This document shows positions 1 to 64,000 of a stretch of 64,000 nucleotides of DNA, piece by piece; position 1 is the first letter of the stretch; every line of letters starts with the position of its first letter. This stretch comes from Spirochaetia bacterium (lineage in GTDB: Bacteria > Spirochaetota > Spirochaetia > SZUA-6 > Bin103). The translations under genes were made by a program, and so were the position numbers. The notes below the pieces were generated by a model, which was not told the origin of the DNA, did not search any database, and saw only the letters and a list, made by a program, of their open reading frames with translations. The stretch is from NCBI GenBank assembly GCA_965208575.1, contig CBDBOV010000005.1, positions 448,001 through 512,000 of the forward strand. Reading direction: 5' to 3'.

Positions 1-3137
<3,137 letters not shown>

Positions 3138-3150
3138 CGCCGGGAGCCGT

Positions 3151-4728
3151 TCACTCCACCCAGCCCTGCCGGTACCAGCGGTGGACGAGGCGGTCGTAGT
3201 AGATCCACTCCAAGGCGCCGCCCGCGGCACCGATGAAGTAGTAGGCGCGGTCGGCAGGGGTGCGCGCGAGACGTCTGCCGTCGGCGCCGGCGGCGGAGCC
3301 GCGGTCGTAGTGGACACGGTTGTCACGGACGTGGCCGGCGGGAGGGCCGGCGTTCGCCCACCACCAGCCGCTGGAGACCAGGAACGGCCCGCGGTGGGGC
3401 CGCCGCGGCGTTCGCGGGCGGGCTCCCGTTACCGGGATTTCCTGCGGCTTGGCGAGCACCCGCCGCACCAGGGGGACACCCGGCGCCGTGACCGCCGGCG
3501 GACGCGGTGCCGCCGGCGCGCCGACCGGCTGCCAGCGGTACTGCGCCTCCGGCAGGTGCGCCTCCTCCAGCACGGCACAGGCTACCGCGGCGTCGCCGAA
3601 CTCGGCGCGGATGCTCGCCAGGGCGGCGGCTCCGGCGGCCGGGTCGCGTCCCTGGCTGGTGCGGAACAGCTCGCCCTGACCGGCCGGCAGCGGGGTGTGG
3701 CGGGCGTCGAGGGCCAGTTCCTCCACCCCGGCGTTCAGGTCGAGGGCACGCAGCCGCAGGGCCAGCAGCTCCAGCAGCAGACCGCGCCGGCGGGTGGGGA
3801 AGGCGGGGCGGATCAGCTCATGCCGCCGCGAGCCGTCTTCCAGCAGGAGTTGCAGTTGCAGTTCGGCAACCGCGCCCGCCCTGTGCTGCAGGCGGTCGAG
3901 CAACCGGTCGAGGAGCACCCGGCAGTGGCGCAGCAGGCGCTCGGCATCGCTTGCGCGGTAGGTCAGCCGCCGCCGCTGCAGCAGCGGCGGCGGCGTGTCG
4001 TGGCCCTGCACGGGCAGCGAGGGAGCGCAGGCAGTACGGCGCAGCTCCGCCACCGGAGCGCCAAATCGGCGCAGCAGTTCGGCGTAGGGGAGCCGCAGGA
4101 AGTGCTCGACGGTGACCACGCCCAGTTTCTCCAGGAGGTCGCGTGCCGCCGGCTCCAGGGGCAGCCGGTCGAGCGGCAGGGCGGCGATGGCGGCGCGTTC
4201 TCCGTCCGCGTCGGCGACCACCAGCGGCCGGCAGCCGCCCCGCGCTACGCTCTCCCGAGCCAGCAGGCAGGTGCCCAGGCGGGTATGGCCGAGCACCACC
4301 GCGGCTACCAGGCCGGCGCTGCGCAGGAGCCGCCCGATGGTGTCGGCCAGCGCAACGCCCGAGGGGTAGTGGCGGCGCAATCCGGCTGCCTCCAGCCAGA
4401 ACACCCCGGGATCGGCCCAGCCGGAGCCCCCCCATTCGACCCGTGGGCTGACGGTCAGCAGCCGCTCCCGGATCAGCCGCACTCCCGTTGCCAGCTCGGC
4501 GGGGGAGATCGTTCCGGCATGCAGGTGGGAAACCAGGGAGAGCGCCGCGGCGTAGCGCATCCCGACCCGCACCCCGGCGGCGCGCGCTCGCCGGTTTACC
4601 GCCGTCACGGTGCCCAGCGGCTTGTCCTCGCTGACCACCGCGACCGGTTGCCGCTTCCAGCCGGGGTGCCGCCGCAGCAGCAGTTGCAGCGGCAGCTCGC
4701 CGACGTCAACACATGCCGTAGGGGGCAT
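3151..4728 (-). CDS. imuB: ImuB, inactive Y-family polymerase-like protein
   Basis: [29 protein letters not shown]-terminal RAYY...WYRQGWVE; located between imuA and dnaE2. Confidence 0.88.
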
Positions 4729-5401
4729 GGCAGGTGACCGCCAGCGACCGGCCGGGGCCGTGGCGGCGATCCTTGAGTACACGGATGCCGTAATGAAAGG
4801 AGCCCGGGTGGCGTGTTGCGGTGCGAAAACCGCGCCCGCGGAGGGCCACCAGCGACCCGAGGGTGAGCTCCGATTCGGGGGTAGTGAGACACAGCAGAGC
4901 GGTATCGTGGCACCGTGCCAAGCGCGCCAGCCGGCCCAGGATTGCCGCCGGAACGTCCAGGTAAGCGCCCAGCTCCAGTACGATGAGCCCGAAGGCGCCG
5001 CACCGGGTGAGGCGGTCGGCGACGCCCAGCACCGCCTCCGGGCCGGGCACGGTGATCACCGGCAGGGCGGCCAGATCGACCCCGCAGAGGGCGGCGTCGG
5101 GCGGAAAGAAGGTGGCGCGGGAGGCGGTGACCCAGGCCGCGGGCTCCGCGGCCTGTTGAAAGGAGCGGATCAGCGCGCAGGCCAGGGTCAGATGGACCCC
5201 GTGCGGGCCGGACGCCAGTTCGCACAGGCGTCCGGCAAGCTCCGCCGGGCGCCACAACCGCCCGGCACTACCGGTCCGAGTGGGGGTGGAACGGCGCTCC
5301 CATTCCGTCAGCGCGGCTGCCGGCACCAGGGAACTCGTGGGTCCGGGGGATCTCGTCCGAAAAGGGCGTCCGGCGGGCGATGCTTGGGCATCGGTTTTCA
5401 T
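4706..5401 (-). CDS. imuA: ImuA / RecA-like mutasome protein
   Basis: ELAGRLCELAS, AAWV...FFPPDAALCGVDL, GAFGLIVLEL; located between lexA and imuB. Confidence 0.8.
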   Translation of the reverse strand: MKTDAQASPAGRPFRTRSPGPTSSLVPAAALTEWERRSTPTRTGSAGRLWRPAELAGRLCELASGPHGVHLTLACALIRSFQQAAEPAAWVTASRATFFPPDAALCGVDLAALPVITVPGPEAVLGVADRLTRCGAFGLIVLELGAYLDVPAAILGRLARLARCHDTALLCLTTPESELTLGSLVALRGRGFRTATRHPGSFHYGIRVLKDRRHGPGRSLAVTCHAPYGMC

Positions 5402-5433
5402 CGTCTTCCTTGTCACGGAGTGACCGTACAGAC

Positions 5434-6075
5434 TCACGGTTCCAGCACCGGGGTGCTGCCTTCCAGGTAGCGGCGCACCTCGATCACCTTGCCGAGGATC
5501 CGGACCCGCTCGGGGTCGGGCACGATCGGATCGAACGCCGGGTTGGCGGGATGCAGCTCGATGCGTCCGGCGCGCAGCTTGAGCCGCTTTACCGTGGCCT
5601 CGTCCTCCACCAGGGCCACCACGATCTCGCCCGAAAGAGCGCTCTCCCGGCGATGTACGATCACCACGTCGCCGGGCAGAATGGCGGCATCGCGCATGCT
5701 TTCGCCGCGCACGCGCAGGGCGAACAACTCGTCGCGCGGCTTGGCCGACTGCACCGGTACGTAGCCGTCGGGGTCTTCGCTGGCAGTGGTGAGGGCCCCC
5801 GCCTGGACGCGTCCGAGGAGCGGCACCAGCACCGCGGGATACGGCGTGCTCCCGGCCGGCAGCCGGTAGCCGCGCGCCTTGCCCGGCTCCTTGTCCAGCA
5901 GCCCGTCCCGCACCAGGGCCTCCAGGTAGTCGCGCGCCGATTGTACCGCGCGGAAGCCGAAGTGGGCCTGCACTTCGCGGGTGGTGGGCGGCGCTCCGGA
6001 CAGGATGCGGTCGCGTACGAACAGGAAGATGTGACGTTTCCGCTCCTGGGAGCGGTATCGGGTAGCGGCGGTCAT
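5434..6075 (-). CDS. lexA: LexA repressor
   Basis: PPTTREVQAHFG winged helix, VPLLGRVQAG cleavage site, LRVRGESM catalytic Ser, EATVKRL catalytic Lys. Confidence 0.95.
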   Translation of the reverse strand: MTAATRYRSQERKRHIFLFVRDRILSGAPPTTREVQAHFGFRAVQSARDYLEALVRDGLLDKEPGKARGYRLPAGSTPYPAVLVPLLGRVQAGALTTASEDPDGYVPVQSAKPRDELFALRVRGESMRDAAILPGDVVIVHRRESALSGEIVVALVEDEATVKRLKLRAGRIELHPANPAFDPIVPDPERVRILGKVIEVRRYLEGSTPVLEP

Positions 6076-6089
6076 GGGAAATCGACGGT

Positions 6090-6127
6090 ACAGACGTATG
6101 TCTGTTGATGTCAAGACGCTTGTCTGT
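6090..6127. promoter_or_regulatory. Two tandem putative LexA operators, AGAC-N4-GTCT
   Basis: ACAGACgtatGTCTGT (6090-6105) and CAAGACgcttGTCTGT (6112-6127), directly upstream of the lexA start. Confidence 0.7.
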
Positions 6128-6164
6128 TTTTTTCCGAAGATTGTTTCGGGGCCGTTTCGTTCGG

Positions 6165-7343
6165 TTACCGGCGGCGCAAGGTCTCCTTGACGGAGAAGAT
6201 GAACAGTGCGGCTCCGGTAAGCCCGAACAGTCCCACCACCGGGCCGGCAACGGCCAGTGAAAGGATGCCGGCCACCGCCCCGATCACCGCCGGACCGGAG
6301 GCGGTGCCCACGTCGCCGATCAACCGCCACAGACCGATGAACTCGCCGGCTCCCCGCCTGGGGGCGAGATCGGTGCCCATGGTCATCAGGAACCCGCTGC
6401 CCAGCCCGTTGCCCGCGCCGGCCAGTATCCCGATCAGCAGCAAACTCAGAAAACTGCCGGTAAGGGGCATCAGGGCCAGGCTCAGGGACATGACCGCTAT
6501 CGAGCTGGTCGCCGCCCAGCGCCGGCCGAGACGGTCCATGACCACCCCGGTAGGATAGAACAGCACCATGTCGGCGATTCCGGAAGCGCTCATGGCGAGT
6601 CCTACTTCCGCCACCGACAGGCCGATCGATTCGCCCCACAGCGGGATGAACAGTTGCCTCCCGGCCCGGATCAGGTTGAGGGCAATGATGGCGGGACCGG
6701 CGCGCAGCAATACCCGCCAGTGGTCGCGCACGATCGCCACCGGATGATACCAGCCGCCGGCGCGCGCCGGCGCCGGCGGCGGGCGCCGCTGCGTCCAGCG
6801 CAGCACCGCGGCGCCGGCCAGGACCATCAGGCAGGAGAGGGCCGCGAACGGCGCCCACAGCCCCAGCAGTTCGGCCACCGCGCCTCCCACGGCCGGGCCG
6901 ATGGCGAACGAACCGATCCGGTTCATGCCGCCCAGCGTGGCCAGCGCCCGCCCGCGCTGGTGCGCCGGCACCGTTTCGCGCGCCACCGCCATGCGTGTCA
7001 CCATCCAGGTGCCGCGTCCGGCGCCGAGCAGCACCGCGGCGGCGCCGAGCAGCAGCACGCTGCCGCCGAGGGCGGCCAGCAGGCCGGCGACTGCCAGGGT
7101 GCCGAGCACGGTAAGCGCCAGCGTGCGCTGCGGCCAGCGTGCGGCCAGGACGCCGGCCGGGATGTCCACGATCAGGGTGCCCACCGCCACCAGGGCGACA
7201 ATGCCGGCGGCGCCGGCCACGCTGCCGCTCAGGCTGGTGGCCAGGCGCGGCAGAACGGGGAGAATCAGCCCCCAGCCGACGGTGTACAGCAGTTCCGGGA
7301 TATACAGGGTCAGGAACAGGCGGCGGATGTGCGGCGCGGGCAC
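6165..7343 (-). CDS. MFS transporter
   Basis: About 12 hydrophobic segments; GVVMDRLGRR motif A. Confidence 0.9.
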   Translation of the reverse strand: MPAPHIRRLFLTLYIPELLYTVGWGLILPVLPRLATSLSGSVAGAAGIVALVAVGTLIVDIPAGVLAARWPQRTLALTVLGTLAVAGLLAALGGSVLLLGAAAVLLGAGRGTWMVTRMAVARETVPAHQRGRALATLGGMNRIGSFAIGPAVGGAVAELLGLWAPFAALSCLMVLAGAAVLRWTQRRPPPAPARAGGWYHPVAIVRDHWRVLLRAGPAIIALNLIRAGRQLFIPLWGESIGLSVAEVGLAMSASGIADMVLFYPTGVVMDRLGRRWAATSSIAVMSLSLALMPLTGSFLSLLLIGILAGAGNGLGSGFLMTMGTDLAPRRGAGEFIGLWRLIGDVGTASGPAVIGAVAGILSLAVAGPVVGLFGLTGAALFIFSVKETLRRR

Positions 7344-7388
7344 GGACGCATTATCGGGGCAGGGCGCCGCCGCGGAAAGAGTGCGGCG

Positions 7389-8774
7389 CTATCCTCTCTG
7401 CCAGAGCAGCGTACCGGGGCGAAACTGGCTCCAGGCGAACCAGAACGCCTCGTGGCTCGGCGTCTCCCGGTCGTCGATGAAGGCGCGGATGCCGCTGCCG
7501 TCGATGGCCACCCGCACCCCGGCCAGCTCGACCGCGGCGCCCGCCTGCAGGGCCAGCACGGCGTTGGCCACCGGAAACGCCACCGCCGTGCCGTCGGCGC
7601 CGAGCACGCCGAGCACCCGCTCCTGCACCGGCAGCCGCGGGTCCACGTCGCCGACCGGGAAGATCGGACCATTGTCGTCGCGCCCGCGCAACGGGTCCAT
7701 CGGATAGCGGTTGCCGGGGACGCCGCCATCCTCGGCGATGATGGTGGTGTCGGGGTGCGCCTCCTTCCAGGCGCCCCAGGTGGAAGTGACCACGGTGAGC
7801 TGGTTGAGGATCACGCCGGCCTCGTGCAGCGGCCCCGACAGGGCGCGCCCGGTGAAGGTGTCGACGGCCGAGGTGGTGACCAGGTCGTACATGAACTTGT
7901 TGGAGCGGGACAGCAGCCCGGAGGTGCGCAGCACCGGGAAGAATCCCTTGATGTCGTCGGTGTAGTACGCCTGCGCCGAGCCGCACAGGGTGCAGTAGGG
8001 CATGCCGAAGGTGCGTCCGCCCAGGGCGTCGTTCACCATCTCGTGCACCTCCATGATGTTCTTGGGATAGGCGCGCGCCTCGCCGTTGACCACCAGGCCG
8101 AACACCAGGGCGGAATCGGGGTACCAGCTTCCGCCGGCGGCATCGGTGACCGGCGGACTGTCGAGTGCCGGGATGCAGCGGAAGCAGCGCTGTCCGGGGC
8201 CGGCGTCGCTGCGGTCGTCCATCAGCACGCCGCCCCACGCCACCAGCCGCCAGTCGATCGCCGAGTCTTCATCGGCGAAGAACGGCTCCCAGCGCGAATC
8301 GATCAGGGTCATCAGGTTGCCCTTGAGGCGGCGGTAGCCGGGGAACGCCGGCAGATCCCACGCCATCAGGTGATCGGGTATGGCGTTGTAGTCGCCGCGC
8401 GGCAGGGTTACGCCGGTCAGCTCCTCGAAGGTGACGTTCAGGGTCTCCATCTCGCGTTGACCGATGAAGCGCAGCAGGTCGGCCACGAACCACAGGATGC
8501 GCGGGTCGCCGCTCTCCTTGAGGCGTGCGAGCGCGCCGGTGTCGAGACTGCGCTCCGAGATGCTGGTAATGATCGATTCGATGTCGGCGCGCGTTGCCGG
8601 ATTCAGTTCGCCGTCCGGGTAGTCGGGCGGCGTACCGAACCGCTGCCCGAAGGCGCCGACCAGCTCTGCGCCGGAACCCGCGGGCGCCGATTCGGCGGCG
8701 GCCGGCAGGGCGGCGGTGACCAGCAGCATGGCCAGGAACGACGCCGGCAACCGGCGCCCGGTGACGGTTCTCAT
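7389..8774 (-). CDS. DUF3179-family exported protein
   Basis: Signal peptide; CIPALDSP, EARAYP...HEMVND, YCTLCGS, AFWFAW. Confidence 0.8.
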   Translation of the reverse strand: MRTVTGRRLPASFLAMLLVTAALPAAAESAPAGSGAELVGAFGQRFGTPPDYPDGELNPATRADIESIITSISERSLDTGALARLKESGDPRILWFVADLLRFIGQREMETLNVTFEELTGVTLPRGDYNAIPDHLMAWDLPAFPGYRRLKGNLMTLIDSRWEPFFADEDSAIDWRLVAWGGVLMDDRSDAGPGQRCFRCIPALDSPPVTDAAGGSWYPDSALVFGLVVNGEARAYPKNIMEVHEMVNDALGGRTFGMPYCTLCGSAQAYYTDDIKGFFPVLRTSGLLSRSNKFMYDLVTTSAVDTFTGRALSGPLHEAGVILNQLTVVTSTWGAWKEAHPDTTIIAEDGGVPGNRYPMDPLRGRDDNGPIFPVGDVDPRLPVQERVLGVLGADGTAVAFPVANAVLALQAGAAVELAGVRVAIDGSGIRAFIDDRETPSHEAFWFAWSQFRPGTLLWQRG

Positions 8775-8878
8775 CGATACATCATACCGCCGTTTGCCGC
8801 GGGCGTTTTCCGCACGGTCCGGCACGGTCCTGGCACGGTCCCGTGAGCAGGTCACGCCATGTGTGGCACTATGGCTGC

Positions 8879-10057
8879 ATGGCGTCATCTTCAGGATCGT
8901 CCACGCCGCGGAGGGCGCCCGAGCCGCCCGCGCACCCGAGCGTCGTCGGGCCGGCGCCGGCGGCCGGCCGCCTGGCCGCGGTGCGCGAGTGGCTCGGTGC
9001 GCAGGCTGAGCTCGACGGTCTGCTGGTGGTCCGCCAGGAGAACCTGGAGGACTTCGACTTGCGCTACCTGACCGGGTTCACGGGATCGTCGGGATTCGCG
9101 GTGGTCACCGCCGGCGAGGCGCTGTTGCTGACCGACGTGCGCTACGTGGAGCAGGCGGCCCGACAATGCCCGGGTTGGCGGATCGAGCGGCATGGGCGTC
9201 CGGCGACCGAGGAGTTGGCGGCCGCGCTGCACGGCGCCGGCGTGCGCCGGCTGGCGTTCGACCCGGCCGGCCTCACCGTGGCGCTGTGCGACGAGCTGCG
9301 CGCCGGGCTGCCGGAAGTGGCCCTGCATTCCGCCGCCGGAACGGTGACCGCGTTGCGCGAACGCAAGGACGCGGCGGAGGTGGCCGCCATTGCCCGCGCC
9401 TGCGCGATCAGCGATGCCGCGTTTGCGCGGTTGCTTCCCGAGATCCGTCCCGGCATCAGCGAGCGTGAGTTGGCGCGCCGGCTGGAGGAGCTGCTCTACC
9501 GGCAGGGTGCCGACCGCGTGGCTTTCGAGGCGATCGCGGCATCGGGCCCCAACTCCGCGCTGCCGCACGCGCAGCCGTCGGCGCGGGAGATCGCGCCCGG
9601 TGACCTGATCACGTTCGACTTCGGCGCCGGAGTGGCCGGCTATTGCGCCGACATGACCCGCACCGTGGTCATGGGAGCGGCGTCGCCGCGCCAGCGGCGC
9701 CTGTACGAGGCGGTGCGCGGCGTGCAGGCGGCCGGTGTGGCCGCGCTGCGCGCCGGGGCGCGCTGCAGCGAGATCGACGCCGCCGCGAAGCAGGCGATCA
9801 AGGCCGCCGGCTACGGCGAGTATCCCACCCACAGCCTCGGCCACGGCGTCGGCCTGGCGATCCACGAGGCGCCGGCGATGCGGCCGGGCAGCGACGACGT
9901 GCTCGCTCCCGGCCACATGGTGACGGTGGAGCCCGGCATCTACATCCCCGGTTTCGGCGGGGTGCGGATCGAGGACACGGTAGTGATCGAAGCACATGCG
10001 CGGCGCGTGCTCACGACCACGACGCGTCGGCTGATCGAGCTGCCGGTGCCGCGCTGA
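8879..10057 (+). CDS. Xaa-Pro peptidase (M24B)
   Basis: [14 protein letters not shown]...[33 protein letters not shown]. Confidence 0.93.
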
Positions 10058-10158
10058 CGGGTAGTGCCGTGCGCTGGCGTGTTGGTTGCGACACCGTGCT
10101 GCCCACGCGCGGCGCGGGTTGCGCGGCGTGCGGCGCCCGATGCGACGGTCAGCGGTGA

Positions 10159-11196
10159 TCAGTTCATACGGTTCGGAGGTGCATCACCGCGCAGCCGGGC
10201 GGCGATGGCGGCCGCTGCCATGCGTGCGCCGGTGCGGGCGCTGCCGCGGGAGGCGCCGGCGATATGCGGCGTGAGGGTGACGTTGGGCAGGGCCAGCAGC
10301 GGGTGGCCGGCGGGCAGCGGCTCCTCCGGAAACACGTCGATTGCCGCGCCGGCGAGCCGGCCGGCCGCCAGCGCCCGCGCCAGGGCGTCGTAGTCGAGCA
10401 GCGGGCTGCGCGCGGTCTGGATCAGGTAGGCGCCGCGGCGCATCAGCGCCAGTTCCCGCGCCCCGAGGAGCGGGGCGGCCCCGGGGCGGTGGCGGGCGTG
10501 CAGGCTCACCACGTCGGCGCCCGCCAACAGCGCCTCGATGGAGCACCGCTGCACTCCCGCCGCGGCGAATGCCTCGGGCGGAAGGTAGGGGTCGCAGGCC
10601 AGCACCCGGGCACCGAACGCCGTCAGCAGTGGTGCCAGCAGGCGGCCGATGTGGCCCATCCCCAGCAGGCCGACGGTAAGGGCGGTCAGATCCTCGCCCA
10701 CCGAGTCGTAGCGATACAGGTCGGCGCGCCAATGCGCCGCCGCGGTCAGGTCGCGGTGCCCGCGGGCGAGGCCCTTGGTAATGTCGATGATCATCGCCAC
10801 CGTGAACTCCGCCACCGCCCGCGCGTTGCGCCCCGGGGCGTTGCACACCACCACGCCGCGCCGCTTCGCTTCCTCCAGGTTCACGTTCACCGCGCCGCTG
10901 CGTGCGCACGCCACCAGCCGCAGCGCCGGCGCCGCCGCCAGCACCTGCGCGCCCAGGGCGGCCATGTGCACCGCCGCCAGCTCCGCCTCGCGCAGTACGG
11001 CGATTACGCGACCGGCATCGCCGGTGTACTCGCGGATCTCCTCGTCGTGGGCCATCGGCACGTCAGGCCACTCGTGCTCGTCGGCAACGAAGCGCAACTC
11101 GCCGGCGCGGCTGCCGACCGCCTCCTCGATGGCGCGCCGCAGGAGGACGGTGCGGACGAATCGGTCGCCGATTACCGCTATGGTGGTTCGCTTCAC
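10159..11196 (-). CDS. D-isomer-specific 2-hydroxyacid dehydrogenase
   Basis: NAPGRNARAVAE, GMGHIG, DVFPEEP, TPHIAG. Confidence 0.9.
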   Translation of the reverse strand: MKRTTIAVIGDRFVRTVLLRRAIEEAVGSRAGELRFVADEHEWPDVPMAHDEEIREYTGDAGRVIAVLREAELAAVHMAALGAQVLAAAPALRLVACARSGAVNVNLEEAKRRGVVVCNAPGRNARAVAEFTVAMIIDITKGLARGHRDLTAAAHWRADLYRYDSVGEDLTALTVGLLGMGHIGRLLAPLLTAFGARVLACDPYLPPEAFAAAGVQRCSIEALLAGADVVSLHARHRPGAAPLLGARELALMRRGAYLIQTARSPLLDYDALARALAAGRLAGAAIDVFPEEPLPAGHPLLALPNVTLTPHIAGASRGSARTGARMAAAAIAARLRGDAPPNRMN

Positions 11197-11264
11197 TGTC
11201 CGGTTGCCTCGTTACCGATCGTCGCCGCGCGGCGGGCGGGGTCGCCGCGTCGACTGCGCCGCGT

Positions 11265-11657
11265 TCACGGGGCCGCGGCGTCGGTCACGTCGCGCACCCA
11301 GGAGAGCGCCGCCATGGCCGCGGACCAGCCGATCGAAGACACCGCGAGCAGCGGCACCTGCAGCAGCGCGGCCGCCGGGACGCCCTCGCGCAGGGCGCGC
11401 CGCGCGTGGGAGTGAACCGCGCCCTGCGAGCGCGCGCCCACCGCCAGGGCAAGCTTGACCAGCCGTTGCGAGCGGGCATCGAGAGGACCGGCCGCCGCGG
11501 CCGCATCGCCGAGCATCCGGTACGCCTGCCACACGTCCGGGTAGTCGCCGATCACCCGGTCCAGAAACCGGGGCAACCGTTCCTGACTGTGCGGCTGCGC
11601 CTCGCCGCTGCCCGGCTCCGATCGCGCAGAGCGGTCTTTATTCACGATCCCCTCCAA
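11265..11657 (-). CDS. Carboxymuconolactone decarboxylase family protein
   Basis: AGPLDARSQRLVKLALAVG, GAVHSHARRAL; start uncertain. Confidence 0.8.
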   Translation of the reverse strand: MEGIVNKDRSARSEPGSGEAQPHSQERLPRFLDRVIGDYPDVWQAYRMLGDAAAAAGPLDARSQRLVKLALAVGARSQGAVHSHARRALREGVPAAALLQVPLLAVSSIGWSAAMAALSWVRDVTDAAAP

Positions 11658-11812
11658 TCACGGTATGCTTGATGGTGACGGAGCGACGGCCTTCATGTCG
11701 AGGGTGGGAATCCGACGCGTCTGGAGCGGTTGAAAGCATTCATGACGACAGTTATCTTCACCGCGAATCACGATCAACTCGGGCGGCTGCCTGATCGACA
11801 AGGATGGATTGC

Positions 11813-12313
11813 ATGTCCAAGCGAACGACGGTAGTAGCGGTGGCGGCGGCGCTGCTGGCAATGACGGCGCATACGGCGGCCGGCGACGAGAGCGGAACCT
11901 TCTTCATGGTCAGAAGCTACGCGCACTCGTACATCACCGTGGAACACGCCGACGAGTCGTACACCGGTGGCATATTGCGCGGCACGCAAACGATCCTCGA
12001 CAGCAGCGGAGGCCCGTTCGTCGACGGTATGATCAGCACGTCGGACTGCCTGGTGTTTTCGCGCAGCTCGGATGCCGGCATTGCCCTGGAGGCGCCGTGC
12101 GAGAACACCGACGGCGACGGCGACGTGCTGTATACGACGGCGCTTCGGGAGCAGGGTACCGTTGACGCCGGCGGCGGCGGCCCAGGCCGCTGGGAGCTCC
12201 GTGGCGGCACCGGGAAGTATCAAGGCATCACCGGAGTCTGCCCCTACAATACGCAGTACCTGGAGGGCAACAGGGTGGTGACCGTCGGCGAGTGTACCTG
12301 GAGCAAGTCGTAG
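11813..12313 (+). CDS. Secreted hypothetical protein, probable beta-barrel
   Basis: Signal peptide; DGDGDVLY...GGTGKYQGITG.C pattern; four Cys in the mature part. Confidence 0.65.
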   Translation: MSKRTTVVAVAAALLAMTAHTAAGDESGTFFMVRSYAHSYITVEHADESYTGGILRGTQTILDSSGGPFVDGMISTSDCLVFSRSSDAGIALEAPCENTDGDGDVLYTTALREQGTVDAGGGGPGRWELRGGTGKYQGITGVCPYNTQYLEGNRVVTVGECTWSKS

Positions 12314-12437
12314 CCGAGGTTCGACGGTAGCAACCTGCCGGCGCGGCTCCTGGGGAGAGACGACGCGATCCTGACATCGGCTCCGGTCGTTTGCTCCTGA
12401 CCGCGATGCCGGGGTAGCCTGTCCGCACCCAGGGGAC

Positions 12438-13622
12438 GTGACAGCAATGAGCGCGGAGCAGCAGCCACACAAGATTCTCGTGGTCGACGATGAGCCGGAC
12501 GTCGAGCCGCTGATTAGGCAACGCATGCGGCGCGATGTGCGCGCCGGCCGCTACCGGTTCGTGTTCGCCCACGACGGCGTGGAAGCCCTGGAGGTGCTCC
12601 GGGAGCACACCGACATCGACATGGTGCTGTCGGACATCAACATGCCGAAGATGGACGGCCTCACCCTGCTGGCGCAGATCCCGAAGGTCGATCCCAACCT
12701 GCGCTGCGTCATCGTGTCGGCGTACGGCGACATGGACAACATCCGCACGGCCATGAACCGGGGCGCGTTCGACTTCGTCACCAAGCCGCTCGACTTCGAG
12801 GATCTCAAGGTCACCATCGAACGCACGCTGCGGCGGGTCGCCGAGTGGCGCGAGGCGCTGGCGTCGCGCGACCGGCTGGTGGTGCTGCAGAACGAGTTGG
12901 ACCTGGCCAGCAAGATGCAGCAGTCGATCCTGCCGACGCGGTTTCCCGGCGGCACCGACTTCCGGATCCACGGCCAGATGGAACCCGCGCGCGCCGTGGG
13001 CGGCGACTTCTTTGACATCATGAGGCTCGACAACGGGCTGGTCGGGGTGGCGATCGCCGACGTGTCGGACAAGGGCGTGCCCGCATCCCTGTTCATGATG
13101 TCCTCGCGCACCCTGTTGAAGGGCGCTGCCGTGGGGCGGGGCGAACCAGGCGAGGTGTTGCAGGAGGTCAACAACCTGCTCACCGAGGACAATCAGGGGT
13201 TGATGTTCGTCACGGTGCTGTATGCGACCTTCGATCCGGAGACGGGGGCGTTCAACTATGCCAATGGCGGACACAACTCGCCGTTGCTGGTGCGTGCGGA
13301 CGGCAGCTCCGAGTTGCTCCCGCTCACCGGCGGAGTGGCCCTCGGGGTGATGCCCGACTATCCCTACGCACAGTCCTCTATGACGCTCGGGCCGGGTGAG
13401 AAGCTGGTCATGTATACCGACGGCGTGACCGAGGCGATGAACGTCGCCCAGGAGGAGTTCGGCGTGGAGCGTCTGCGGGCGATCTTCGCCGGCGGCGCGC
13501 CGGAGGGCAGCAGGGCGACCAGCCAGGCGGTGTTCGACGCCGTGCACGCGTTCGCCGGTGACACGCCGCAGTCGGACGACGTCACCTGCCTGGTGCTCTC
13601 GCGCGGCGAGTTCGACACGTGA
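12438..13622 (+). CDS. Receiver domain fused to SpoIIE/PP2C phosphatase (RsbU-like)
   Basis: ILVVDDEP, SDINMPKMDG, VGGDFFD, IADVSDKG, YTDGVTEA, DDVT. Confidence 0.93.
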   Translation: MTAMSAEQQPHKILVVDDEPDVEPLIRQRMRRDVRAGRYRFVFAHDGVEALEVLREHTDIDMVLSDINMPKMDGLTLLAQIPKVDPNLRCVIVSAYGDMDNIRTAMNRGAFDFVTKPLDFEDLKVTIERTLRRVAEWREALASRDRLVVLQNELDLASKMQQSILPTRFPGGTDFRIHGQMEPARAVGGDFFDIMRLDNGLVGVAIADVSDKGVPASLFMMSSRTLLKGAAVGRGEPGEVLQEVNNLLTEDNQGLMFVTVLYATFDPETGAFNYANGGHNSPLLVRADGSSELLPLTGGVALGVMPDYPYAQSSMTLGPGEKLVMYTDGVTEAMNVAQEEFGVERLRAIFAGGAPEGSRATSQAVFDAVHAFAGDTPQSDDVTCLVLSRGEFDT

Positions 13623-13725
13623 GCGCCGGCTGTCGGCGGTGCAACCCGGCGTCGCACCGCTTGCGTGTAGCGGGTGTTTCGCCACCGGCTGCCGGGTACG
13701 TGCCGGCCGAGACCAAGGGCATCAA

Positions 13726-15006
13726 GTGAGGCGCCGGCGGCGCACGCACCGGGCGGCCGCGGCGTCGCTCGCCGGCGCCGTGCTGCTTGCCGGGCCGCTG
13801 TCCTGCAGCCGCGACGACTCCACCGTACCTGCGCCACGCGTTTCGGCCGACGACCGGGCGAGCCGGTCCGCGCCCGCCGCGGCCACTGACGCGCGGGTGC
13901 CGGGGGTGACCGGGACGCGCATCCTGTTCGGGCAGTCGGCAGCTTTCAGCGGCCCGGCCCGCGAGCTGGGCCGGAACATGCGGCTGGGCATCGAGGCGGC
14001 GTTCCACGAGGCCAACGCCGGCGGCGGCGTCCACGGCCGCCGCCTGGAGCTGGTTGCCGTAGATGATTCCTACGAGCCGGAAGCGGCGATCGCCAACACC
14101 TTCCGGCTCATCGAACAGGAGAAGGTGTTCGCCCTGATCGGCGCCGTCGGCACGCCCACCTCGCGTTCCGCCACACCGGTCGCCGCCGAGGCGGGCGTGC
14201 CCTACATCGCCCCGTTCACGGGAGCGGAGTTTCTGCGCGACTCCGAGTGGGACAACGTGCTCAACCTGCGCGCCTCCTATTACCAGGAGACCGAGGAGAT
14301 GGTCGCCCGGCTGACCGAGGACCTGGGCGCGACCCGCATCGCGGTGCTGTACCAGGACGACTCGTTCGGCCGCGCCGGCTACCGCGGGGTGCGGCTGGCG
14401 CTCGACCGGCGCGCCATGGAGCCGGTGTCGATCGGGCTCTATCCGCGCAACACCACCGCGGTGAAGACCGCCCTGCTCGACCTGCGCCGCGGCGAGCCGG
14501 AGGCGGTGATCATGATCGGCGCCTACCAGCCGGTGGCGGAGCTGATCCGGTGGGCGCGTCACGTGGGGATGGACCCGACCTTCCTCACCGTGTCCTTCGT
14601 CGGCAGCAACGCGCTCGCCGAGGAACTCGGAGCGGAGGGAGAGGGGGTGTACGTGACGCAGGTGGTGCCGTTTCCTACCGACGACTCGCTGCCGGTGGTC
14701 GGCTCCTACCTGCGCGCACTGGCGGCATACGATCCCGAGATCGCGCCTGGATTCGTGTCCTTCGAGGGCTACCTGGCCGGCAGGCTCGCGGCGGCGGGAG
14801 TCGCCGCCTGCGGGGAGCAGGTGACGCGCGAGTGCTTTGTGGGCGGCCTGCGCGGCAGCGAGGCGATCGACATCGACGGCTTCGAGTTGCGCTACGGCGC
14901 CACCGACAACCAGGGCTCCGACGCCGTGTTCCTGACCCGGATCGGTGCCGACGGGCGGTACCACCCGGCCGCCACCCTGCAGGCCGGCGCCGCGCCGGAC
15001 CGGTAG
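13726..15006 (+). CDS. LivJ-like periplasmic binding (lipo)protein
   Basis: ILFGQSAAFSGPA, DDSYEP, GAVGTPT, NLRASY; Arg-rich leader ending LAGPLSC; start approximate. Confidence 0.85.
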   Translation: MRRRRRTHRAAAASLAGAVLLAGPLSCSRDDSTVPAPRVSADDRASRSAPAAATDARVPGVTGTRILFGQSAAFSGPARELGRNMRLGIEAAFHEANAGGGVHGRRLELVAVDDSYEPEAAIANTFRLIEQEKVFALIGAVGTPTSRSATPVAAEAGVPYIAPFTGAEFLRDSEWDNVLNLRASYYQETEEMVARLTEDLGATRIAVLYQDDSFGRAGYRGVRLALDRRAMEPVSIGLYPRNTTAVKTALLDLRRGEPEAVIMIGAYQPVAELIRWARHVGMDPTFLTVSFVGSNALAEELGAEGEGVYVTQVVPFPTDDSLPVVGSYLRALAAYDPEIAPGFVSFEGYLAGRLAAAGVAACGEQVTRECFVGGLRGSEAIDIDGFELRYGATDNQGSDAVFLTRIGADGRYHPAATLQAGAAPDR

Positions 15007-15009
15007 CCG

Positions 15010-17217
15010 GTGGCGGCGCATGGCCCGGAGCGGGTGCAGGTGAAGGAGCGCCTGCGGCGCCTGCGGCACTATCCGTCGCGGCTCTCCGGGCAGTTCTCGC
15101 TGGGCATCGGCGCCGCGGTGGCGCTGACCGTGGCGGCCAGCCTGGTGGCCTGGTTCTTCTTCGACCGCGTGGCCGGCCTGCAGCGGCGGGTCAACGAGGG
15201 CAGCGTTCCGGAGATGGTGGCCGCGTTCGGGGTGGCGCAGTTCGCCAGCAGCCTGGTGGCCGCCGCGCCGCGCCTGACCACGGCGGCGACGCCGGAGGAG
15301 TTCACCGCCGTCGCCGCCCGCATAACCGAAACCCACGACGCGCTGCAGGCGGAACTGGACGCGCTGCAGCAGGCCGGCGCCGACGCCGCCGCCATCGCGC
15401 GCGTGCGCGCCCACGCCGACACGCTGCTGGCCAACATCGAGGCGATCGAGGCCGGCATGACCGAGCTGTTTCCTTTGCACGAGCGCAGCGCCGCGCTGCG
15501 CACCGAACTGGCCGAGCTGCGCGGCCGGATGGAGGAACTGGTCATTCCCGCCATCGACGACCAGTTGTTCTACACCATCACCGGCTACCACACCCTCGGC
15601 GCTCCCCCGGCACCGCGTGCCGAGCACCTGTCGGAGCACGAACTGGGCCGCTACCGGCGGCTCGCCGACCTGCAGGCGGACGGCAACATCGCCGCCCAGC
15701 TCCTGGCGAGCGCGTTCAACCTGCAGGGCGCCTCGTCGATCGAGCCGCTGCGCGAGCGGTTCGAGTCGGCGGGCGGGCGCATCGAGCGCAGCCTGGCCGC
15801 GCTCGAGGAGTCGCCGCTGCGGGCCGCGGTGGTGCCGATCTTCGCCCGCCTGCTGGCGCTGGGGCTCGACGGCGAGAGCGGCTTCGACCTGCGCACGCGC
15901 GAGCTGCGGCTCGGCGAGCGGCAGCGCGGCCTGCTGGCGCGCAACCGCGACCTCGCGGTGGAACTGGTGGCCGCGGTGGATGAGCTGGTCGACACCGCGC
16001 ATGGCCAAACCCGGGAGGCAACGCAGGCCTCCACGCAGGCGATCGTGACCGCGCGCACGCTGCTGCTCGTGATCAGCGGCGTCAGCCTGGTCGGCGCCGT
16101 GCTGATCGCCTGGCTGTTCATCGGGCGGGTGCTGCTGCACCGGCTGGGCATGCTGTCGGACTGGATGCGGCGCATGGCCGGCGGCGACCTGGAGGCGCGC
16201 GTGGCGATCGGCGGGCGCGACGAGGTGGCCGACATGGCGGCGGCGCTGGAGGTGTTCCGCCGCCACGCCCTGGAGGTGCAGCGCCTGAACCTGGTGGAGC
16301 GGCTGGCGGAGGAGCTGAAGGGCAAGAACGAGCAGCTCGAGACCGCGCTCGATGACCTGGGCCGCGCGCAGGACCAGATCGTGATGCGCGAGAAGCTGGC
16401 CGCGCTCGGCGAGTTGACCGCCGGCGTCGCGCACGAGATCCGCAATCCCCTGAACTTCGTCAAGAACTTCTCGGAGGCCTCGGCCGAGCTGATCGACGAG
16501 CTGAAGGAGGTGCTCGAAGAGGAAAGCGACAAGCTGGACGAGGAGCAGCGCTCGCTGCTTGCCGAGATCACCGGCGACCTGGTCGACAACCTGGGCCGCA
16601 TCCGCTCGCACGGCGACCGCGCCAACCGCATCGTGCACGACATGCTGATGCTGGGGCGCCACTCCGCCGAGGTGCTGCAGGTCGACATCAACGGCCTCGT
16701 GGAGGAGTACGCGCGGCTCGCCTACCACAGCGCGCGCGCAACCGACCCCGAGTTCCAACTCGATGTGCAGTACGACCTGGATGCCGAGCTGGGGGAGATG
16801 GAGGTGATCCCGCAGGACCTTGGCCGGGTGTTCCTGAACATGGTGGCCAACGCCTGCGACGCCACCGACGACAAGCGCCGCACCACCGCCGCCGGCAACG
16901 GGAGCGGTTCCTACCAGCCGACCCTGCATATCTCCAGCCGGCGCACCGCCGACAGCGCCGTGATCCGCATCAAGGACAACGCCGACGGCATGCCGCCGGA
17001 GATCGTCGCCAAGATCTTCACGCCGTTCTTCACCACCAAGCCGGCCGGCAAGGGCACCGGCCTCGGTCTGGCGATGTCCGCCGACATCGTGCGCGAGCAC
17101 GGCGGTACGATTCAGGTCAACACCGAGCCCGGCGAATTTACGGAGATGGTGATCGAGCTGCCGCTGCAGCCGCCCGCCAAGCTGGGCGCCGCCGAGGAGG
17201 AGAGTGATGGCAGGTAG
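15010..17217 (+). CDS. Sensor histidine kinase with long helical periplasmic domain and HAMP
   Basis: Two TM segments, HAMP (GRDEVADMAAAL), AHEIRNPL, KDNADG, FFTTKPAGKGTGLGL. Confidence 0.92.
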   Translation: MAAHGPERVQVKERLRRLRHYPSRLSGQFSLGIGAAVALTVAASLVAWFFFDRVAGLQRRVNEGSVPEMVAAFGVAQFASSLVAAAPRLTTAATPEEFTAVAARITETHDALQAELDALQQAGADAAAIARVRAHADTLLANIEAIEAGMTELFPLHERSAALRTELAELRGRMEELVIPAIDDQLFYTITGYHTLGAPPAPRAEHLSEHELGRYRRLADLQADGNIAAQLLASAFNLQGASSIEPLRERFESAGGRIERSLAALEESPLRAAVVPIFARLLALGLDGESGFDLRTRELRLGERQRGLLARNRDLAVELVAAVDELVDTAHGQTREATQASTQAIVTARTLLLVISGVSLVGAVLIAWLFIGRVLLHRLGMLSDWMRRMAGGDLEARVAIGGRDEVADMAAALEVFRRHALEVQRLNLVERLAEELKGKNEQLETALDDLGRAQDQIVMREKLAALGELTAGVAHEIRNPLNFVKNFSEASAELIDELKEVLEEESDKLDEEQRSLLAEITGDLVDNLGRIRSHGDRANRIVHDMLMLGRHSAEVLQVDINGLVEEYARLAYHSARATDPEFQLDVQYDLDAELGEMEVIPQDLGRVFLNMVANACDATDDKRRTTAAGNGSGSYQPTLHISSRRTADSAVIRIKDNADGMPPEIVAKIFTPFFTTKPAGKGTGLGLAMSADIVREHGGTIQVNTEPGEFTEMVIELPLQPPAKLGAAEEESDGR

Positions 17218-18346
17218 CGAACAGGAGCGGCGCATCGCACGCGTGATCGAGGAATACGACCTGCAGGGCTGGCATCGCAGCGGCACCGAGGTGGACGCCG
17301 CCTCGGCGCGCTGGCTGGCCGACAAGGTGGCCGGCTGCGGCCTGGAGCCGACCCTGGAGAGCGTTCCGTTCGACCGCTTCGACCCCGGCCCCGCCTACGT
17401 GCACACCGGCGGGCGCAGGGTCGCCGGCGTACCCCTGTTCGACGGCGGCCTGACCGGGCCGGACGGCGTGTCGGGCTCGTTGGGCGCCCTTGGTTCCGGC
17501 TCGGCCATCGGCGTGACGGAGACCGGCGCCGAGCCGATGGCCCGCTACCGCGATGCGCGCCGCGCGGGCGCACACGACGCCATCGTCGCCGTTACCCCCG
17601 CCGGGCCGGGCGTCGCCCTGATGAACGCCGTTCACTTCTTTGAGCCGTTCGGGCCGCCGGTCCTGCAGGTGGGCAGCGAGGCTCGCCCGCACCTTGCAGA
17701 GCAGGCCCGCCGCGGTGCCGGCGCCCGGGTGGTCGTCTCGGCATCGCGTCAGCCCGCCGAGACCTGCAACGTAACGGCCGCGATACCCGGCCGAGACCCA
17801 GGTCTCGCCCCGGTCGTCGTAATGACGCCGCGCAGCGGCTGGTGGCACTGTGCCGGCGAGCGGGGCGGCGGCATCGCCTGCTGGCTCGAGGTGATGCGCG
17901 CCATGGCCGGGACCGGCCCGGCCCGCGATGTGCTGTTCGTGTCGACGACCGGACACGAGATAGGCCTGCCGGGCATCGAGGCTTTCCTGAAGGAACGACC
18001 GGCCGTCCTGGCCGGTGCACGACTCTGGGTCCACTTCGGGGCCAACATAGGCGCCACACCGCACGTTGGGCCGCTCTACGCCGCCACCGGCGACAAGCTG
18101 CGGGAGGCGGCCCGGGAGGCCCTCGTCGCGGCCGGTGCCGGGTCTGCCGAACCCTCGGACGCGATGGTGGGCGCGGAGTCCAGCCTCATAGCGGCCAGGG
18201 GCGCCCGCTGCGTGGCGATGGTGGGAGGCCGCTACGACCTGTTCCACCGCGAGGCCGACCGCTGGCCCGCTTCCATCGACCCCGAGGCCATAGCCCGATG
18301 CGCCAACGGCTTCGCGCGCATCGCCATGAACGCCACATCCGGGTAA
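17207..18346 (+). CDS. M28 peptidase-like hypothetical protein
   Basis: GWHRSGT, PRSGWW..AGERGGG, TGHEIG, HFGAN, FHREAD. Confidence 0.6.
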   Translation: MAGSEQERRIARVIEEYDLQGWHRSGTEVDAASARWLADKVAGCGLEPTLESVPFDRFDPGPAYVHTGGRRVAGVPLFDGGLTGPDGVSGSLGALGSGSAIGVTETGAEPMARYRDARRAGAHDAIVAVTPAGPGVALMNAVHFFEPFGPPVLQVGSEARPHLAEQARRGAGARVVVSASRQPAETCNVTAAIPGRDPGLAPVVVMTPRSGWWHCAGERGGGIACWLEVMRAMAGTGPARDVLFVSTTGHEIGLPGIEAFLKERPAVLAGARLWVHFGANIGATPHVGPLYAATGDKLREAAREALVAAGAGSAEPSDAMVGAESSLIAARGARCVAMVGGRYDLFHREADRWPASIDPEAIARCANGFARIAMNATSG

Positions 18347-18473
18347 CGGTGACCTTGCACCAACCCGGCTTCCGTCCCCTGCCGGCCGCCTGCGCTGGCC
18401 GCCTCCGCCGCTACGTCGCCGGCCGGGACGCAAAGTAGCCGACCTTGGTACGCGTGCGGCAAGGTCTTGTCTC

Positions 18474-18513
18474 GGTGTAGTTCGTTGGTGTATCTTGATG
18501 GTGTACTGGTGTG
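18474..18513 (+). promoter_or_regulatory. GGTGT(A/G) direct repeats upstream of vapBC, putative antitoxin operator
   Basis: GGTGTA at 18474, 18487 and 18500; GGTGTG at 18508. Confidence 0.4.
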
Positions 18514-18520
18514 ATGACTC

Positions 18521-18739
18521 ATGAGGAGCCCGATGAATCGCATTACCGTTACGATTGACAACCAGCTCATCGAAGAAGCTCGGCAAGCGTTGCGTGCGTC
18601 CACGAAGCGGGAAACGATCGAGTTGGCCCTTCGGGAGGCGGTCAAGGCCTGGAGGCGCAACGCGGCGTTGAGCCGCGCGGGCCGGTTGGACCTGGAGTTG
18701 GACCAGGAGGAACTTGCGCGGTTGCGCCGCCAGCCGTGA
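18521..18739 (+). CDS. vapB: VapB-type antitoxin
   Basis: RITVTIDNQLIEEA...TKRETIELALRE; overlaps the PIN gene start. Confidence 0.85.
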   Translation: MRSPMNRITVTIDNQLIEEARQALRASTKRETIELALREAVKAWRRNAALSRAGRLDLELDQEELARLRRQP

Positions 18740-19125
18740 TCCTGGTCGATAGCTCCGCGTGGATCGAGTACTACCGCCGGGGCGGGGAGGAGGAGGTCAG
18801 GGACCTTGTGTTCTCCGCGATTCGTGACCACCGGGCGGCAACCAACGGCATCATAAAGGTAGAGATCGTGGCCTACGCCACGCGCGACGCGGACTCTCGG
18901 GACGTGTGGTCAGACTTGTCGGGGTGCCACTGGCTTGAGCTCACGACGCCCGTCTTCGAACTTGCCGTCACAATGGGACGCCAATTGAGAACACTCGGGG
19001 TCACCGTACCGGCGACTGACTTGATCATCGCCAGTTCGGCTCGGCTCGCCGGTGCGGAACTGCTGCACTTCGACGGTCATTTCGAAATGATCGCGGAACA
19101 CCTGCCCCTGGTCACACAGTTTTGA
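18736..19125 (+). CDS. vapC: VapC PIN toxin
   Basis: ILVDSSAWIEY, DLIIAS, HFDGHF. Confidence 0.9.
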   Translation: MILVDSSAWIEYYRRGGEEEVRDLVFSAIRDHRAATNGIIKVEIVAYATRDADSRDVWSDLSGCHWLELTTPVFELAVTMGRQLRTLGVTVPATDLIIASSARLAGAELLHFDGHFEMIAEHLPLVTQF

Positions 19126-19175
19126 CGAGGACGCGCTGCGCTTCATCGGGTGACGGCTCGCTGCGGCCCGTCGCG

Positions 19176-20018
19176 CTAGTAGCTGGGTGGGGTGGCGGAG
19201 GGGGTGAGCTGCAGCTCGTGGGTCCAGCAGGAGCGGTCCTGGGTGTGCAGGTAGTAGAACGCCTCGGCGATCTTGACCGGGTTGATTACGGTCTCGGGCC
19301 GCTCCTGGGCGGCCGGCAGGGCGCGGGTGCCGGGTGAGTCGATCAGGCCGTCGATCACGATGTTGGCCACGTGCACGCCGTGCTCGGAGTATTCCTCGGT
19401 AAGCACCTGGGCGAGGTTGCGCATCATCACGCGCGGGTAGTAGAGCGACTGACCGGTGAGCCGCTTGCGCCCGCGCAGCGACGACGCGTTGTTGGTGAGC
19501 AGGAACGACCCGGAGCCGCGCTCGCGCATCGCCGGCAGCACCTCCTTGGCGACCAGGAACGGGCCGCGGCTGGCCACGTGCTGGGCGGTCTCGAACATCT
19601 CGGTGGGGATGTACTCCAGCAGTTCCCGGTCGGGCGGCAGTTCGCGGCCTTCGATGTAGCCGGCGTTGTACACCACCACGTCCGGCTCGCCGGCCTCGCG
19701 GCGGATGGCCGCGAACGCGCGCGCGATCGATCCCTCCGAAACCAGGTCCAGCTCCACGATCATCGACGTGCCGCCCTGGACATCGATCGCCGCCCCCAGC
19801 GCGGCCGCGTTGGCCGCGCGCCGCGTGGTGAGCACCGTGAGGTAGCCCTCGGCGGCGAACTTCTGCGCCACCGCGCCGCCCACGCCCCAGCGCACGCCCA
19901 CCGGCAGGCCGCTGTCGTCCAGCGTACCGCCGTGCACCAAGAGGGTGTTGCGCCCATCCGCCTGCCACTTGGAGGTGGCCCCGATCACCACCGCGATTTT
20001 TCCGGAATTGCCGTTCAT
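19176..20018 (-). CDS. SDR-family oxidoreductase
   Basis: GVGGAVA, VYNAG, GVHVANIVIDG, WTHEL. Confidence 0.85.
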   Translation of the reverse strand: MNGNSGKIAVVIGATSKWQADGRNTLLVHGGTLDDSGLPVGVRWGVGGAVAQKFAAEGYLTVLTTRRAANAAALGAAIDVQGGTSMIVELDLVSEGSIARAFAAIRREAGEPDVVVYNAGYIEGRELPPDRELLEYIPTEMFETAQHVASRGPFLVAKEVLPAMRERGSGSFLLTNNASSLRGRKRLTGQSLYYPRVMMRNLAQVLTEEYSEHGVHVANIVIDGLIDSPGTRALPAAQERPETVINPVKIAEAFYYLHTQDRSCWTHELQLTPSATPPSY

Positions 20019-20122
20019 GTTCGCCGCGCATCTTAACCGCACATGACCGGAGCCGCCACACCCGCACATACCCGCACCGCGATATCCTTGACACTGCTCA
20101 CCGCCTGTGGCACGACGAGACC

Positions 20123-21070
20123 ATGCAGACCACGACCATCGGCACCGATTCCGCGGCCGTTGTCCTGGAGGCGGCCAAGGCGCACCTGGACGAGCACGGC
20201 TATTGCATCGTCGAAAACGCGATCAGCAGGGCGGAGGCGGATGCGCTGCGCACGCGCCTGACCGAGCAGGCGGAGGCGGAGGCGCAGATCGGCCTCGATC
20301 GTGTCCTCGGTGACCGGAAACAGCTTGTCGGGTTCCTGCTCAACAAGGGGCAGGGGTTTCGCGATCTGCTGTTCCACCCGGTGATGCGCAACATCGTCGA
20401 GCACGTGGTCGGCCCGCGCCACCTGCTGTCCTCCTACAACGGCCACCTGGCGCTGCCGGGCGGCACCACCCGGTTCCACACCGACCAGTGGTGGATGCCG
20501 CCGCCCACCAACGCCGCCCGGCAGACCCTGCTGCGCCCCGGCGACATGGACCGTGACGACACCCGCGGCCACCACCGCACCGGCGAGGATGGCATGCGCC
20601 CCGCCGCCATCTCGCCGGCGTGCGTGTGCAACATCATGTGGACCATCGACGACTTCACAGCCGAGAACGGCGCCACCATCGTGGTGCCGGGCAGCCATCT
20701 GTGCGGGCGCGAACCCGACCACGAGCTGGACGAGGATGCCGGGTGGGTGGCCGCGGAGGCGCCGGCGGGCAGCTTCATCGCACTCGACGGGCGGGTGTGG
20801 CACTCCACCGGCGAGAACCACACCGACCGGCCGCGCATTGGCCTGACCACCAACTTCTGCGCCTGGCAGTTCCGGCAGCAGGAGAACCTGGTGATGGGCG
20901 TCTCCGACGAGGTGCTCGCCCACGCCACGCCCGAGTTGCGCGACCTGATCGGTTTCCGCCCCGACTCCGGCTACGGCGGCATCGAAAGCCGCGAGCGGAT
21001 CGCCCGCGGCGAGTACGCCTTCGGCGAACTCAAGCCTGCCGCTTCGCGCGCTGGAAGATGCAATGAGTGA
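20123..21070 (+). CDS. Phytanoyl-CoA dioxygenase (PhyH) family
   Basis: FHTDQ, DDFTAENGAT..VPGSH, WHSTGEN. Confidence 0.9.
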   Translation: MQTTTIGTDSAAVVLEAAKAHLDEHGYCIVENAISRAEADALRTRLTEQAEAEAQIGLDRVLGDRKQLVGFLLNKGQGFRDLLFHPVMRNIVEHVVGPRHLLSSYNGHLALPGGTTRFHTDQWWMPPPTNAARQTLLRPGDMDRDDTRGHHRTGEDGMRPAAISPACVCNIMWTIDDFTAENGATIVVPGSHLCGREPDHELDEDAGWVAAEAPAGSFIALDGRVWHSTGENHTDRPRIGLTTNFCAWQFRQQENLVMGVSDEVLAHATPELRDLIGFRPDSGYGGIESRERIARGEYAFGELKPAASRAGRCNE

Positions 21071-22301
21071 AACCTCCCGGCTGATGCGACCCCAGCAGCT
21101 TGATCGTGAACTGCGCCGGTTGTTCGGGCCGCGGGCGCGCAGCGCGGGACCGCTGACCGCCAGCGGCGCCGGGCGGCGCCTGGTGGGCGTCGACCTGCGG
21201 CAGCGGCTCGCGCCGGAGCAGGTTGCTCTGCTGGTCGATGCGCTGAGCCAGTTCCGCATCGTGTGCCTTCCGGGGCAGGACCTGGCGTCGTTTTCGCTGG
21301 CCGATTTCGAGCGCTTCGCCAACCACTGGGGCGCGCCGGTGCCGCATCCGAGCAACTTCCTGCGCGGCGGCAAGCCGGCCCAGTCGGACGGCGCCACCGA
21401 CGGCGAAATCGAGGTGATTCCGTTCGCGCAGCGCAAGGCGGCAAGGGTGAACACGGCGTTCCCTGGCCAACTGCAGTGCCTGCCGCACGAGTCGCCGGCG
21501 GTCCTGGTGGTGGCCAACTTCCAGGGCAACGGCGCCGTGCAGCGGGGCGAGGTCACCACCGGCATGGGCGGCTCCTGGCACACCGACATCGAGTACGAAC
21601 CGCTGCCGATCTACGTGTCGATGTTTCTCGCCCACCACATGCCGGTACGGCGCGATGCCCCGGGCGGCACCTGGGTCGAAGCCCTGGATCTGTCCGGCGA
21701 GCCCGATCCGAGCCCCTACTTCGACGGCTCCGACCCGGAGTTGATCCGGCTGCGCAAGACGCTTCCTCTGAACGGCGAGACCGCGTTCGCGGACGCCGCC
21801 GGCGCGTTCGCGGCGCTGCCGCCGGAACGGCAGGCGCTGCTGGAGCGCACCCGGGTACGGCGCCGGCTGAACGAAGGCGACGAGGGCTGGCTGGCGCCGC
21901 TGGTGCGCACCAACCCGCGCTCCGGAATCAAGGCGCTGCACAGTCCGGTGTGGGCTTCGCGGCCCGGCGTGCGCCCGGCGATCGAGGTCGACGGCATGTC
22001 GAGCGAGGAGTCGCGCGCGTTTCTCGACGAGCTGGAGGCGCACGTGCTGCAGCCGCGCTTCCGCTACGACCACCTGCACCTACCCGGTGACGTGACGCTG
22101 TGGGACAACTACATGACCCTGCACAACACGCCGCTGGTCAAGCACAACATCGACTCGATCGACGACGCGCGCCTGCTCTACCGCCTGAGCTGCAAGGGCG
22201 AACCGGCGCTCACCCTGCCGCGCAATGATCCGCCGGAGTGGATTGCAGCCCACATCAACGCCGGCTACACCACTCCGCCCGCGATCATCGCCGCGACCTG
22301 A
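21063..22301 (+). CDS. TauD/TfdA-family dioxygenase
   Basis: WHTD, GETAFAD, GDVTLWDN..TLH; overlaps the PhyH stop. Confidence 0.85.
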   Translation: MSETSRLMRPQQLDRELRRLFGPRARSAGPLTASGAGRRLVGVDLRQRLAPEQVALLVDALSQFRIVCLPGQDLASFSLADFERFANHWGAPVPHPSNFLRGGKPAQSDGATDGEIEVIPFAQRKAARVNTAFPGQLQCLPHESPAVLVVANFQGNGAVQRGEVTTGMGGSWHTDIEYEPLPIYVSMFLAHHMPVRRDAPGGTWVEALDLSGEPDPSPYFDGSDPELIRLRKTLPLNGETAFADAAGAFAALPPERQALLERTRVRRRLNEGDEGWLAPLVRTNPRSGIKALHSPVWASRPGVRPAIEVDGMSSEESRAFLDELEAHVLQPRFRYDHLHLPGDVTLWDNYMTLHNTPLVKHNIDSIDDARLLYRLSCKGEPALTLPRNDPPEWIAAHINAGYTTPPAIIAAT

Positions 22302-22362
22302 GCCACGCCTCGGGCCAAGGCGGGCGACCGGCCGCATGCAGCCGGTGTTTGGCCACGGGCTG

Positions 22363-24063
22363 CTATCGGCGGTGGAGGGCGATTCCCCAGGGATCGACGA
22401 GACCGCTGCTCACTACGTCCTCGACTTCGGTGCCGTCCAGGTTGGCGCGCCCGATCTTGTCGGTGCCCCAGTCGGTCCAGTACAGCTTGCCCGCTTCGGC
22501 GTCCAGCGCCAGGCTCTGCGGATTGGCGAGGCCGGACGTGACCAGGTCGCGGACGTCCGTGCCGTCCAGGTTGGCGCGCCCGATCTTGTCGGTGCGCCGG
22601 TCGGTCCAGTAGATCCGGCCGCCGCCGACGGCGATACCCTGCGGATTCACCAGGCCGTCGGCCGCGGTCACCAGCACCCGGATGTCGCTGCCGTCCAGGT
22701 TGGCGGACTGGATCGTGGCCGTGCCCTGGTCGGTCCAGTAGAGCCGCTGCGCGCCGGCATCCACGGCGATACCCTGCGGACTGACCAGGCCGTCCGCCTC
22801 GGTCAGCAGGTCTTCCACGCCGGTGCCGTCGAGGTTGGCACGCTGGATCCTGGCGTCCTGCCTGGTGTCCCCGCGGTTGGGGGCGGTCCAGTAGATCCTG
22901 CCGCCGGCCACGTCGAGCGCGATCGCCAGGGCGCCGCGCATGCCGTGCAGGACAAGCACCTCGCCGCCGGAGCCGTCCAGGTTGAAGCGCCGGATCTCGT
23001 TCGGCTTCGCTTCGTTCGGGTACGCGTCGACCGCGTAGATTGCGCCGCCGCTGCCGTCCACGGCGATGCCGCGCGGATCCAGAATCCCCATCGCCACCAG
23101 CAGTTCCACCCCGCTGCCGTCCAGGTTGGCGCGCTGAATCCCCTTCAGCAGGTCGGTCCAGTACATCTTCCCGGCGGCGGTGTCCAACGCGACTTCGTAG
23201 GGAGCGCCCGCGTCGCCGGCGACATCCTCGATGCCGGTGCCATCCAGGTTGGCGCGCTGGATTCTGCCGAGCGTGAGCTCGGTCCAGTACATCTTGCCGG
23301 CGCCGACGTCCAGCGCCAGGCCGTCGCGGCGGGAGGAGGTCAGTCCCGAAGTCGCCGGCGTCACCAAGTCCTCGACCTCGCTGCCGTCCAGGTTGGCGCG
23401 CTGGATCTTGTCCGTCGCGCGGTCGGTCCAGTACATCTTTCCGGCGGCCACGTCGAGCGCCAGGCCGCGCGGGCTCTGCAGGCCGGCAATCACCAGGTCT
23501 TCCACGTGCGAGCCGTCCAGGTCGGCGCGCTGAATCTTCTCGGTGCCGGCATCGGTCCAGTACACCTTGCCGCCGGCCACGTCCAAAGCGATCCCGTAGG
23601 GGTTGTCCAGGGTAGTGATGACCAGGTCTTCGACCGCCGAGCCGTCCAGGTCGGCGCGCCGGATCGTGTTCGCTCCGTAGTCGGTCCAGTAGATCTTGCC
23701 GCCGGCGGCATCCACGGCGATGCCGTTCGGGCGGGCGGTGCGCACCAGGGTCTCGACGCCGGAGCCGTCCAGGTTGGCGCGCTGAATGCCCACCTCCCAG
23801 TCGGTCCAGTAGATCTTGCCGCCGGCGACGGCCACCGCGATCCCGTACGGTTCGATCAAGCCCTGTGGCAGGAGGTCCTCGACGTGGGAACCGTCCAGGC
23901 GCGCGCGCTGGATCGTATTGGTGCCGGCGTCGGTCCAGTAGATGTGCGCATCTGCCGGCGCGGGCGGCGCGGGTACGGAGGTCATTCCGCCGCAGCCGGC
24001 CAGCAGGCCCAGCACGGGAACGATGAGCAACACTCCACGGTGATGCCCGGACAACTTGTTCAT
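22363..24063 (-). CDS. Lipoprotein with 12 YWTD (LDL-receptor class B) repeats
   Basis: LLAGC lipobox; repeated GIALD..GK.YWTD....KIQRANLDG. Confidence 0.92.
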   Translation of the reverse strand: MNKLSGHHRGVLLIVPVLGLLAGCGGMTSVPAPPAPADAHIYWTDAGTNTIQRARLDGSHVEDLLPQGLIEPYGIAVAVAGGKIYWTDWEVGIQRANLDGSGVETLVRTARPNGIAVDAAGGKIYWTDYGANTIRRADLDGSAVEDLVITTLDNPYGIALDVAGGKVYWTDAGTEKIQRADLDGSHVEDLVIAGLQSPRGLALDVAAGKMYWTDRATDKIQRANLDGSEVEDLVTPATSGLTSSRRDGLALDVGAGKMYWTELTLGRIQRANLDGTGIEDVAGDAGAPYEVALDTAAGKMYWTDLLKGIQRANLDGSGVELLVAMGILDPRGIAVDGSGGAIYAVDAYPNEAKPNEIRRFNLDGSGGEVLVLHGMRGALAIALDVAGGRIYWTAPNRGDTRQDARIQRANLDGTGVEDLLTEADGLVSPQGIAVDAGAQRLYWTDQGTATIQSANLDGSDIRVLVTAADGLVNPQGIAVGGGRIYWTDRRTDKIGRANLDGTDVRDLVTSGLANPQSLALDAEAGKLYWTDWGTDKIGRANLDGTEVEDVVSSGLVDPWGIALHRR

Positions 24064-24147
24064 AAATGAAGCATCGGCACGAGCAGTCCGTGGCGAAACA
24101 CCGGCTGCATTCGAGCGGAGATACGCCGGCGGAGGATCAGTTCACGT

Positions 24148-24717
24148 TCAGGCCAGCCAGGTGGTGAGCTCGGCGGCCGGCTTGCGCTTCGAGACCGGTA
24201 CCCGTTCGGCAAATCCTGCGTACAGCAGGCCGACCACCCGTTCACGCTCGGGATCGACGCCCAGGACCGTCAGCGCCTCGGCATCCTCGGTCAACGCGCT
24301 GGTGCTCCACTGCATGCCGATGCCGTCCTCCCACGCCGCCAGCATGATGTTCTGGATGGCGCAGCAGGTGGCGGCGTAGTCCTCGCGATCGAGAAAGGCA
24401 TCGCCCGACACGGCGCAGGTCACCGCCATCACCGACGGCTTGCTCATCAGCTTCTTGATCGTCTTTCTGCCAATCTCGCGTAGCGCCTCCGGCTCGATGT
24501 CGACCTTGACGTCCGCCTGCTTGATGCGCGCATAGATCCGGCACAGCCGCTCCTTGGCCTCCGGTCCCACCACGATGAAGCGCCACGGCTCGGTGAGCTT
24601 GTGGTTGGGCGCCCACACCGCCGCCTGCAGCGCCCGCTCGAGCCGCTCGCGCGGCACGGCCGTGGGCTGAAAATCGAAAATCGAACGCCGTTCGGCGATG
24701 GTTTGGAGTACCGACAT
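24148..24717 (-). CDS. Nitroreductase family protein
   Basis: RRSI, APNHKLTEPWRF, CAIQNIMLAAW. Confidence 0.9.
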   Translation of the reverse strand: MSVLQTIAERRSIFDFQPTAVPRERLERALQAAVWAPNHKLTEPWRFIVVGPEAKERLCRIYARIKQADVKVDIEPEALREIGRKTIKKLMSKPSVMAVTCAVSGDAFLDREDYAATCCAIQNIMLAAWEDGIGMQWSTSALTEDAEALTVLGVDPERERVVGLLYAGFAERVPVSKRKPAAELTTWLA

Positions 24718-24792
24718 CAGAGCTGCAATGCTATCGTCGCCGGTGAAATCCCGTCAACACACCAAAGAGAAGAGGATGGAGAGGATCCCGAC

Positions 24793-26235
24793 ATGTACGA
24801 CGAGTTGCACCGCCCGCAGTTCCACTTCAGTCCGCGCCATTCGTGGATGAACGACCCCAACGGGCTGGTCTGGTACCGCGGCGAGTACCACCTGTTCTTT
24901 CAGCACACGCCCGGTTTCATGAACCACGGCGCCAACTCCTGGGGCCACGCGGTGAGCACCGACCTGGTGCACTGGCGGGAACTGGACACCGCCATCGCAC
25001 CGGACGAGTACGGCTACATCTGGTCCGGCTCCGCGGTGATCGACCCCGACGACAGCGCCGGGTTCGCGGCCGACGGCGAGCAGGCCCTGGTAGCGGTGTA
25101 TACCACCGGCGGTTTCGGCGCACCGCGGCCCAACCAGCCGGGCGCCAACCGGTGCGTGCAGGCGATCGCCTACAGCACCGACCGCGGGCGCACCTTCCGG
25201 CGCTACGCCGGCAACCCGGTGCTCGGCCATCTGCGCGCCGAAAACCGCGACCCCAAGGTGATCCGGCACGCGGCCACCGGGCAGTGGATCATGGCGCTGT
25301 TCCTGGACGGCAACGACTTCACCCTGTACGGCTCGCCCGACCTGAAGGAGTGGCGCCACCTGTGCGACCTGGAGGTGGCCGACACCGGCGAGTGCCCGGA
25401 CCTGTTCGAGCTGCCGGTGGACGGCAACCCGGCCGACACCCGCTGGGTGTTCTGGGGCGCGGCGGGCGTGTATCGGCTGGGCAACTTCGATGGCGTCACC
25501 TTCACGCCCGACACGGCGGCGCTGCGCTGCGAGCTGGGTTCCAACGGCTACGCCGCGCAGACCTGGAGCGACGTGCCGGCGGAGGATGGCCGCCGGATCC
25601 AGATATCGTGGCTGCGCGGCGGGCACTTCCCGGCCATGCCGTTCAACGGCCAGATGTCGTTCCCGGTCGAACTGACCCTGCGCTCCACGCCGGAGGGCGT
25701 GCGCCTGTGCCGGCAGCCGGTGCGGGAGCTGGAACTGCTGCACCGGCGCACGCTGCGCTGGCAGGACCACCGCCTCAGCCCCGGCCTCGACCGCCACGAC
25801 CTGTACCACGTGCATGGCCCCGGCTGGCAGAGGCGCCTCGCCACCGACTACCGCAACCTGGCGCCCGAGACCACCTGGGATCTGTTCCACGTCGAGGCGG
25901 TGGTCGACCCCGGCGATGCCGCCGCGTTCGGGATCATCATCCAGGGCCACGACCTGCGCTACGACGTTGCCGGCGCCCGCTTCACCTGGCAAGACCACAC
26001 GATCCCGGCCCCGCGCGACGACGACGGAAGCCTGCGGCTGCAACTCCTGGTGGACCGCACCTCGCTGGAGCTGTTCGCCGCCGGCGGCCTCGCATCGGCG
26101 TCGTTCTGCTTCCTGCCGGCCGCCTGCGACATGCCGCTGGAACTGTACGCCGAGGGTGGCAGCGTTCGCCTGGTCTCGCTGGCGGTCCACGAACTGGCCT
26201 CCGCCTGGCCGGCTGCGACCGGGAACGGCGATTGA
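24793..26235 (+). CDS. GH32 glycoside hydrolase (levanase/beta-fructosidase-like)
   Basis: WMNDPNG, WSGSA, RDPKV, ECPDLF. Confidence 0.93.
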   Translation: MYDELHRPQFHFSPRHSWMNDPNGLVWYRGEYHLFFQHTPGFMNHGANSWGHAVSTDLVHWRELDTAIAPDEYGYIWSGSAVIDPDDSAGFAADGEQALVAVYTTGGFGAPRPNQPGANRCVQAIAYSTDRGRTFRRYAGNPVLGHLRAENRDPKVIRHAATGQWIMALFLDGNDFTLYGSPDLKEWRHLCDLEVADTGECPDLFELPVDGNPADTRWVFWGAAGVYRLGNFDGVTFTPDTAALRCELGSNGYAAQTWSDVPAEDGRRIQISWLRGGHFPAMPFNGQMSFPVELTLRSTPEGVRLCRQPVRELELLHRRTLRWQDHRLSPGLDRHDLYHVHGPGWQRRLATDYRNLAPETTWDLFHVEAVVDPGDAAAFGIIIQGHDLRYDVAGARFTWQDHTIPAPRDDDGSLRLQLLVDRTSLELFAAGGLASASFCFLPAACDMPLELYAEGGSVRLVSLAVHELASAWPAATGNGD

Positions 26236-27299
26236 ACGCGCCGAGCCAACCGCTTGCCGGCCAGGTTGCCGTGGTCGCCGGCGCCACGCGCGGCGCCGGC
26301 CGCGGCATTGCCCGCATGCTGGGGGCGGCGGGGGCAACCGTCTACTGCACGGGCCGCAGCGTGACCGGGCACCCCGCCACCGCCGGGCGTACCGAGACGA
26401 TCGACGAGACGGCGGCGCTGGTCACGGCGGAGGGCGGTCGCGGCATCGCGGTCCGGACCGACCACTCCGTGGAGCCGGAGGTCGAACGCCTGTTCGGACG
26501 GGTGCGCGCCGAGCAGGGCCGGCTCGACGTGCTGGTCAACGACATCTGGGGCGGCGACGAACTGACCGAGTGGGGATTGCCGTTCTGGGAGCTGTCCACG
26601 GTCAAGGGGCTGGAGATGCTGGAGCGCGCCGTGCACAGCCACATCATCACCAGCCGACACGGAGCGCCGCTGATGATCGAGCGCAACGCCGGCCTCATCG
26701 TGGAGGTGACCGACGGCGACACGCTCGGCTACCGCGGCAACCTGTTCTACGACCTGGCCAAGACCGCGGTCATCCGGCTCGCCTACGCCATGGCGGCGGA
26801 CCTGCACGCGCACCGCGTAACGGCGCTGGCGATCACGCCCGGGTTTCTGCGCTCCGAGGCGGTGCTCGACCGGTTCTGCGTCACCGAGGCGAACTGGCGG
26901 GACGGCATCCCCGCCGACCCCTATTTCGCCGAGTCGGAGACGCCCTGCTACGTCGGCCGCGCCGTGGCGGCGCTCGCCGCCGACCCGCAGGTTGCGAACA
27001 GGAGCGGCGGCCTGTTGTCGAGCTGGGCGCTCGCCAAGGAGTACGGCTTCACCGACCTGGACGGGCGCCGGCCCGACTGGGGCGCGTTCTTCGCGCGCCA
27101 GGTGCAGGCGATCGTCAGCCGTGGCGAGCCACCGGACGAGATGGACCTGTTCGTAGTCCGCTCCCGGCTCGGGCAGGCCGAACTCGACCCGTCCGCCGCC
27201 CAGGAAGCCGCCCACCTCCGCGCCTGGCTCGAATCGTCATCAGAGAAGGGTTTGCGCAACGAGCGCGCCTGCTCGGCGTGTTCCCGCTCGGCGACGTAG
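26232..27299 (+). CDS. SDR oxidoreductase
   Basis: TTG start; VAGATRGAGRGIA, LVNDIWGG, YDLAK. Confidence 0.88.
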   Translation: MNAPSQPLAGQVAVVAGATRGAGRGIARMLGAAGATVYCTGRSVTGHPATAGRTETIDETAALVTAEGGRGIAVRTDHSVEPEVERLFGRVRAEQGRLDVLVNDIWGGDELTEWGLPFWELSTVKGLEMLERAVHSHIITSRHGAPLMIERNAGLIVEVTDGDTLGYRGNLFYDLAKTAVIRLAYAMAADLHAHRVTALAITPGFLRSEAVLDRFCVTEANWRDGIPADPYFAESETPCYVGRAVAALAADPQVANRSGGLLSSWALAKEYGFTDLDGRRPDWGAFFARQVQAIVSRGEPPDEMDLFVVRSRLGQAELDPSAAQEAAHLRAWLESSSEKGLRNERACSACSRSAT

Positions 27300-27383
27300 C
27301 GGACGGCTGCAGACGAGCCCTTTGCGACAGAACCGCCCTGCTGCGCACCACAGGTGGACAAAAAGATCCCCTTCAGGTATTCA

Positions 27384-27395
27384 ATAGGTACCTAT
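27384..27395. promoter_or_regulatory. Perfect palindrome over the antitoxin start, putative operator
   Basis: ATAGGTACCTAT overlapping ATG 27394. Confidence 0.45.
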
Positions 27396-27666
27396 GGTCA
27401 GATTTGCCACGGTCAAGGAGTTGCGGCAGGACACGCCCCGGCTGCTTGCCGAGATCGGTACGGGGGAGCGGTTCGTCATTACCAGGCGCGGTAAGCCGGT
27501 GGCGGTCCTTGCCCCGTTCGCGCCGCGCGATGAGCCGCACCAGCCGGCCAGGCCGTTCGCCGAGGCGTGGGAGGAGATCGAGTCTGTCCTCCTCGACAGC
27601 GAACCCGCCTTTGCCACGGTGGAGGAGGCGCTCGGCCACTCCCGGCAGCGGCCGGCTGCGAGCTAG
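27394..27666 (+). CDS. Phd/YefM antitoxin
   Basis: TVKELRQDTPRLL, VITRRGKPVAVL. Confidence 0.88.
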   Translation: MVRFATVKELRQDTPRLLAEIGTGERFVITRRGKPVAVLAPFAPRDEPHQPARPFAEAWEEIESVLLDSEPAFATVEEALGHSRQRPAAS

Positions 27667-27670
27667 CGAC

Positions 27671-28108
27671 ATGATACTGGTCGATTCGGACGTGTTCCTG
27701 ATCGACCTGCGCTACCCGCGGGATCGGCGCTTCGGAGACAACCGGGCCTTCCTGGATCGGCTGGCGATCTCCGGGCAGGGCGCTACGACGATCTACAACC
27801 TGCTCGAGGTGTGCGGAGTCCTGTCGTTCAATCTCAACCGGCAGCAACTCCGGGAGCTGTATGCGCACTTTGCTCGACGCTTTCATATACGCGTAGTGCC
27901 GAACGCGGAACCGCGGCAGCGCCTGCCTGCGTTTCGGGTCGGCGACCTCCTGTCGATTGTTGAACGCAGGGTCTCGTTCGGGGATGCGCTGGTATTCGCA
28001 CTGCTGGAAGCCCAAAGAGCGGAAGATACGACCTTCGTAACCTGGAATGCCCGCCACTTTCGGGGCCGCACCGAGGTCGACGTACGGGAACCTCCCGCGG
28101 CGCTGTGA
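27671..28108 (+). CDS. PIN-domain toxin
   Basis: MILVDSDVF, NLLEV, GDAL, VTWNARHF. Confidence 0.8.
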   Translation: MILVDSDVFLIDLRYPRDRRFGDNRAFLDRLAISGQGATTIYNLLEVCGVLSFNLNRQQLRELYAHFARRFHIRVVPNAEPRQRLPAFRVGDLLSIVERRVSFGDALVFALLEAQRAEDTTFVTWNARHFRGRTEVDVREPPAAL

Positions 28109-28130
28109 CAGCGAAGGTGTGTCGCTCGCA

Positions 28131-29060
28131 TCACCCCAGCTTGCGGCGGGGGGCGGAGAAGCGGCCGGCGCCGCCGCGCAGGCGGGGGTCGAGCAGGTCA
28201 CGCACCGCGTCGCCGAACATGTTGAAGCCGTACACCACGACGGTCAGGAAGATGCCCGGCCACATCGCCAGCCACGGCGCCACCTGCATGTAGCGGCGCC
28301 CCTCGCGGCTCAGCAGGCCGCCCCAGCTCGGCACGCTCAGCGGCAGCCCGAAGCCCAGGAAGCTCAAGCTGGCCTCGGTGATGATCACCGAGCCGATGGT
28401 GATGCTGAAGATGATGATGATCGGCGGCATCACGTTGGGCAGCACGTGGCGCAGCACCGTGTGCCAGGTCCGGCTGCCGACCGCCTGCGCGGCCTGGAAG
28501 TAGGCGTTCTCCTTGACGGCGATCACCGCGCCCCGGACCACGCGCGAGCTGCCGATCCCGAACACCAGCCCCAGTATCACGATCACCTGCAGCGTTCCGG
28601 TGCCCAGGATCGACATCACCGTCATCAGCAGCAGCAGTCCCGGGAACGCCAGCCAGGCATCGACGATCCGCTGCAGCAGCAGGTCGAGCCGGCCGCCGAC
28701 GAACCCCGACAGGCCGCCGACCACGGTGGCCACCAGCACCGCCACCGCGGTCGCCGCGAAGCCGACCAGCAGCGACAGGCGCGCACCGTAGATGTTGCGG
28801 CTCAGGAAGTCGCGCCCGGTGTGATCGGTGCCCAGCAGATGCTCGGCGGAGGGGGGCCGCATGCTCTTCGTCACGTCCTGGCGCTGCTCGGGGTCGGGCG
28901 CCAGCACGTCGGCGAATACGCTTACCAGGACGAACACCGCGACGATCGCCGCGCCGAGCAGCCCCAGCGGCTTCTCCCGCACCAGGCGGTAGGAGAAGTC
29001 CGCAAGCGGGCCGCGCCGGGGTCGCCGTTCTGCGCCCACGGGATCGGCGACATTGCTCAT
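28131..29060 (-). CDS. Peptide/nickel ABC permease (DppC-like)
   Basis: LLGTDHTGRD, HVLPN, EASLSFLG, GDAVRDLLDPR. Confidence 0.92.
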   Translation of the reverse strand: MSNVADPVGAERRPRRGPLADFSYRLVREKPLGLLGAAIVAVFVLVSVFADVLAPDPEQRQDVTKSMRPPSAEHLLGTDHTGRDFLSRNIYGARLSLLVGFAATAVAVLVATVVGGLSGFVGGRLDLLLQRIVDAWLAFPGLLLLMTVMSILGTGTLQVIVILGLVFGIGSSRVVRGAVIAVKENAYFQAAQAVGSRTWHTVLRHVLPNVMPPIIIIFSITIGSVIITEASLSFLGFGLPLSVPSWGGLLSREGRRYMQVAPWLAMWPGIFLTVVVYGFNMFGDAVRDLLDPRLRGGAGRFSAPRRKLG

Positions 29061-30019
29061 TGGTACCGGATCCTCGGGTCGAGGGTGGCGTACAGCAGGT
29101 CGATCAGCAGGTTGTTGAACAGGATGAAGGTGGCGAAGAACAGGTTGATGCCCGACACCATCGGGTAGTCACGGTTGGACAGCGCCTGGATGAGCTGCGA
29201 CCCCAGGCCGGGCAGGTTGAACAGCGTCTCGATGATCACCGAGCCGCCCACCAGGATCGGCAACTGCAGCCCGATGAGGGTTACCACCGGGATCAGCGCG
29301 TTCTTCAGCGCGTGGCGGATCACGACCAGCCGTTCGCGCAGGCCCTTGGCCCAGGCGGTGCGCACGTAGTCCTGGCGCAGCACCTCCAGCATCATGGTGC
29401 GCGTCATCCGCATGGTGGCGGCCGACAGGAAGGTGCCGAGGATGAGGCCCGGAATGAGGAACATGCCGATGTGGGCCAGCGGATCCTCGCTGAACGGATA
29501 CAGCCGCAGCGGCGGCGCCCAGCCCCACCAGTTGCCGGGAAAGATCAGCACCATCAGGCCGAGCCAGAAGTTGGGGGTGGCCAGCCCGAAGATGGCGACG
29601 CTGCGCCCGGCGAAGTCGCCGGCGCTGTCCTGGCGTACCGCCGAGTAGATGCCGACCGGCAGCGCGATCACCAGGCCGATGAGCAGCGCCGCCGCCCCCA
29701 GCTCCAGGGTGACCGGCACCCGGGACAGGATCTTCCCCTCCACGGGTGCGTTGCCGAGTTGCAGGGACTGGCCGAGCGTACCGCGCAACAGGATCCCGGA
29801 CACCCAGCGCACGTACGCCACGTGGGCGGGAACGTCCAGCCCCATCATCGCGCGCAGGCGTTCCTTCTCCTCTTCGCTGCTGACCCCGAACTGCGTCTCG
29901 GCCGTCAGGATGTCGACCAGGTCGCCGGGCAGCAGGCGCACGGAAAAGAACACCAGCATGCTCAGGATGAGCAGCGTGGGAATGAACAGCAGCAGGCGCC
30001 GGATGACGTAGGTGCGCAT
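29057..30019 (-). CDS. Peptide/nickel ABC permease (DppB-like)
   Basis: YVIRRLL, QDYVRTAWAKG, RHALKNA, LDPRIRY. Confidence 0.92.
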   Translation of the reverse strand: MRTYVIRRLLLFIPTLLILSMLVFFSVRLLPGDLVDILTAETQFGVSSEEEKERLRAMMGLDVPAHVAYVRWVSGILLRGTLGQSLQLGNAPVEGKILSRVPVTLELGAAALLIGLVIALPVGIYSAVRQDSAGDFAGRSVAIFGLATPNFWLGLMVLIFPGNWWGWAPPLRLYPFSEDPLAHIGMFLIPGLILGTFLSAATMRMTRTMMLEVLRQDYVRTAWAKGLRERLVVIRHALKNALIPVVTLIGLQLPILVGGSVIIETLFNLPGLGSQLIQALSNRDYPMVSGINLFFATFILFNNLLIDLLYATLDPRIRYQ

Positions 30020-30031
30020 CGCGAAAAGAGT

Positions 30032-30060
30032 GTCCGGGGCCGCACATGCCGACCCCGGAC
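30032..30060 (-). terminator. Intercistronic hairpin between SBP and dppB
   Basis: GTCCGGGG...CCCCGGAC stem; may stabilise the SBP message rather than terminate. Confidence 0.45.
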
Positions 30061-30079
30061 GCGAAACTCGGGAGACCGC

Positions 30080-31864
30080 TTAGTTCATCTCGTCCTTGAG
30101 CTCACTATCCACCCACAGGCGCGCATAGATCTCGGTCCAGCCGCAGTTGCCCATCTGCATCTCGCCGTTGTAGCCGACCAGCCACGGCTGGGAAACGGTA
30201 AAGCTTGGCACCAGCGGTCCCCACAGGTAGGGGTGCTGCTCGACCACGTACAGGTCGAGCGCCTTCGCCATCTGGCGGTACTCGTCACCGGTGGTAGCCT
30301 GCAACTCGTTCCACTTGGCGTCGAACACCGGGTCGTTGAACGCGCCGCCGGTGAAGCTGGCGCCGGCGCGAAAGCCGCCGAGACTGCCGTCGAGGTTGCC
30401 GTAGTCGGCGCCGACGCTGACGTGCCAGACCAGACCGTCCCACTCTCCGGAACTGATCTGGCCGATGAACGATGCGTTGTCGGGCGCGCGGAGTTCCACC
30501 TCCACGCCGATCTCCTTCCAGTAGCCGACCTGCAACTCGTGGTAGCCGATGTCGGAGCGGTCGCCGTTGACCGACACCGTGGTGCGGAAGCGGACGCCGT
30601 CGGCGCCGCGTGGGTATCCGGCCTCGTCGAGCAGCCGTTCGGCACCTTCCGGGTCGTAGACCCAGTACTGCTGGAGTTCCTCCGGCCAGGTATCGAACGG
30701 GTTGTGGTAGCCGATCCATGCCGGCCCGATCGGCCCCCATGGCTGCGGCTTGGCCAGGCCGCGGTAGTAGTTGTCGTTGATCGCCTCGATGTCGATCGCC
30801 ATCTGCATCGCGCGCCGCACCATGACGTCGCTCAGGGGGCCTTGTTCCACCGCCTTGAACGCCAACGACGTCTCGGACCGGAACGAGATCGGCCAGTAGT
30901 GCATCTCCGGGTTGCGTTCCCGCAGATCCGCCACCGTGCTGATCGATCTGATGGCGGACGTCCCGAGGTCGCCGGAGATGTCGATCTGGCCGGAGCGCAG
31001 GGCCGCGACCCTGGTCGCCTCGTCACTCATCATCAGGAACACCAGCCGGTCGACGTAGGGGAGGCGGTTGCCGGGGAACTTCTCGTCGTCGCGCCAGTAG
31101 TTGGGGTTCTTGTCGAACGTGATCGACGTGGCGCTGACGAACTCGTCCATGATGAACGGCCCGGTGCCAATGACGTTGTTGGCGTCGTGCAGTGAGTCGA
31201 AGATCTCCGGCGGATAGGCCCGGATGTGGCAGTCGTCGAACAAACTCCGGGCCGTGTCGGCGTACGGCTGCGACAGCTTGATCTCGAGCGTCAGGTCGTC
31301 GATGGCGGTTACCGACTCCATCGGGATGCGCTTGGTTCCCCACGTATGCGCCGCGGGCTCCTGGCCGGCGAACCTGCCGATGCCGAGCAAGCGCTCGTAA
31401 TTGGCGGCCAAGTCGTCGGCGGTCAGTTGGCGGCCGTTCACCGGCGGCTTGTCGTGAAAGAACACGTTGTCGTGGATCGTGTAGCGGTAGGTCAGCGGAT
31501 CCGGGTTCTCCCAGCTCTCGGCCAGCAGCCCGGTTACCACGTTCTCGGGGTAATAGGTAGTGAACGGGCTCAGACTGCGGTCGATGGCCCAGTTCGCCTG
31601 GCCGAGCTTGTCCATCGCCGGCCCGGAGATGAGCCCGGCGCCGTGGGTGATCCAGGTGTCGCCGTGGTCGTACGGCCGGGTCAGCAGCGCCCCGGTAATG
31701 GTACCGCCATACTCCGGCTTGACCACCTGCTTGCCGGTGGACGGATCGGTCACGTACTCCTTGTCGGCGCTCGCCGCGCCGGCGTCGCTCTCGCCGCTCG
31801 CGAAAGTAACGGTAGCCACCAGCGCCAACGCCAGTGCCATGAACCAGGTGAATCGAATAGCCAT
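30080..31864 (-). CDS. Family-5 ABC solute-binding protein (inverted unit)
   Basis: Signal peptide, PEYGGT, LAESWE, IGTGPF, GYPRGADGVRF. Confidence 0.92.
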   Translation of the reverse strand: MAIRFTWFMALALALVATVTFASGESDAGAASADKEYVTDPSTGKQVVKPEYGGTITGALLTRPYDHGDTWITHGAGLISGPAMDKLGQANWAIDRSLSPFTTYYPENVVTGLLAESWENPDPLTYRYTIHDNVFFHDKPPVNGRQLTADDLAANYERLLGIGRFAGQEPAAHTWGTKRIPMESVTAIDDLTLEIKLSQPYADTARSLFDDCHIRAYPPEIFDSLHDANNVIGTGPFIMDEFVSATSITFDKNPNYWRDDEKFPGNRLPYVDRLVFLMMSDEATRVAALRSGQIDISGDLGTSAIRSISTVADLRERNPEMHYWPISFRSETSLAFKAVEQGPLSDVMVRRAMQMAIDIEAINDNYYRGLAKPQPWGPIGPAWIGYHNPFDTWPEELQQYWVYDPEGAERLLDEAGYPRGADGVRFRTTVSVNGDRSDIGYHELQVGYWKEIGVEVELRAPDNASFIGQISSGEWDGLVWHVSVGADYGNLDGSLGGFRAGASFTGGAFNDPVFDAKWNELQATTGDEYRQMAKALDLYVVEQHPYLWGPLVPSFTVSQPWLVGYNGEMQMGNCGWTEIYARLWVDSELKDEMN

Positions 31865-31965
31865 AAATGAGTGCCCCTCCTCGGGTCGGGCTGGCGGATC
31901 CTCGGGCCCGCCGAATCGTCATCGTGTCACACCCGCAGCCACCCGTCAAGGAAGCGTTCAGGCCG

Positions 31966-32469
31966 TTACTCGGCAGGTGGCGGCAGCAGTTCGTCCGAAT
32001 TGCGAGCCCTCAGTTGCTGCAGGAGCAGTGGTGAGATTCGATAGCCGCATTCGGCCATTCGTTGAACTACGTCCTCGGCGCTGTCGACGATCGATCTCCG
32101 TTCAGCCAGATGCAGCACGCGTGCGGTTCCGATGTAGGTCAGTCCATGCCGCGTCGCCTCGCGCCGTGCCAGTCGATCGTCCACGATCAGCAACGCATCC
32201 GCCGTTCCGAGTGCCAGTTGTAGCGCCTCGACTTCGCCGCGTCCGAGGCTCCGAGGAAGAGGTGGGCTTGTAGTAACCGACACCACGTTCAGCCAGCCCT
32301 CGTTCGCGGCCTGTTCGATTCGACGGCTGTCCTCGTCCGCCTTCGCGCTGCATTCGAGCCAGACGGCCTCAGGAATCCAGAGGCGGGAGAACAGCTCTCT
32401 TGCAATGAACAACGAATCGGCCTTGGCGAGAGCGATCAAGGGGCCGGCATCGCTTATGACGCGAGCCAC
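31966..32469 (-). CDS. DUF3368 PIN-like toxin
   Basis: ISDAGPLIAL, LGRGEVEAL, VDDRLAR, GYRIS. Confidence 0.85.
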   Translation of the reverse strand: MARVISDAGPLIALAKADSLFIARELFSRLWIPEAVWLECSAKADEDSRRIEQAANEGWLNVVSVTTSPPLPRSLGRGEVEALQLALGTADALLIVDDRLARREATRHGLTYIGTARVLHLAERRSIVDSAEDVVQRMAECGYRISPLLLQQLRARNSDELLPPPAE

Positions 32470-32792
32470 GGAGTGACATCGCCGCGTTCGCTGTCCGTGG
32501 TTTCATCATGCCGGACGATCTCAATGCCCAGGCCGCCGAGATGCTGGACAAACTCGCTCAACGGAAGCCCGCTGATTCTCGCGGCCTTGCCCAGCGACAC
32601 ACTGCCGCCGCTGTAGAGACTGGCCGCGAGGGCCGGGCGCACGCCTGCCTCGGTCTCGGTCAGCGACCTGTCCAGGTGTATCAGCAGGGCGTCCGGTTCG
32701 TTACCCTTCAGGATCAGAACCGGCCCCTCCCTTGCCCGCCGCAACGCCAGCGACGGGTTCTTCTTCAACTCGCGGACATTCGTGGTGTGCAT
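32454..32792 (-). CDS. Antitoxin with Phd-like N-terminus and UPF0175 C-terminus
   Basis: NVRELKKNPS; SLYSGGSVSLGKAARISG. Confidence 0.8.
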   Translation of the reverse strand: MHTTNVRELKKNPSLALRRAREGPVLILKGNEPDALLIHLDRSLTETEAGVRPALAASLYSGGSVSLGKAARISGLPLSEFVQHLGGLGIEIVRHDETTDSERGDVTPWLAS

Positions 32793-32821
32793 CGCGCCGT
32801 CTCGCTCCTCCCCAGTAGTAC

Positions 32822-32920
32822 CTACATAGTGTAGTCTACATATCGTGGGAATGGAAGGCGCCGCAGGATCTCGACGCCGCGGGAGACGTATTGGTATAGA
32901 ACCACAAATACGGTAGTATT
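32822..32920. promoter_or_regulatory. Operator-like palindromes between two divergent TA operons
   Basis: CTACAtagTGTAGtCTACA (32822-32840) and AATACggtaGTATT (32907-32920). Confidence 0.45.
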
Positions 32921-32926
32921 GGGCCA

Positions 32927-33193
32927 ATGAAAACCACCATCGATCTTCCGGATGCCCTGTACCGGAAAGCGAAGATCCGCGCGGCCGAGCGCGGCACCAC
33001 GCTGCGCGCGTTGCTCACCGAGTCGCTGGAGGCCCACCTCCTCGAACCGCAGGCGCCGGGTCCGGAGCTTCCGCAACGGGACCGGTTCCGCACCGATGAG
33101 CGCGGCTGGCCGGTTCTGCAGCGGCCGGCCGGCGACGACCGAGTGGTCACCGACGAGTTCATCAACCAGCTTCGGGAACAGGAGGGGGTGTAA
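32927..33193 (+). CDS. RHH-type antitoxin
   Basis: MKTTIDLPDALYRKAKIRAA. Confidence 0.82.
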   Translation: MKTTIDLPDALYRKAKIRAAERGTTLRALLTESLEAHLLEPQAPGPELPQRDRFRTDERGWPVLQRPAGDDRVVTDEFINQLREQEGV

Positions 33194-33199
33194 CCTGGC

Positions 33200-33637
33200 A
33201 TGGCGTTCCTGCTCGATGTGAACGTCTTGATCGCGCGCATCGACCCTCGGCACGAGCACCATGAAAGGGTGATCCGCTGGGAACACGACAATGCGGCCGA
33301 ACATCTCGTTACCTGCCCGCTGACGCAGAACGGGTTCGTCAGGATCTATGGCCATCCGGGATATCCCGACGGGCCCGGTTCACCCGCCGAGGCGCTGGTA
33401 GAACTGCGCCACCTGCTCAATCTGCGCACGCACCGTTTCGTCTCCGATTCGCTCTCGTTGTCCGATACGAGGGTGTTTGGCTCTCTGGCCGGCATCACCC
33501 CGAAGCAGCTCACCGACGTATACCTCCTCGGACTGGCGGTCAGCGAAGGAATCGACTTCGCCACCACCGACTCCCGGGTTCGCCATGAAGCCGTCGTTCG
33601 CGGCGAGCAGCGGCTGCACGTGATCCCGTACGGGTAG
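33200..33637 (+). CDS. vapC: VapC PIN toxin
   Basis: LLDVNVLIA, CPLTQNGFVRI, TDVYLL. Confidence 0.9.
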   Translation: MAFLLDVNVLIARIDPRHEHHERVIRWEHDNAAEHLVTCPLTQNGFVRIYGHPGYPDGPGSPAEALVELRHLLNLRTHRFVSDSLSLSDTRVFGSLAGITPKQLTDVYLLGLAVSEGIDFATTDSRVRHEAVVRGEQRLHVIPYG

Positions 33638-33671
33638 TAGGGGATGGCAACTCGCGTGTAATCCGCCGCCG

Positions 33672-34562
33672 TCAGGTTCCTGTCCCGGCGAGGTGGTGGC
33701 CGGGGATTCGGTTCCAGGGGGCGGGGGCCGCGTTGCCGGCGTAGTCGGGCAGCAGGTGGCGGATGCGGTTCAGTTGTTCCGCCGGGAGGTCCGGAGGCGG
33801 GGCGGCGTAGAGGCGCTCCTGGAAGGCGGCGCGCAGCGCTTCGCTGAGTTCGTCGTAGCGCGGCAGGTACCACATGGTGATCACGGTGCGGCGGCGCGCG
33901 GTGGCGTTGCCGTGGGCGGCGTGCAGCAGGCGGGCGTCGCCGATCACCAGGTCGCCGGCGCGTACCGGCACCTCCACCTCGTCGGGATGGCGACGGTAGG
34001 CGGGGGAGGTGGCCGGATCCTCGTGCCGCACGGTGTCGTCGTGGCCGGTGCCGATGGCGTCGTGCACGTCGCAGCGCAGGCGATGGGAGCGTGGCAGCAG
34101 CCGCAGGCAGCCGTTCTCGGGCCGCGTGTCCACCAGGTACCACATCAGGAACAGTTGGTGCGGCAGCGGGTCGGCGCTGACCGGATCGTCCCAGAACGGC
34201 CAGTCCTGGTGCCAGTAGAGCTGGCTCGAGTGCGGCTCCTTGGCGATCACGAAACCGCTCCAGTAGCGCGGGCGCGGAAAGCCGAGCGCATGCAGCGCCT
34301 GCCATGCCTCCGGCAGGGCGATCAGCTCCGCGAACACCGTATCCTGGTGCTCCATGGCGAAGATGCTGCCCTGGCCGCCGGAGCGCTGCTTCTGTTCCTC
34401 GCCGAGGGCGTCGAGCATGCGGCCGGTGACGATGCGCAGCCGCAGCAACAGTTCTGCCGGCAGCAGCCCGCGCAGCACGCAGAACCCCTGGTCGACCAGT
34501 TGGCTGCGCCCCGCCGCCAGCGCGACGTGTGCGTCAACAAGGCTCTCGGTCGCCGTCCTCAC
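33672..34562 (-). CDS. PhyH-family dioxygenase
   Basis: YWHQDW, NGCLRLLPRSH, LLHAAHGN. Confidence 0.88.
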   Translation of the reverse strand: MRTATESLVDAHVALAAGRSQLVDQGFCVLRGLLPAELLLRLRIVTGRMLDALGEEQKQRSGGQGSIFAMEHQDTVFAELIALPEAWQALHALGFPRPRYWSGFVIAKEPHSSQLYWHQDWPFWDDPVSADPLPHQLFLMWYLVDTRPENGCLRLLPRSHRLRCDVHDAIGTGHDDTVRHEDPATSPAYRRHPDEVEVPVRAGDLVIGDARLLHAAHGNATARRRTVITMWYLPRYDELSEALRAAFQERLYAAPPPDLPAEQLNRIRHLLPDYAGNAAPAPWNRIPGHHLAGTGT

Positions 34563-34846
34563 CCAATCTTCTCCCGCGCCGCGCCGGGCCGAGTCGAGCA
34601 GCAGCCCAGACGCTCAAGTTCGCTCCACCGTATCGAGACCAACCTGAGGTTGCAAACCAGAGGCGCTCCTCGCTGCCCTGCCGCCGGGTGCGAACGCGTG
34701 AAGCGGTAGGCAGATAGCATCCACATCGTAGCGAGGGAGACTGCGAAGGCGATGCGAGCTGGAGCGGCGGCGCGATCATGCGTGGCGTCACAGGTCTCCA
34801 CGATGGCGCGATCACGTACCGGCGCGACGGCTCGCGTCATGCGACT

Positions 34847-35564
34847 TCACGGTGCGCCCGGGTTCTCACTCGGCACACTCGCCGGGTGGGCATGGCGCGG
34901 AGCGTGGCGCAACCTGTGTTGGGCACGGCACCGAATTCTGAGGTTCCACAGCTCGGTAGCGCCGCCGAGCGCGAACGGCACCACGTGGTCGATCTCCAGC
35001 CGATAGCGGGAACCGCAGCGCCGGCCGCTGTGCGGGTCGACATAGCTGCAACAACCGTTGTCGCGGCGCCACACCTCGCGCCGCACGGCCACCGGGATGT
35101 ACCGTGAGCGGGAGCCCGGCGACGCGCCGAAGCCGTTCAACGCGGCGAGGTGCCGCGCCAGGGCCGGCGACCGCTCCACCGCGCCTTGCCCGGCTGCGTA
35201 CGCCAGCCGCTCCGCCGCCGAACTCGTGAACCGGTCGTGGCCCCGTACCGGTGCCCGCGAAGCGCCGCGTTTGCCGGCATCGAACTGCGCTCCCGCCGCG
35301 CCCCGGCCATCGTCGTCGGCCCGCCCTGGCCGGTTCGCCGGCGAAGCAGCCCGGCCGCCGTTTCCGTGCATGGCCTTCGGTTGCCCGCATGCCTGCTCGG
35401 TCTCCCGACGGCGGTCCGGCGCGGGAACGGCGGCGCCACAAAGGCGCTCCGCTACCTCGATGTGCGCGTCCTCATCCTGCGCGACCTGCTTCGCCGGCGG
35501 AGTGGTGTGCCCGCCGCTGCTGCGCACCACCGCGGACTTCGTGCTGCCGGCCTCGGCTTCCGTA
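34847..35564 (-). pseudogene. HNH endonuclease, 3' portion only (copy 1)
   Basis: RSRYIPVAVRREVWRRDNGCCSY...RC...LEIDHVVPFALGG...NLRIRC; 5' end abuts an SBP fragment. Confidence 0.8.
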
Positions 35565-35580
35565 GCTGAGGGCGCCGCTC

Positions 35581-36522
35581 ATGCCAGAAGAGGCAACTCG
35601 TATCTCAGCGCTGCGCACGGGCAAGCTGGATATCATAGGAAATGTGGGAACCGTCAGCATTGCCAGTGTCGATGTCGTAAGGGGCCTCCGGAAGACCAAC
35701 CCCGAAATCGTCGTATCGCAGTACTTTCTACGGGCGCTTCAGTCCTTTGCCATGAACATTCGCAACGCGCCCTTTGACGACATCAGGGTGCGCCACGCGC
35801 TGCAGATGACAATGGACCTGGAGACGATCAACGACACCTACTATGACGGTTTTGCAAGCTGGGTGCCCATGGGGCTGAGCCGGGTCCCGGAGTATCACCG
35901 GCCGTTTGAAGAGTGGCCCGAAGAGCTCAAGCAATACTACAGTTATGACCCTGAAGGTGCCGAGACGCTCCTGGATGAGGCCGGCTACCCGCGCGGCGCA
36001 GATGGCGTTCGATTCAAGACCACCCTCCAGCACCGCGACGTCATAGACTTGGGCTACACGGAGATTGCTGTGGGCTTCTGGGCTGATATTGGCGTTGACG
36101 TAACGATTGATATCATTGACACGGCAGCCCTGATCGCCAATAGAACGGACGCAAGTTATGAGATGATCACTGGCGACCTTGGTTTTTCTTTGGAGCCTGC
36201 CATTCTTGTAGGCTTCTATCGACCTAATCAGCACGTCTATGCGTTGACGGGCGGAGTCGAGACCCCCGAGTTGACCGCCTCCTCTGATGCCTTTTTTGCC
36301 GCTACAACCGTCGAGGAGCGGAAGAAAGCAGCCATAGATTTTGATATGGCCATAGTGCAACAGCACAATCAGATATGGGGTGCTCTGGCACCGCAGTTTC
36401 AGGCGAGCCAGCCATGGCTCAAGGGCTTCAACGGTGAAGTGGGGCTGGGAGCTATTGCAGGTCATCCTCTGATGGCCCGCCTCTGGATTGACCAGGATCT
36501 GAAGCGGGAGATGGGGTTCTGA
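35581..36522 (+). pseudogene. 5'-truncated family-5 SBP
   Basis: Begins at the internal EEATRISALR motif and ends RLWIDQDLKREMGF; no signal peptide. Confidence 0.85.
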
Positions 36523-36623
36523 GGAAGGTCGCCGCAGGCGACTTGCAGCAGCGCTGTGCGCGGCTGCTCTGAGCAAGGGCGCCGGGAGCCCCGAGCTTCC
36601 CGGCGCCTGTTTCCCACGAAGAC

Positions 36624-37264
36624 ATGAGAGCCTACGTCATCCGGCGCCTGCTGCTGGTCGTCCCTACCCTGTTCATCCTGAGCGTGCTGGTGTTCCTGTC
36701 GGTCCGCTTCATCCCCGGCGACGTCATCGACAACATGGTCGGTCGCATGGATTACGCCGGCGGCGAGATCGACCGCGCGGCCATGGAACGCAGGCTCGGC
36801 CTGGATTTGCCGATCCACGTGCAGTACGGGCGCTGGATCGGCGACATCCTCCTGCGCGGCACCCTTGGCGAGTCGCTGCTGGGCGGTTGGCGGATCGAGC
36901 AGCGCATAATGGGACGACTGCCGGTCACCGCCGAGCTGGGCGCGCTGGCCATCCTCATCGGCCTGGTCATCGCGCTGCCGGTGGGCATCTACTCGGCGGT
37001 GCGCCAGTACACGGCCGCCGACTACCTGGGACGGTCGGTGGCCATCATGGGGCTGGCGACGCCCAACTTCTGGCTGGGGACCATGGTGATGATCTATCCT
37101 GCCATCTGGTGGGCTTGGTCGCCGCCGATGGAACTGATCCCGTTGGCCGGCTCATCCACGGGGCGCGGCTGTCGCTGTCGGTGGGGCTGGCCGCCACCGC
37201 GCTCACCGTCGTGGTGGCGGTGCTGATCGGCGGCACCACCGGCTTCATCGGCGGCCGAGAGTAG
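36624..37264 (+). pseudogene. dppB::dppC remnant with two internal deletions
   Basis: dppB to about 37148, jump to mid dppC (CTCATCCACGGGGCG), then jump to a dppC-end-like sequence (GAGTAGCGG.ATCAAC, shared with about 45414). Confidence 0.85.
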
Positions 37265-37318
37265 CGGGATCAACGCTATCGCGCTCAACGCCGAGATCGC
37301 AGACGGGTGACGGCGGGA

Positions 37319-37651
37319 TCAGGCCAGATCGGCGGGGAGCTCCACCACCGCCCGCCGTCCGAGCGCTCGTGCCCACTCGCGTACGAATCCGATCGTCGGA
37401 TTGCCGGTGAAGCGCTCGGCTTGGGAAATGGCCTGCTGCGTGCAACCGAGCCGCTCCGCGAGCCGGCCTTGGGTGAACCCGGCGGACTCTCGCGCCTCAC
37501 GCAGCAGGTAGCCCGGCGGATCGGTCTCCCAGGGCGGGACTCTTCCCCATCTGCGCAACGCCTTCCACTCTTCGTACGACCGAGGCTTGCGCCGGCTCAA
37601 GTGTGTCCGCGGCAACGCAGGACGCGCACGCGGAGCCACGTAAAACCTCAT
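37319..37651 (-). CDS. XRE-family HTH protein
   Basis: LLREARESAGFTQGRLAERLGCTQQAISQAE; ATGA overlap with the upstream NTase. Confidence 0.82.
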   Translation of the reverse strand: MRFYVAPRARPALPRTHLSRRKPRSYEEWKALRRWGRVPPWETDPPGYLLREARESAGFTQGRLAERLGCTQQAISQAERFTGNPTIGFVREWARALGRRAVVELPADLA

Positions 37652-38250
37652 GGGTTCGTGCGCGCCCATGTCTCCACCTCCGTGTGCGTCGGCTCTCGTG
37701 CGACGTGGGTTCGGGCGAAGGCCACGAGCGAGTCGAGCGCTGCTGACGCCTCGTTGCGTTCGGCAAGGGCGCGCAGTCGAGCAAGGTTCGGGCGGTGGTT
37801 TCCGCTCGACCACAACAGCCAAGCGTTGTAGCCATCGATCTCCGATCGCCAGAACTGCCATGCCGCGAGTCGGTCCACTATGAGCTCCTCCAGCCCGACC
37901 ACCACGACCGACGTGGTGCCTACGCGAATTGTCGCGACAACGTTCCCGCGATCCAGAGCGTCGTCGGGGAATTCGAGGAACAACCGGTGTCGCTCATGAA
38001 TCCAATGTCGACCACGGCGCTCGAATCCGGCCTCGCTCATCCGCTTGGCGACTGCCGCCGTCACGACTCCTACGAAATCCAGATCTCCGGTTCGATATGC
38101 GCCACCGGTGTACAGCTCGACCGCACCACCTCCCACCAGGGTGGGCACGGCATCGTCGATCGAGAACAGCGATTGAACCCAAGCGGCCACGGCAGCCACT
38201 CGATCCGGCCCGTCAGGTTTCCTGGCGGCTGCATCCAGACCCTCGCTCAC
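37648..38250 (-). CDS. Nucleotidyltransferase (DUF6036-like)
   Basis: LVGGGAVELYT...TGDLDFV, EELIVDRL. Confidence 0.78.
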   Translation of the reverse strand: MSEGLDAAARKPDGPDRVAAVAAWVQSLFSIDDAVPTLVGGGAVELYTGGAYRTGDLDFVGVVTAAVAKRMSEAGFERRGRHWIHERHRLFLEFPDDALDRGNVVATIRVGTTSVVVVGLEELIVDRLAAWQFWRSEIDGYNAWLLWSSGNHRPNLARLRALAERNEASAALDSLVAFARTHVAREPTHTEVETWARTNP

Positions 38251-38310
38251 AATACATGCATTGTACAGCGGGCGAGTGGGACCTGCAAGCGCATGCCCGC
38301 GTACGTAGCG

Positions 38311-38338
38311 CGTAACGGCGGTACCGGTCGCGATGGGC
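38311..38338 (+). repeat. Right half of the unit-boundary palindromic motif (copy 1)
   Basis: CGTAACGGCGGTACCGGTCGCGATGGGC. Confidence 0.8.
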
Positions 38339-38349
38339 CCCAGTCCGAT

Positions 38350-38378
38350 TTGACAGCTCGTTGCGCGTGGATTACGAT
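38350..38378 (+). promoter_or_regulatory. Sigma70 promoter of the SBP operon
   Basis: TTGACA-N17-TACGAT; conserved at 50327. Confidence 0.75.
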
Positions 38379-38384
38379 GACTCC

Positions 38385-38799
38385 TTGTCGGAGAACACGC
38401 TAATGTGGACGACGCAATTCCATGAGCACTTGAGGACGCCACCGGTTGACGGGACCGGTGTGTCCTATCCCCCTCCACCCCAAGCATTTACACGATTCGC
38501 ACTAGCTCTTCGCGCTGAGCGCGCGGGACGCCCCGCGCACCGCTTCGCCTGCACCACCGCTCACCCGACCACTCTCAACCCGCAGCGCCGGCGAGGCCGG
38601 TCACTCACATTCGCTGCGTCACCGGCGTCGGCCCCATGCGGCGCTCCAGGCTCAGGTCGGCGCACGCGTCAAGGGAGGTCCCGTATGTAGACTCGGGGCT
38701 GTGGCCATCGCTTGCCGGGCACCGGCGATTGTGGGTGTACGTCGAGAGTGGGCGAAGGATGCACAGGGAAACCAGCACTCTCTATTACAAGGAGCAAAG
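38385..38799 (+). other. Conserved long 5' leader with hairpins and a possible 95-aa uORF (38403-38690)
   Basis: Aligns with 50362-50782; shared stems and a shared open frame. Confidence 0.6.
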
Positions 38800-40605
38800 A
38801 TGCGTTACGCATTCTTGAGAACATTCCTCGCCGGACTGTTCGGATTCGTCCTGACGGCGACCGGCGTGTGGGCAAGCCCGGCCGCCGAAGAGGAGCCGGC
38901 AGCCGCCATGGAGAAGGAAATGGTGACCGACCCCACCACCGGAAAGATGGTGACCGCGCCGGAGTACGGCGGGACTCTGACCTATCCGTATGTCATAGAA
39001 TTCGAAAGCGACCCCTTTGTTGTTGGCGGCGCTGCGGCCTACCTCATAGGCGGTGTCAATGAGAATCTCGCCCGGCCGAACTGGGGACTTGCTCGGGAAG
39101 AACTCGCCTTTAACGGGCCCTACGTTCCTCTGTTTGCTTTCACCGGGGAGCTGGCGGAAAGTTGGGAAACGCCCGACCCACTGACGTACGTATTCCACAT
39201 CCGTCAGGGCGTTCACTACGCTCTCGATCCAGACAGTGAGGCCAGTCGGCTGGTAGGTGGTCGAGAGCTCACTGCCGATGATGTCGTCTATACCTATCAG
39301 CGCATGACCGCTCGGGGTGACTTCACCGAACGTCCTACAATTTCCAGAGCAGCTATCGATCTGCCATGGGAATCGATAGAGGCCAGCGACAAATACACCG
39401 TTGTCATGAGGCTGACGGAGCCGTCGATCGGTGCGCTCGGGGCTATTATCAACGAAGGTTTGCACCAGATATTGCCTCGTGAGGTAATCGAGCAATACGG
39501 CGACTATACGGATTGGAAGAACGTGGTCGGCACCGGGCCCGTTATGCTGACCGACTACGTCGAAGGCGTCTCCAAAACCTTTACCAAGAATCCTGACTAC
39601 TGGGGCTTCGACGAAAAATACCCGGAGAACCGCCTGCCATATGTTGACCAGATAAGGGCCGTCCTTATAGCAGAAGAAGCAACACGGATATCGGCACTAC
39701 GCTCGGGTACGATTGATATGATACGCCTCTCTGGCGTCGAGATAAAGTCCCTCGACGTGGTAAAGGGCCTCCAGCGGACTAACCCCGACATTGCGATATG
39801 GCCATTTTACCAGCGGTCGCTGGATGCCATAACTCTGAACCCACAAAAAGCCCCCTTTGACGATATCAGAGTACGCCACGCGCTGCAGATGGCAATAGAC
39901 CTGGAGACGATCAGCGATACCTACTATGGTGGTTTCGCCGACTGGCAACCACCGCGCTTCATTGGCGCCAAGGGGTTTTACACTGAATGGGAAGAGTGGC
40001 CCGCAGAGCTCAAGCAGTACTACACCTACGACCCGGCAGGGGCTGAGAGGCTCCTTGATGAGGCAGGATATCCGCGCGGTGCGGACGGCGTCCGATTCAA
40101 GTTCGAACATCAGCACCGTGACATCGGGGATTTGGGCTATGTAGAAATAGTCGCCGGCTACTGGGCTGATATTGGCATTGATGTAACGCTTAGTATTCAC
40201 GAGTGGCCGAATCTCGCTGCTACTATGGCAGAAAGGAACTATGAGTCGATTTATGGCGGCATGGCCAGAGAGTCCCCGGACTGGGCCATGGGATTATATA
40301 ACTCGGACTCGGTTCGGCTACGCACATATGTGGGCGGAGTCGAGAACCCTGTGCTGGCCGCCACCCAAGCTGCCTATTTCGGCGCCACTAGCATCGATGA
40401 GCAGATGCAGGCGGCAAGCGAGCATGGCATGGAGGTGATAAGGCATCACTATGTGATATGGGGTCCTATGGCTCCAGGGTATCAGGCCAGCCAGCCGTGG
40501 GTGAAAGGCTTTAACGGTGAAACCTTGAACACAGTCCAGTATGAGCAAAACGTCCTCACCCGCCTCTGGATCGACCAGGATCTGAAGCGAGAAATGGGCT
40601 TCTGA
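38800..40605 (+). CDS. Family-5 ABC solute-binding protein
   Basis: AAGGAG RBS, signal peptide, PEYGGTL, LAESWE, VGTGP. Confidence 0.93.
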   Translation: MRYAFLRTFLAGLFGFVLTATGVWASPAAEEEPAAAMEKEMVTDPTTGKMVTAPEYGGTLTYPYVIEFESDPFVVGGAAAYLIGGVNENLARPNWGLAREELAFNGPYVPLFAFTGELAESWETPDPLTYVFHIRQGVHYALDPDSEASRLVGGRELTADDVVYTYQRMTARGDFTERPTISRAAIDLPWESIEASDKYTVVMRLTEPSIGALGAIINEGLHQILPREVIEQYGDYTDWKNVVGTGPVMLTDYVEGVSKTFTKNPDYWGFDEKYPENRLPYVDQIRAVLIAEEATRISALRSGTIDMIRLSGVEIKSLDVVKGLQRTNPDIAIWPFYQRSLDAITLNPQKAPFDDIRVRHALQMAIDLETISDTYYGGFADWQPPRFIGAKGFYTEWEEWPAELKQYYTYDPAGAERLLDEAGYPRGADGVRFKFEHQHRDIGDLGYVEIVAGYWADIGIDVTLSIHEWPNLAATMAERNYESIYGGMARESPDWAMGLYNSDSVRLRTYVGGVENPVLAATQAAYFGATSIDEQMQAASEHGMEVIRHHYVIWGPMAPGYQASQPWVKGFNGETLNTVQYEQNVLTRLWIDQDLKREMGF

Positions 40606-40782
40606 GCCGACGGCTTCGCCGTTGGCTTAAGGAGTCGCTGCGCGACTCCAAGGAAACTGCCAGCGGCGGTTTCAATTGCAGGCGCGCCAGGCGCGCCTGC
40701 GCCGCAACTCTCAGGCGATTGAATCAGCGTGTTGGCCCCTCTCACCCCGGGGTGGGAGGGGCCGGGTCGCGGTGACTGGGTC

Positions 40783-41742
40783 ATGAGAGCCTACATCATC
40801 CGGCGGCTGCTGCTGGTCATCCCCACGTTGTTCATTCTGAGCGTGTTGGTGTTCCTGTCGGTCCGCTTCATCCCCGGCGACGTCATCGACGTCATGGCCG
40901 CCCGTATCGAGGCGATGGGCAGCGGCCAAGTCGACCGCGCGGCCATGGAACGCAGGCTCGGCCTGGACCTGCCGATCCACGTGCAGTACGGCCGCTGGAT
41001 CGGCGACATCCTCCTGCGCGGCACCCTTGGCGAGTCGCTACTTGGCGGTTGGCGGATCGAGGAGCGCCTGCTGGGACGACTGCCGGTCACCGCCGAGCTC
41101 GGGCTGCTGGCCATCCTCATCGGCCTGGTCATCGCGCTGCCGGTGGGCATCTACTCGGCGATCCGCCAGTACACCGCCGCCGACTACGTGGGACGGTCGG
41201 TCGCCATCATGGGGCTGGCGACGCCCAACTTCTGGCTGGGAACGATGGTGATGATCTACCCGGCCATCTGGTGGGCGTGGTCGCCGCCGATGGAACTGAT
41301 TCCGTTGGCCCAGGACCCGCTGGGCAACCTCGGCATGTTCCTGATCCCGAGCCTGATCCTGGGCACCTACCTGGCGGCCAGCACCATGCGCATGACGCGT
41401 ACCATGATGCTGGAGGTGCTGCGCCAGGACTACATCCGCACGGCCTGGGCCAAGGGTCTGCTGGAGCGGTCGGTGATCCTGCGCCACGCCGTCAAGAACG
41501 CGATCATCCCGGTGGTGACGCTGGTGGGCATGCAGCTCCCGATCCTGGTGGGCGGCTCGGTGATCATCGAGAATATCTTCAACCTGCCGGGGCTGGGGCG
41601 GCTGATGCTGGACGCGCTGGGCGACCGCGACTACCCGGTGGTGTCGGCGATAAACCTGTTCTTCGCCACGGTCGTGGTGTTGGTCAACCTGGTGACCGAT
41701 CTGCTGTACGCGTCGCTGGACCCGCGGATTCGCTACGAATGA
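40783..41742 (+). CDS. DppB-like permease
   Basis: MRAYIIRRLL...LDPRIRYE. Confidence 0.93.
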   Translation: MRAYIIRRLLLVIPTLFILSVLVFLSVRFIPGDVIDVMAARIEAMGSGQVDRAAMERRLGLDLPIHVQYGRWIGDILLRGTLGESLLGGWRIEERLLGRLPVTAELGLLAILIGLVIALPVGIYSAIRQYTAADYVGRSVAIMGLATPNFWLGTMVMIYPAIWWAWSPPMELIPLAQDPLGNLGMFLIPSLILGTYLAASTMRMTRTMMLEVLRQDYIRTAWAKGLLERSVILRHAVKNAIIPVVTLVGMQLPILVGGSVIIENIFNLPGLGRLMLDALGDRDYPVVSAINLFFATVVVLVNLVTDLLYASLDPRIRYE

Positions 41743-41881
41743 GAAGGAAGGCCACTCCGTGACCCGGAACAACAGGCAATGCGATGCGCAGGCAGCGCCC
41801 ACTGGCCAGCATTTCGGGTCAGCAGGAAACCCGATGCACGACGTTCGCCGGCTGGCGGCGCTGTTCGGGTGAGTCGGGCCG

Positions 41882-42817
41882 ATGGGTGACGTATCGCAGT
41901 TGACCCCGGCCGTCGCCGACCCGGGCGCGGGCGAGGCTGGGCAAGCCGGGCTGAGGAAGTTCTTCGGGCGGCTGGTGCGCGAGCAGCCGCTGGGGACCGC
42001 CGGCGGCATCGTCATCCTGATCCTGGTGCTGGTCAGCATCTTCGCCGATTCGCTGGCGCCCTACCGCTACGAGGAGATCCACCTGCGCGACCGCCTGCAG
42101 GCCCCCTCCGCCGCGTACCTGCTGGGCACCGACCACGTCGGGCGCGACCTGTTGAGTCGCCTCATCCACGGGGCGCGGCTGTCGCTGACGGTGGGGCTGG
42201 CCGCCACCGCCCTCACCGTCGTGGTGGCGGTGCTGATCGGCGGCACCACCGGCTTCATCGGCGGCCGGCTGGACTTGGTGACGCAGCGCTTCGTCGACGC
42301 CTGGATGGCGTTCCCGGGGCTGCTGTTGCTGCTCACCATCATGTCGATTGCCGGCCGCGGCATGCTGCAGATCATCATCGTGCTGGGCGTGTCGGGCGGC
42401 ATCCCGGCCTCCCGCGTGGTGCGCGGCGCGGTGCTGGGGGTGAAGGAGAACGCCTACTTCCAGGCCGCGCAGGCGATCGGCAGCTCGCGCCGGCGCTCGC
42501 TGCTGCGCCACGTGCTGCCCAACATCGCGGCCCCGATCATCATCATCTTCAGCATCAACGTCGGCGGCGTGATCATGTCGGAGGCCGCGCTGAGCTTCCT
42601 GGGTTTCGGCCTGCCGCCGGACATCCCGAGCTGGGGCGGCATGCTGAGCCGGGAGGGACGGCAGTACATGGAGATCGCGCCGCACCTGGCGCTGTGGCCG
42701 GGGGTGTGTCTGACCGTGGTCGTGTACAGCCTCAACATGTTCGGCGACGCGGTGCGCGACCTGCTGGACCCCCGCCTGCGCGGCCGCCTCGGCCGCTACG
42801 GCGCCGCCCGGAAGTAG
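41882..42817 (+). CDS. DppC-like permease
   Basis: LLGTDHVGRD...GDAVRDLLDPR. Confidence 0.93.
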   Translation: MGDVSQLTPAVADPGAGEAGQAGLRKFFGRLVREQPLGTAGGIVILILVLVSIFADSLAPYRYEEIHLRDRLQAPSAAYLLGTDHVGRDLLSRLIHGARLSLTVGLAATALTVVVAVLIGGTTGFIGGRLDLVTQRFVDAWMAFPGLLLLLTIMSIAGRGMLQIIIVLGVSGGIPASRVVRGAVLGVKENAYFQAAQAIGSSRRRSLLRHVLPNIAAPIIIIFSINVGGVIMSEAALSFLGFGLPPDIPSWGGMLSREGRQYMEIAPHLALWPGVCLTVVVYSLNMFGDAVRDLLDPRLRGRLGRYGAARK

Positions 42818-42909
42818 CGGCGTCAGCTCTCGATTGATTGCTGTTGATTGTTCCGGCGGCTTTACCGGAACGGACGGTCGGCGTTACCATAGGATAGGCG
42901 AACGTACCC

Positions 42910-43548
42910 ATGACCGACGGCAACGGACACCGCGATCCAGCGACCCCGCAGGAGATCTGGGAAATCCTGCGCGAAATCTCCGCAGTGCAGCAGGAGACTG
43001 CGCGCCGCATGCAGGAGACCGACCGCCGGTTGCAGGCGACTGATGAACTGATCACGCGGCAGACACGGGCCGCCGACCGGCGCATCGACGAGTTGGACAA
43101 GCTGTTCAACGGACAGTGGGGCAAGCTGATCGAGTCACTGGTGGAAGGCGACCTCGTGCGGCTCCTTCAGCAGCGCGGCATCGCGGTGCTGCACACGGTG
43201 ACCAACCCGCGCCAGAACTACGGTGAGCGGCGCTGGGAGCTTGACATCGTGGCCGTCAACGGCGAAGAGGTCGTGGTGGTGGAGGTGAAGACCACCCTCA
43301 GGGTGCCCGACATCGATCGCTTCATGGCGCGGTTGAACGAGTTTTCGGAACTGATGCCGGAGTATGCTTCGCGCCGGATCTATGGGGCGGTCGCCTATCT
43401 GAAGGCGTACCAGGAGTCGGACGTGCGTGCCGAGCGTCTGGGCCTGTTCGTGATTCGTGCCACCGGCAGTAGTGCCAGCATCACCAACCGGGAGGGGTTT
43501 ACGCCGCGCACGTTCGGCCACCCGAGCAGGGCACCCGGGGGTCACTAG
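42910..43548 (+). CDS. Coiled-coil plus PD-(D/E)XK nuclease-fold protein (DUF3782-like)
   Basis: QETDRR coiled coil, WGKLIE, ELDIVAVNG...VVEVKT, AERLGLFVI. Confidence 0.8.
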   Translation: MTDGNGHRDPATPQEIWEILREISAVQQETARRMQETDRRLQATDELITRQTRAADRRIDELDKLFNGQWGKLIESLVEGDLVRLLQQRGIAVLHTVTNPRQNYGERRWELDIVAVNGEEVVVVEVKTTLRVPDIDRFMARLNEFSELMPEYASRRIYGAVAYLKAYQESDVRAERLGLFVIRATGSSASITNREGFTPRTFGHPSRAPGGH

Positions 43549-43561
43549 CGCGGTCGTACCG

Positions 43562-43778
43562 GGGGCGCGACCTCTTGAGCCGCCTCATCCACGGGGCGCG
43601 GATGTCGTTGGCGGTGGGACTGGCCGCCACCGCGCTCAACGTCGTCGTGGCGGTGCTGGCCGGCGGCACCACCGGCTTCATCGGCGAGCGGCTGGACCTG
43701 GTGACTACCGGTATCGACCAGGAAGCCTTCCAGGCACTTCGCCAGCGGCTCGGAGAGTCGGATCGGACGTCCGAGTAA
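43562..43778 (+). pseudogene. dppC internal fragment fused to the last codons of the Rpn gene
   Basis: 43562-43704 resembles dppC at about 54120-54260; 43704-43920 nearly copies 50098-50310. Confidence 0.85.
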
Positions 43779-43857
43779 CCTCCCTTCTTGACGAGCCGTA
43801 CCACTGGAGACTCCCCCGTATTGCGCTCCGTATGGTCGATCACATGCAAGGCGGCGA

Positions 43858-43900
43858 GAATCGACCGCGGGCCGTAACGGCGGTACCGGTCGGGATGGGC
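43858..43900 (+). repeat. Unit-boundary palindromic motif (copy 2)
   Basis: GAATCGACCGCGGGCCGTAACGGCGGTACCGGTCGGGATGGGC. Confidence 0.85.
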
Positions 43901-44469
43901 TCGGCTGCTCGGCTGCAGCCGGGTGCGAACGCCGAACGCGGTAGCGTGGTCCGAAAGAGCCGGCCGGCGGGCAATGCTCGAGTGTCGGGTTTCATCGTCT
44001 TCCATGGCATGGAGTGCCCGTACAGATTCGGAACGAGAGTGGAGACGGTGCGAGGCAGCTCGCCGTACCGACAGATTGCGAACACGGAGAGAAATCGGAA
44101 AGAGTTGGGCGCACCCCTTGACGCGATTTTCGGTGCTCGTAAGCGCCCGCCACAGCCCGCGGCGGCCCCTCCGACTGTTCCGAAAACGACTCGGGCTCCG
44201 TGGACGCGGCAGCGCGCCGCTGAGCGGTCTTCCAGGCGTCGTTTCACCGCCACCGAGGACTCGGTAAAATCGGCTATTTTGACGCGAGCCAGCCCGCGCG
44301 GCGCGATACGGAGGTGGTGGAGCGGAACGTGGCGCACCCGGACAGGAGCGCTGTCGTTCGACAGCGCGAAGTCGAGCAGGATGACGCATCGTCCGCGGCG
44401 GCGGTGCGGGATGGCGTGTCCGGTCCTTCGGCGCCGAAGCGCCCATCGGGGGCCGGGCACGGCAGCGGG

Positions 44470-45183
44470 TCACCGGCGACGGCACCGAATAGCGGCGATC
44501 ACACTACTTCGGCGCCGAGAGCGCCGCGAGCAAGCCGAGTTCGGTCGCACTTCCCGTGCGGCGGCGGGGGCCGGCAGCGGGAGAGCCGCTTCTGCGGCGA
44601 AGCCGTATACGGAAGCCGAGGCCGGCGGCACGAAGTCCGCGGTGGTGCGCAGCAGCAACGGGCACACCACTTCGCCGGCGAAGCAGGTTGCGCAGGATGA
44701 GGACGCGCACATCGAGGTAGCGGAGCACCTTTGTCGCGCCGCCGTTCCCGCCCCTGAACGCCAGCGGGAGACAGACCACGCATGCGGACAACCAAAGGCG
44801 ATGCACGGCGGCGGCCGGGCTGCTTCGCCGACGAAACGGCCAGGGCGAGCCGACGAAGATGGCCGGGGCGCGGCGGGACCGCAGTTCGACGCCGGCAAAC
44901 GCGGCGCTTCGCGGGCGCCGGTACGGGGCCACGACCGGTACACGAGTTCGGCAGCGAAGCGGCTGGCGTACGCAGCCGGGCAAGGCGCGTTGGGCCGGTC
45001 GCCGGCCCTGGAGCGGCACCTCGCCGCGTTGAACGGCTTCGGCGCGTTGCCGGGCTCCCGCTCACGGTACATCCCGGTGGCCGTGAGGCGGGATGTGTGG
45101 CGCCGCGACAACGGTTGTTGCAGCTCCGTCGACCCGCACAGCGGACGGCGCTGCGGTTCACGCTATCGGCTGGAGATCGACCA
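44470..45183 (+). pseudogene. HNH endonuclease fragment (copy 2), cut at LEID; inverted relative to copy 1
   Basis: 44608-45183 is the near reverse complement of 34986-35564. Confidence 0.82.
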
Positions 45184-45341
45184 AGGAGCGGGTGTCGAAG
45201 TGGGACCGGCTGACCGCGCACAAGATCGTGGTCGGCGATCCGGACGAACTCGTGCACATGGACTGGTCCCACGAGTGGCGCGGCAACCGTGTACCTTGAT
45301 ACTCACGTGGTTGTCTGGCTGTACGAGAAGGATGAGGCGCG
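45184..45341 (+). pseudogene. TA remnant: antitoxin C-terminus plus PIN toxin N-terminus
   Basis: ...VVGDPDELVHMDWSHEW...* overlapping GTG-YLDTHVVVWLY. Confidence 0.7.
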
Positions 45342-45419
45342 CTCAACATGTTCGGCGACGCGGTGCGCGACCTGCTGGATCCCCGCCTGCGCGGCCGCCA
45401 CGGCGCCGGCCGGGAGTAG
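45342..45419 (+). pseudogene. Isolated dppC 3' end
   Basis: LNMFGDAVRDLLDPRLRGRHGAGRE*. Confidence 0.85.
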
Positions 45420-45494
45420 CGGAATCAACACCCGATTGATCGCTCTACATCTGCACGTGCTATGGTAACGTGGCTGGTGGCAGCCACGTAGATA

Positions 45495-45809
45495 ATGAAG
45501 ACGGGTGTTGACAAGGCAAGAGAATACGCAGCGCTGGTTCGTGCAAGGCTCGGCGATCATGTCAAACAAATCGTGTTGTTCGGTTCGCACGCGCGCGGCG
45601 ATGGCACGGAGTATTCGGACTACGACTTTCTGGTCGTAGTTGACACGCGCACGCGAACTGTTCGCGACGCCATTCTGGACGTCGGAGTTCAGATGCTGAA
45701 CGACTACGACCAACTGTTTGCGGCGCTGGTGTACAGCGAGGAAGAGTGGCGCGAGCTTAGCCGATTTCCCCTCGGCTGGAACATTCGGCACGAAGGCACA
45801 CGGGTATGA
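45495..45809 (+). CDS. Minimal nucleotidyltransferase (MNT)
   Basis: LFGSHARGD...SDYDFLVV. Confidence 0.9.
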   Translation: MKTGVDKAREYAALVRARLGDHVKQIVLFGSHARGDGTEYSDYDFLVVVDTRTRTVRDAILDVGVQMLNDYDQLFAALVYSEEEWRELSRFPLGWNIRHEGTRV

Positions 45810-46237
45810 GCGCATTCGAGCCAACCGGACAGGTGCTCGACGCCATGCTCGCCAAAGCGGATGAACGGTTGTCAACGGCACGGCGTGACTTCGCAGCCGC
45901 GGCGTTCGGCGATGCGGCATCGCGCGCGTACTATGCGGTGTTTCACGCGATAAGCGCGCTGCTTGCGACCCGAGGCCTCACGTACTCATCTCACTCGCAG
46001 ACTATCGGCGGGTTCAATCGCGAGTTCGTGAAAACAGGCGTGTTTCCCCCTGACACATCACGCAAGCTGCAACGTCTGTTCCAGGACCGCCAGACGGCCG
46101 ACTATGACTGGTACCATCACATCGAAGAAGCTGACGCTGGTGTGGCTGTCAGCGACGCTGAGAGCATCGTGTCCCGGTGCAGGCAACAGGTCGCCAACTG
46201 GCAGCGGGAGCACCGGCGCGAGGATAGCCGTACGTGA
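45806..46237 (+). CDS. HEPN-domain protein
   Basis: SRAYYAVFHA, SHS, RQTADY. Confidence 0.9.
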   Translation: MSAFEPTGQVLDAMLAKADERLSTARRDFAAAAFGDAASRAYYAVFHAISALLATRGLTYSSHSQTIGGFNREFVKTGVFPPDTSRKLQRLFQDRQTADYDWYHHIEEADAGVAVSDAESIVSRCRQQVANWQREHRREDSRT

Positions 46238-46325
46238 TGAACACACCGGCACCGGCCATGGCTTGCTCCGTGTCGCCGGTCTCGGCATGGTCGAATCATA
46301 TGCAATGCGGCGAGGAGCCGGAGCA

Positions 46326-46368
46326 GAATCGACCGCGGGCCGTAACGGCGGCACCGGTCCGGATGGGC
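46326..46368 (+). repeat. Unit-boundary palindromic motif (copy 3)
   Basis: GAATCGACCGCGGGCCGTAACGGCGGCACCGGTCCGGATGGGC. Confidence 0.85.
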
Positions 46369-46370
46369 TT

Positions 46371-46668
46371 GGTCGGGAGCTCACTGCCGATGATGTCGTC
46401 TATAGCTATCAGCGCAATACCGCTCAGGGTGACTTCACCGAACGTCCTACAGTAACCAGAACAGCTTTCGATCTGCCGTGGGAATCGATAGCGGCCAGCG
46501 ACAAATACACGGTTGTCATGAGGCTGACGGAGCCGTCGATCGGTGCGCTCGAGGCTATCATCAACGAAGGTTTGCACTGGATATTGCCTCGTGAGGTAAT
46601 CGAGCAATACGGAGACTATACGGACTGGAAGAACGTGGTCGGCACCGGGCCCGTTATGCTGACCGACT
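46371..46668 (+). pseudogene. Internal SBP fragment, close paralog of 39259-39556
   Basis: GRELTADDVVY...VGTGPVMLTD. Confidence 0.88.
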
Positions 46669-47229
46669 GGCCGGCCGTATCGCGGCAATGGGCGGCGGGC
46701 AAGTCGACCGCGCGGCCATGGAGCGCAGGCTCGGCCTGGACCTGCCGATCTACGTGCAGTACGGGCGCTGGATCGGCGACATCCTCCTGCGCGGTACCCT
46801 CGGCGAGTCGCTGCTGGGCGGTTGGCGGATCGAGGAGCGCATGCTGGGACGACTGCCGGTCACTGCCGAGCTCGGGCTGCTGGCCATCCTCATCGGCCTG
46901 GTCATCGCGCTGCCGGTGGGCATCTACCCGGCGGTGCGCCAGTACACCGCCGCCGACTACGTGGGCGGTCGTTCGCCATCATGGGACTGGCCACACCCAA
47001 CTTCTGGCTGGGAACGATGGTGATGATCTACCCGGCCATCTGGTGGGCGTGGTCGCCACCGATGGAACTGATTCCGTTGGCCCAGGGCCCGCTCGGCAAT
47101 CTCGGCATGTTCCTGATCCCCAGCCTGATCCTCGGCACCTACCTGGCGGCCAGCACCATGCGCATGACGCGCACCATGATGCTGGAGGTGCTGCGCCAGG
47201 ACTACATCAGGACCGCCTGGGCCAAGGGG
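46669..47229 (+). pseudogene. dppB internal fragment with a frameshift near 46965
   Basis: Matches 40895-41457 with a 1-nt deletion. Confidence 0.85.
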
Positions 47230-47230
47230 C

Positions 47231-48080
47231 CCGGCTGGTGCGCGAGCAGCCTCTGGGCACCGCCGGCGGCATCGTCATCCTGCTCCTGGTGCTGGTCAGC
47301 ATCTTCGCCGATTCGCTGGCGCCCTACCGCTTCGAGGAGATCCACCTGCGCGACCGCCTGCAGGCCCCCTCCGCCGCGTACCTGCTGGGCACCGACCACG
47401 TCGGGCGCGACCTGCTGAGCCGCCTCATCCACGGGGCGCGGCTGTCGCTGACGGTGGGGCTGGCCGCCACCGCGCTCACCGTCGTGGTGGCGGTGCTGGT
47501 CGGCGGCACCACCGGCTTCATCGGCGGCCGGCTGGACCTGGTGACGCAGCGCTTCGTCGATGCCTGGATGGCGTTCCCGGGGCTGCTGTTGCTGCTCACC
47601 ATCATGTCGATTGCCGGTCGCGGCATGCTGCGGATCATCATCGTGCTGGGCGTGTCGGGCGGCATCCCGGCCTCGCGGGTGGTGCGCGGCGCGGTGCTGG
47701 GGGTGAAGGAGAACGCCTACTTCCAGGCGGCGCAGGCGATCGGCAGCTCGCGCCGGCGCTCGCTGCTGCGCCACGTGCTGCCCAACATCGCCGCGCCGAT
47801 CATCATCATCTTCAGCATCAACGTGGGCGGGGTGATCATGTCGGAGGCGGCGCTGAGCTTCCTGGGCTTCGGCCTGCCGCCGGACATCCCGAGCTGGGGC
47901 GGCATGCTGAGCCGGGAGGGGCGCCAGTACATGGAGATCGCGCCGCATCTGGCGCTGTGGCCGGGGGTGTGTCTGACCGTGGTGGTGTACAGTCTCAACA
48001 TGTTCGGCGACGCGGTGCGCGACCTGCTGGACCCCCGCCTGCGCGGCCGCCTCGGCCGCTACGGCGCCGGCAGGAAGTAG
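47231..48080 (+). pseudogene. 5'-truncated dppC
   Basis: RLVREQPLG...GRYGAGRK*; lacks the native start. Confidence 0.85.
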
Positions 48081-48211
48081 GATCAAGAACGCTTACAGCC
48101 ACCGGGCTACCCCGGAGCACCCGTCAACCCCGACTTCCGGCCCCGGCTCGGGTGCATTCCTCAGTACGGTAGCGGCGTGCAGACTGTGTTCGGGGCTGCG
48201 GCGCGGAGCCG

Positions 48212-48493
48212 TCAGTCCAGCGAGCGAGGCTTCTGGCGCAGGTTCATCACCGCTGTAACGATAATCGCGTCGCCGTGAACGTAGTAGAGAATCCCGTAAG
48301 GAAATCGGTCGACGAGGGCGCGACGAGTGCGTTCTGCGATCAACGCCCAGGCGCGAGGGAATTGAAGAATCCGCTCCAGCGTCCGCTCGACCTCAAGAGC
48401 AAACTCGTGTCCGAGATCGGAACGTTGCTCGTTGTAGTACGATATGGCTTCGACCCATTCGGTTCTCGCCTGAGGGAGGAACTCAACCGTCAC
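48212..48493 (-). CDS. RelE/ParE toxin
   Basis: EFLPQARTEWVEAISYY, RFPYGILY, AVMNLRQKP. Confidence 0.88.
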   Translation of the reverse strand: MTVEFLPQARTEWVEAISYYNEQRSDLGHEFALEVERTLERILQFPRAWALIAERTRRALVDRFPYGILYYVHGDAIIVTAVMNLRQKPRSLD

Positions 48494-48713
48494 GGCCGTG
48501 AAGGTGTCGCTTGACCTGATCGTAGGGGATGGTCTTGGCGTCACCTGCGAGATAGGCATCGATCCGTCGTTCGGACTCCCGTGCCCAGGCCGACTCGACC
48601 TCGCGTTCCCGTTCAGACCGTAGACTCCGATAGAGCTGATCGATGACCTCTGCTCGTTCGAGGGGCGAGAGGGCAAGCGCGTTGGCGACTACGGTTTGAG
48701 ACCTCTCAGTCAT
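48483..48713 (-). CDS. Addiction-module antitoxin
   Basis: ALALSPLERAEVIDQL...AWARESERR...TIPYDQV. Confidence 0.85.
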   Translation of the reverse strand: MTERSQTVVANALALSPLERAEVIDQLYRSLRSEREREVESAWARESERRIDAYLAGDAKTIPYDQVKRHLHGRDG

Positions 48714-48734
48714 CGGAGCAATTATACCTGGACA

Positions 48735-49067
48735 GCGCACAACGGGACAGTACCGCCGAGGTCTACCGCCCGGGCACGCTCGAGGAACTCGTCTTCCAGC
48801 CCCTACCCTGCCAACACGAATCACCCGAGTCCGCCGGATGAACTCCGGATCCTCGACCCGCAAGACGAAACCCGCGGCCTGCATGGCGGATGCGAACCGC
48901 TGCGGATCGTCGGGTTCCAGCTTGACGGTGACGTCGACGTTGGCGCTCAGACGGGGCACGCCGTACGCGGTGACTGCCTGCGCGCCGAACCCGTACCAGC
49001 GCCCTCGGCCTGCAAGCACCTTTGCCAGTGCGGTCAGAAGTTCAACTGCGGCCGGTGGAAGCGGCAC
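48735..49067 (-). pseudogene. Internally deleted nucleotidyltransferase
   Basis: WYGFGAQAV.AYGVPR...VDVTV, then out-of-frame GLEDEFLERA. Confidence 0.65.
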
Positions 49068-49296
49068 GGGTGAACAGCTCGGCCAAGCGTACGTGGGCGA
49101 GCAGGTCCTGCTTCCGGGAGGCGGCATCGGGCCACTCCGGATTGTGCAGCAGTGCTTGTTTGCGCAACTCGTCGGCGATGCGCAGCCCTTCCAGCGGTCC
49201 GTAGCGGGCGATGCGCTCGGCCCAATACGCGTCGTTGGCAGCACGTGCCGTTCGCCACTCGCGAGCCATGTAGTCGCGAATGCCACGGCTGATCAT
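49042..49296 (-). CDS. Small hypothetical protein, probable partner of the NTase
   Basis: Overlaps the NTase start; IRDYMAREW...WPD. Confidence 0.6.
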   Translation of the reverse strand: MISRGIRDYMAREWRTARAANDAYWAERIARYGPLEGLRIADELRKQALLHNPEWPDAASRKQDLLAHVRLAELFTRAASTGRS

Positions 49297-49471
49297 GGTG
49301 GCAGTGTAGCATGGTGCGTCGAACAGCGCTTCGTCGACGCCTCGATCGGCAGTGGAGGATGAGGTTCACCAGTCTTCCAACCTCCCCACAGCCAACTGGG
49401 CGCGGACGCCCAGTTGACGCTATCCGGCAGGAGCCGCGGCGGGGAGGGGTCGAGAGTGACGAGCCAGCGGG

Positions 49472-49788
49472 GCGGGCGGCATCCCGACGTCCCGGGTGGT
49501 GCGCGGCGCGGTGCCGGGGGTGAAGGAGAACGTCTACTTTCAGGCCGCGCAGGCGATCGGCAGCTCGCGCCGGCGCTCGCTGCTGCGCCGCGTGCTGCCC
49601 AACATCGCGGCGCCGATTATCATCATCTTCAGCATCAACGTGGGCGGGGTGATCATGGCGGAGGCGGCGCTGAGCTTCCTGGGTTTCGGTCTGCCGCCGG
49701 ACATCCCGAGCTGGGGCGGGATGCTGAGCCGGGAGGGGCGTCAGTACATGGAGATCGCGCCGCACCTGGCGCTGTGGCCGGGGGCGTG
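49472..49788 (+). pseudogene. dppC fragment (tiny dppC pieces also at about 49324-49352)
   Basis: VVRGAVPGVKENVYF...HLALWPG. Confidence 0.85.
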
Positions 49789-49789
49789 C

Positions 49790-50171
49790 GGCGTTGCTGA
49801 TGGCGGCGCAGTACATGGGCGAGTTGGCAAGGAGCGGACGGACGGCCCCGTTCGGAGCCATCGTGAGGTATGTCATCACGACGCAGGACAAGCAGACCGT
49901 GAGGGAGTTCGGCGAGGCGTTGCGACGGCACGTGCCAGGACCGGGAGGAGACATGAAGACGTACGCAGAAGAGTTGCTCCAGGAAGGACTCCGGAAGGGT
50001 CGCCAGGAAGGCCGCCAGGAAGGTCGCCAAGAAGGTCAGCTTGGCACGATCGAGAACTTCCTGCGGGCCGGAATCGAGTGGTCGATCATCGAGGAAGCTA
50101 CCGGTATCGACCAGGAAGCCTTCCAGGCACTTCGCCAGCGGCTCGGAGAGTCGGATCGGACGTCCGAGTAA
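49790..50171 (+). pseudogene. C-terminal remnant of an Rpn (transposase_31 / PD-(D/E)XK) protein; internal ORF 49953-50171 intact
   Basis: GGDMKTYAEELLQEG...GRQEGRQEGRQEG...IEEATGI; GGAGGAG RBS before ATG 49953. Confidence 0.78.
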
Positions 50172-50242
50172 CCTCCCTTCTCGACGAGCCGTACCACTGG
50201 CGACTCCCCCGTATTACGCTCCGATCATATGCAAGGCGGCGA

Positions 50243-50285
50243 GAATCGACCGCGGGCCGTAACGGCGGTACCGGTCGGGATGGGC
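50243..50285 (+). repeat. Unit-boundary palindromic motif (copy 4)
   Basis: Same sequence as 43858-43900. Confidence 0.85.
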
Positions 50286-50326
50286 GGGCTCGGCTGCTCG
50301 GCTCCAGCCGATGGATCCAGCGCGAC

Positions 50327-50355
50327 TTGACAGCTCGTTGCGCGTGGCTTATGGT
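50327..50355 (+). promoter_or_regulatory. Sigma70 promoter of the SBP operon
   Basis: TTGACA-N17-TATGGT. Confidence 0.72.
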
Positions 50356-50361
50356 GGCCCT

Positions 50362-50782
50362 CTGTCGGAGAACAGCCTTATGTGGACGATGCAATACCAT
50401 AAGCACGTGAGGACGCCACCGGTTGCCGCGACCGGTGTGTCCTACCTCCCCCAAGCATTTACACGAAATTCACTAACCCCTCGCACTGACCGGGCCGGGC
50501 GCCCCGCGCGCCGCTTCGTCTGCACCGCTCTTCTTACCGCTCTTACCACCTGCACACTGCACCGTCGGCGTTGCCGGTTACTCACTTTCGTTGCGCCGCA
50601 GAACACCGCCCCACGCGGTGCTCCGGGCTCAGGTCCGCGCACGCGTTCAAGGAGGTGCCGGATGTCGAAGTAGCTCGGGGCTGGCGCCGTCGCTTTCCGG
50701 GCACCGGAGATTGCCGGTGCGCCTCGAGAGTGGGCGACGGATGCACAGCGAGACCAGCACTCTCGAATTGCAGGAGGCAAAG
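50362..50782 (+). other. Second copy of the conserved long leader (possible uORF 50380-50673)
   Basis: Homologous to 38385-38799. Confidence 0.6.
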
Positions 50783-52582
50783 ATGCAACACGCAATCTTG
50801 CGAAAGATCCTGGCGGTACTGATCGGTCTCGGTCTGGCCGCGACCGGCCTCTGGGCCGCTGCCAGCGAAGAGGCACCGGCAGCCGCCGCCGGGAAGGAGA
50901 TGGTGACCGACCCCACTACCGGAAACCAGGTGGTGGCGCCGGGCTATGGCGGAACACTGACCCTGCCCTACAAGCTTCCAGACATTGCTCCCACTGACCC
51001 CTTTTATGACGGTGGACGCCCGACATGGTGGATCAGTGGCGTTAATGAGAAACTCGCCTACGCGAACTGGGCAATAGATAGGGACGAATTTGATTTCAGT
51101 TCCTATTACTACCCTTTTAGCGTCATGACAGGGAACCTGGTGGAAAGCTGGGCAACACCCGACCCACTAACTATCGTCTTCCACATCCGCAAGGGCGTTC
51201 ACTGGCACAATAAGGCACCGATGAACGGTCGGGAGCTGACTGCCGGTGATGTCGAGTATAACTTTCGGCGCATTAAGGGTTGGGGCAAGGAGGGAGTTCC
51301 ATTACAGCAGTTCGACATATTCCGCATGCCAGTCGAATCGATAACGGCCACCGACGAATCGACGGTTGTCGTCAAGATGGAGCAGCCATCCCTCGATGCA
51401 GTGCCCTCTTTTACAACCGGAACCATGGCTTTTATATTGCCCCCCGAGGTAATCGAACAACACGGCGACTACAAGGATTGGCGGAACATGGTCGGCACCG
51501 GGCCCTTTATGCTGACTGACTTGGTCGAAGGCGTCTCCAGGACCTATATCAAGAATCCTGACTACTGGGGCCACGACCCAAAGTACCCGGAGAACCGGTT
51601 GCCCTATGTTGACGAAGTAAGGCATCTGTATATGGGAGACGAAGCGACACTGCTCGCCGCCCTACGCTCGGCCAGCATTGACATGGTACATACTTCCGGG
51701 GGCATGTCCGTGGGATCCATCGATACGGTACGGAGCCTCCAGCGGACTAATCCAGAACTCCAGGTGGGCCCTTTTTGGATTTACAATAATAGCTCTGCTT
51801 CCATGAACACGCGCAACCCGCCCTTTGACGACATCAGGGTACGCCAGGCCATGCAGATGGCAGTGGACCGGGAGACGATCAACGAGACTTACTATAGCGG
51901 TCTTGGGAAGCCAACACCAACGGGAGTCATCGGAGATAACCTTAAGGGATTTTACGTCCCGTTTGAAGAGTGGCCCGAAGAGGTCAAGAAAACCTATAGG
52001 TATGACCCGGAAGGGGCGGAAGCATTGCTTGATGCGGCTGGATATCCGCGCGGTGCGGACGGCGTTCGATTCAAGACCACGTATGTTTTCCGTGGCGTTT
52101 TTGATATAGGCATTATAGAAGTACTTGCCGGCTACTGGGATGAAATTGGCGTTAGTGTAGCGATTACTCCATATGACAGTCCGACTTGGCAAGCCCTTGT
52201 ATCAGACCACTCGTATGAAATGGCCACCGGGGCCGTGAACGCGAGTCTTACCCCGGCCGCAGTCATGGGCTGGTATAGCTGGGCTGCGAAGGCGTTAACG
52301 CTGGAAACGGCCGGCGGAGGTGCGCCGGAGTTGGACGCTGCCCATGATAGCTTTTTCGCCGCTACCAGCATTGAGGAGCAGCAGAAGTTCGCCAAAGAGT
52401 ACGACATGTTTATAATACGGAATCAGTTCAATGTAATGGGTCCTAAAGCTCCCATGTTTCAGTTCGCCCATCCGTGGGTGAAAGGTTGGAACGGTGAAGC
52501 CAACATGGCCAACTGGAACGATTATACGATCTTCGCCCGCTTTTGGATCGACCAGGATCTGAAGAAAGAAATGGGGTTTTAG
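50783..52582 (+). CDS. Family-5 ABC solute-binding protein
   Basis: AGGAGG RBS, signal peptide, PGYGGTL, VGTGPF, WIDQDLKKEMGF. Confidence 0.93.
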   Translation: MQHAILRKILAVLIGLGLAATGLWAAASEEAPAAAAGKEMVTDPTTGNQVVAPGYGGTLTLPYKLPDIAPTDPFYDGGRPTWWISGVNEKLAYANWAIDRDEFDFSSYYYPFSVMTGNLVESWATPDPLTIVFHIRKGVHWHNKAPMNGRELTAGDVEYNFRRIKGWGKEGVPLQQFDIFRMPVESITATDESTVVVKMEQPSLDAVPSFTTGTMAFILPPEVIEQHGDYKDWRNMVGTGPFMLTDLVEGVSRTYIKNPDYWGHDPKYPENRLPYVDEVRHLYMGDEATLLAALRSASIDMVHTSGGMSVGSIDTVRSLQRTNPELQVGPFWIYNNSSASMNTRNPPFDDIRVRQAMQMAVDRETINETYYSGLGKPTPTGVIGDNLKGFYVPFEEWPEEVKKTYRYDPEGAEALLDAAGYPRGADGVRFKTTYVFRGVFDIGIIEVLAGYWDEIGVSVAITPYDSPTWQALVSDHSYEMATGAVNASLTPAAVMGWYSWAAKALTLETAGGGAPELDAAHDSFFAATSIEEQQKFAKEYDMFIIRNQFNVMGPKAPMFQFAHPWVKGWNGEANMANWNDYTIFARFWIDQDLKKEMGF

Positions 52583-52802
52583 TAATCGCATCGTAGTACA
52601 ACTGATTTCCGGTCCCCGCCCGTGTCGAGCCCATACTGCGTAGGCGGTGAGCGGGGCGAACGCTGATGCAGCCAGGCGGGTAGCAACTGGTAAACGGTGG
52701 GATGGCGGCACCAGTCTGCCATCCCACTTTCAATATAAGAAACCGCCGATACATACAGGGAGGCTAGAGATTCACTGTTAAACCAATGCTGAGGTGTATG
52801 AC

Positions 52803-53804
52803 ATGAGAGCCTATATCATCAGGAGGGTATTGCTGATCATCCCCACCCTGTTCATATTGACCGTCCTGGTCTTTCTGTCGGTCCGCTTCATCCCGGGTGA
52901 TGTCATAGACATAATGGCCAGCAGGTTGGACCATGCGATGGCCGCGTTTGACCGTGAAGCTGTTGAGCGTGCGCTGGGATTAGACCAACCTGTGTACGTG
53001 CAGTATGGACGCTGGATAGGAGTCTTGCCGACCCCTGACTGGGTTACCGGTGAGTCCCACTTCAAAGGTCTCCTCCAGGGCAACCTTGGCCACTCACTGG
53101 TTGGCGGCGGTTACGCGATAGGGGAGAGGATCGTAGATAGATTGCCGGTTACCTTCGAGCTCGGGTTGCTGGCCATCCTCATCGGCCTGGTCATCGCGCT
53201 GCCGGTCGGCATCTACTCGGCGGTGCGGCAGTACACCGCTGCCGACTACGTGGGACGATCGGTCGCCATCATGGGGCTGGCGACGCCCAACTTCTGGCTG
53301 GGAACGATGGTGATGATCTACCCGGCCATCTGGTGGGCGTGGGCGCCGCCGATGGAGTTTGTTTCATTCTCCGAAGACCCACTGGGCAACCTCGGCATGT
53401 TCCTGATTCCCAGCCTGATCCTCGGCACCTACCTGGCGGCCAGCACCATGCGCATGACCCGCACCATGATGCTGGAGGTGCTGCGCCAGGACTACATCAG
53501 GACCGCCTGGGCCAAGGGGCTGCTGGAGCGGTCGGTAATCCTGCGCCACGCGGTCAAGAACGCCATCATCCCGGTGGTGACGCTGGTGGGCATGCAGATC
53601 CCGATTCTGGTGGGCGGCTCGGTGATCATCGAGAACATCTTCAACCTGCCGGGGCTGGGACGGCTGATGCTGGATACGCTCACAGACAGAGACTACCCGG
53701 TGGTCTCGGGGCTGAACCTGTTCTTCGCCACGGTCGTCGTCTTGGTCAATCTCCTGACCGATCTGCTGTACGCGGCGCTGGACCCGCGGATTCGCTACGA
53801 ATGA
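52803..53804 (+). CDS. DppB-like permease (mosaic)
   Basis: MRAYIIRR...LDPRIRYE. Confidence 0.93.
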   Translation: MRAYIIRRVLLIIPTLFILTVLVFLSVRFIPGDVIDIMASRLDHAMAAFDREAVERALGLDQPVYVQYGRWIGVLPTPDWVTGESHFKGLLQGNLGHSLVGGGYAIGERIVDRLPVTFELGLLAILIGLVIALPVGIYSAVRQYTAADYVGRSVAIMGLATPNFWLGTMVMIYPAIWWAWAPPMEFVSFSEDPLGNLGMFLIPSLILGTYLAASTMRMTRTMMLEVLRQDYIRTAWAKGLLERSVILRHAVKNAIIPVVTLVGMQIPILVGGSVIIENIFNLPGLGRLMLDTLTDRDYPVVSGLNLFFATVVVLVNLLTDLLYAALDPRIRYE

Positions 53805-53812
53805 GCCGGGCC

Positions 53813-53862
53813 GATGGATGACGGTGGGTGACGATGGGTGACGATGGGTGACGATGGGTGAC
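53813..53862 (+). repeat. Five tandem copies of a 10-bp unit (consensus GATGGGTGAC) over the dppC start
   Basis: gatggatgac ggtgggtgac gatgggtgac gatgggtgac gatgggtgac. Confidence 0.9.
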
Positions 53863-54795
53863 GTATCCCGGCTGACGCCGGCCGGCGCCGAGCCGGTCGC
53901 GGGGGCGGCTGCGACGGGGCGGGCGGGGCTGAGGAAGTTCTTCGGGCGGCTGGTGCGCGAGCAGCCGCTGGGCACCGCCGGCGGCATCGTCATCCTGCTC
54001 CTGGTGCTGGTCAGCATCTTCGCCGATTCGCTGGCGCCCTATCGCTACCAGGAGATCCACCTGCGCGACCGCTTGCAGGGCCCGTCGGCGCAGTACCTGC
54101 TGGGCACCGACCACGCGGGGCGGGACTTCCTGAGCCGCCTCATCCACGGGGCGCGGATGTCGTTGACGGTGGGACTGGCCGCCACCGCGCTCAACGTCGT
54201 GGTGGCGGTGCTGGTCGGCGGTACCACCGGCTTCATCGGCGGCCGGCTGGACCTGGTGACGCAGCGCTTCGTCGACGCCTGGATGGCGTTCCCGGGACTG
54301 CTGTTGCTGCTCACCATCATGTCGATTGCCGGCCGCGGCATGCTGCAGATCATCATCGTGCTGGGGGTATCGGGCGGCATCCCGGCCTCGCGCGTGGTGC
54401 GCGGCGCGGTGCTGGGGGTGAAGGAGAACGTTTACTTCCAGGCGGCGCAGGCGATCGGCAGCTCGCGCCGGCGCTCGCTGCTGCGCCACGTGCTGCCCAA
54501 CATCGCGGCGCCGATCATCATCATCTTCAGCATCAACGTGGGCGGGGTGATCATGTCGGAGGCGGCGCTGAGCTTTCTGGGGTTCGGCCTGCCGGCGGAC
54601 GTGCCGAGCTGGGGCGGCATGCTCAGCCGCGAGGGGCGGAAGTACATGGAGATCGCGCCGCACCTGGCGCTGTGGCCGGGGGTATGCCTGACCGTGGTGG
54701 TGTACAGCCTCAACATGTTCGGCGACGCGGTGCGCGACCTGCTCGACCCCCGCCTGCGCGGCCGCCTCGGCCGCTACGGCGCCGCCCGGAAGTAG
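53854..54795 (+). CDS. DppC-like permease
   Basis: Nearly identical to 41882-42817. Confidence 0.93.
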   Translation: MGDVSRLTPAGAEPVAGAAATGRAGLRKFFGRLVREQPLGTAGGIVILLLVLVSIFADSLAPYRYQEIHLRDRLQGPSAQYLLGTDHAGRDFLSRLIHGARMSLTVGLAATALNVVVAVLVGGTTGFIGGRLDLVTQRFVDAWMAFPGLLLLLTIMSIAGRGMLQIIIVLGVSGGIPASRVVRGAVLGVKENVYFQAAQAIGSSRRRSLLRHVLPNIAAPIIIIFSINVGGVIMSEAALSFLGFGLPADVPSWGGMLSREGRKYMEIAPHLALWPGVCLTVVVYSLNMFGDAVRDLLDPRLRGRLGRYGAARK

Positions 54796-54888
54796 CGGCG
54801 TCAGCTCTCGATTTGATTGCTGTTGATTGTTCCGGCGGCTTTACCGGAACGGACGGTCGGCGCTACAATAGGATAAGCGAACGTACCC

Positions 54889-55167
54889 ATGACCGACGGC
54901 AACGGACACCGCGATCCAGCGACCCCGCAGGAGATCTGGAACGTCCATCAGGCCAAGACCAATTTCTCGCGATTGCTGGAGCGTGTCCGGCGCGGTGAAG
55001 AGATCGTGATCGCCAAGGCTGGCAAGCCCGTGGCCAAGCTCATTGCGTACCACGACGCCGGAGCGCCGAGACGCGGTGGCCAGTGGCACGGCCGCGTAAA
55101 GTTCGCCGCCGACTTCGACGAGTTGCCGGCCGAGCTGACGGACGCGTTCTCCGGCCGCCGCGATTGA
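54889..55167 (+). CDS. Phd/YefM antitoxin with a chimeric N-terminus
   Basis: NVHQAKTNFSRLL...IAKAGKPVAKL; first 17 aa identical to the 42910 ORF. Confidence 0.85.
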   Translation: MTDGNGHRDPATPQEIWNVHQAKTNFSRLLERVRRGEEIVIAKAGKPVAKLIAYHDAGAPRRGGQWHGRVKFAADFDELPAELTDAFSGRRD

Positions 55168-55180
55168 AATCGCGATTTCC

Positions 55181-55555
55181 ATGCTGTTGCTCGATACCCA
55201 CGTTCTGCTGTGGTGGCTGGATGATCCGGCGTCGCTGGAAGCACCGGCCCGCAGGCTCATCGCCGACCCGCGCAACCGTGTGTTCGTGAGCGCGGCGGTG
55301 GCATGGGAGATTACCATCAAGCGCCAGCTCGGCAAGCTGGAGGCGCCGGACGATCTCGAAGCCGCACTCGAACAGGAGCGCTTTCAGCACCTGCCGATCA
55401 CGGTCGGCCACGCGCTGGTGGTAGCCGAGTTGCCGGCGATTCATGGCGACCCCTTCGACCGTATCCAGATTGCACAAGCTCGTCTGGATGCGCTGACCAT
55501 CGTCACCCGCGACGAGACGATCCCCCGCTACGACGTGCCCTGCCTGCGCGCGTGA
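55181..55555 (+). CDS. vapC: VapC PIN toxin
   Basis: LLLDTHVLLWW, WEITIK, HGDPFDR. Confidence 0.92.
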   Translation: MLLLDTHVLLWWLDDPASLEAPARRLIADPRNRVFVSAAVAWEITIKRQLGKLEAPDDLEAALEQERFQHLPITVGHALVVAELPAIHGDPFDRIQIAQARLDALTIVTRDETIPRYDVPCLRA

Positions 55556-55711
55556 ACAAGGTGATGGCCCATGGCGAACCCGTTTCGTCCCGGCCCGGCC
55601 TACGTGCAGCGCCTTGCCAGCCGGGCGCCTCGCCGCTCTCGGTGCGACGCCGGGTTCCACCACGGGCTGCTGTGGTGCTACGATCAGCGAATACCACAGG
55701 AGGTATCGAAC

Positions 55712-57361
55712 TTGGTAACCCATGGAAGACTTGGGATGGCGGCTGTTGCCGCCGTGTTGGCACTCTCTTTGGCGGCGACGCACGCCTGGGCGGCGGGGGA
55801 AGCGGACTCCGCAGCGGCGGGCAGCACCGCCGAGTCGGGCTACACGCTGCCGATCGTGGAGCCGGGCAGCGTTACGCTGAGCTACGCCGGCTGGGAGCAT
55901 CCGGTCGGGTTCGGCGACGGCCCGGTCTGGCAGCAGATCCTGGAGGACACCGGCGTCGAGATCGACTGGCAGGTGGTGCCCAGCAACGAATACACCACCT
56001 TCATCAAGACCAGGATTGCCGCCGCGGCGGACCTGCCCGACATGCTGACCCTGGGCTGGAACTACGTGGTCGGCAGTCCGGTGGACCTGCACGCCCAGGG
56101 GGCGACCATCAAGCTGACCGAGCTGGTGAACCGCTATGCGCCCAACACCAAGCGGCTGCTGGAGGAATTCACCGAGATGCGGCCCGCCCTGGTGGCGCCG
56201 GACGGCGAGGTCTACGCCACCGCCGCGCGCACGGTGCCGCCGATCAGCAACTACAAGAACTGGTACATCCGCGAGGACTGGCTGGAGAAGCTGGGGCTGG
56301 ACAAGCCGGAGACCCTGGAGGAGTGGCTCACCGTGGCGAAGGCGTTCGCGACCCAGGATCCCAACGGCAACGGCGAGCAGGACGAGGTTGCGCTCAGCCC
56401 GCGGTCGCTGTGGCAGCTTGAGTGGTTCGGCTCGTCCGGTCTCGACCTGGACATCTACTACAGCTTCGGATTCTCGCTCGACAACGGCGTGCTCTCCTAC
56501 GACTACATCAGCCCCAAGTACCGCGACTATCTCGCGTTCCTGAACGAGCTGTACGAGGCCGGCGCCATGGCGCAGGAGGTCACCCAGTCGGGACAGATCC
56601 AGAATTCGCTGAACGCGGACGACCGCCTGGGCGGCTTCTGGACCGGCATCGGCGGGGTATTGTTCAGGAACCGCCTGCTGCGCGAGTCCGACATCGCCGG
56701 CACGTACACGTGGACACCCCTCCCCAAGAACCCGCAAGGAGTGTCCCGCTACGTGCACGAGCCGCTGGTCGGCGCCGCTACGGTGATCACCAGCCAGAGC
56801 AAGAACCCGGAGGTCGCCATCAAGTGGCTGGACTACGTGTGGGCGAGCCCGGAGGGCTACCTGTACGCCAACTACGGCCTCGAAGGCGAGCACTACAACA
56901 TCAACCCACAGAAGAGTTCCGCTTCGCCGTGGCTGAAGCACTTCGCCGGCCTGCCCGAGTACAGCGACGCCATCCGCAACAACCCGGAAGGCAAGTCGGT
57001 GCAGTCGGTGCTGGCGGACATCGGTTCGTTCAACCATCCGCTGTACGCCGATGACGACGAGTCGTTCGCGGCGCGCTTCTCGGAGGATCCGTTCTCGTAC
57101 GAGCTGACCCAGCTCGCCGCGCCGATCGCGGTGTCGCCGTTTCCGCGCTACCTCGGTTCGCCGGAACAGGATCGGCGCCTGCGCGCCCTGCGCGAGGAGA
57201 TCAACCCGACCCAGGAAGAGTGGACGTTCAAGTTCATTACCGGGCAGGAGTCGCTCGACCGGTTCGACGACTACGTCGCCACCATGAAGCGGGTCGGCGT
57301 CGACGAGCTGGTGGAAATCATCCAGCAGCAGCACGACGACTACACCGCGTCGCTCAGGTAG
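55712..57361 (+). CDS. Carbohydrate ABC solute-binding protein (LplA-like)
   Basis: AGGAGG RBS plus TTG, signal peptide, IREDWLEKLGL, DPNGNGEQDE. Confidence 0.88.
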   Translation: MVTHGRLGMAAVAAVLALSLAATHAWAAGEADSAAAGSTAESGYTLPIVEPGSVTLSYAGWEHPVGFGDGPVWQQILEDTGVEIDWQVVPSNEYTTFIKTRIAAAADLPDMLTLGWNYVVGSPVDLHAQGATIKLTELVNRYAPNTKRLLEEFTEMRPALVAPDGEVYATAARTVPPISNYKNWYIREDWLEKLGLDKPETLEEWLTVAKAFATQDPNGNGEQDEVALSPRSLWQLEWFGSSGLDLDIYYSFGFSLDNGVLSYDYISPKYRDYLAFLNELYEAGAMAQEVTQSGQIQNSLNADDRLGGFWTGIGGVLFRNRLLRESDIAGTYTWTPLPKNPQGVSRYVHEPLVGAATVITSQSKNPEVAIKWLDYVWASPEGYLYANYGLEGEHYNINPQKSSASPWLKHFAGLPEYSDAIRNNPEGKSVQSVLADIGSFNHPLYADDDESFAARFSEDPFSYELTQLAAPIAVSPFPRYLGSPEQDRRLRALREEINPTQEEWTFKFITGQESLDRFDDYVATMKRVGVDELVEIIQQQHDDYTASLR

Positions 57362-57418
57362 CCGCTCATCCGTTCTGATGACCGCCCCGGGGCCGCACCG
57401 CCGCCTCGGGGCGAATCC

Positions 57419-58378
57419 TTGGCCCAACCCGAGGTCGTGCCGTCGCCGGCGCAGGTGCGCGGATCCCCGCGCGTGAACCGATTGACCAAGGCGCTGTTCC
57501 AGGACCGCTACCTGTGGCTGCTGGCGGTGCCGGCGGTGGTGTACTACATCCTGTTCCACTACCTGCCGATGTACGGGCTGCTGATCGCGTTCAAGGACTT
57601 CAGCCCGTTTCTCGGCATTCTGCGCAGCCCGTGGGTCGGGTTCGTGTGGTTCGAGCAGTTCTTTACCTCGATCCACTTCGTGCGCACGGTGCGCAACACG
57701 CTGCTGCTCAATTTCTACGGCTTCTTCTTCAACTTCACGGTGCCGATCATCTTCGCGCTGCTGTTGAACGAGGTGCACAACAGCCTGTTTCGGCGCTGGG
57801 TACAGACCATCAGCTACATCCCGCACTTCGTCTCCATCGTGGTGGTGGTGGGGCTGATCAACGCCATGTTCAACACCGAGAACGGCCTGGTGAACACGGT
57901 GATGGGGCGGCTGGGGATGGAGCCGGTGCCGTTCCTGATCCTGCCGGGCTGGTTCCGGCCGCTGTACATCGGGTCCGACATCTGGCAGCACTTCGGCTGG
58001 CGCGCCATCATCTACCTGGCCGCGCTCACCGCCATCGACCAGGAGCAGTACGACGCCGCCTGGGTGGACGGCGCCAACCGCTGGCAGCAACTGCGCTTCA
58101 TCACGCTGCCGGGCATCGCGCCCACCATCATCATCCTGATGATCCTGTACGTCGGGCAGATGATGTCGGTGGGGTTCGAGAAGATCCTCTTGATGTACGG
58201 CCCCGGCACCTACGAGACCGCGGACGTGATCGCGACGTTCGTGTATCGGCGCGGCATCGCCGGCGGCGACTACAGCTTCGCCGCGGCGGCGGGACTGTTC
58301 AACTCGGTGATCAACCTGGGTCTGATCCTGTTCGTCAACCGGCTCAGCAGGCAGTTCACGGGGACCAGCCTGTGGTAG
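57419..58378 (+). CDS. Carbohydrate ABC permease (LplB-like)
   Basis: YLPMYG, YDAAWVDGANR, GFEK. Confidence 0.9.
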   Translation: MAQPEVVPSPAQVRGSPRVNRLTKALFQDRYLWLLAVPAVVYYILFHYLPMYGLLIAFKDFSPFLGILRSPWVGFVWFEQFFTSIHFVRTVRNTLLLNFYGFFFNFTVPIIFALLLNEVHNSLFRRWVQTISYIPHFVSIVVVVGLINAMFNTENGLVNTVMGRLGMEPVPFLILPGWFRPLYIGSDIWQHFGWRAIIYLAALTAIDQEQYDAAWVDGANRWQQLRFITLPGIAPTIIILMILYVGQMMSVGFEKILLMYGPGTYETADVIATFVYRRGIAGGDYSFAAAAGLFNSVINLGLILFVNRLSRQFTGTSLW

Positions 58379-58402
58379 GCGCGTGGCCGTGGTGAGCGCA
58401 TC

Positions 58403-59281
58403 ATGAACATCCGCTATCGCCGCAACCTGGCCGAGCGGCTCGCCGAGTACGCCATCGCGCTGGTGCTGGCGGTGGCCGCGCTGGTCACCATCTTCCCGAT
58501 CCTGTACGTGTTCAGCAACTCGATCAGCGGCAGCCGCGCGATCCTGGGCGGCACGGTGTGGCTGTGGCCCCAGGACATCACCTGGGTCGGCTACCAGACC
58601 GTGGTGAAGTCGACCGAGGTGTGGCGCGCCTACTACAACACGCTGTGGTACACCAGCGTCGGCACCGCGCTCAACGTCGCGATCACGATGATGGTCTCCT
58701 ATCCGCTGTCGCGGCGTGCGTTCAGCGGGCGCGGACTGCTGATGTTCTTCATCGCCTTCACCATGTGGTTCAGCGGCGGCATCATTCCCACCTTCATCAT
58801 CGTGCGCAACCTGGGGCTGTACGCGACCCGCTGGGCGATGGTGCTGCCGACCGCGGCCGCGGCGTGGAACATCATCATCACCCGCACCTACCTGCAGAGC
58901 AACATCGACGACTCGATCCCGGAGTCGGCCAAGATCGACGGCGCCAACGACCTGACCATCTTCTTCCGCATCGTGGTGCCGGTGTCGAGCACGATCATCG
59001 CCGTGAACGTGCTGTTCTACGCGGTCGGGCACTGGAACGCCTACTTCCCGGCCTTGATCTACCTGCCCGATCCCGACCTGCACCCGCTGCAGATGGTCCT
59101 GCGCAGGCTCCTGATCCTGCCGCCCGAGGAGGAAGAGCGGATGGCGTTCGAGGCGATCGCCGGCGTCACCCGCAACCGCTTCGTGGTGATCATGGTGGGC
59201 ACGCTGCCGATTCTGGCCGTGTACCCGTTCCTGCAGCGCTACTTCATCAAGGGCGTGATGATCGGCGCCCTCAAAGGCTGA
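58403..59281 (+). CDS. Carbohydrate ABC permease (LplC-like)
   Basis: FSGGIIP, ESAKIDGAN, YPFLQRYF. Confidence 0.9.
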   Translation: MNIRYRRNLAERLAEYAIALVLAVAALVTIFPILYVFSNSISGSRAILGGTVWLWPQDITWVGYQTVVKSTEVWRAYYNTLWYTSVGTALNVAITMMVSYPLSRRAFSGRGLLMFFIAFTMWFSGGIIPTFIIVRNLGLYATRWAMVLPTAAAAWNIIITRTYLQSNIDDSIPESAKIDGANDLTIFFRIVVPVSSTIIAVNVLFYAVGHWNAYFPALIYLPDPDLHPLQMVLRRLLILPPEEEERMAFEAIAGVTRNRFVVIMVGTLPILAVYPFLQRYFIKGVMIGALKG

Positions 59282-59358
59282 CCGGAGCGAACAAATCTGC
59301 CACCATCGGTTCATATTGCGGTATGGTCTGCGGCACAGCAGAGGACAGGAGGATTGTA

Positions 59359-60138
59359 ATGGCTGACAAGCAGGCGCCGGCGGGGCTGGCGGATCTGGAA
59401 CGGGACGGATTTGTGCTGGTGCGCGGCGCGCTCGACGGCGACACGGTGGCGGCGTGGAAGCACAAGCTGTACGACATGCACCGCCGCGGCCTGAACGAAA
59501 TCGACAACAGCGTCGGCAACGTGGCGTTCGAGAGCCTGCTGAAGCTGGAGCCGGAGCTGGCGCTCGGCGTGGTCGGCCACCCGAGCGTCGCCCCCTACCT
59601 CAAGGCGATGCTCGGCAAGCAGTGCCAGCTCCGCTCGCTACGCGCCCACATCAACCCGCGCGCCTACCGCCAGGAGTGGCACATGGACTTCGCCGACTAC
59701 CACTACCAGGAGCGCAACGCCGGGGCGGCGCGGCCGCTGCGCGCGCTGTGCATGAACACCACCTTCTACCTGACCGACAACACCCCGGAGCGGGGCCGGC
59801 TCACGTTTCTGAAGAACTACGTCGACCGCCTGCTGCCGGACGAGCTGCTGCCGTACATCCACTACACCGACGACCGCAGCAACCCGTTCCAGGCGTGGTG
59901 CGACGCGCAGCCGCAGGAGCACCTGTACCCGCTCGCCGGCGACGCCATCGTGTTCTTCGCCCACATTCCCCACCAGGGGGTCAAGTTCGGCGACGACCCG
60001 GAGGACGACATCCGCGCCAACCTGGTGCTGCACTTCCAGCAGAACCCGATGTATCCCGGCATCAAGTTCGTCAGCAGCCCCGACTTCACCCTGCAAACCC
60101 TCGGCTACGCCGCCACCTTCCCCTTCGCCGACCCGTAG
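59359..60138 (+). CDS. PhyH-family dioxygenase
   Basis: GGAGG RBS; LERDGFVL, WHMD, AGDAIVF..HIPH. Confidence 0.75.
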   Translation: MADKQAPAGLADLERDGFVLVRGALDGDTVAAWKHKLYDMHRRGLNEIDNSVGNVAFESLLKLEPELALGVVGHPSVAPYLKAMLGKQCQLRSLRAHINPRAYRQEWHMDFADYHYQERNAGAARPLRALCMNTTFYLTDNTPERGRLTFLKNYVDRLLPDELLPYIHYTDDRSNPFQAWCDAQPQEHLYPLAGDAIVFFAHIPHQGVKFGDDPEDDIRANLVLHFQQNPMYPGIKFVSSPDFTLQTLGYAATFPFADP

Positions 60139-60305
60139 CCCGCCGCAGCGTTCGGCACCTTGGCAACTACGAACCGTTGCAACCACAAAGCGTTGTGAGT
60201 ATTCAGGAGCAGCGATGCGAATCATGCGACGCGACCTAGCGTCTCAGCCGGCCGGCTCGATACACGGCCTTCGCTTTTCAACGCAGATTACGTATAGTTG
60301 GGATC

Positions 60306-60626
60306 GTGCTGTTCATTGAGACTTCGGAGTTCACCAAGCAATTGCCGGGTCATCTTGATGACGACAGCTACGCCGCGTTGCAGACGTTTCTCAGTGCGCA
60401 TCCGGATGCCGGGTCGATCATTCGTGGGTCAGGTGGTATCCGGAAGATACGCTGGAGGACCAGGGGCAGAGGTAAACGAAGTGGCATCCGGGTCATCTAC
60501 TACTGGCTCGTTGCCGACGACCATATCTATCTGCTCACTCTGTACGGCAAGGGAGTGAAGGACGACCTCTCGCCGGCCGAACGGGCCGCGTGGCGCAAGG
60601 TCGTCGAGGAGATCAAGCATGGCTGA
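60306..60626 (+). CDS. RelE/HigB-type toxin
   Basis: FIETSEF, GSGGIRKIRW, GKRSGIRVIYY. Confidence 0.9.
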   Translation: MLFIETSEFTKQLPGHLDDDSYAALQTFLSAHPDAGSIIRGSGGIRKIRWRTRGRGKRSGIRVIYYWLVADDHIYLLTLYGKGVKDDLSPAERAAWRKVVEEIKHG

Positions 60627-60933
60627 ACGGGATATCGCCGCGGAAGTCCTCAAAGGGCTACGCGAGGTTCAGGAGTACCGAGCGGACACGCGCACGTTGC
60701 GGACGACGCGCGTCGAGGCCGCGCCGCTGCCCGGACTCACGGCCGAACAGATCAGGGGGATTCGCCGGGAGATCGACGTATCAAGGGCGGTATTTGCCGG
60801 TCTGCTCCGCGTGCCGGTGCGTACCGTCGAGGGCTGGGAGCAGGGCAAGTCCAGCCCGCCGGCGGCCGCTGCGGCGCTCATACTGATGGCCCGCAAGTAC
60901 CCTGACACCTTCGATCGGTTGGCGTCACTGTGA
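60619..60933 (+). CDS. HTH (HigA-like) antitoxin
   Basis: IRGIRR...SRAVFA...RTVEGWEQG. Confidence 0.88.
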   Translation: MAERDIAAEVLKGLREVQEYRADTRTLRTTRVEAAPLPGLTAEQIRGIRREIDVSRAVFAGLLRVPVRTVEGWEQGKSSPPAAAAALILMARKYPDTFDRLASL

Positions 60934-60973
60934 GTCGCCTTCGCGCGAGCTGACCCACGGGCCAATATCGCGG

Positions 60974-62083
60974 TCAGGCCAAGGCGCTCCAGAAGGCGGT
61001 GATGAGGCGGTTTACTTCGGGGGCGCGTTCCATCTGCACCATGTGGCCGGTGTTGTCGAGGATGTGCACGTTGTCCTGGTTGGGCAGGGCGCGGGCGTGG
61101 CCGGCGGGGATGATGCGGTCGTCGGCGCCCCAGATCACCAGGGTGGGGACGGTGTCGAGCACCTGGCGCGCCTCCTCGGACAGTTCGGCGGGGTCGGAGA
61201 GCTGGTAGGCGAGCGCCTCCAGGCACTCCTGCACGCCGTCGAGCCGCTTGTACTTGAGCAGGTCGGCGACCAGCTGGCGGGTGACCAGCGACGGGTCGGC
61301 GAACAGCTCGCGCACGTGCGGCCTCAGCTCGCGGCGGTTGCGGGCGGCGGTGAACCCCTGCAGGTACTCGGTGTTGATCTCGGGGCCGAGGCCGGCGCTG
61401 GCGAGCAGGGTCAGCGAGCGCACCAGCTCGGGCCGCGACTGCGCCAGTAGCAGGGCGATCGCCCCGCCCATGGAGTGGCCGACCCAGTCGGCCTCGGTTA
61501 CGCCGAGCTTGTCCATCATGTTCTGTAGCACGTGCACCATGCACAGCAGGTTGCCATTGGCCACCTTCTTGGTGGTCAGGCCGTGGCCCGGCAGGTCGGG
61601 TGCAATCACGGTGCGGTCGCCGATCAGCGCCGGCTGATTGAACAGCCAGTTGCCCAGGTCGCCGCCGAAGCCGTGCAGCAGGACCGCGGTCCGGGCGGCG
61701 GACCCCTGCAGCAGGTAGTTGATGGAGAACTCGCCCACCTGGATCGTCTCGGTCTGGTCGCCGCCCTCCTCGGCGCCCGCTTCCTCGGGCACGAAGCTCT
61801 CCTGGAACTGCTGCACGAAGGCGTCGACCTCCGCGTCGGGCGTGTCGGCGCCGGCCACGACGCCGAGCAGGGCGCCCACCGGCAGCGTGTCGCCGGTCGC
61901 GGCCACGGTGCGGCGCAGGGTGCCGGCATCGGCCACCTCCACCGCGCCGGCGATCTTCTCCGTCTCCACCAGCACCACCTCGGCGCCCGACTCGACCGCG
62001 GCGCCCTCTGCCACCAGCCAGTCGCCCACCAGCCCCTCGGTCATGCTCAGCCCCCACTTGGGCATGGTGATCGCCTTAATCAT
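60974..62083 (-). CDS. acoC: Acetoin dehydrogenase E2 (lipoyl domain plus alpha/beta hydrolase)
   Basis: MPKWGLSMTEG, VETEKI, LHGFGGD, GHSMGG. Confidence 0.9.
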   Translation of the reverse strand: MIKAITMPKWGLSMTEGLVGDWLVAEGAAVESGAEVVLVETEKIAGAVEVADAGTLRRTVAATGDTLPVGALLGVVAGADTPDAEVDAFVQQFQESFVPEEAGAEEGGDQTETIQVGEFSINYLLQGSAARTAVLLHGFGGDLGNWLFNQPALIGDRTVIAPDLPGHGLTTKKVANGNLLCMVHVLQNMMDKLGVTEADWVGHSMGGAIALLLAQSRPELVRSLTLLASAGLGPEINTEYLQGFTAARNRRELRPHVRELFADPSLVTRQLVADLLKYKRLDGVQECLEALAYQLSDPAELSEEARQVLDTVPTLVIWGADDRIIPAGHARALPNQDNVHILDNTGHMVQMERAPEVNRLITAFWSALA

Positions 62084-63080
62084 CGAGGGTGTCCCGCACG
62101 CAGCCGGCGATCTTCTCGGGGCTCGGCACGAAGTGCTTCTCCAGTTCCGGCGAGAACGGCACCGGCGTGTGCGGCGCCGTGACCATGCCGACCGGCGCCT
62201 TCAGGTCGCCGAACCCGTCGCGCGCCACCAGGGCGGCGACGTCGGCGGCGACGCTGCAGCGCGGCGGGGCCTCGTCCACCACCACCAGGTGGCCGGTGTT
62301 CTCGACGCTCTCCAGTATGGTGTCGGTGTCGAGCGGGGACAGCGAGCGCAGGTCGATCACCTCGCACTCGATGCCGTCGCCGGCCAGCCCGTCCGCCGCC
62401 TCGAGCGCGCGCTGCACCATCATGCCGTAGGTGGCGATGGTGACGTCGTCGCCGTCGCGGCGGATCTCCGCCTCGCCGAACGGAATGGTGTACTGCTCCT
62501 CCGGCACGTCGCCGGTGGTCTCGTAGATCTTCTTGTGCTCGCAGAATATCACCGGGTCGTTGTCGCGGATCGCCTCGATCATCAGCCCCTTGGCGTCGTA
62601 CGGCGTGGACGGGCACACCACCTTGATGCCGGGCACGTGGGTGAAGATCGAGGTCAGCGTCTGCGAGTGCTGGGCGGCGGCGGACAGTCCGGCGCCGTAC
62701 ATGGTGCGGATCACCACCGGCGTCTCCGCCTTGCCGCCGAACATGTAGCGGAACTTGGCCGCCTGGTTGAAGATCTGGTCGAAGCACACGCCCAGGAAGT
62801 CGATGAACATCAGCTCCGCGACCGGGCGCAGGCCGCAGGTGGCCGCGCCGATGGCGGCGCCCACGAACGCCGCCTCCGACAGCGGCGTGTCGAGCAGGCG
62901 GTCGCCGTACTCGCGGTACAGGCCCTTGTAGATGCCCATGGCGCCGCCCCACGCTTCCTGTTCGCCGGGGCTGCCGGTGCCGCCGATGATATCCTCGCCC
63001 ATCAGGATCACGCTCGAATCGCGCTCCATCTCCTGGTGGAACGCCTGGTTGATTGCCAGGCGAATCGTCAACTGTGCCAT
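62076..63080 (-). CDS. acoB: Acetoin dehydrogenase E1 beta
   Basis: DTPLSE, YMFGG, AAQHSQ, DPVIFCEHK. Confidence 0.9.
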   Translation of the reverse strand: MAQLTIRLAINQAFHQEMERDSSVILMGEDIIGGTGSPGEQEAWGGAMGIYKGLYREYGDRLLDTPLSEAAFVGAAIGAATCGLRPVAELMFIDFLGVCFDQIFNQAAKFRYMFGGKAETPVVIRTMYGAGLSAAAQHSQTLTSIFTHVPGIKVVCPSTPYDAKGLMIEAIRDNDPVIFCEHKKIYETTGDVPEEQYTIPFGEAEIRRDGDDVTIATYGMMVQRALEAADGLAGDGIECEVIDLRSLSPLDTDTILESVENTGHLVVVDEAPPRCSVAADVAALVARDGFGDLKAPVGMVTAPHTPVPFSPELEKHFVPSPEKIAGCVRDTLDD

Positions 63081-63111
63081 CGTGTGTCTCCTCCTGCCTC
63101 GTCCGGCAGCC

Positions 63112-64000
63112 CTAATAGCTCACGTAAACGTCGGTGAGCAGGTCGTTCTCGGTGGGGTAGGGCGCCTGTTGCGCCTGCTCCACCGCCTCGTCGATCAACG
63201 CCGCGATCTCCCGGTCGATGCCATCGAGGTCCTCCTGCTGCAGCACGGCGGCCTCGGTCACCTGCTGCGCGAACCGGGCAAGGCAGTCGCGGCTGGCGCG
63301 GATCTCATCCACCTCGCCGGGCGCGCGGTAGGTCTGCGCGTCGCCTTCGAAGTGGCCGTAGAAGCGGATCATCTCGCACTCCAGGAGCGCCGGGCCGCCG
63401 CCCTTGCGGGCGCGGGCGATCATCTCTCCCGCCGCCTCGTGGACGGCGAAGAAGTCGGTGCCGTCCACGGTGACCCCCGGCATCCCGAACCCGGAGGCGC
63501 GGTCCACGTAGCTGTCCACCGCCACCGCGTAGTCGCGCGAGGTGGACTGGGCGTAGGCGTTGTTTTCCACCACGAAGATGGCCGGCAGGTCCCACACCGC
63601 GGCCAGGTTGAGGCTCTCCAGGAAGTTGCCGGCGTTGGAGGCGCCGTCGCCGATGAAGCTCACCGCCACGCCGCCGTCCTTCTTGTACTTGGAGGCCAGT
63701 GCGGCACCGCACACCAGTGGTGCGCCGGCGCCCAGGATGCCGTTGGCGCCCATCATGCCCATGTCCAGGTCGGCGATGTGCATGGAGCCGCCCTTGCCGC
63801 GGCAGGTGCCGGTGGCGCGTCCGTACAGCTCCGCGAACATGCCTCTGACATCGACGCCCTTGGCGATGCAGTGGCCGTGCCCGCGGTGCGTGCTGGCGAT
63901 GTGGTCGTTCGGCCCCAGGTGCATCATGACCCCGGTCGCCGCCGCTTCCTCGCCGGCGTACAGGTGCACGAAGCCGGGCAGGTCGCCGGTGGCGAACTCC
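63112..64000 (-). CDS. acoA: Acetoin dehydrogenase E1 alpha (5' end outside the window)
   Basis: PGFVHLYAGEEA, STHRGHGH, GDG...ENN, RFYGHFEGD. Confidence 0.9.
   Translation of the reverse strand, partial: EFATGDLPGFVHLYAGEEAAATGVMMHLGPNDHIASTHRGHGHCIAKGVDVRGMFAELYGRATGTCRGKGGSMHIADLDMGMMGANGILGAGAPLVCGAALASKYKKDGGVAVSFIGDGASNAGNFLESLNLAAVWDLPAIFVVENNAYAQSTSRDYAVAVDSYVDRASGFGMPGVTVDGTDFFAVHEAAGEMIARARKGGGPALLECEMIRFYGHFEGDAQTYRAPGEVDEIRASRDCLARFAQQVTEAAVLQQEDLDGIDREIAALIDEAVEQAQQAPYPTENDLLTDVYVSY

Follow-up and report, generated by a model that had tools for sequence, protein, structure and literature searches.

A mosaic array of peptide-type ABC importer units with variable toxin-antitoxin genes at its dppC ends, integron-like only by analogy

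Between 35.5 and 55.6 kb of the window, the 64,000-nucleotide stretch of Spirochaetia DNA analyzed here, self-blastn and Pfam searches confirm a mosaic of repeated transporter units, two intact and four or five decayed, with a different small cargo 3' of every dppC end or remnant. The array probably consists of tandemly placed members of a family of peptide-type ABC importer units that is specific to the lineage and has expanded recently, and the joint explanation favored on balance is that of a multicopy family shuffled by homologous recombination, carrying high-turnover toxin-antitoxin (TA) slots and eroding by illegitimate decay, which resembles an integron by analogy only.

A unit consists of a promoter, a conserved leader of ~450-500 nt, a binding protein gene (SBP), dppB and dppC, the products being a SBP_bac_5 binding protein and two BPD_transp_1 permeases with OppC_N and BPD_transp_1_N domains (Pfam, applied in the array to all 149 ORFs of at least 60 amino acids overlapping 32-56 kb). 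The units lack an ATPase gene, none appears among the scanned ORFs of the window, and the leader has no match in Rfam. Both plus-strand units described as intact in the original prediction, B and E, are free of internal stops. Unit B (38350-42817, +) has a TTGACA promoter and a leader of ~450 nt (38350-38799) followed by SBP (38800-40605), dppB (40783-41742) and dppC (41882-42817). In unit E (50327-54795, +) the promoter and leader (50327-50782) precede SBP (50783-52582), a chimeric dppB (52803-53804) with a breakpoint near 53140, and dppC (53854-54795). An inverted intact unit (28131-31864, -; dppC 28131-29060, dppB 29057-30019, SBP 30080-31864 by Pfam) aligns with units B, D and E at 75-77% nucleotide identity in self-blastn, has a short leader and an SBP with a native-like GC3 of 0.90, and is evidently an older paralog.

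The decayed units are represented by fragments. Unit A (35581-37257, +), identified by Pfam and by blastn to unit B, retains the C-terminal part of SBP (35581-36522), the 5' part of dppB (36623-37148) and an internal dppC piece (37146-37257), the last two joined with 0-3 nt of microhomology; its SBP is cut off by a block holding an HNH endonuclease gene fragment (34847-35564, -; Pfam HNH, E 2e-5), an inverted copy of which lies at 44608-45183 (92.6% identity). The debris of unit C (43562-43921, +) consists of an internal dppC piece (43562-43705) that runs directly into the final 24 codons of an Rpn-tail ORF (43705-43777), followed by the second copy of the motif block (43826-43921). Next on the plus strand come the truncated HNH copy (44608-45183), the segment 45184-45341 and a 78-nt dppC 3' remnant (45342-45419). 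Unit D (46281-48080, +) comprises the third motif block (46281-46372), an SBP_B-type fragment (46370-46668), a dppB fragment (46668-47228) and a dppC (47232-48080) missing its first 87 nt. Farther along, an internal dppC fragment (49467-49788, +) precedes an ORF for the C-terminal tail of Rpn (49794-50171, +). Genuine dppC 3' ends are present at 42817, 45419 (the remnant), 48080 and 54795, as had been proposed; ends or remnants had also been placed at about 37264 and at 49788, and both pieces are internal dppC fragments, so that 37257 and 49788 were rejected as ends. Decay joins in the window show 0-3 nt of microhomology, and the decayed units arose through illegitimate joins rather than through exchange at the arms or the motif.

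The cargo is heterogeneous. Unit A is followed on the minus strand by an XRE-type HTH gene (37319-37648; Pfam HTH_3, E 1.5e-10) and a 200-amino acid NTase-fold-like ORF (37648-38250), which has no Pfam or NCBIfam match even at E<=1 and for which the sole lead to NTase-fold families is a language-model match (0.96-0.98) to clusters of DUF6036/DUF2204/AbiEii type. Unit B is followed by a gene for a Hjc-like PD-(D/E)XK nuclease with an N-terminal coiled coil (42910-43548, +; Pfam Hjc, E 4e-6, a partial domain match covering profile positions 3-51 of 93). The gene is the most frequent one in the spacers of related arrays, with copies 3' of dppC at 82-90% amino acid identity in loci L007 (three copies), L009 and L001, and has 3302 homologues. 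After the 78-nt remnant come MNT (45495-45809, +; Pfam NTP_transf_2, E 6e-10) and HEPN (45806-46237, +; Pfam HEPN, E 2e-18), a pair matching PADLOC PDC-S09, and the dppC-to-MNT junction is found also in L002. Unit D is followed on the minus strand by genes for a ParE toxin (48212-48490) and an Unstab_antitox antitoxin (48483-48692), both by Pfam, and by an NTase-like fragment (48690-49040) and an 84-amino acid ORF (49042-49296) that match no Pfam or NCBIfam family; these last two, read earlier as an NTase pair (48690-49296), are conserved in L003 at 90-92% amino acid identity, and the ParE block (48212-49296) is kept there 3' of a dppC copy at 90-96%. The Rpn ORF at 49794-50171 covers only the C-terminal tail (a below-cutoff match to TIGR01784, E 1.4e-6, at model positions 222-269 of 273) and bears QEGR four-residue repeats. 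Phd (54889-55167, +) and PIN (55181-55555, +) genes, both by Pfam, follow unit E; the first 19 Phd codons and the preceding 94 nt have the sequence of the Hjc-like gene, with the join at 54939/54940. Beside the inverted unit, a Phd antitoxin gene (27394-27666, +; Pfam PhdYeFM, E 3e-8) and a PIN-like toxin gene (27671-28108, +; Pfam PIN, weak at E 0.047) form a pair (27394-28108) convergent on its dppC, and past its SBP lie genes for a DUF3368/PDC-S70 protein (31966-32469, -; Pfam, and PADLOC PDC-S70 at E 3e-34) and a UPF0175 antitoxin-like protein (32454-32927, -; Pfam), a small RHH-like ORF (32927-33193, +) and a PIN gene (33200-33637, +; Pfam). The cargo list of the original prediction is borne out by Pfam for XRE, the nuclease, MNT-HEPN, ParE with its antitoxin and Phd with PIN at 54889-55555; its NTase calls have no family match, its Rpn is a tail alone and its PIN at 27671 is weak. 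Cargo lies on both strands, and some has upstream inverted repeats of its own. TA pairs also occur in the window outside the array, namely VapB-PIN at 18521-19122 and a RelE/MqsA-like pair at 60306-60930 downstream of a different ABC operon.

The enrichment of TA genes after dppC is specific to a young clade of 17 unique copies no shorter than 700 nt and no less than 88% identical, three in the window, two on OZ242313.1 and 12 on OZ253572.1, in which the lowest dppC identity is 91.4% and the next paralog stands at 81.0%. The best match of the window in the genome collection is 97%, and the related loci belong to other genomes. A TA pair or small nuclease gene lies within 1.5 kb of 20 of the 22 young-clade dppC ends (with cutoffs of E<=1e-3 and a 55-amino acid ORF minimum for the extra six ends, and of 1e-4 and 60 amino acids for the controls), and the pairs represent about ten TA families, counting DUF2442+DUF4160, which is presumably a TA pair. 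The four ends in the window carry three TA pairs and one nuclease; the 18 unique ends in relatives carry TA families in 12 cases, Rpn or Hjc-like nucleases in four and neither in two. With the E-value cutoff of the controls (1e-4), the relatives' TA ends number 11/18, against 6/60 for older paralogs, 2/15 for older paralogs of the same two genomes and 2/64 for segments 6-7.5 kb downstream (Fisher p = 2.7e-5, 0.011 and 1.5e-7, respectively), the young-clade ends being partly dependent, with three Hjc ends from one tandem array and all ends from three genomes. The control segments of young loci lie in many cases within the following unit, and older paralogs are therefore the fairer control. TA or small nuclease genes are more frequent after young-clade dppC ends (20/22) than after older paralogs (6/60) or in control segments (2/64), and the TA association is non-random and recurs in related genomes with different cargo and in different order. 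The dppC ends lose homology to one another between -12 and +30 nt relative to the stop codon, with one class doing so at +143, and about ten unrelated TA families have a nearly common left edge. The right edges vary, with Hjc C-terminal fragments of 41 and 63 amino acids in L002 and L003, and the dppC-MNT, dppC-ParE-block and dppC-Hjc junctions recur in relatives beside different neighbors.

Substantial differences in divergence occur within single operons. Among nine intact units (36 pairs), the 35 paralogous pairs have dS values of 0.47-1.06 for SBP, 0.12-0.49 for dppB and 0.085-0.23 for dppC, a 4-5 fold difference in synonymous divergence within one operon; in the single orthologous pair, unit B and its L003 counterpart L003b, dS is uniform (0.110, 0.091 and 0.130, respectively). 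Identity is 65-90% in the leader, 40-85% in the SBP body and 90-99% in dppB and dppC. In 12/12 young units GC3 jumps from 0.61-0.67 in SBP to 0.83-0.94 in dppB and 0.88-0.97 in dppC; the lower-GC locus L042 has a GC3 of 0.65-0.66 in all three genes, and its SBP shares 71% amino acid identity with SBP_B, above any young paralog (at most 62.5%). The young-unit SBP genes look old and foreign from these sequence comparisons, and their low GC3 could come from selection rather than import. In the SBP tree (85 rows), 10 young-unit SBPs need at least four label changes forced by starred branches, sharing a starred clade with 11 old-unit SBPs and interleaving with SBPs of distant units. The dppB tree places unit B and L003b as sisters (99/98), and the star-like dppC tree groups unit B with unit D (84/70). 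A tree constrained to unite the orthologous dppC pair is worse by 23.4 lnL units, and because p-AU is only 0.052 for a group named after the tree had been seen, post-speciation conversion is suggested rather than shown. The proposal that the permeases serve as recombination arms around variable SBP and cargo gains support from the dS contrast, the chimeric dppB of unit E, the conflict between the SBP tree and the permease clade, and the GC3 jump.

The original prediction further described an integron-like system with a boundary motif. The motif GTAACGGCGGYACCGGTC does recur four times between cargo and unit, at 38312, 43874, 46342 and 50259, always on the plus strand, a number of matches that 0/100 shuffles reached; copy 1, the shortest block (38312-38340, +), lies directly upstream of the unit B promoter and copy 4 (50224-50310, +) upstream of that of unit E. 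A true site-specific cassette system, in which an unseen recombinase acting at this palindrome and perhaps at the dppC end inserts, excises and reorders SBP and defence cassettes, would explain the array-restricted, co-oriented copies, the left junctions tightly clustered at the dppC stop and the row of many different small cargo genes, but it is highly improbable. The motif is found in 0/72 related loci that carry like units and TA slots, each of the four copies has its own homology breakpoints, its distance to the -35 box is unequal between units B and E, and it folds no better than shuffled sequence (single-strand z-scores of +0.17, -0.25, -1.15, -1.79 and +0.11), all of which speaks against a recombination site. 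No integrase, transposase or recombinase family was detected among 204 (149 + 55) window ORFs scanned, so that the recombinase sought beside the motif did not appear, and the cargo on both strands with its own inverted repeats, the variable right junctions and the illegitimate decay joins likewise leave only an analogy with integrons. The motif would be the leftover of a window-specific 5' block, one of several decay fragments.

A passive origin, with ordinary tandem duplication and decay in flexible TA-rich islands, TA genes as selfish hitchhikers and permeases alike from recency alone, agrees with the TA pairs elsewhere in the window, with illegitimate decay joins, with Hjc-bearing units duplicated along with their spacer in L007 and with a star-like dppC tree compatible with one duplication burst. 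It is nevertheless unlikely, as whole-unit duplication cannot yield the 4-5 times higher dS of SBP over dppC, the intra-operon GC3 jump or SBPs interleaved with those of distant units, the TA enrichment is specific to the young clade (11/18 versus 2/15 same-genome older paralogs, p 0.011), and about ten unrelated TA families have nearly one left edge. Distinctly doubtful is turnover with nuclease genes as the engine of the array, whereby breaks by the spacer Hjc-like or Rpn proteins near the dppC end would spur conversion, insertion and microhomology joins. Rpn proteins are reported to promote RecA-independent recombination (excerpt of PMC5350276), a full Rpn gene (Transposase_31, E 7e-28) lies 3' of dppC in L001, two dppC fragments in the window have an Rpn tail next to them, and the Hjc-like gene, of a very large multicopy family, is apparently the ancestral spacer, with fragments upstream of units in L002, L003 and L001; however, neither gene is present at most ends, the window Rpn copy has no nuclease domain and the Hjc call covers part of the profile. 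Collapsed or chimeric assembly of near-identical repeats could be envisaged for fragments and odd junctions where repeats are 0.3-1 kb long at 91-97% identity and decay junctions are seen in this window alone. Its probability is close to nil, since the copies differ by 3-9%, enough to distinguish them, the three recurrent junctions appear at 88-96% identity in independently assembled genomes, similar truncated dppC copies occur in relatives, and the window's protein is on a contig of 1,261,091 bases.

For the favored recombining family, homologous recombination or gene conversion would keep both permease genes near-identical across copies, with the leader and signal-peptide region as one arm and dppB-dppC as the other. 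Conversion rather than repeated duplication may homogenize the permeases, a process that shared ATPases encoded elsewhere might favor. As the SBP bodies appear old, divergent and compositionally foreign, they would be modules acquired by exchange or import. The few bases at the dppC stop would border a high-turnover slot that has received numerous unrelated TA pairs along with two small nuclease genes, and the fixed left edge in dppC with variable right edges would fit integration anchored by one-sided homology. Illegitimate deletions would have eroded several window units to fragments. TA pairs may persist because a cell that lost a spacer through recombination of the repeats on either side would die, and it is plausible that they stabilize the array.

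TA pairs in integron arrays are reported to limit cassette loss (excerpts of PMC13108822 and PMC11023631). Like sedentary chromosomal integrons with TA cassettes, the array is a long row of small variable genes with repeats between them and TA pairs scattered throughout, but it has neither integrase nor attC-like folding site, its cargo is neither promoterless nor co-oriented, and its repeats are 2-kb functional permease genes whose exchange fits homologous and illegitimate recombination. Defence islands are hotspots bounded by conserved core genes in which unrelated TA and defence genes turn over fast. The array shares with them a fixed gene edge and a slot filled differently in related genomes, whereas no integrase or mobile element carries its cargo and the gene at its edge is one of many paralogs (in three genomes at least 17), which gives each genome many repeats of the hotspot. 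In concerted-evolution multigene families and rhs/cdi orphan arrays recombination keeps a conserved, repeated core uniform beside variable modules, and in rhs/cdi orphan arrays core fragments precede displaced modules. All these features are present here, except that the modules are whole genes (SBP, TA pairs) rather than C-terminal domains fused to the core, and the core encodes transporter permeases. The units resemble Opp/Dpp-type ABC importers in combining SBP_bac_5 with two BPD_transp_1 permeases and the OppC_N and BPD_transp_1_N domains, and differ from them in the missing ATPase gene, the long conserved leader and an extreme copy number.

The GC content of the window is about 68-72% and falls to 0.54-0.67 over 36-53 kb, and self-comparison of the window shows a dense direct-repeat mosaic at 35.5-55 kb with a more distant inverted copy at 28.1-30.0 kb. 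Open reading frames were profiled against Pfam, comprising all 149 of at least 60 amino acids that overlap 32-56 kb and 55 selected elsewhere in the window. The repeated unit is formed by a family-5 binding-protein gene (SBP) followed by two permease genes, dppB-like and dppC-like. Two plus-strand units are intact, as the original prediction had it, namely unit B (SBP 38800-40605, dppB 40783-41742, dppC 41882-42817) and unit E (SBP 50783-52582, dppB 52803-53804, dppC 53854-54795), each preceded by a TTGACA-type promoter-like site and then about 450 nt of leader. Both match the Pfam families SBP_bac_5 (E values of 3e-60 and 2e-66), BPD_transp_1, OppC_N and BPD_transp_1_N. There was no match to ABC_tran among the window ORFs scanned (149 + 55), and the ATPases serving the units are presumably encoded elsewhere. 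A sugar-type ABC operon at 55571-60930 (SBP_bac_1 and two permeases) is likewise without an ATPase gene and has a RelE-like/MqsA-like gene pair after it (60306-60930).

The remaining plus-strand copies are debris. Unit A (35581-37257) retains the 3' part of the SBP, the 5' part of dppB and a stretch from inside dppC; unit C is reduced to a dppC piece (43562-43705) and a 78-nt dppC 3' end (45342-45419); unit D (46281-48080) consists of a copy of a short repeated motif, an SBP fragment, a dppB fragment and dppC without its first 87 nt, and a further dppC piece lies at 49467-49788. Microhomology at the debris joins is just 0-3 nt, and these joins are illegitimate deletions, not homologous-arm exchanges. 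An 81-nt segment of the unit C debris (43949-44029) is 81% identical to 5355-5435, just past a LexA-like gene. The minus-strand region 3-6855, with adjacent DNA polymerase III alpha-like, impB/mucB-type (IMS) and LexA-like repressor genes, looks like an SOS mutagenesis cassette. The gene at 22363-24060 (minus strand), which encodes ten LDL-receptor class B repeats, shows strong internal DNA periodicity in self-comparison.

With the unit B dppC as query, species-representative genomes gave 266 relatives, from which 72 loci were kept (L001-L072). None is identical to the window, so the genome of the window is absent from the species-representative set. Two genomes are close, OZ242313.1 and OZ253572.1, the latter having copies scattered across the chromosome and one 42.6-kb array. 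The gap in identity is sharp, with young dppC copies at 91.4-96.7% and the next paralogs at no more than 81.0%. Once locus overlaps are removed the young clade numbers 17 copies (three in the window, two in OZ242313.1 and 12 in OZ253572.1), and the inverted unit of the window (28131-31864, minus strand) is an old paralog. Synteny between locus L006 and 17-21 kb of the window was considered as evidence of unit insertion and dropped, the M28 peptidase piece being 88% identical and PhyH only 74%. Within the limited terms searched, no description of such transporter arrays was found in the literature.

The SBP bodies and the permease genes show separate histories. Among units the leader is 65-90% identical and the SBP body 40-85%, and from the dppB start codon onward identity rises to 90-99% across dppB and dppC; conservation also covers the signal peptide and about 45 residues at the start of the mature SBP. 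For 35 paralogous pairs drawn from nine intact young units, dS is 0.47-1.06 in the SBP, 0.12-0.49 in dppB and 0.085-0.23 in dppC. The single orthologous pair, unit B and its counterpart in L003, is uniform at 0.110, 0.091 and 0.130, respectively. The same boundary is marked by GC3, which in 12 of 12 young units from three genomes is 0.61-0.67 in the SBP, 0.83-0.94 in dppB and 0.88-0.97 in dppC. In the window the SBPs at 38800-40605, 50783-52582 and 35581-36522 have GC3 of 0.64-0.66 and the neighboring genes at least 0.9; the SBP of the old inverted unit has a value of 0.90. In locus L042, from a lower-GC genome (GC 0.587), all three genes lie at a GC3 of 0.65-0.66, and its SBP is 71% identical to that of unit B compared with at most 62.5% for any young paralog, with its dppC at only 71.6%.

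In a tree of 85 SBP bodies, well-supported branches impose at least four label changes on the 10 young-unit SBPs, which share a supported clade with 11 old-unit SBPs. The dppB gene of unit E is chimeric, being diverged up to about 53140 with a GC3 of 0.82. Unit B and its orthologue are sisters in the dppB tree (99/98), and in the dppC tree unit B falls instead with unit D from its own genome (84/70); constraining the two orthologous dppC genes to group gives a p-AU of 0.052, which is suggestive only. The different histories require recombination, whether as permease conversion, SBP-body replacement or both. The proposal that the permease genes act as homology arms is thus upheld by the dS contrast, the GC3 jump, the SBP tree and the chimeric dppB.

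The leader spans 450-506 nt between the TTGACA promoter-like site and the SBP start and is conserved (38350-38799 and 50327-50782 in the window, and L001-L007). A GAGAGTG...CACTCTC hairpin is placed immediately before its ribosome-binding site, with the arms GAGAGTA and TACTCTC in L006. Rfam gave no matches for the whole window at the gathering threshold or for 38300-38850 at E ≤ 1, and the leader may be a new cis-regulatory RNA. RNAalifold of 10 leader sequences yields 65 pairs, 13 with compensatory changes that come mostly from one divergent sequence. Four tandem-like copies of a roughly 60-nt repeat lie upstream of the SBP leader in L006 (5915-6367), and the repeat recurs before SBPs in L005, L008, L035, L052, L059 and L072; it may be a small dispersed repeat.

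The cargo genes following dppC in the window mostly correspond to the families first listed for them, with partner families matched. Adjacent small genes match both toxin and antitoxin families in four predicted toxin-antitoxin (TA) pairs, in which the toxin would halt growth and the antitoxin counteract it: Phd-PIN (54889-55555, plus strand) and ParE with its antitoxin (48212-48692, minus strand), both by Pfam, and MNT-HEPN (45495-46237, plus strand) and UPF0175 with DUF3368/PDC-S70 (31966-32927, minus strand), both by Pfam and PADLOC. The match of a PIN gene beside Phd (27671-28108) is weak (E = 0.047). The Hjc-like PD-(D/E)XK gene (42910-43548, plus strand) matches the Hjc profile partially (Pfam E = 4e-6, covering profile positions 3-51 of 93; the NCBIfam score of 22.7 bits falls under the cutoff of 70) and is best called simply a PD-(D/E)XK nuclease. 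It carries the precomputed Pfam label PF26618 and has 3302 homologues at E ≤ 1e-3, several of them on one contig, and the best 120 of these are 70-100% identical and 180-272 amino acids long.

The ORF at 49794-50171, listed as Rpn, is only an Rpn-type C-terminal tail, with a sub-cutoff match to TIGR01784 (E = 1.4e-6) that spans model positions 222-269 of 273 and no match to the N-terminal PD-(D/E)XK domain PF04754. It contains QEGR repeats, and variable four-residue repeats are described as common to Rpn proteins and their short intragenic antitoxins in the abstract of PMC10400941. A full Rpn gene is present at 11008-12015 of L001. There (10001-12207) it has a complete dppC on one side and, on the other, the last 82 nt of dppC repeated, and looks as if it was inserted with duplication of the dppC end. 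The two ORFs listed as NTases have no Pfam or NCBIfam matches even at E ≤ 1. A language-model search places ORF 37648-38250 with the NTase-fold clusters DUF6036, DUF2204 and AbiEii at 0.96-0.98, a possible NTase fold that we regard as a lead only.

The slot after dppC was scanned with GC-frame-filtered ORFs against Pfam up to 1.5 kb past the central dppC in the 69 loci long enough, with a control segment 6.0-7.5 kb downstream of dppC in 64 loci; the remaining young-clade ends were scanned separately and copies of the window cargo were sought by tblastn. TA families follow 12 of 18 unique young-clade ends in relatives at a threshold looser than that of the controls, and 11 of 18 at the stricter control threshold. 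The corresponding counts are 6 of 60 for old paralogs, 2 of 15 for old paralogs in the same two genomes and 2 of 64 for control segments (Fisher p for 11/18 of 2.7e-5, 0.011 and 1.5e-7, respectively, the young-clade ends not being fully independent). The families are Unstab_antitox with ParE (two ends), UPF0175 with DUF3368, BrnT with an HTH partner, MNT, Phd with PIN, RES with Xre, an AbiEii-like gene, VapB plus MazE with PIN, a PIN fragment, HicB-like with HicA, and DUF2442 with DUF4160, which we take to be a TA pair. The other six ends have nucleases in four cases (one full Rpn and three Hjc-like) and neither in two, and the four true dppC ends of the window are followed by the Hjc-like gene, MNT-HEPN, ParE with its antitoxin and Phd-PIN. 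As anticipated, TA cargo follows dppC, here that of the young clade, above the control frequency in related genomes, and the association is not due to chance.

In the aligned dppC ends, the shared sequence breaks off no earlier than 12 nt ahead of the stop codon and no later than about 30 nt past it, and beyond this the ends split into at least 10 unrelated classes. Unit E is the exception: its match to the Hjc class extends for 143 nt, and its Phd therefore starts with the first 19 Hjc-like codons. The right edges vary, the next promoter in L002 and L003 being preceded by leftover C-terminal pieces of Hjc, 41 and 63 residues long. The same cargo has different neighbors across genomes. The ParE block is followed in L003 by the unit B orthologue, and in the window by a dppC piece, then the Rpn tail and unit E; MNT occurs without HEPN in L002; and VapB-PIN, found between peptidase and dehydrogenase genes at 18521-19122 of the window, has copies of 88-94% identity directly downstream of young-clade dppC in L003 (11082-13058). 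One-sided homology would anchor cargo integration, giving a fixed dppC edge and a ragged far edge, through what we presume to be homology-facilitated illegitimate recombination, and repeated turnover would wear the left remnant back to the gene end.

The boundary motif GTAACGGCGGYACCGGTC is present in four copies, as first reported, a number reached by none of 100 shuffles, and every copy lies on the plus strand inside the array. It occurs at just 4 of about 7 cargo boundaries and is the smallest shared part of a longer block with different ends in each copy. In units C and E the block overlaps the Rpn-tail ORF at its 3' end, and in unit D it abuts an SBP fragment. The distance from the motif to the -35 box is 17 nt in unit B compared with about 50 nt in unit E. 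An exact search found the motif in none of the 72 related loci, and in a sensitive blastn with the motif and leader blocks these have the leader in common only from about window position 38468 onward; their promoter is of another type. As an attC-like hairpin the motif gives single-stranded DNA fold z-scores of +0.17 to -1.79, no stabler than shuffled sequence. As a minus-strand coding remnant, its translations are unconvincing and the GC-frame pattern is wrong. A palindrome first picked out at 43698-43721 is instead a one-off junction of a dppC piece with the Rpn tail. The variable breakpoints and spacing, the lack of a special fold and the absence from relatives argue against a recombination site, and we read the motif as the relic of a 5' unit block specific to this window. 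Phage_integrase, recombinase and transposase families were matched by none of the 149 ORFs at 32-56 kb and 55 selected others in the 64-kb window. The integron-like system originally suggested is thus not borne out, and there is no sign of integron machinery in these 64 kb.

That TA pairs may persist because they keep spacers from being lost when 2-kb repeats recombine is an attractive idea, given that only the near-identical young copies show the enrichment. We put forward tentatively, as a reading we think is rather doubtful, that the unit family is a selected functional analogue of an integron driven by homologous recombination. A multicopy permease chassis, with the leader and signal peptide as one arm, would capture foreign SBP bodies as specificity cassettes, and addiction modules after dppC would lock the cassettes against loss by repeat recombination, resulting in a stable, expandable library of uptake specificities with shared ATPases. 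If true, transporter specificity can diversify by modular exchange, with foreign SBP genes plugged into a conserved multicopy permease frame, and TA pairs would gather specifically where near-identical repeats make DNA deletion-prone. The latter would be a natural test, outside integrons, of whether TA genes stabilize repeat arrays, with a clean internal control in young against old paralogs, for which genes and genomes are the same. The conserved long leader and the very large multicopy small-nuclease family also merit attention.

An integron has an IntI tyrosine recombinase next to the array, whereas none was found among the window ORFs scanned. Its attC palindromes fold as single strands and occur at every cassette edge, neither of which applies to the motif. 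Integron cassettes are promoterless and co-oriented behind a shared promoter, whereas the window cargo lies on both strands, with the XRE/NTase-like genes and the ParE block on the minus strand and the Hjc-like gene, MNT-HEPN and Phd-PIN on the plus strand. Opp/Dpp ABC importers differ from the window units in having two ATPase subunits in the operon, where none was found among the ORFs scanned, and their family-5 SBP and two permeases are also present in units B and E.
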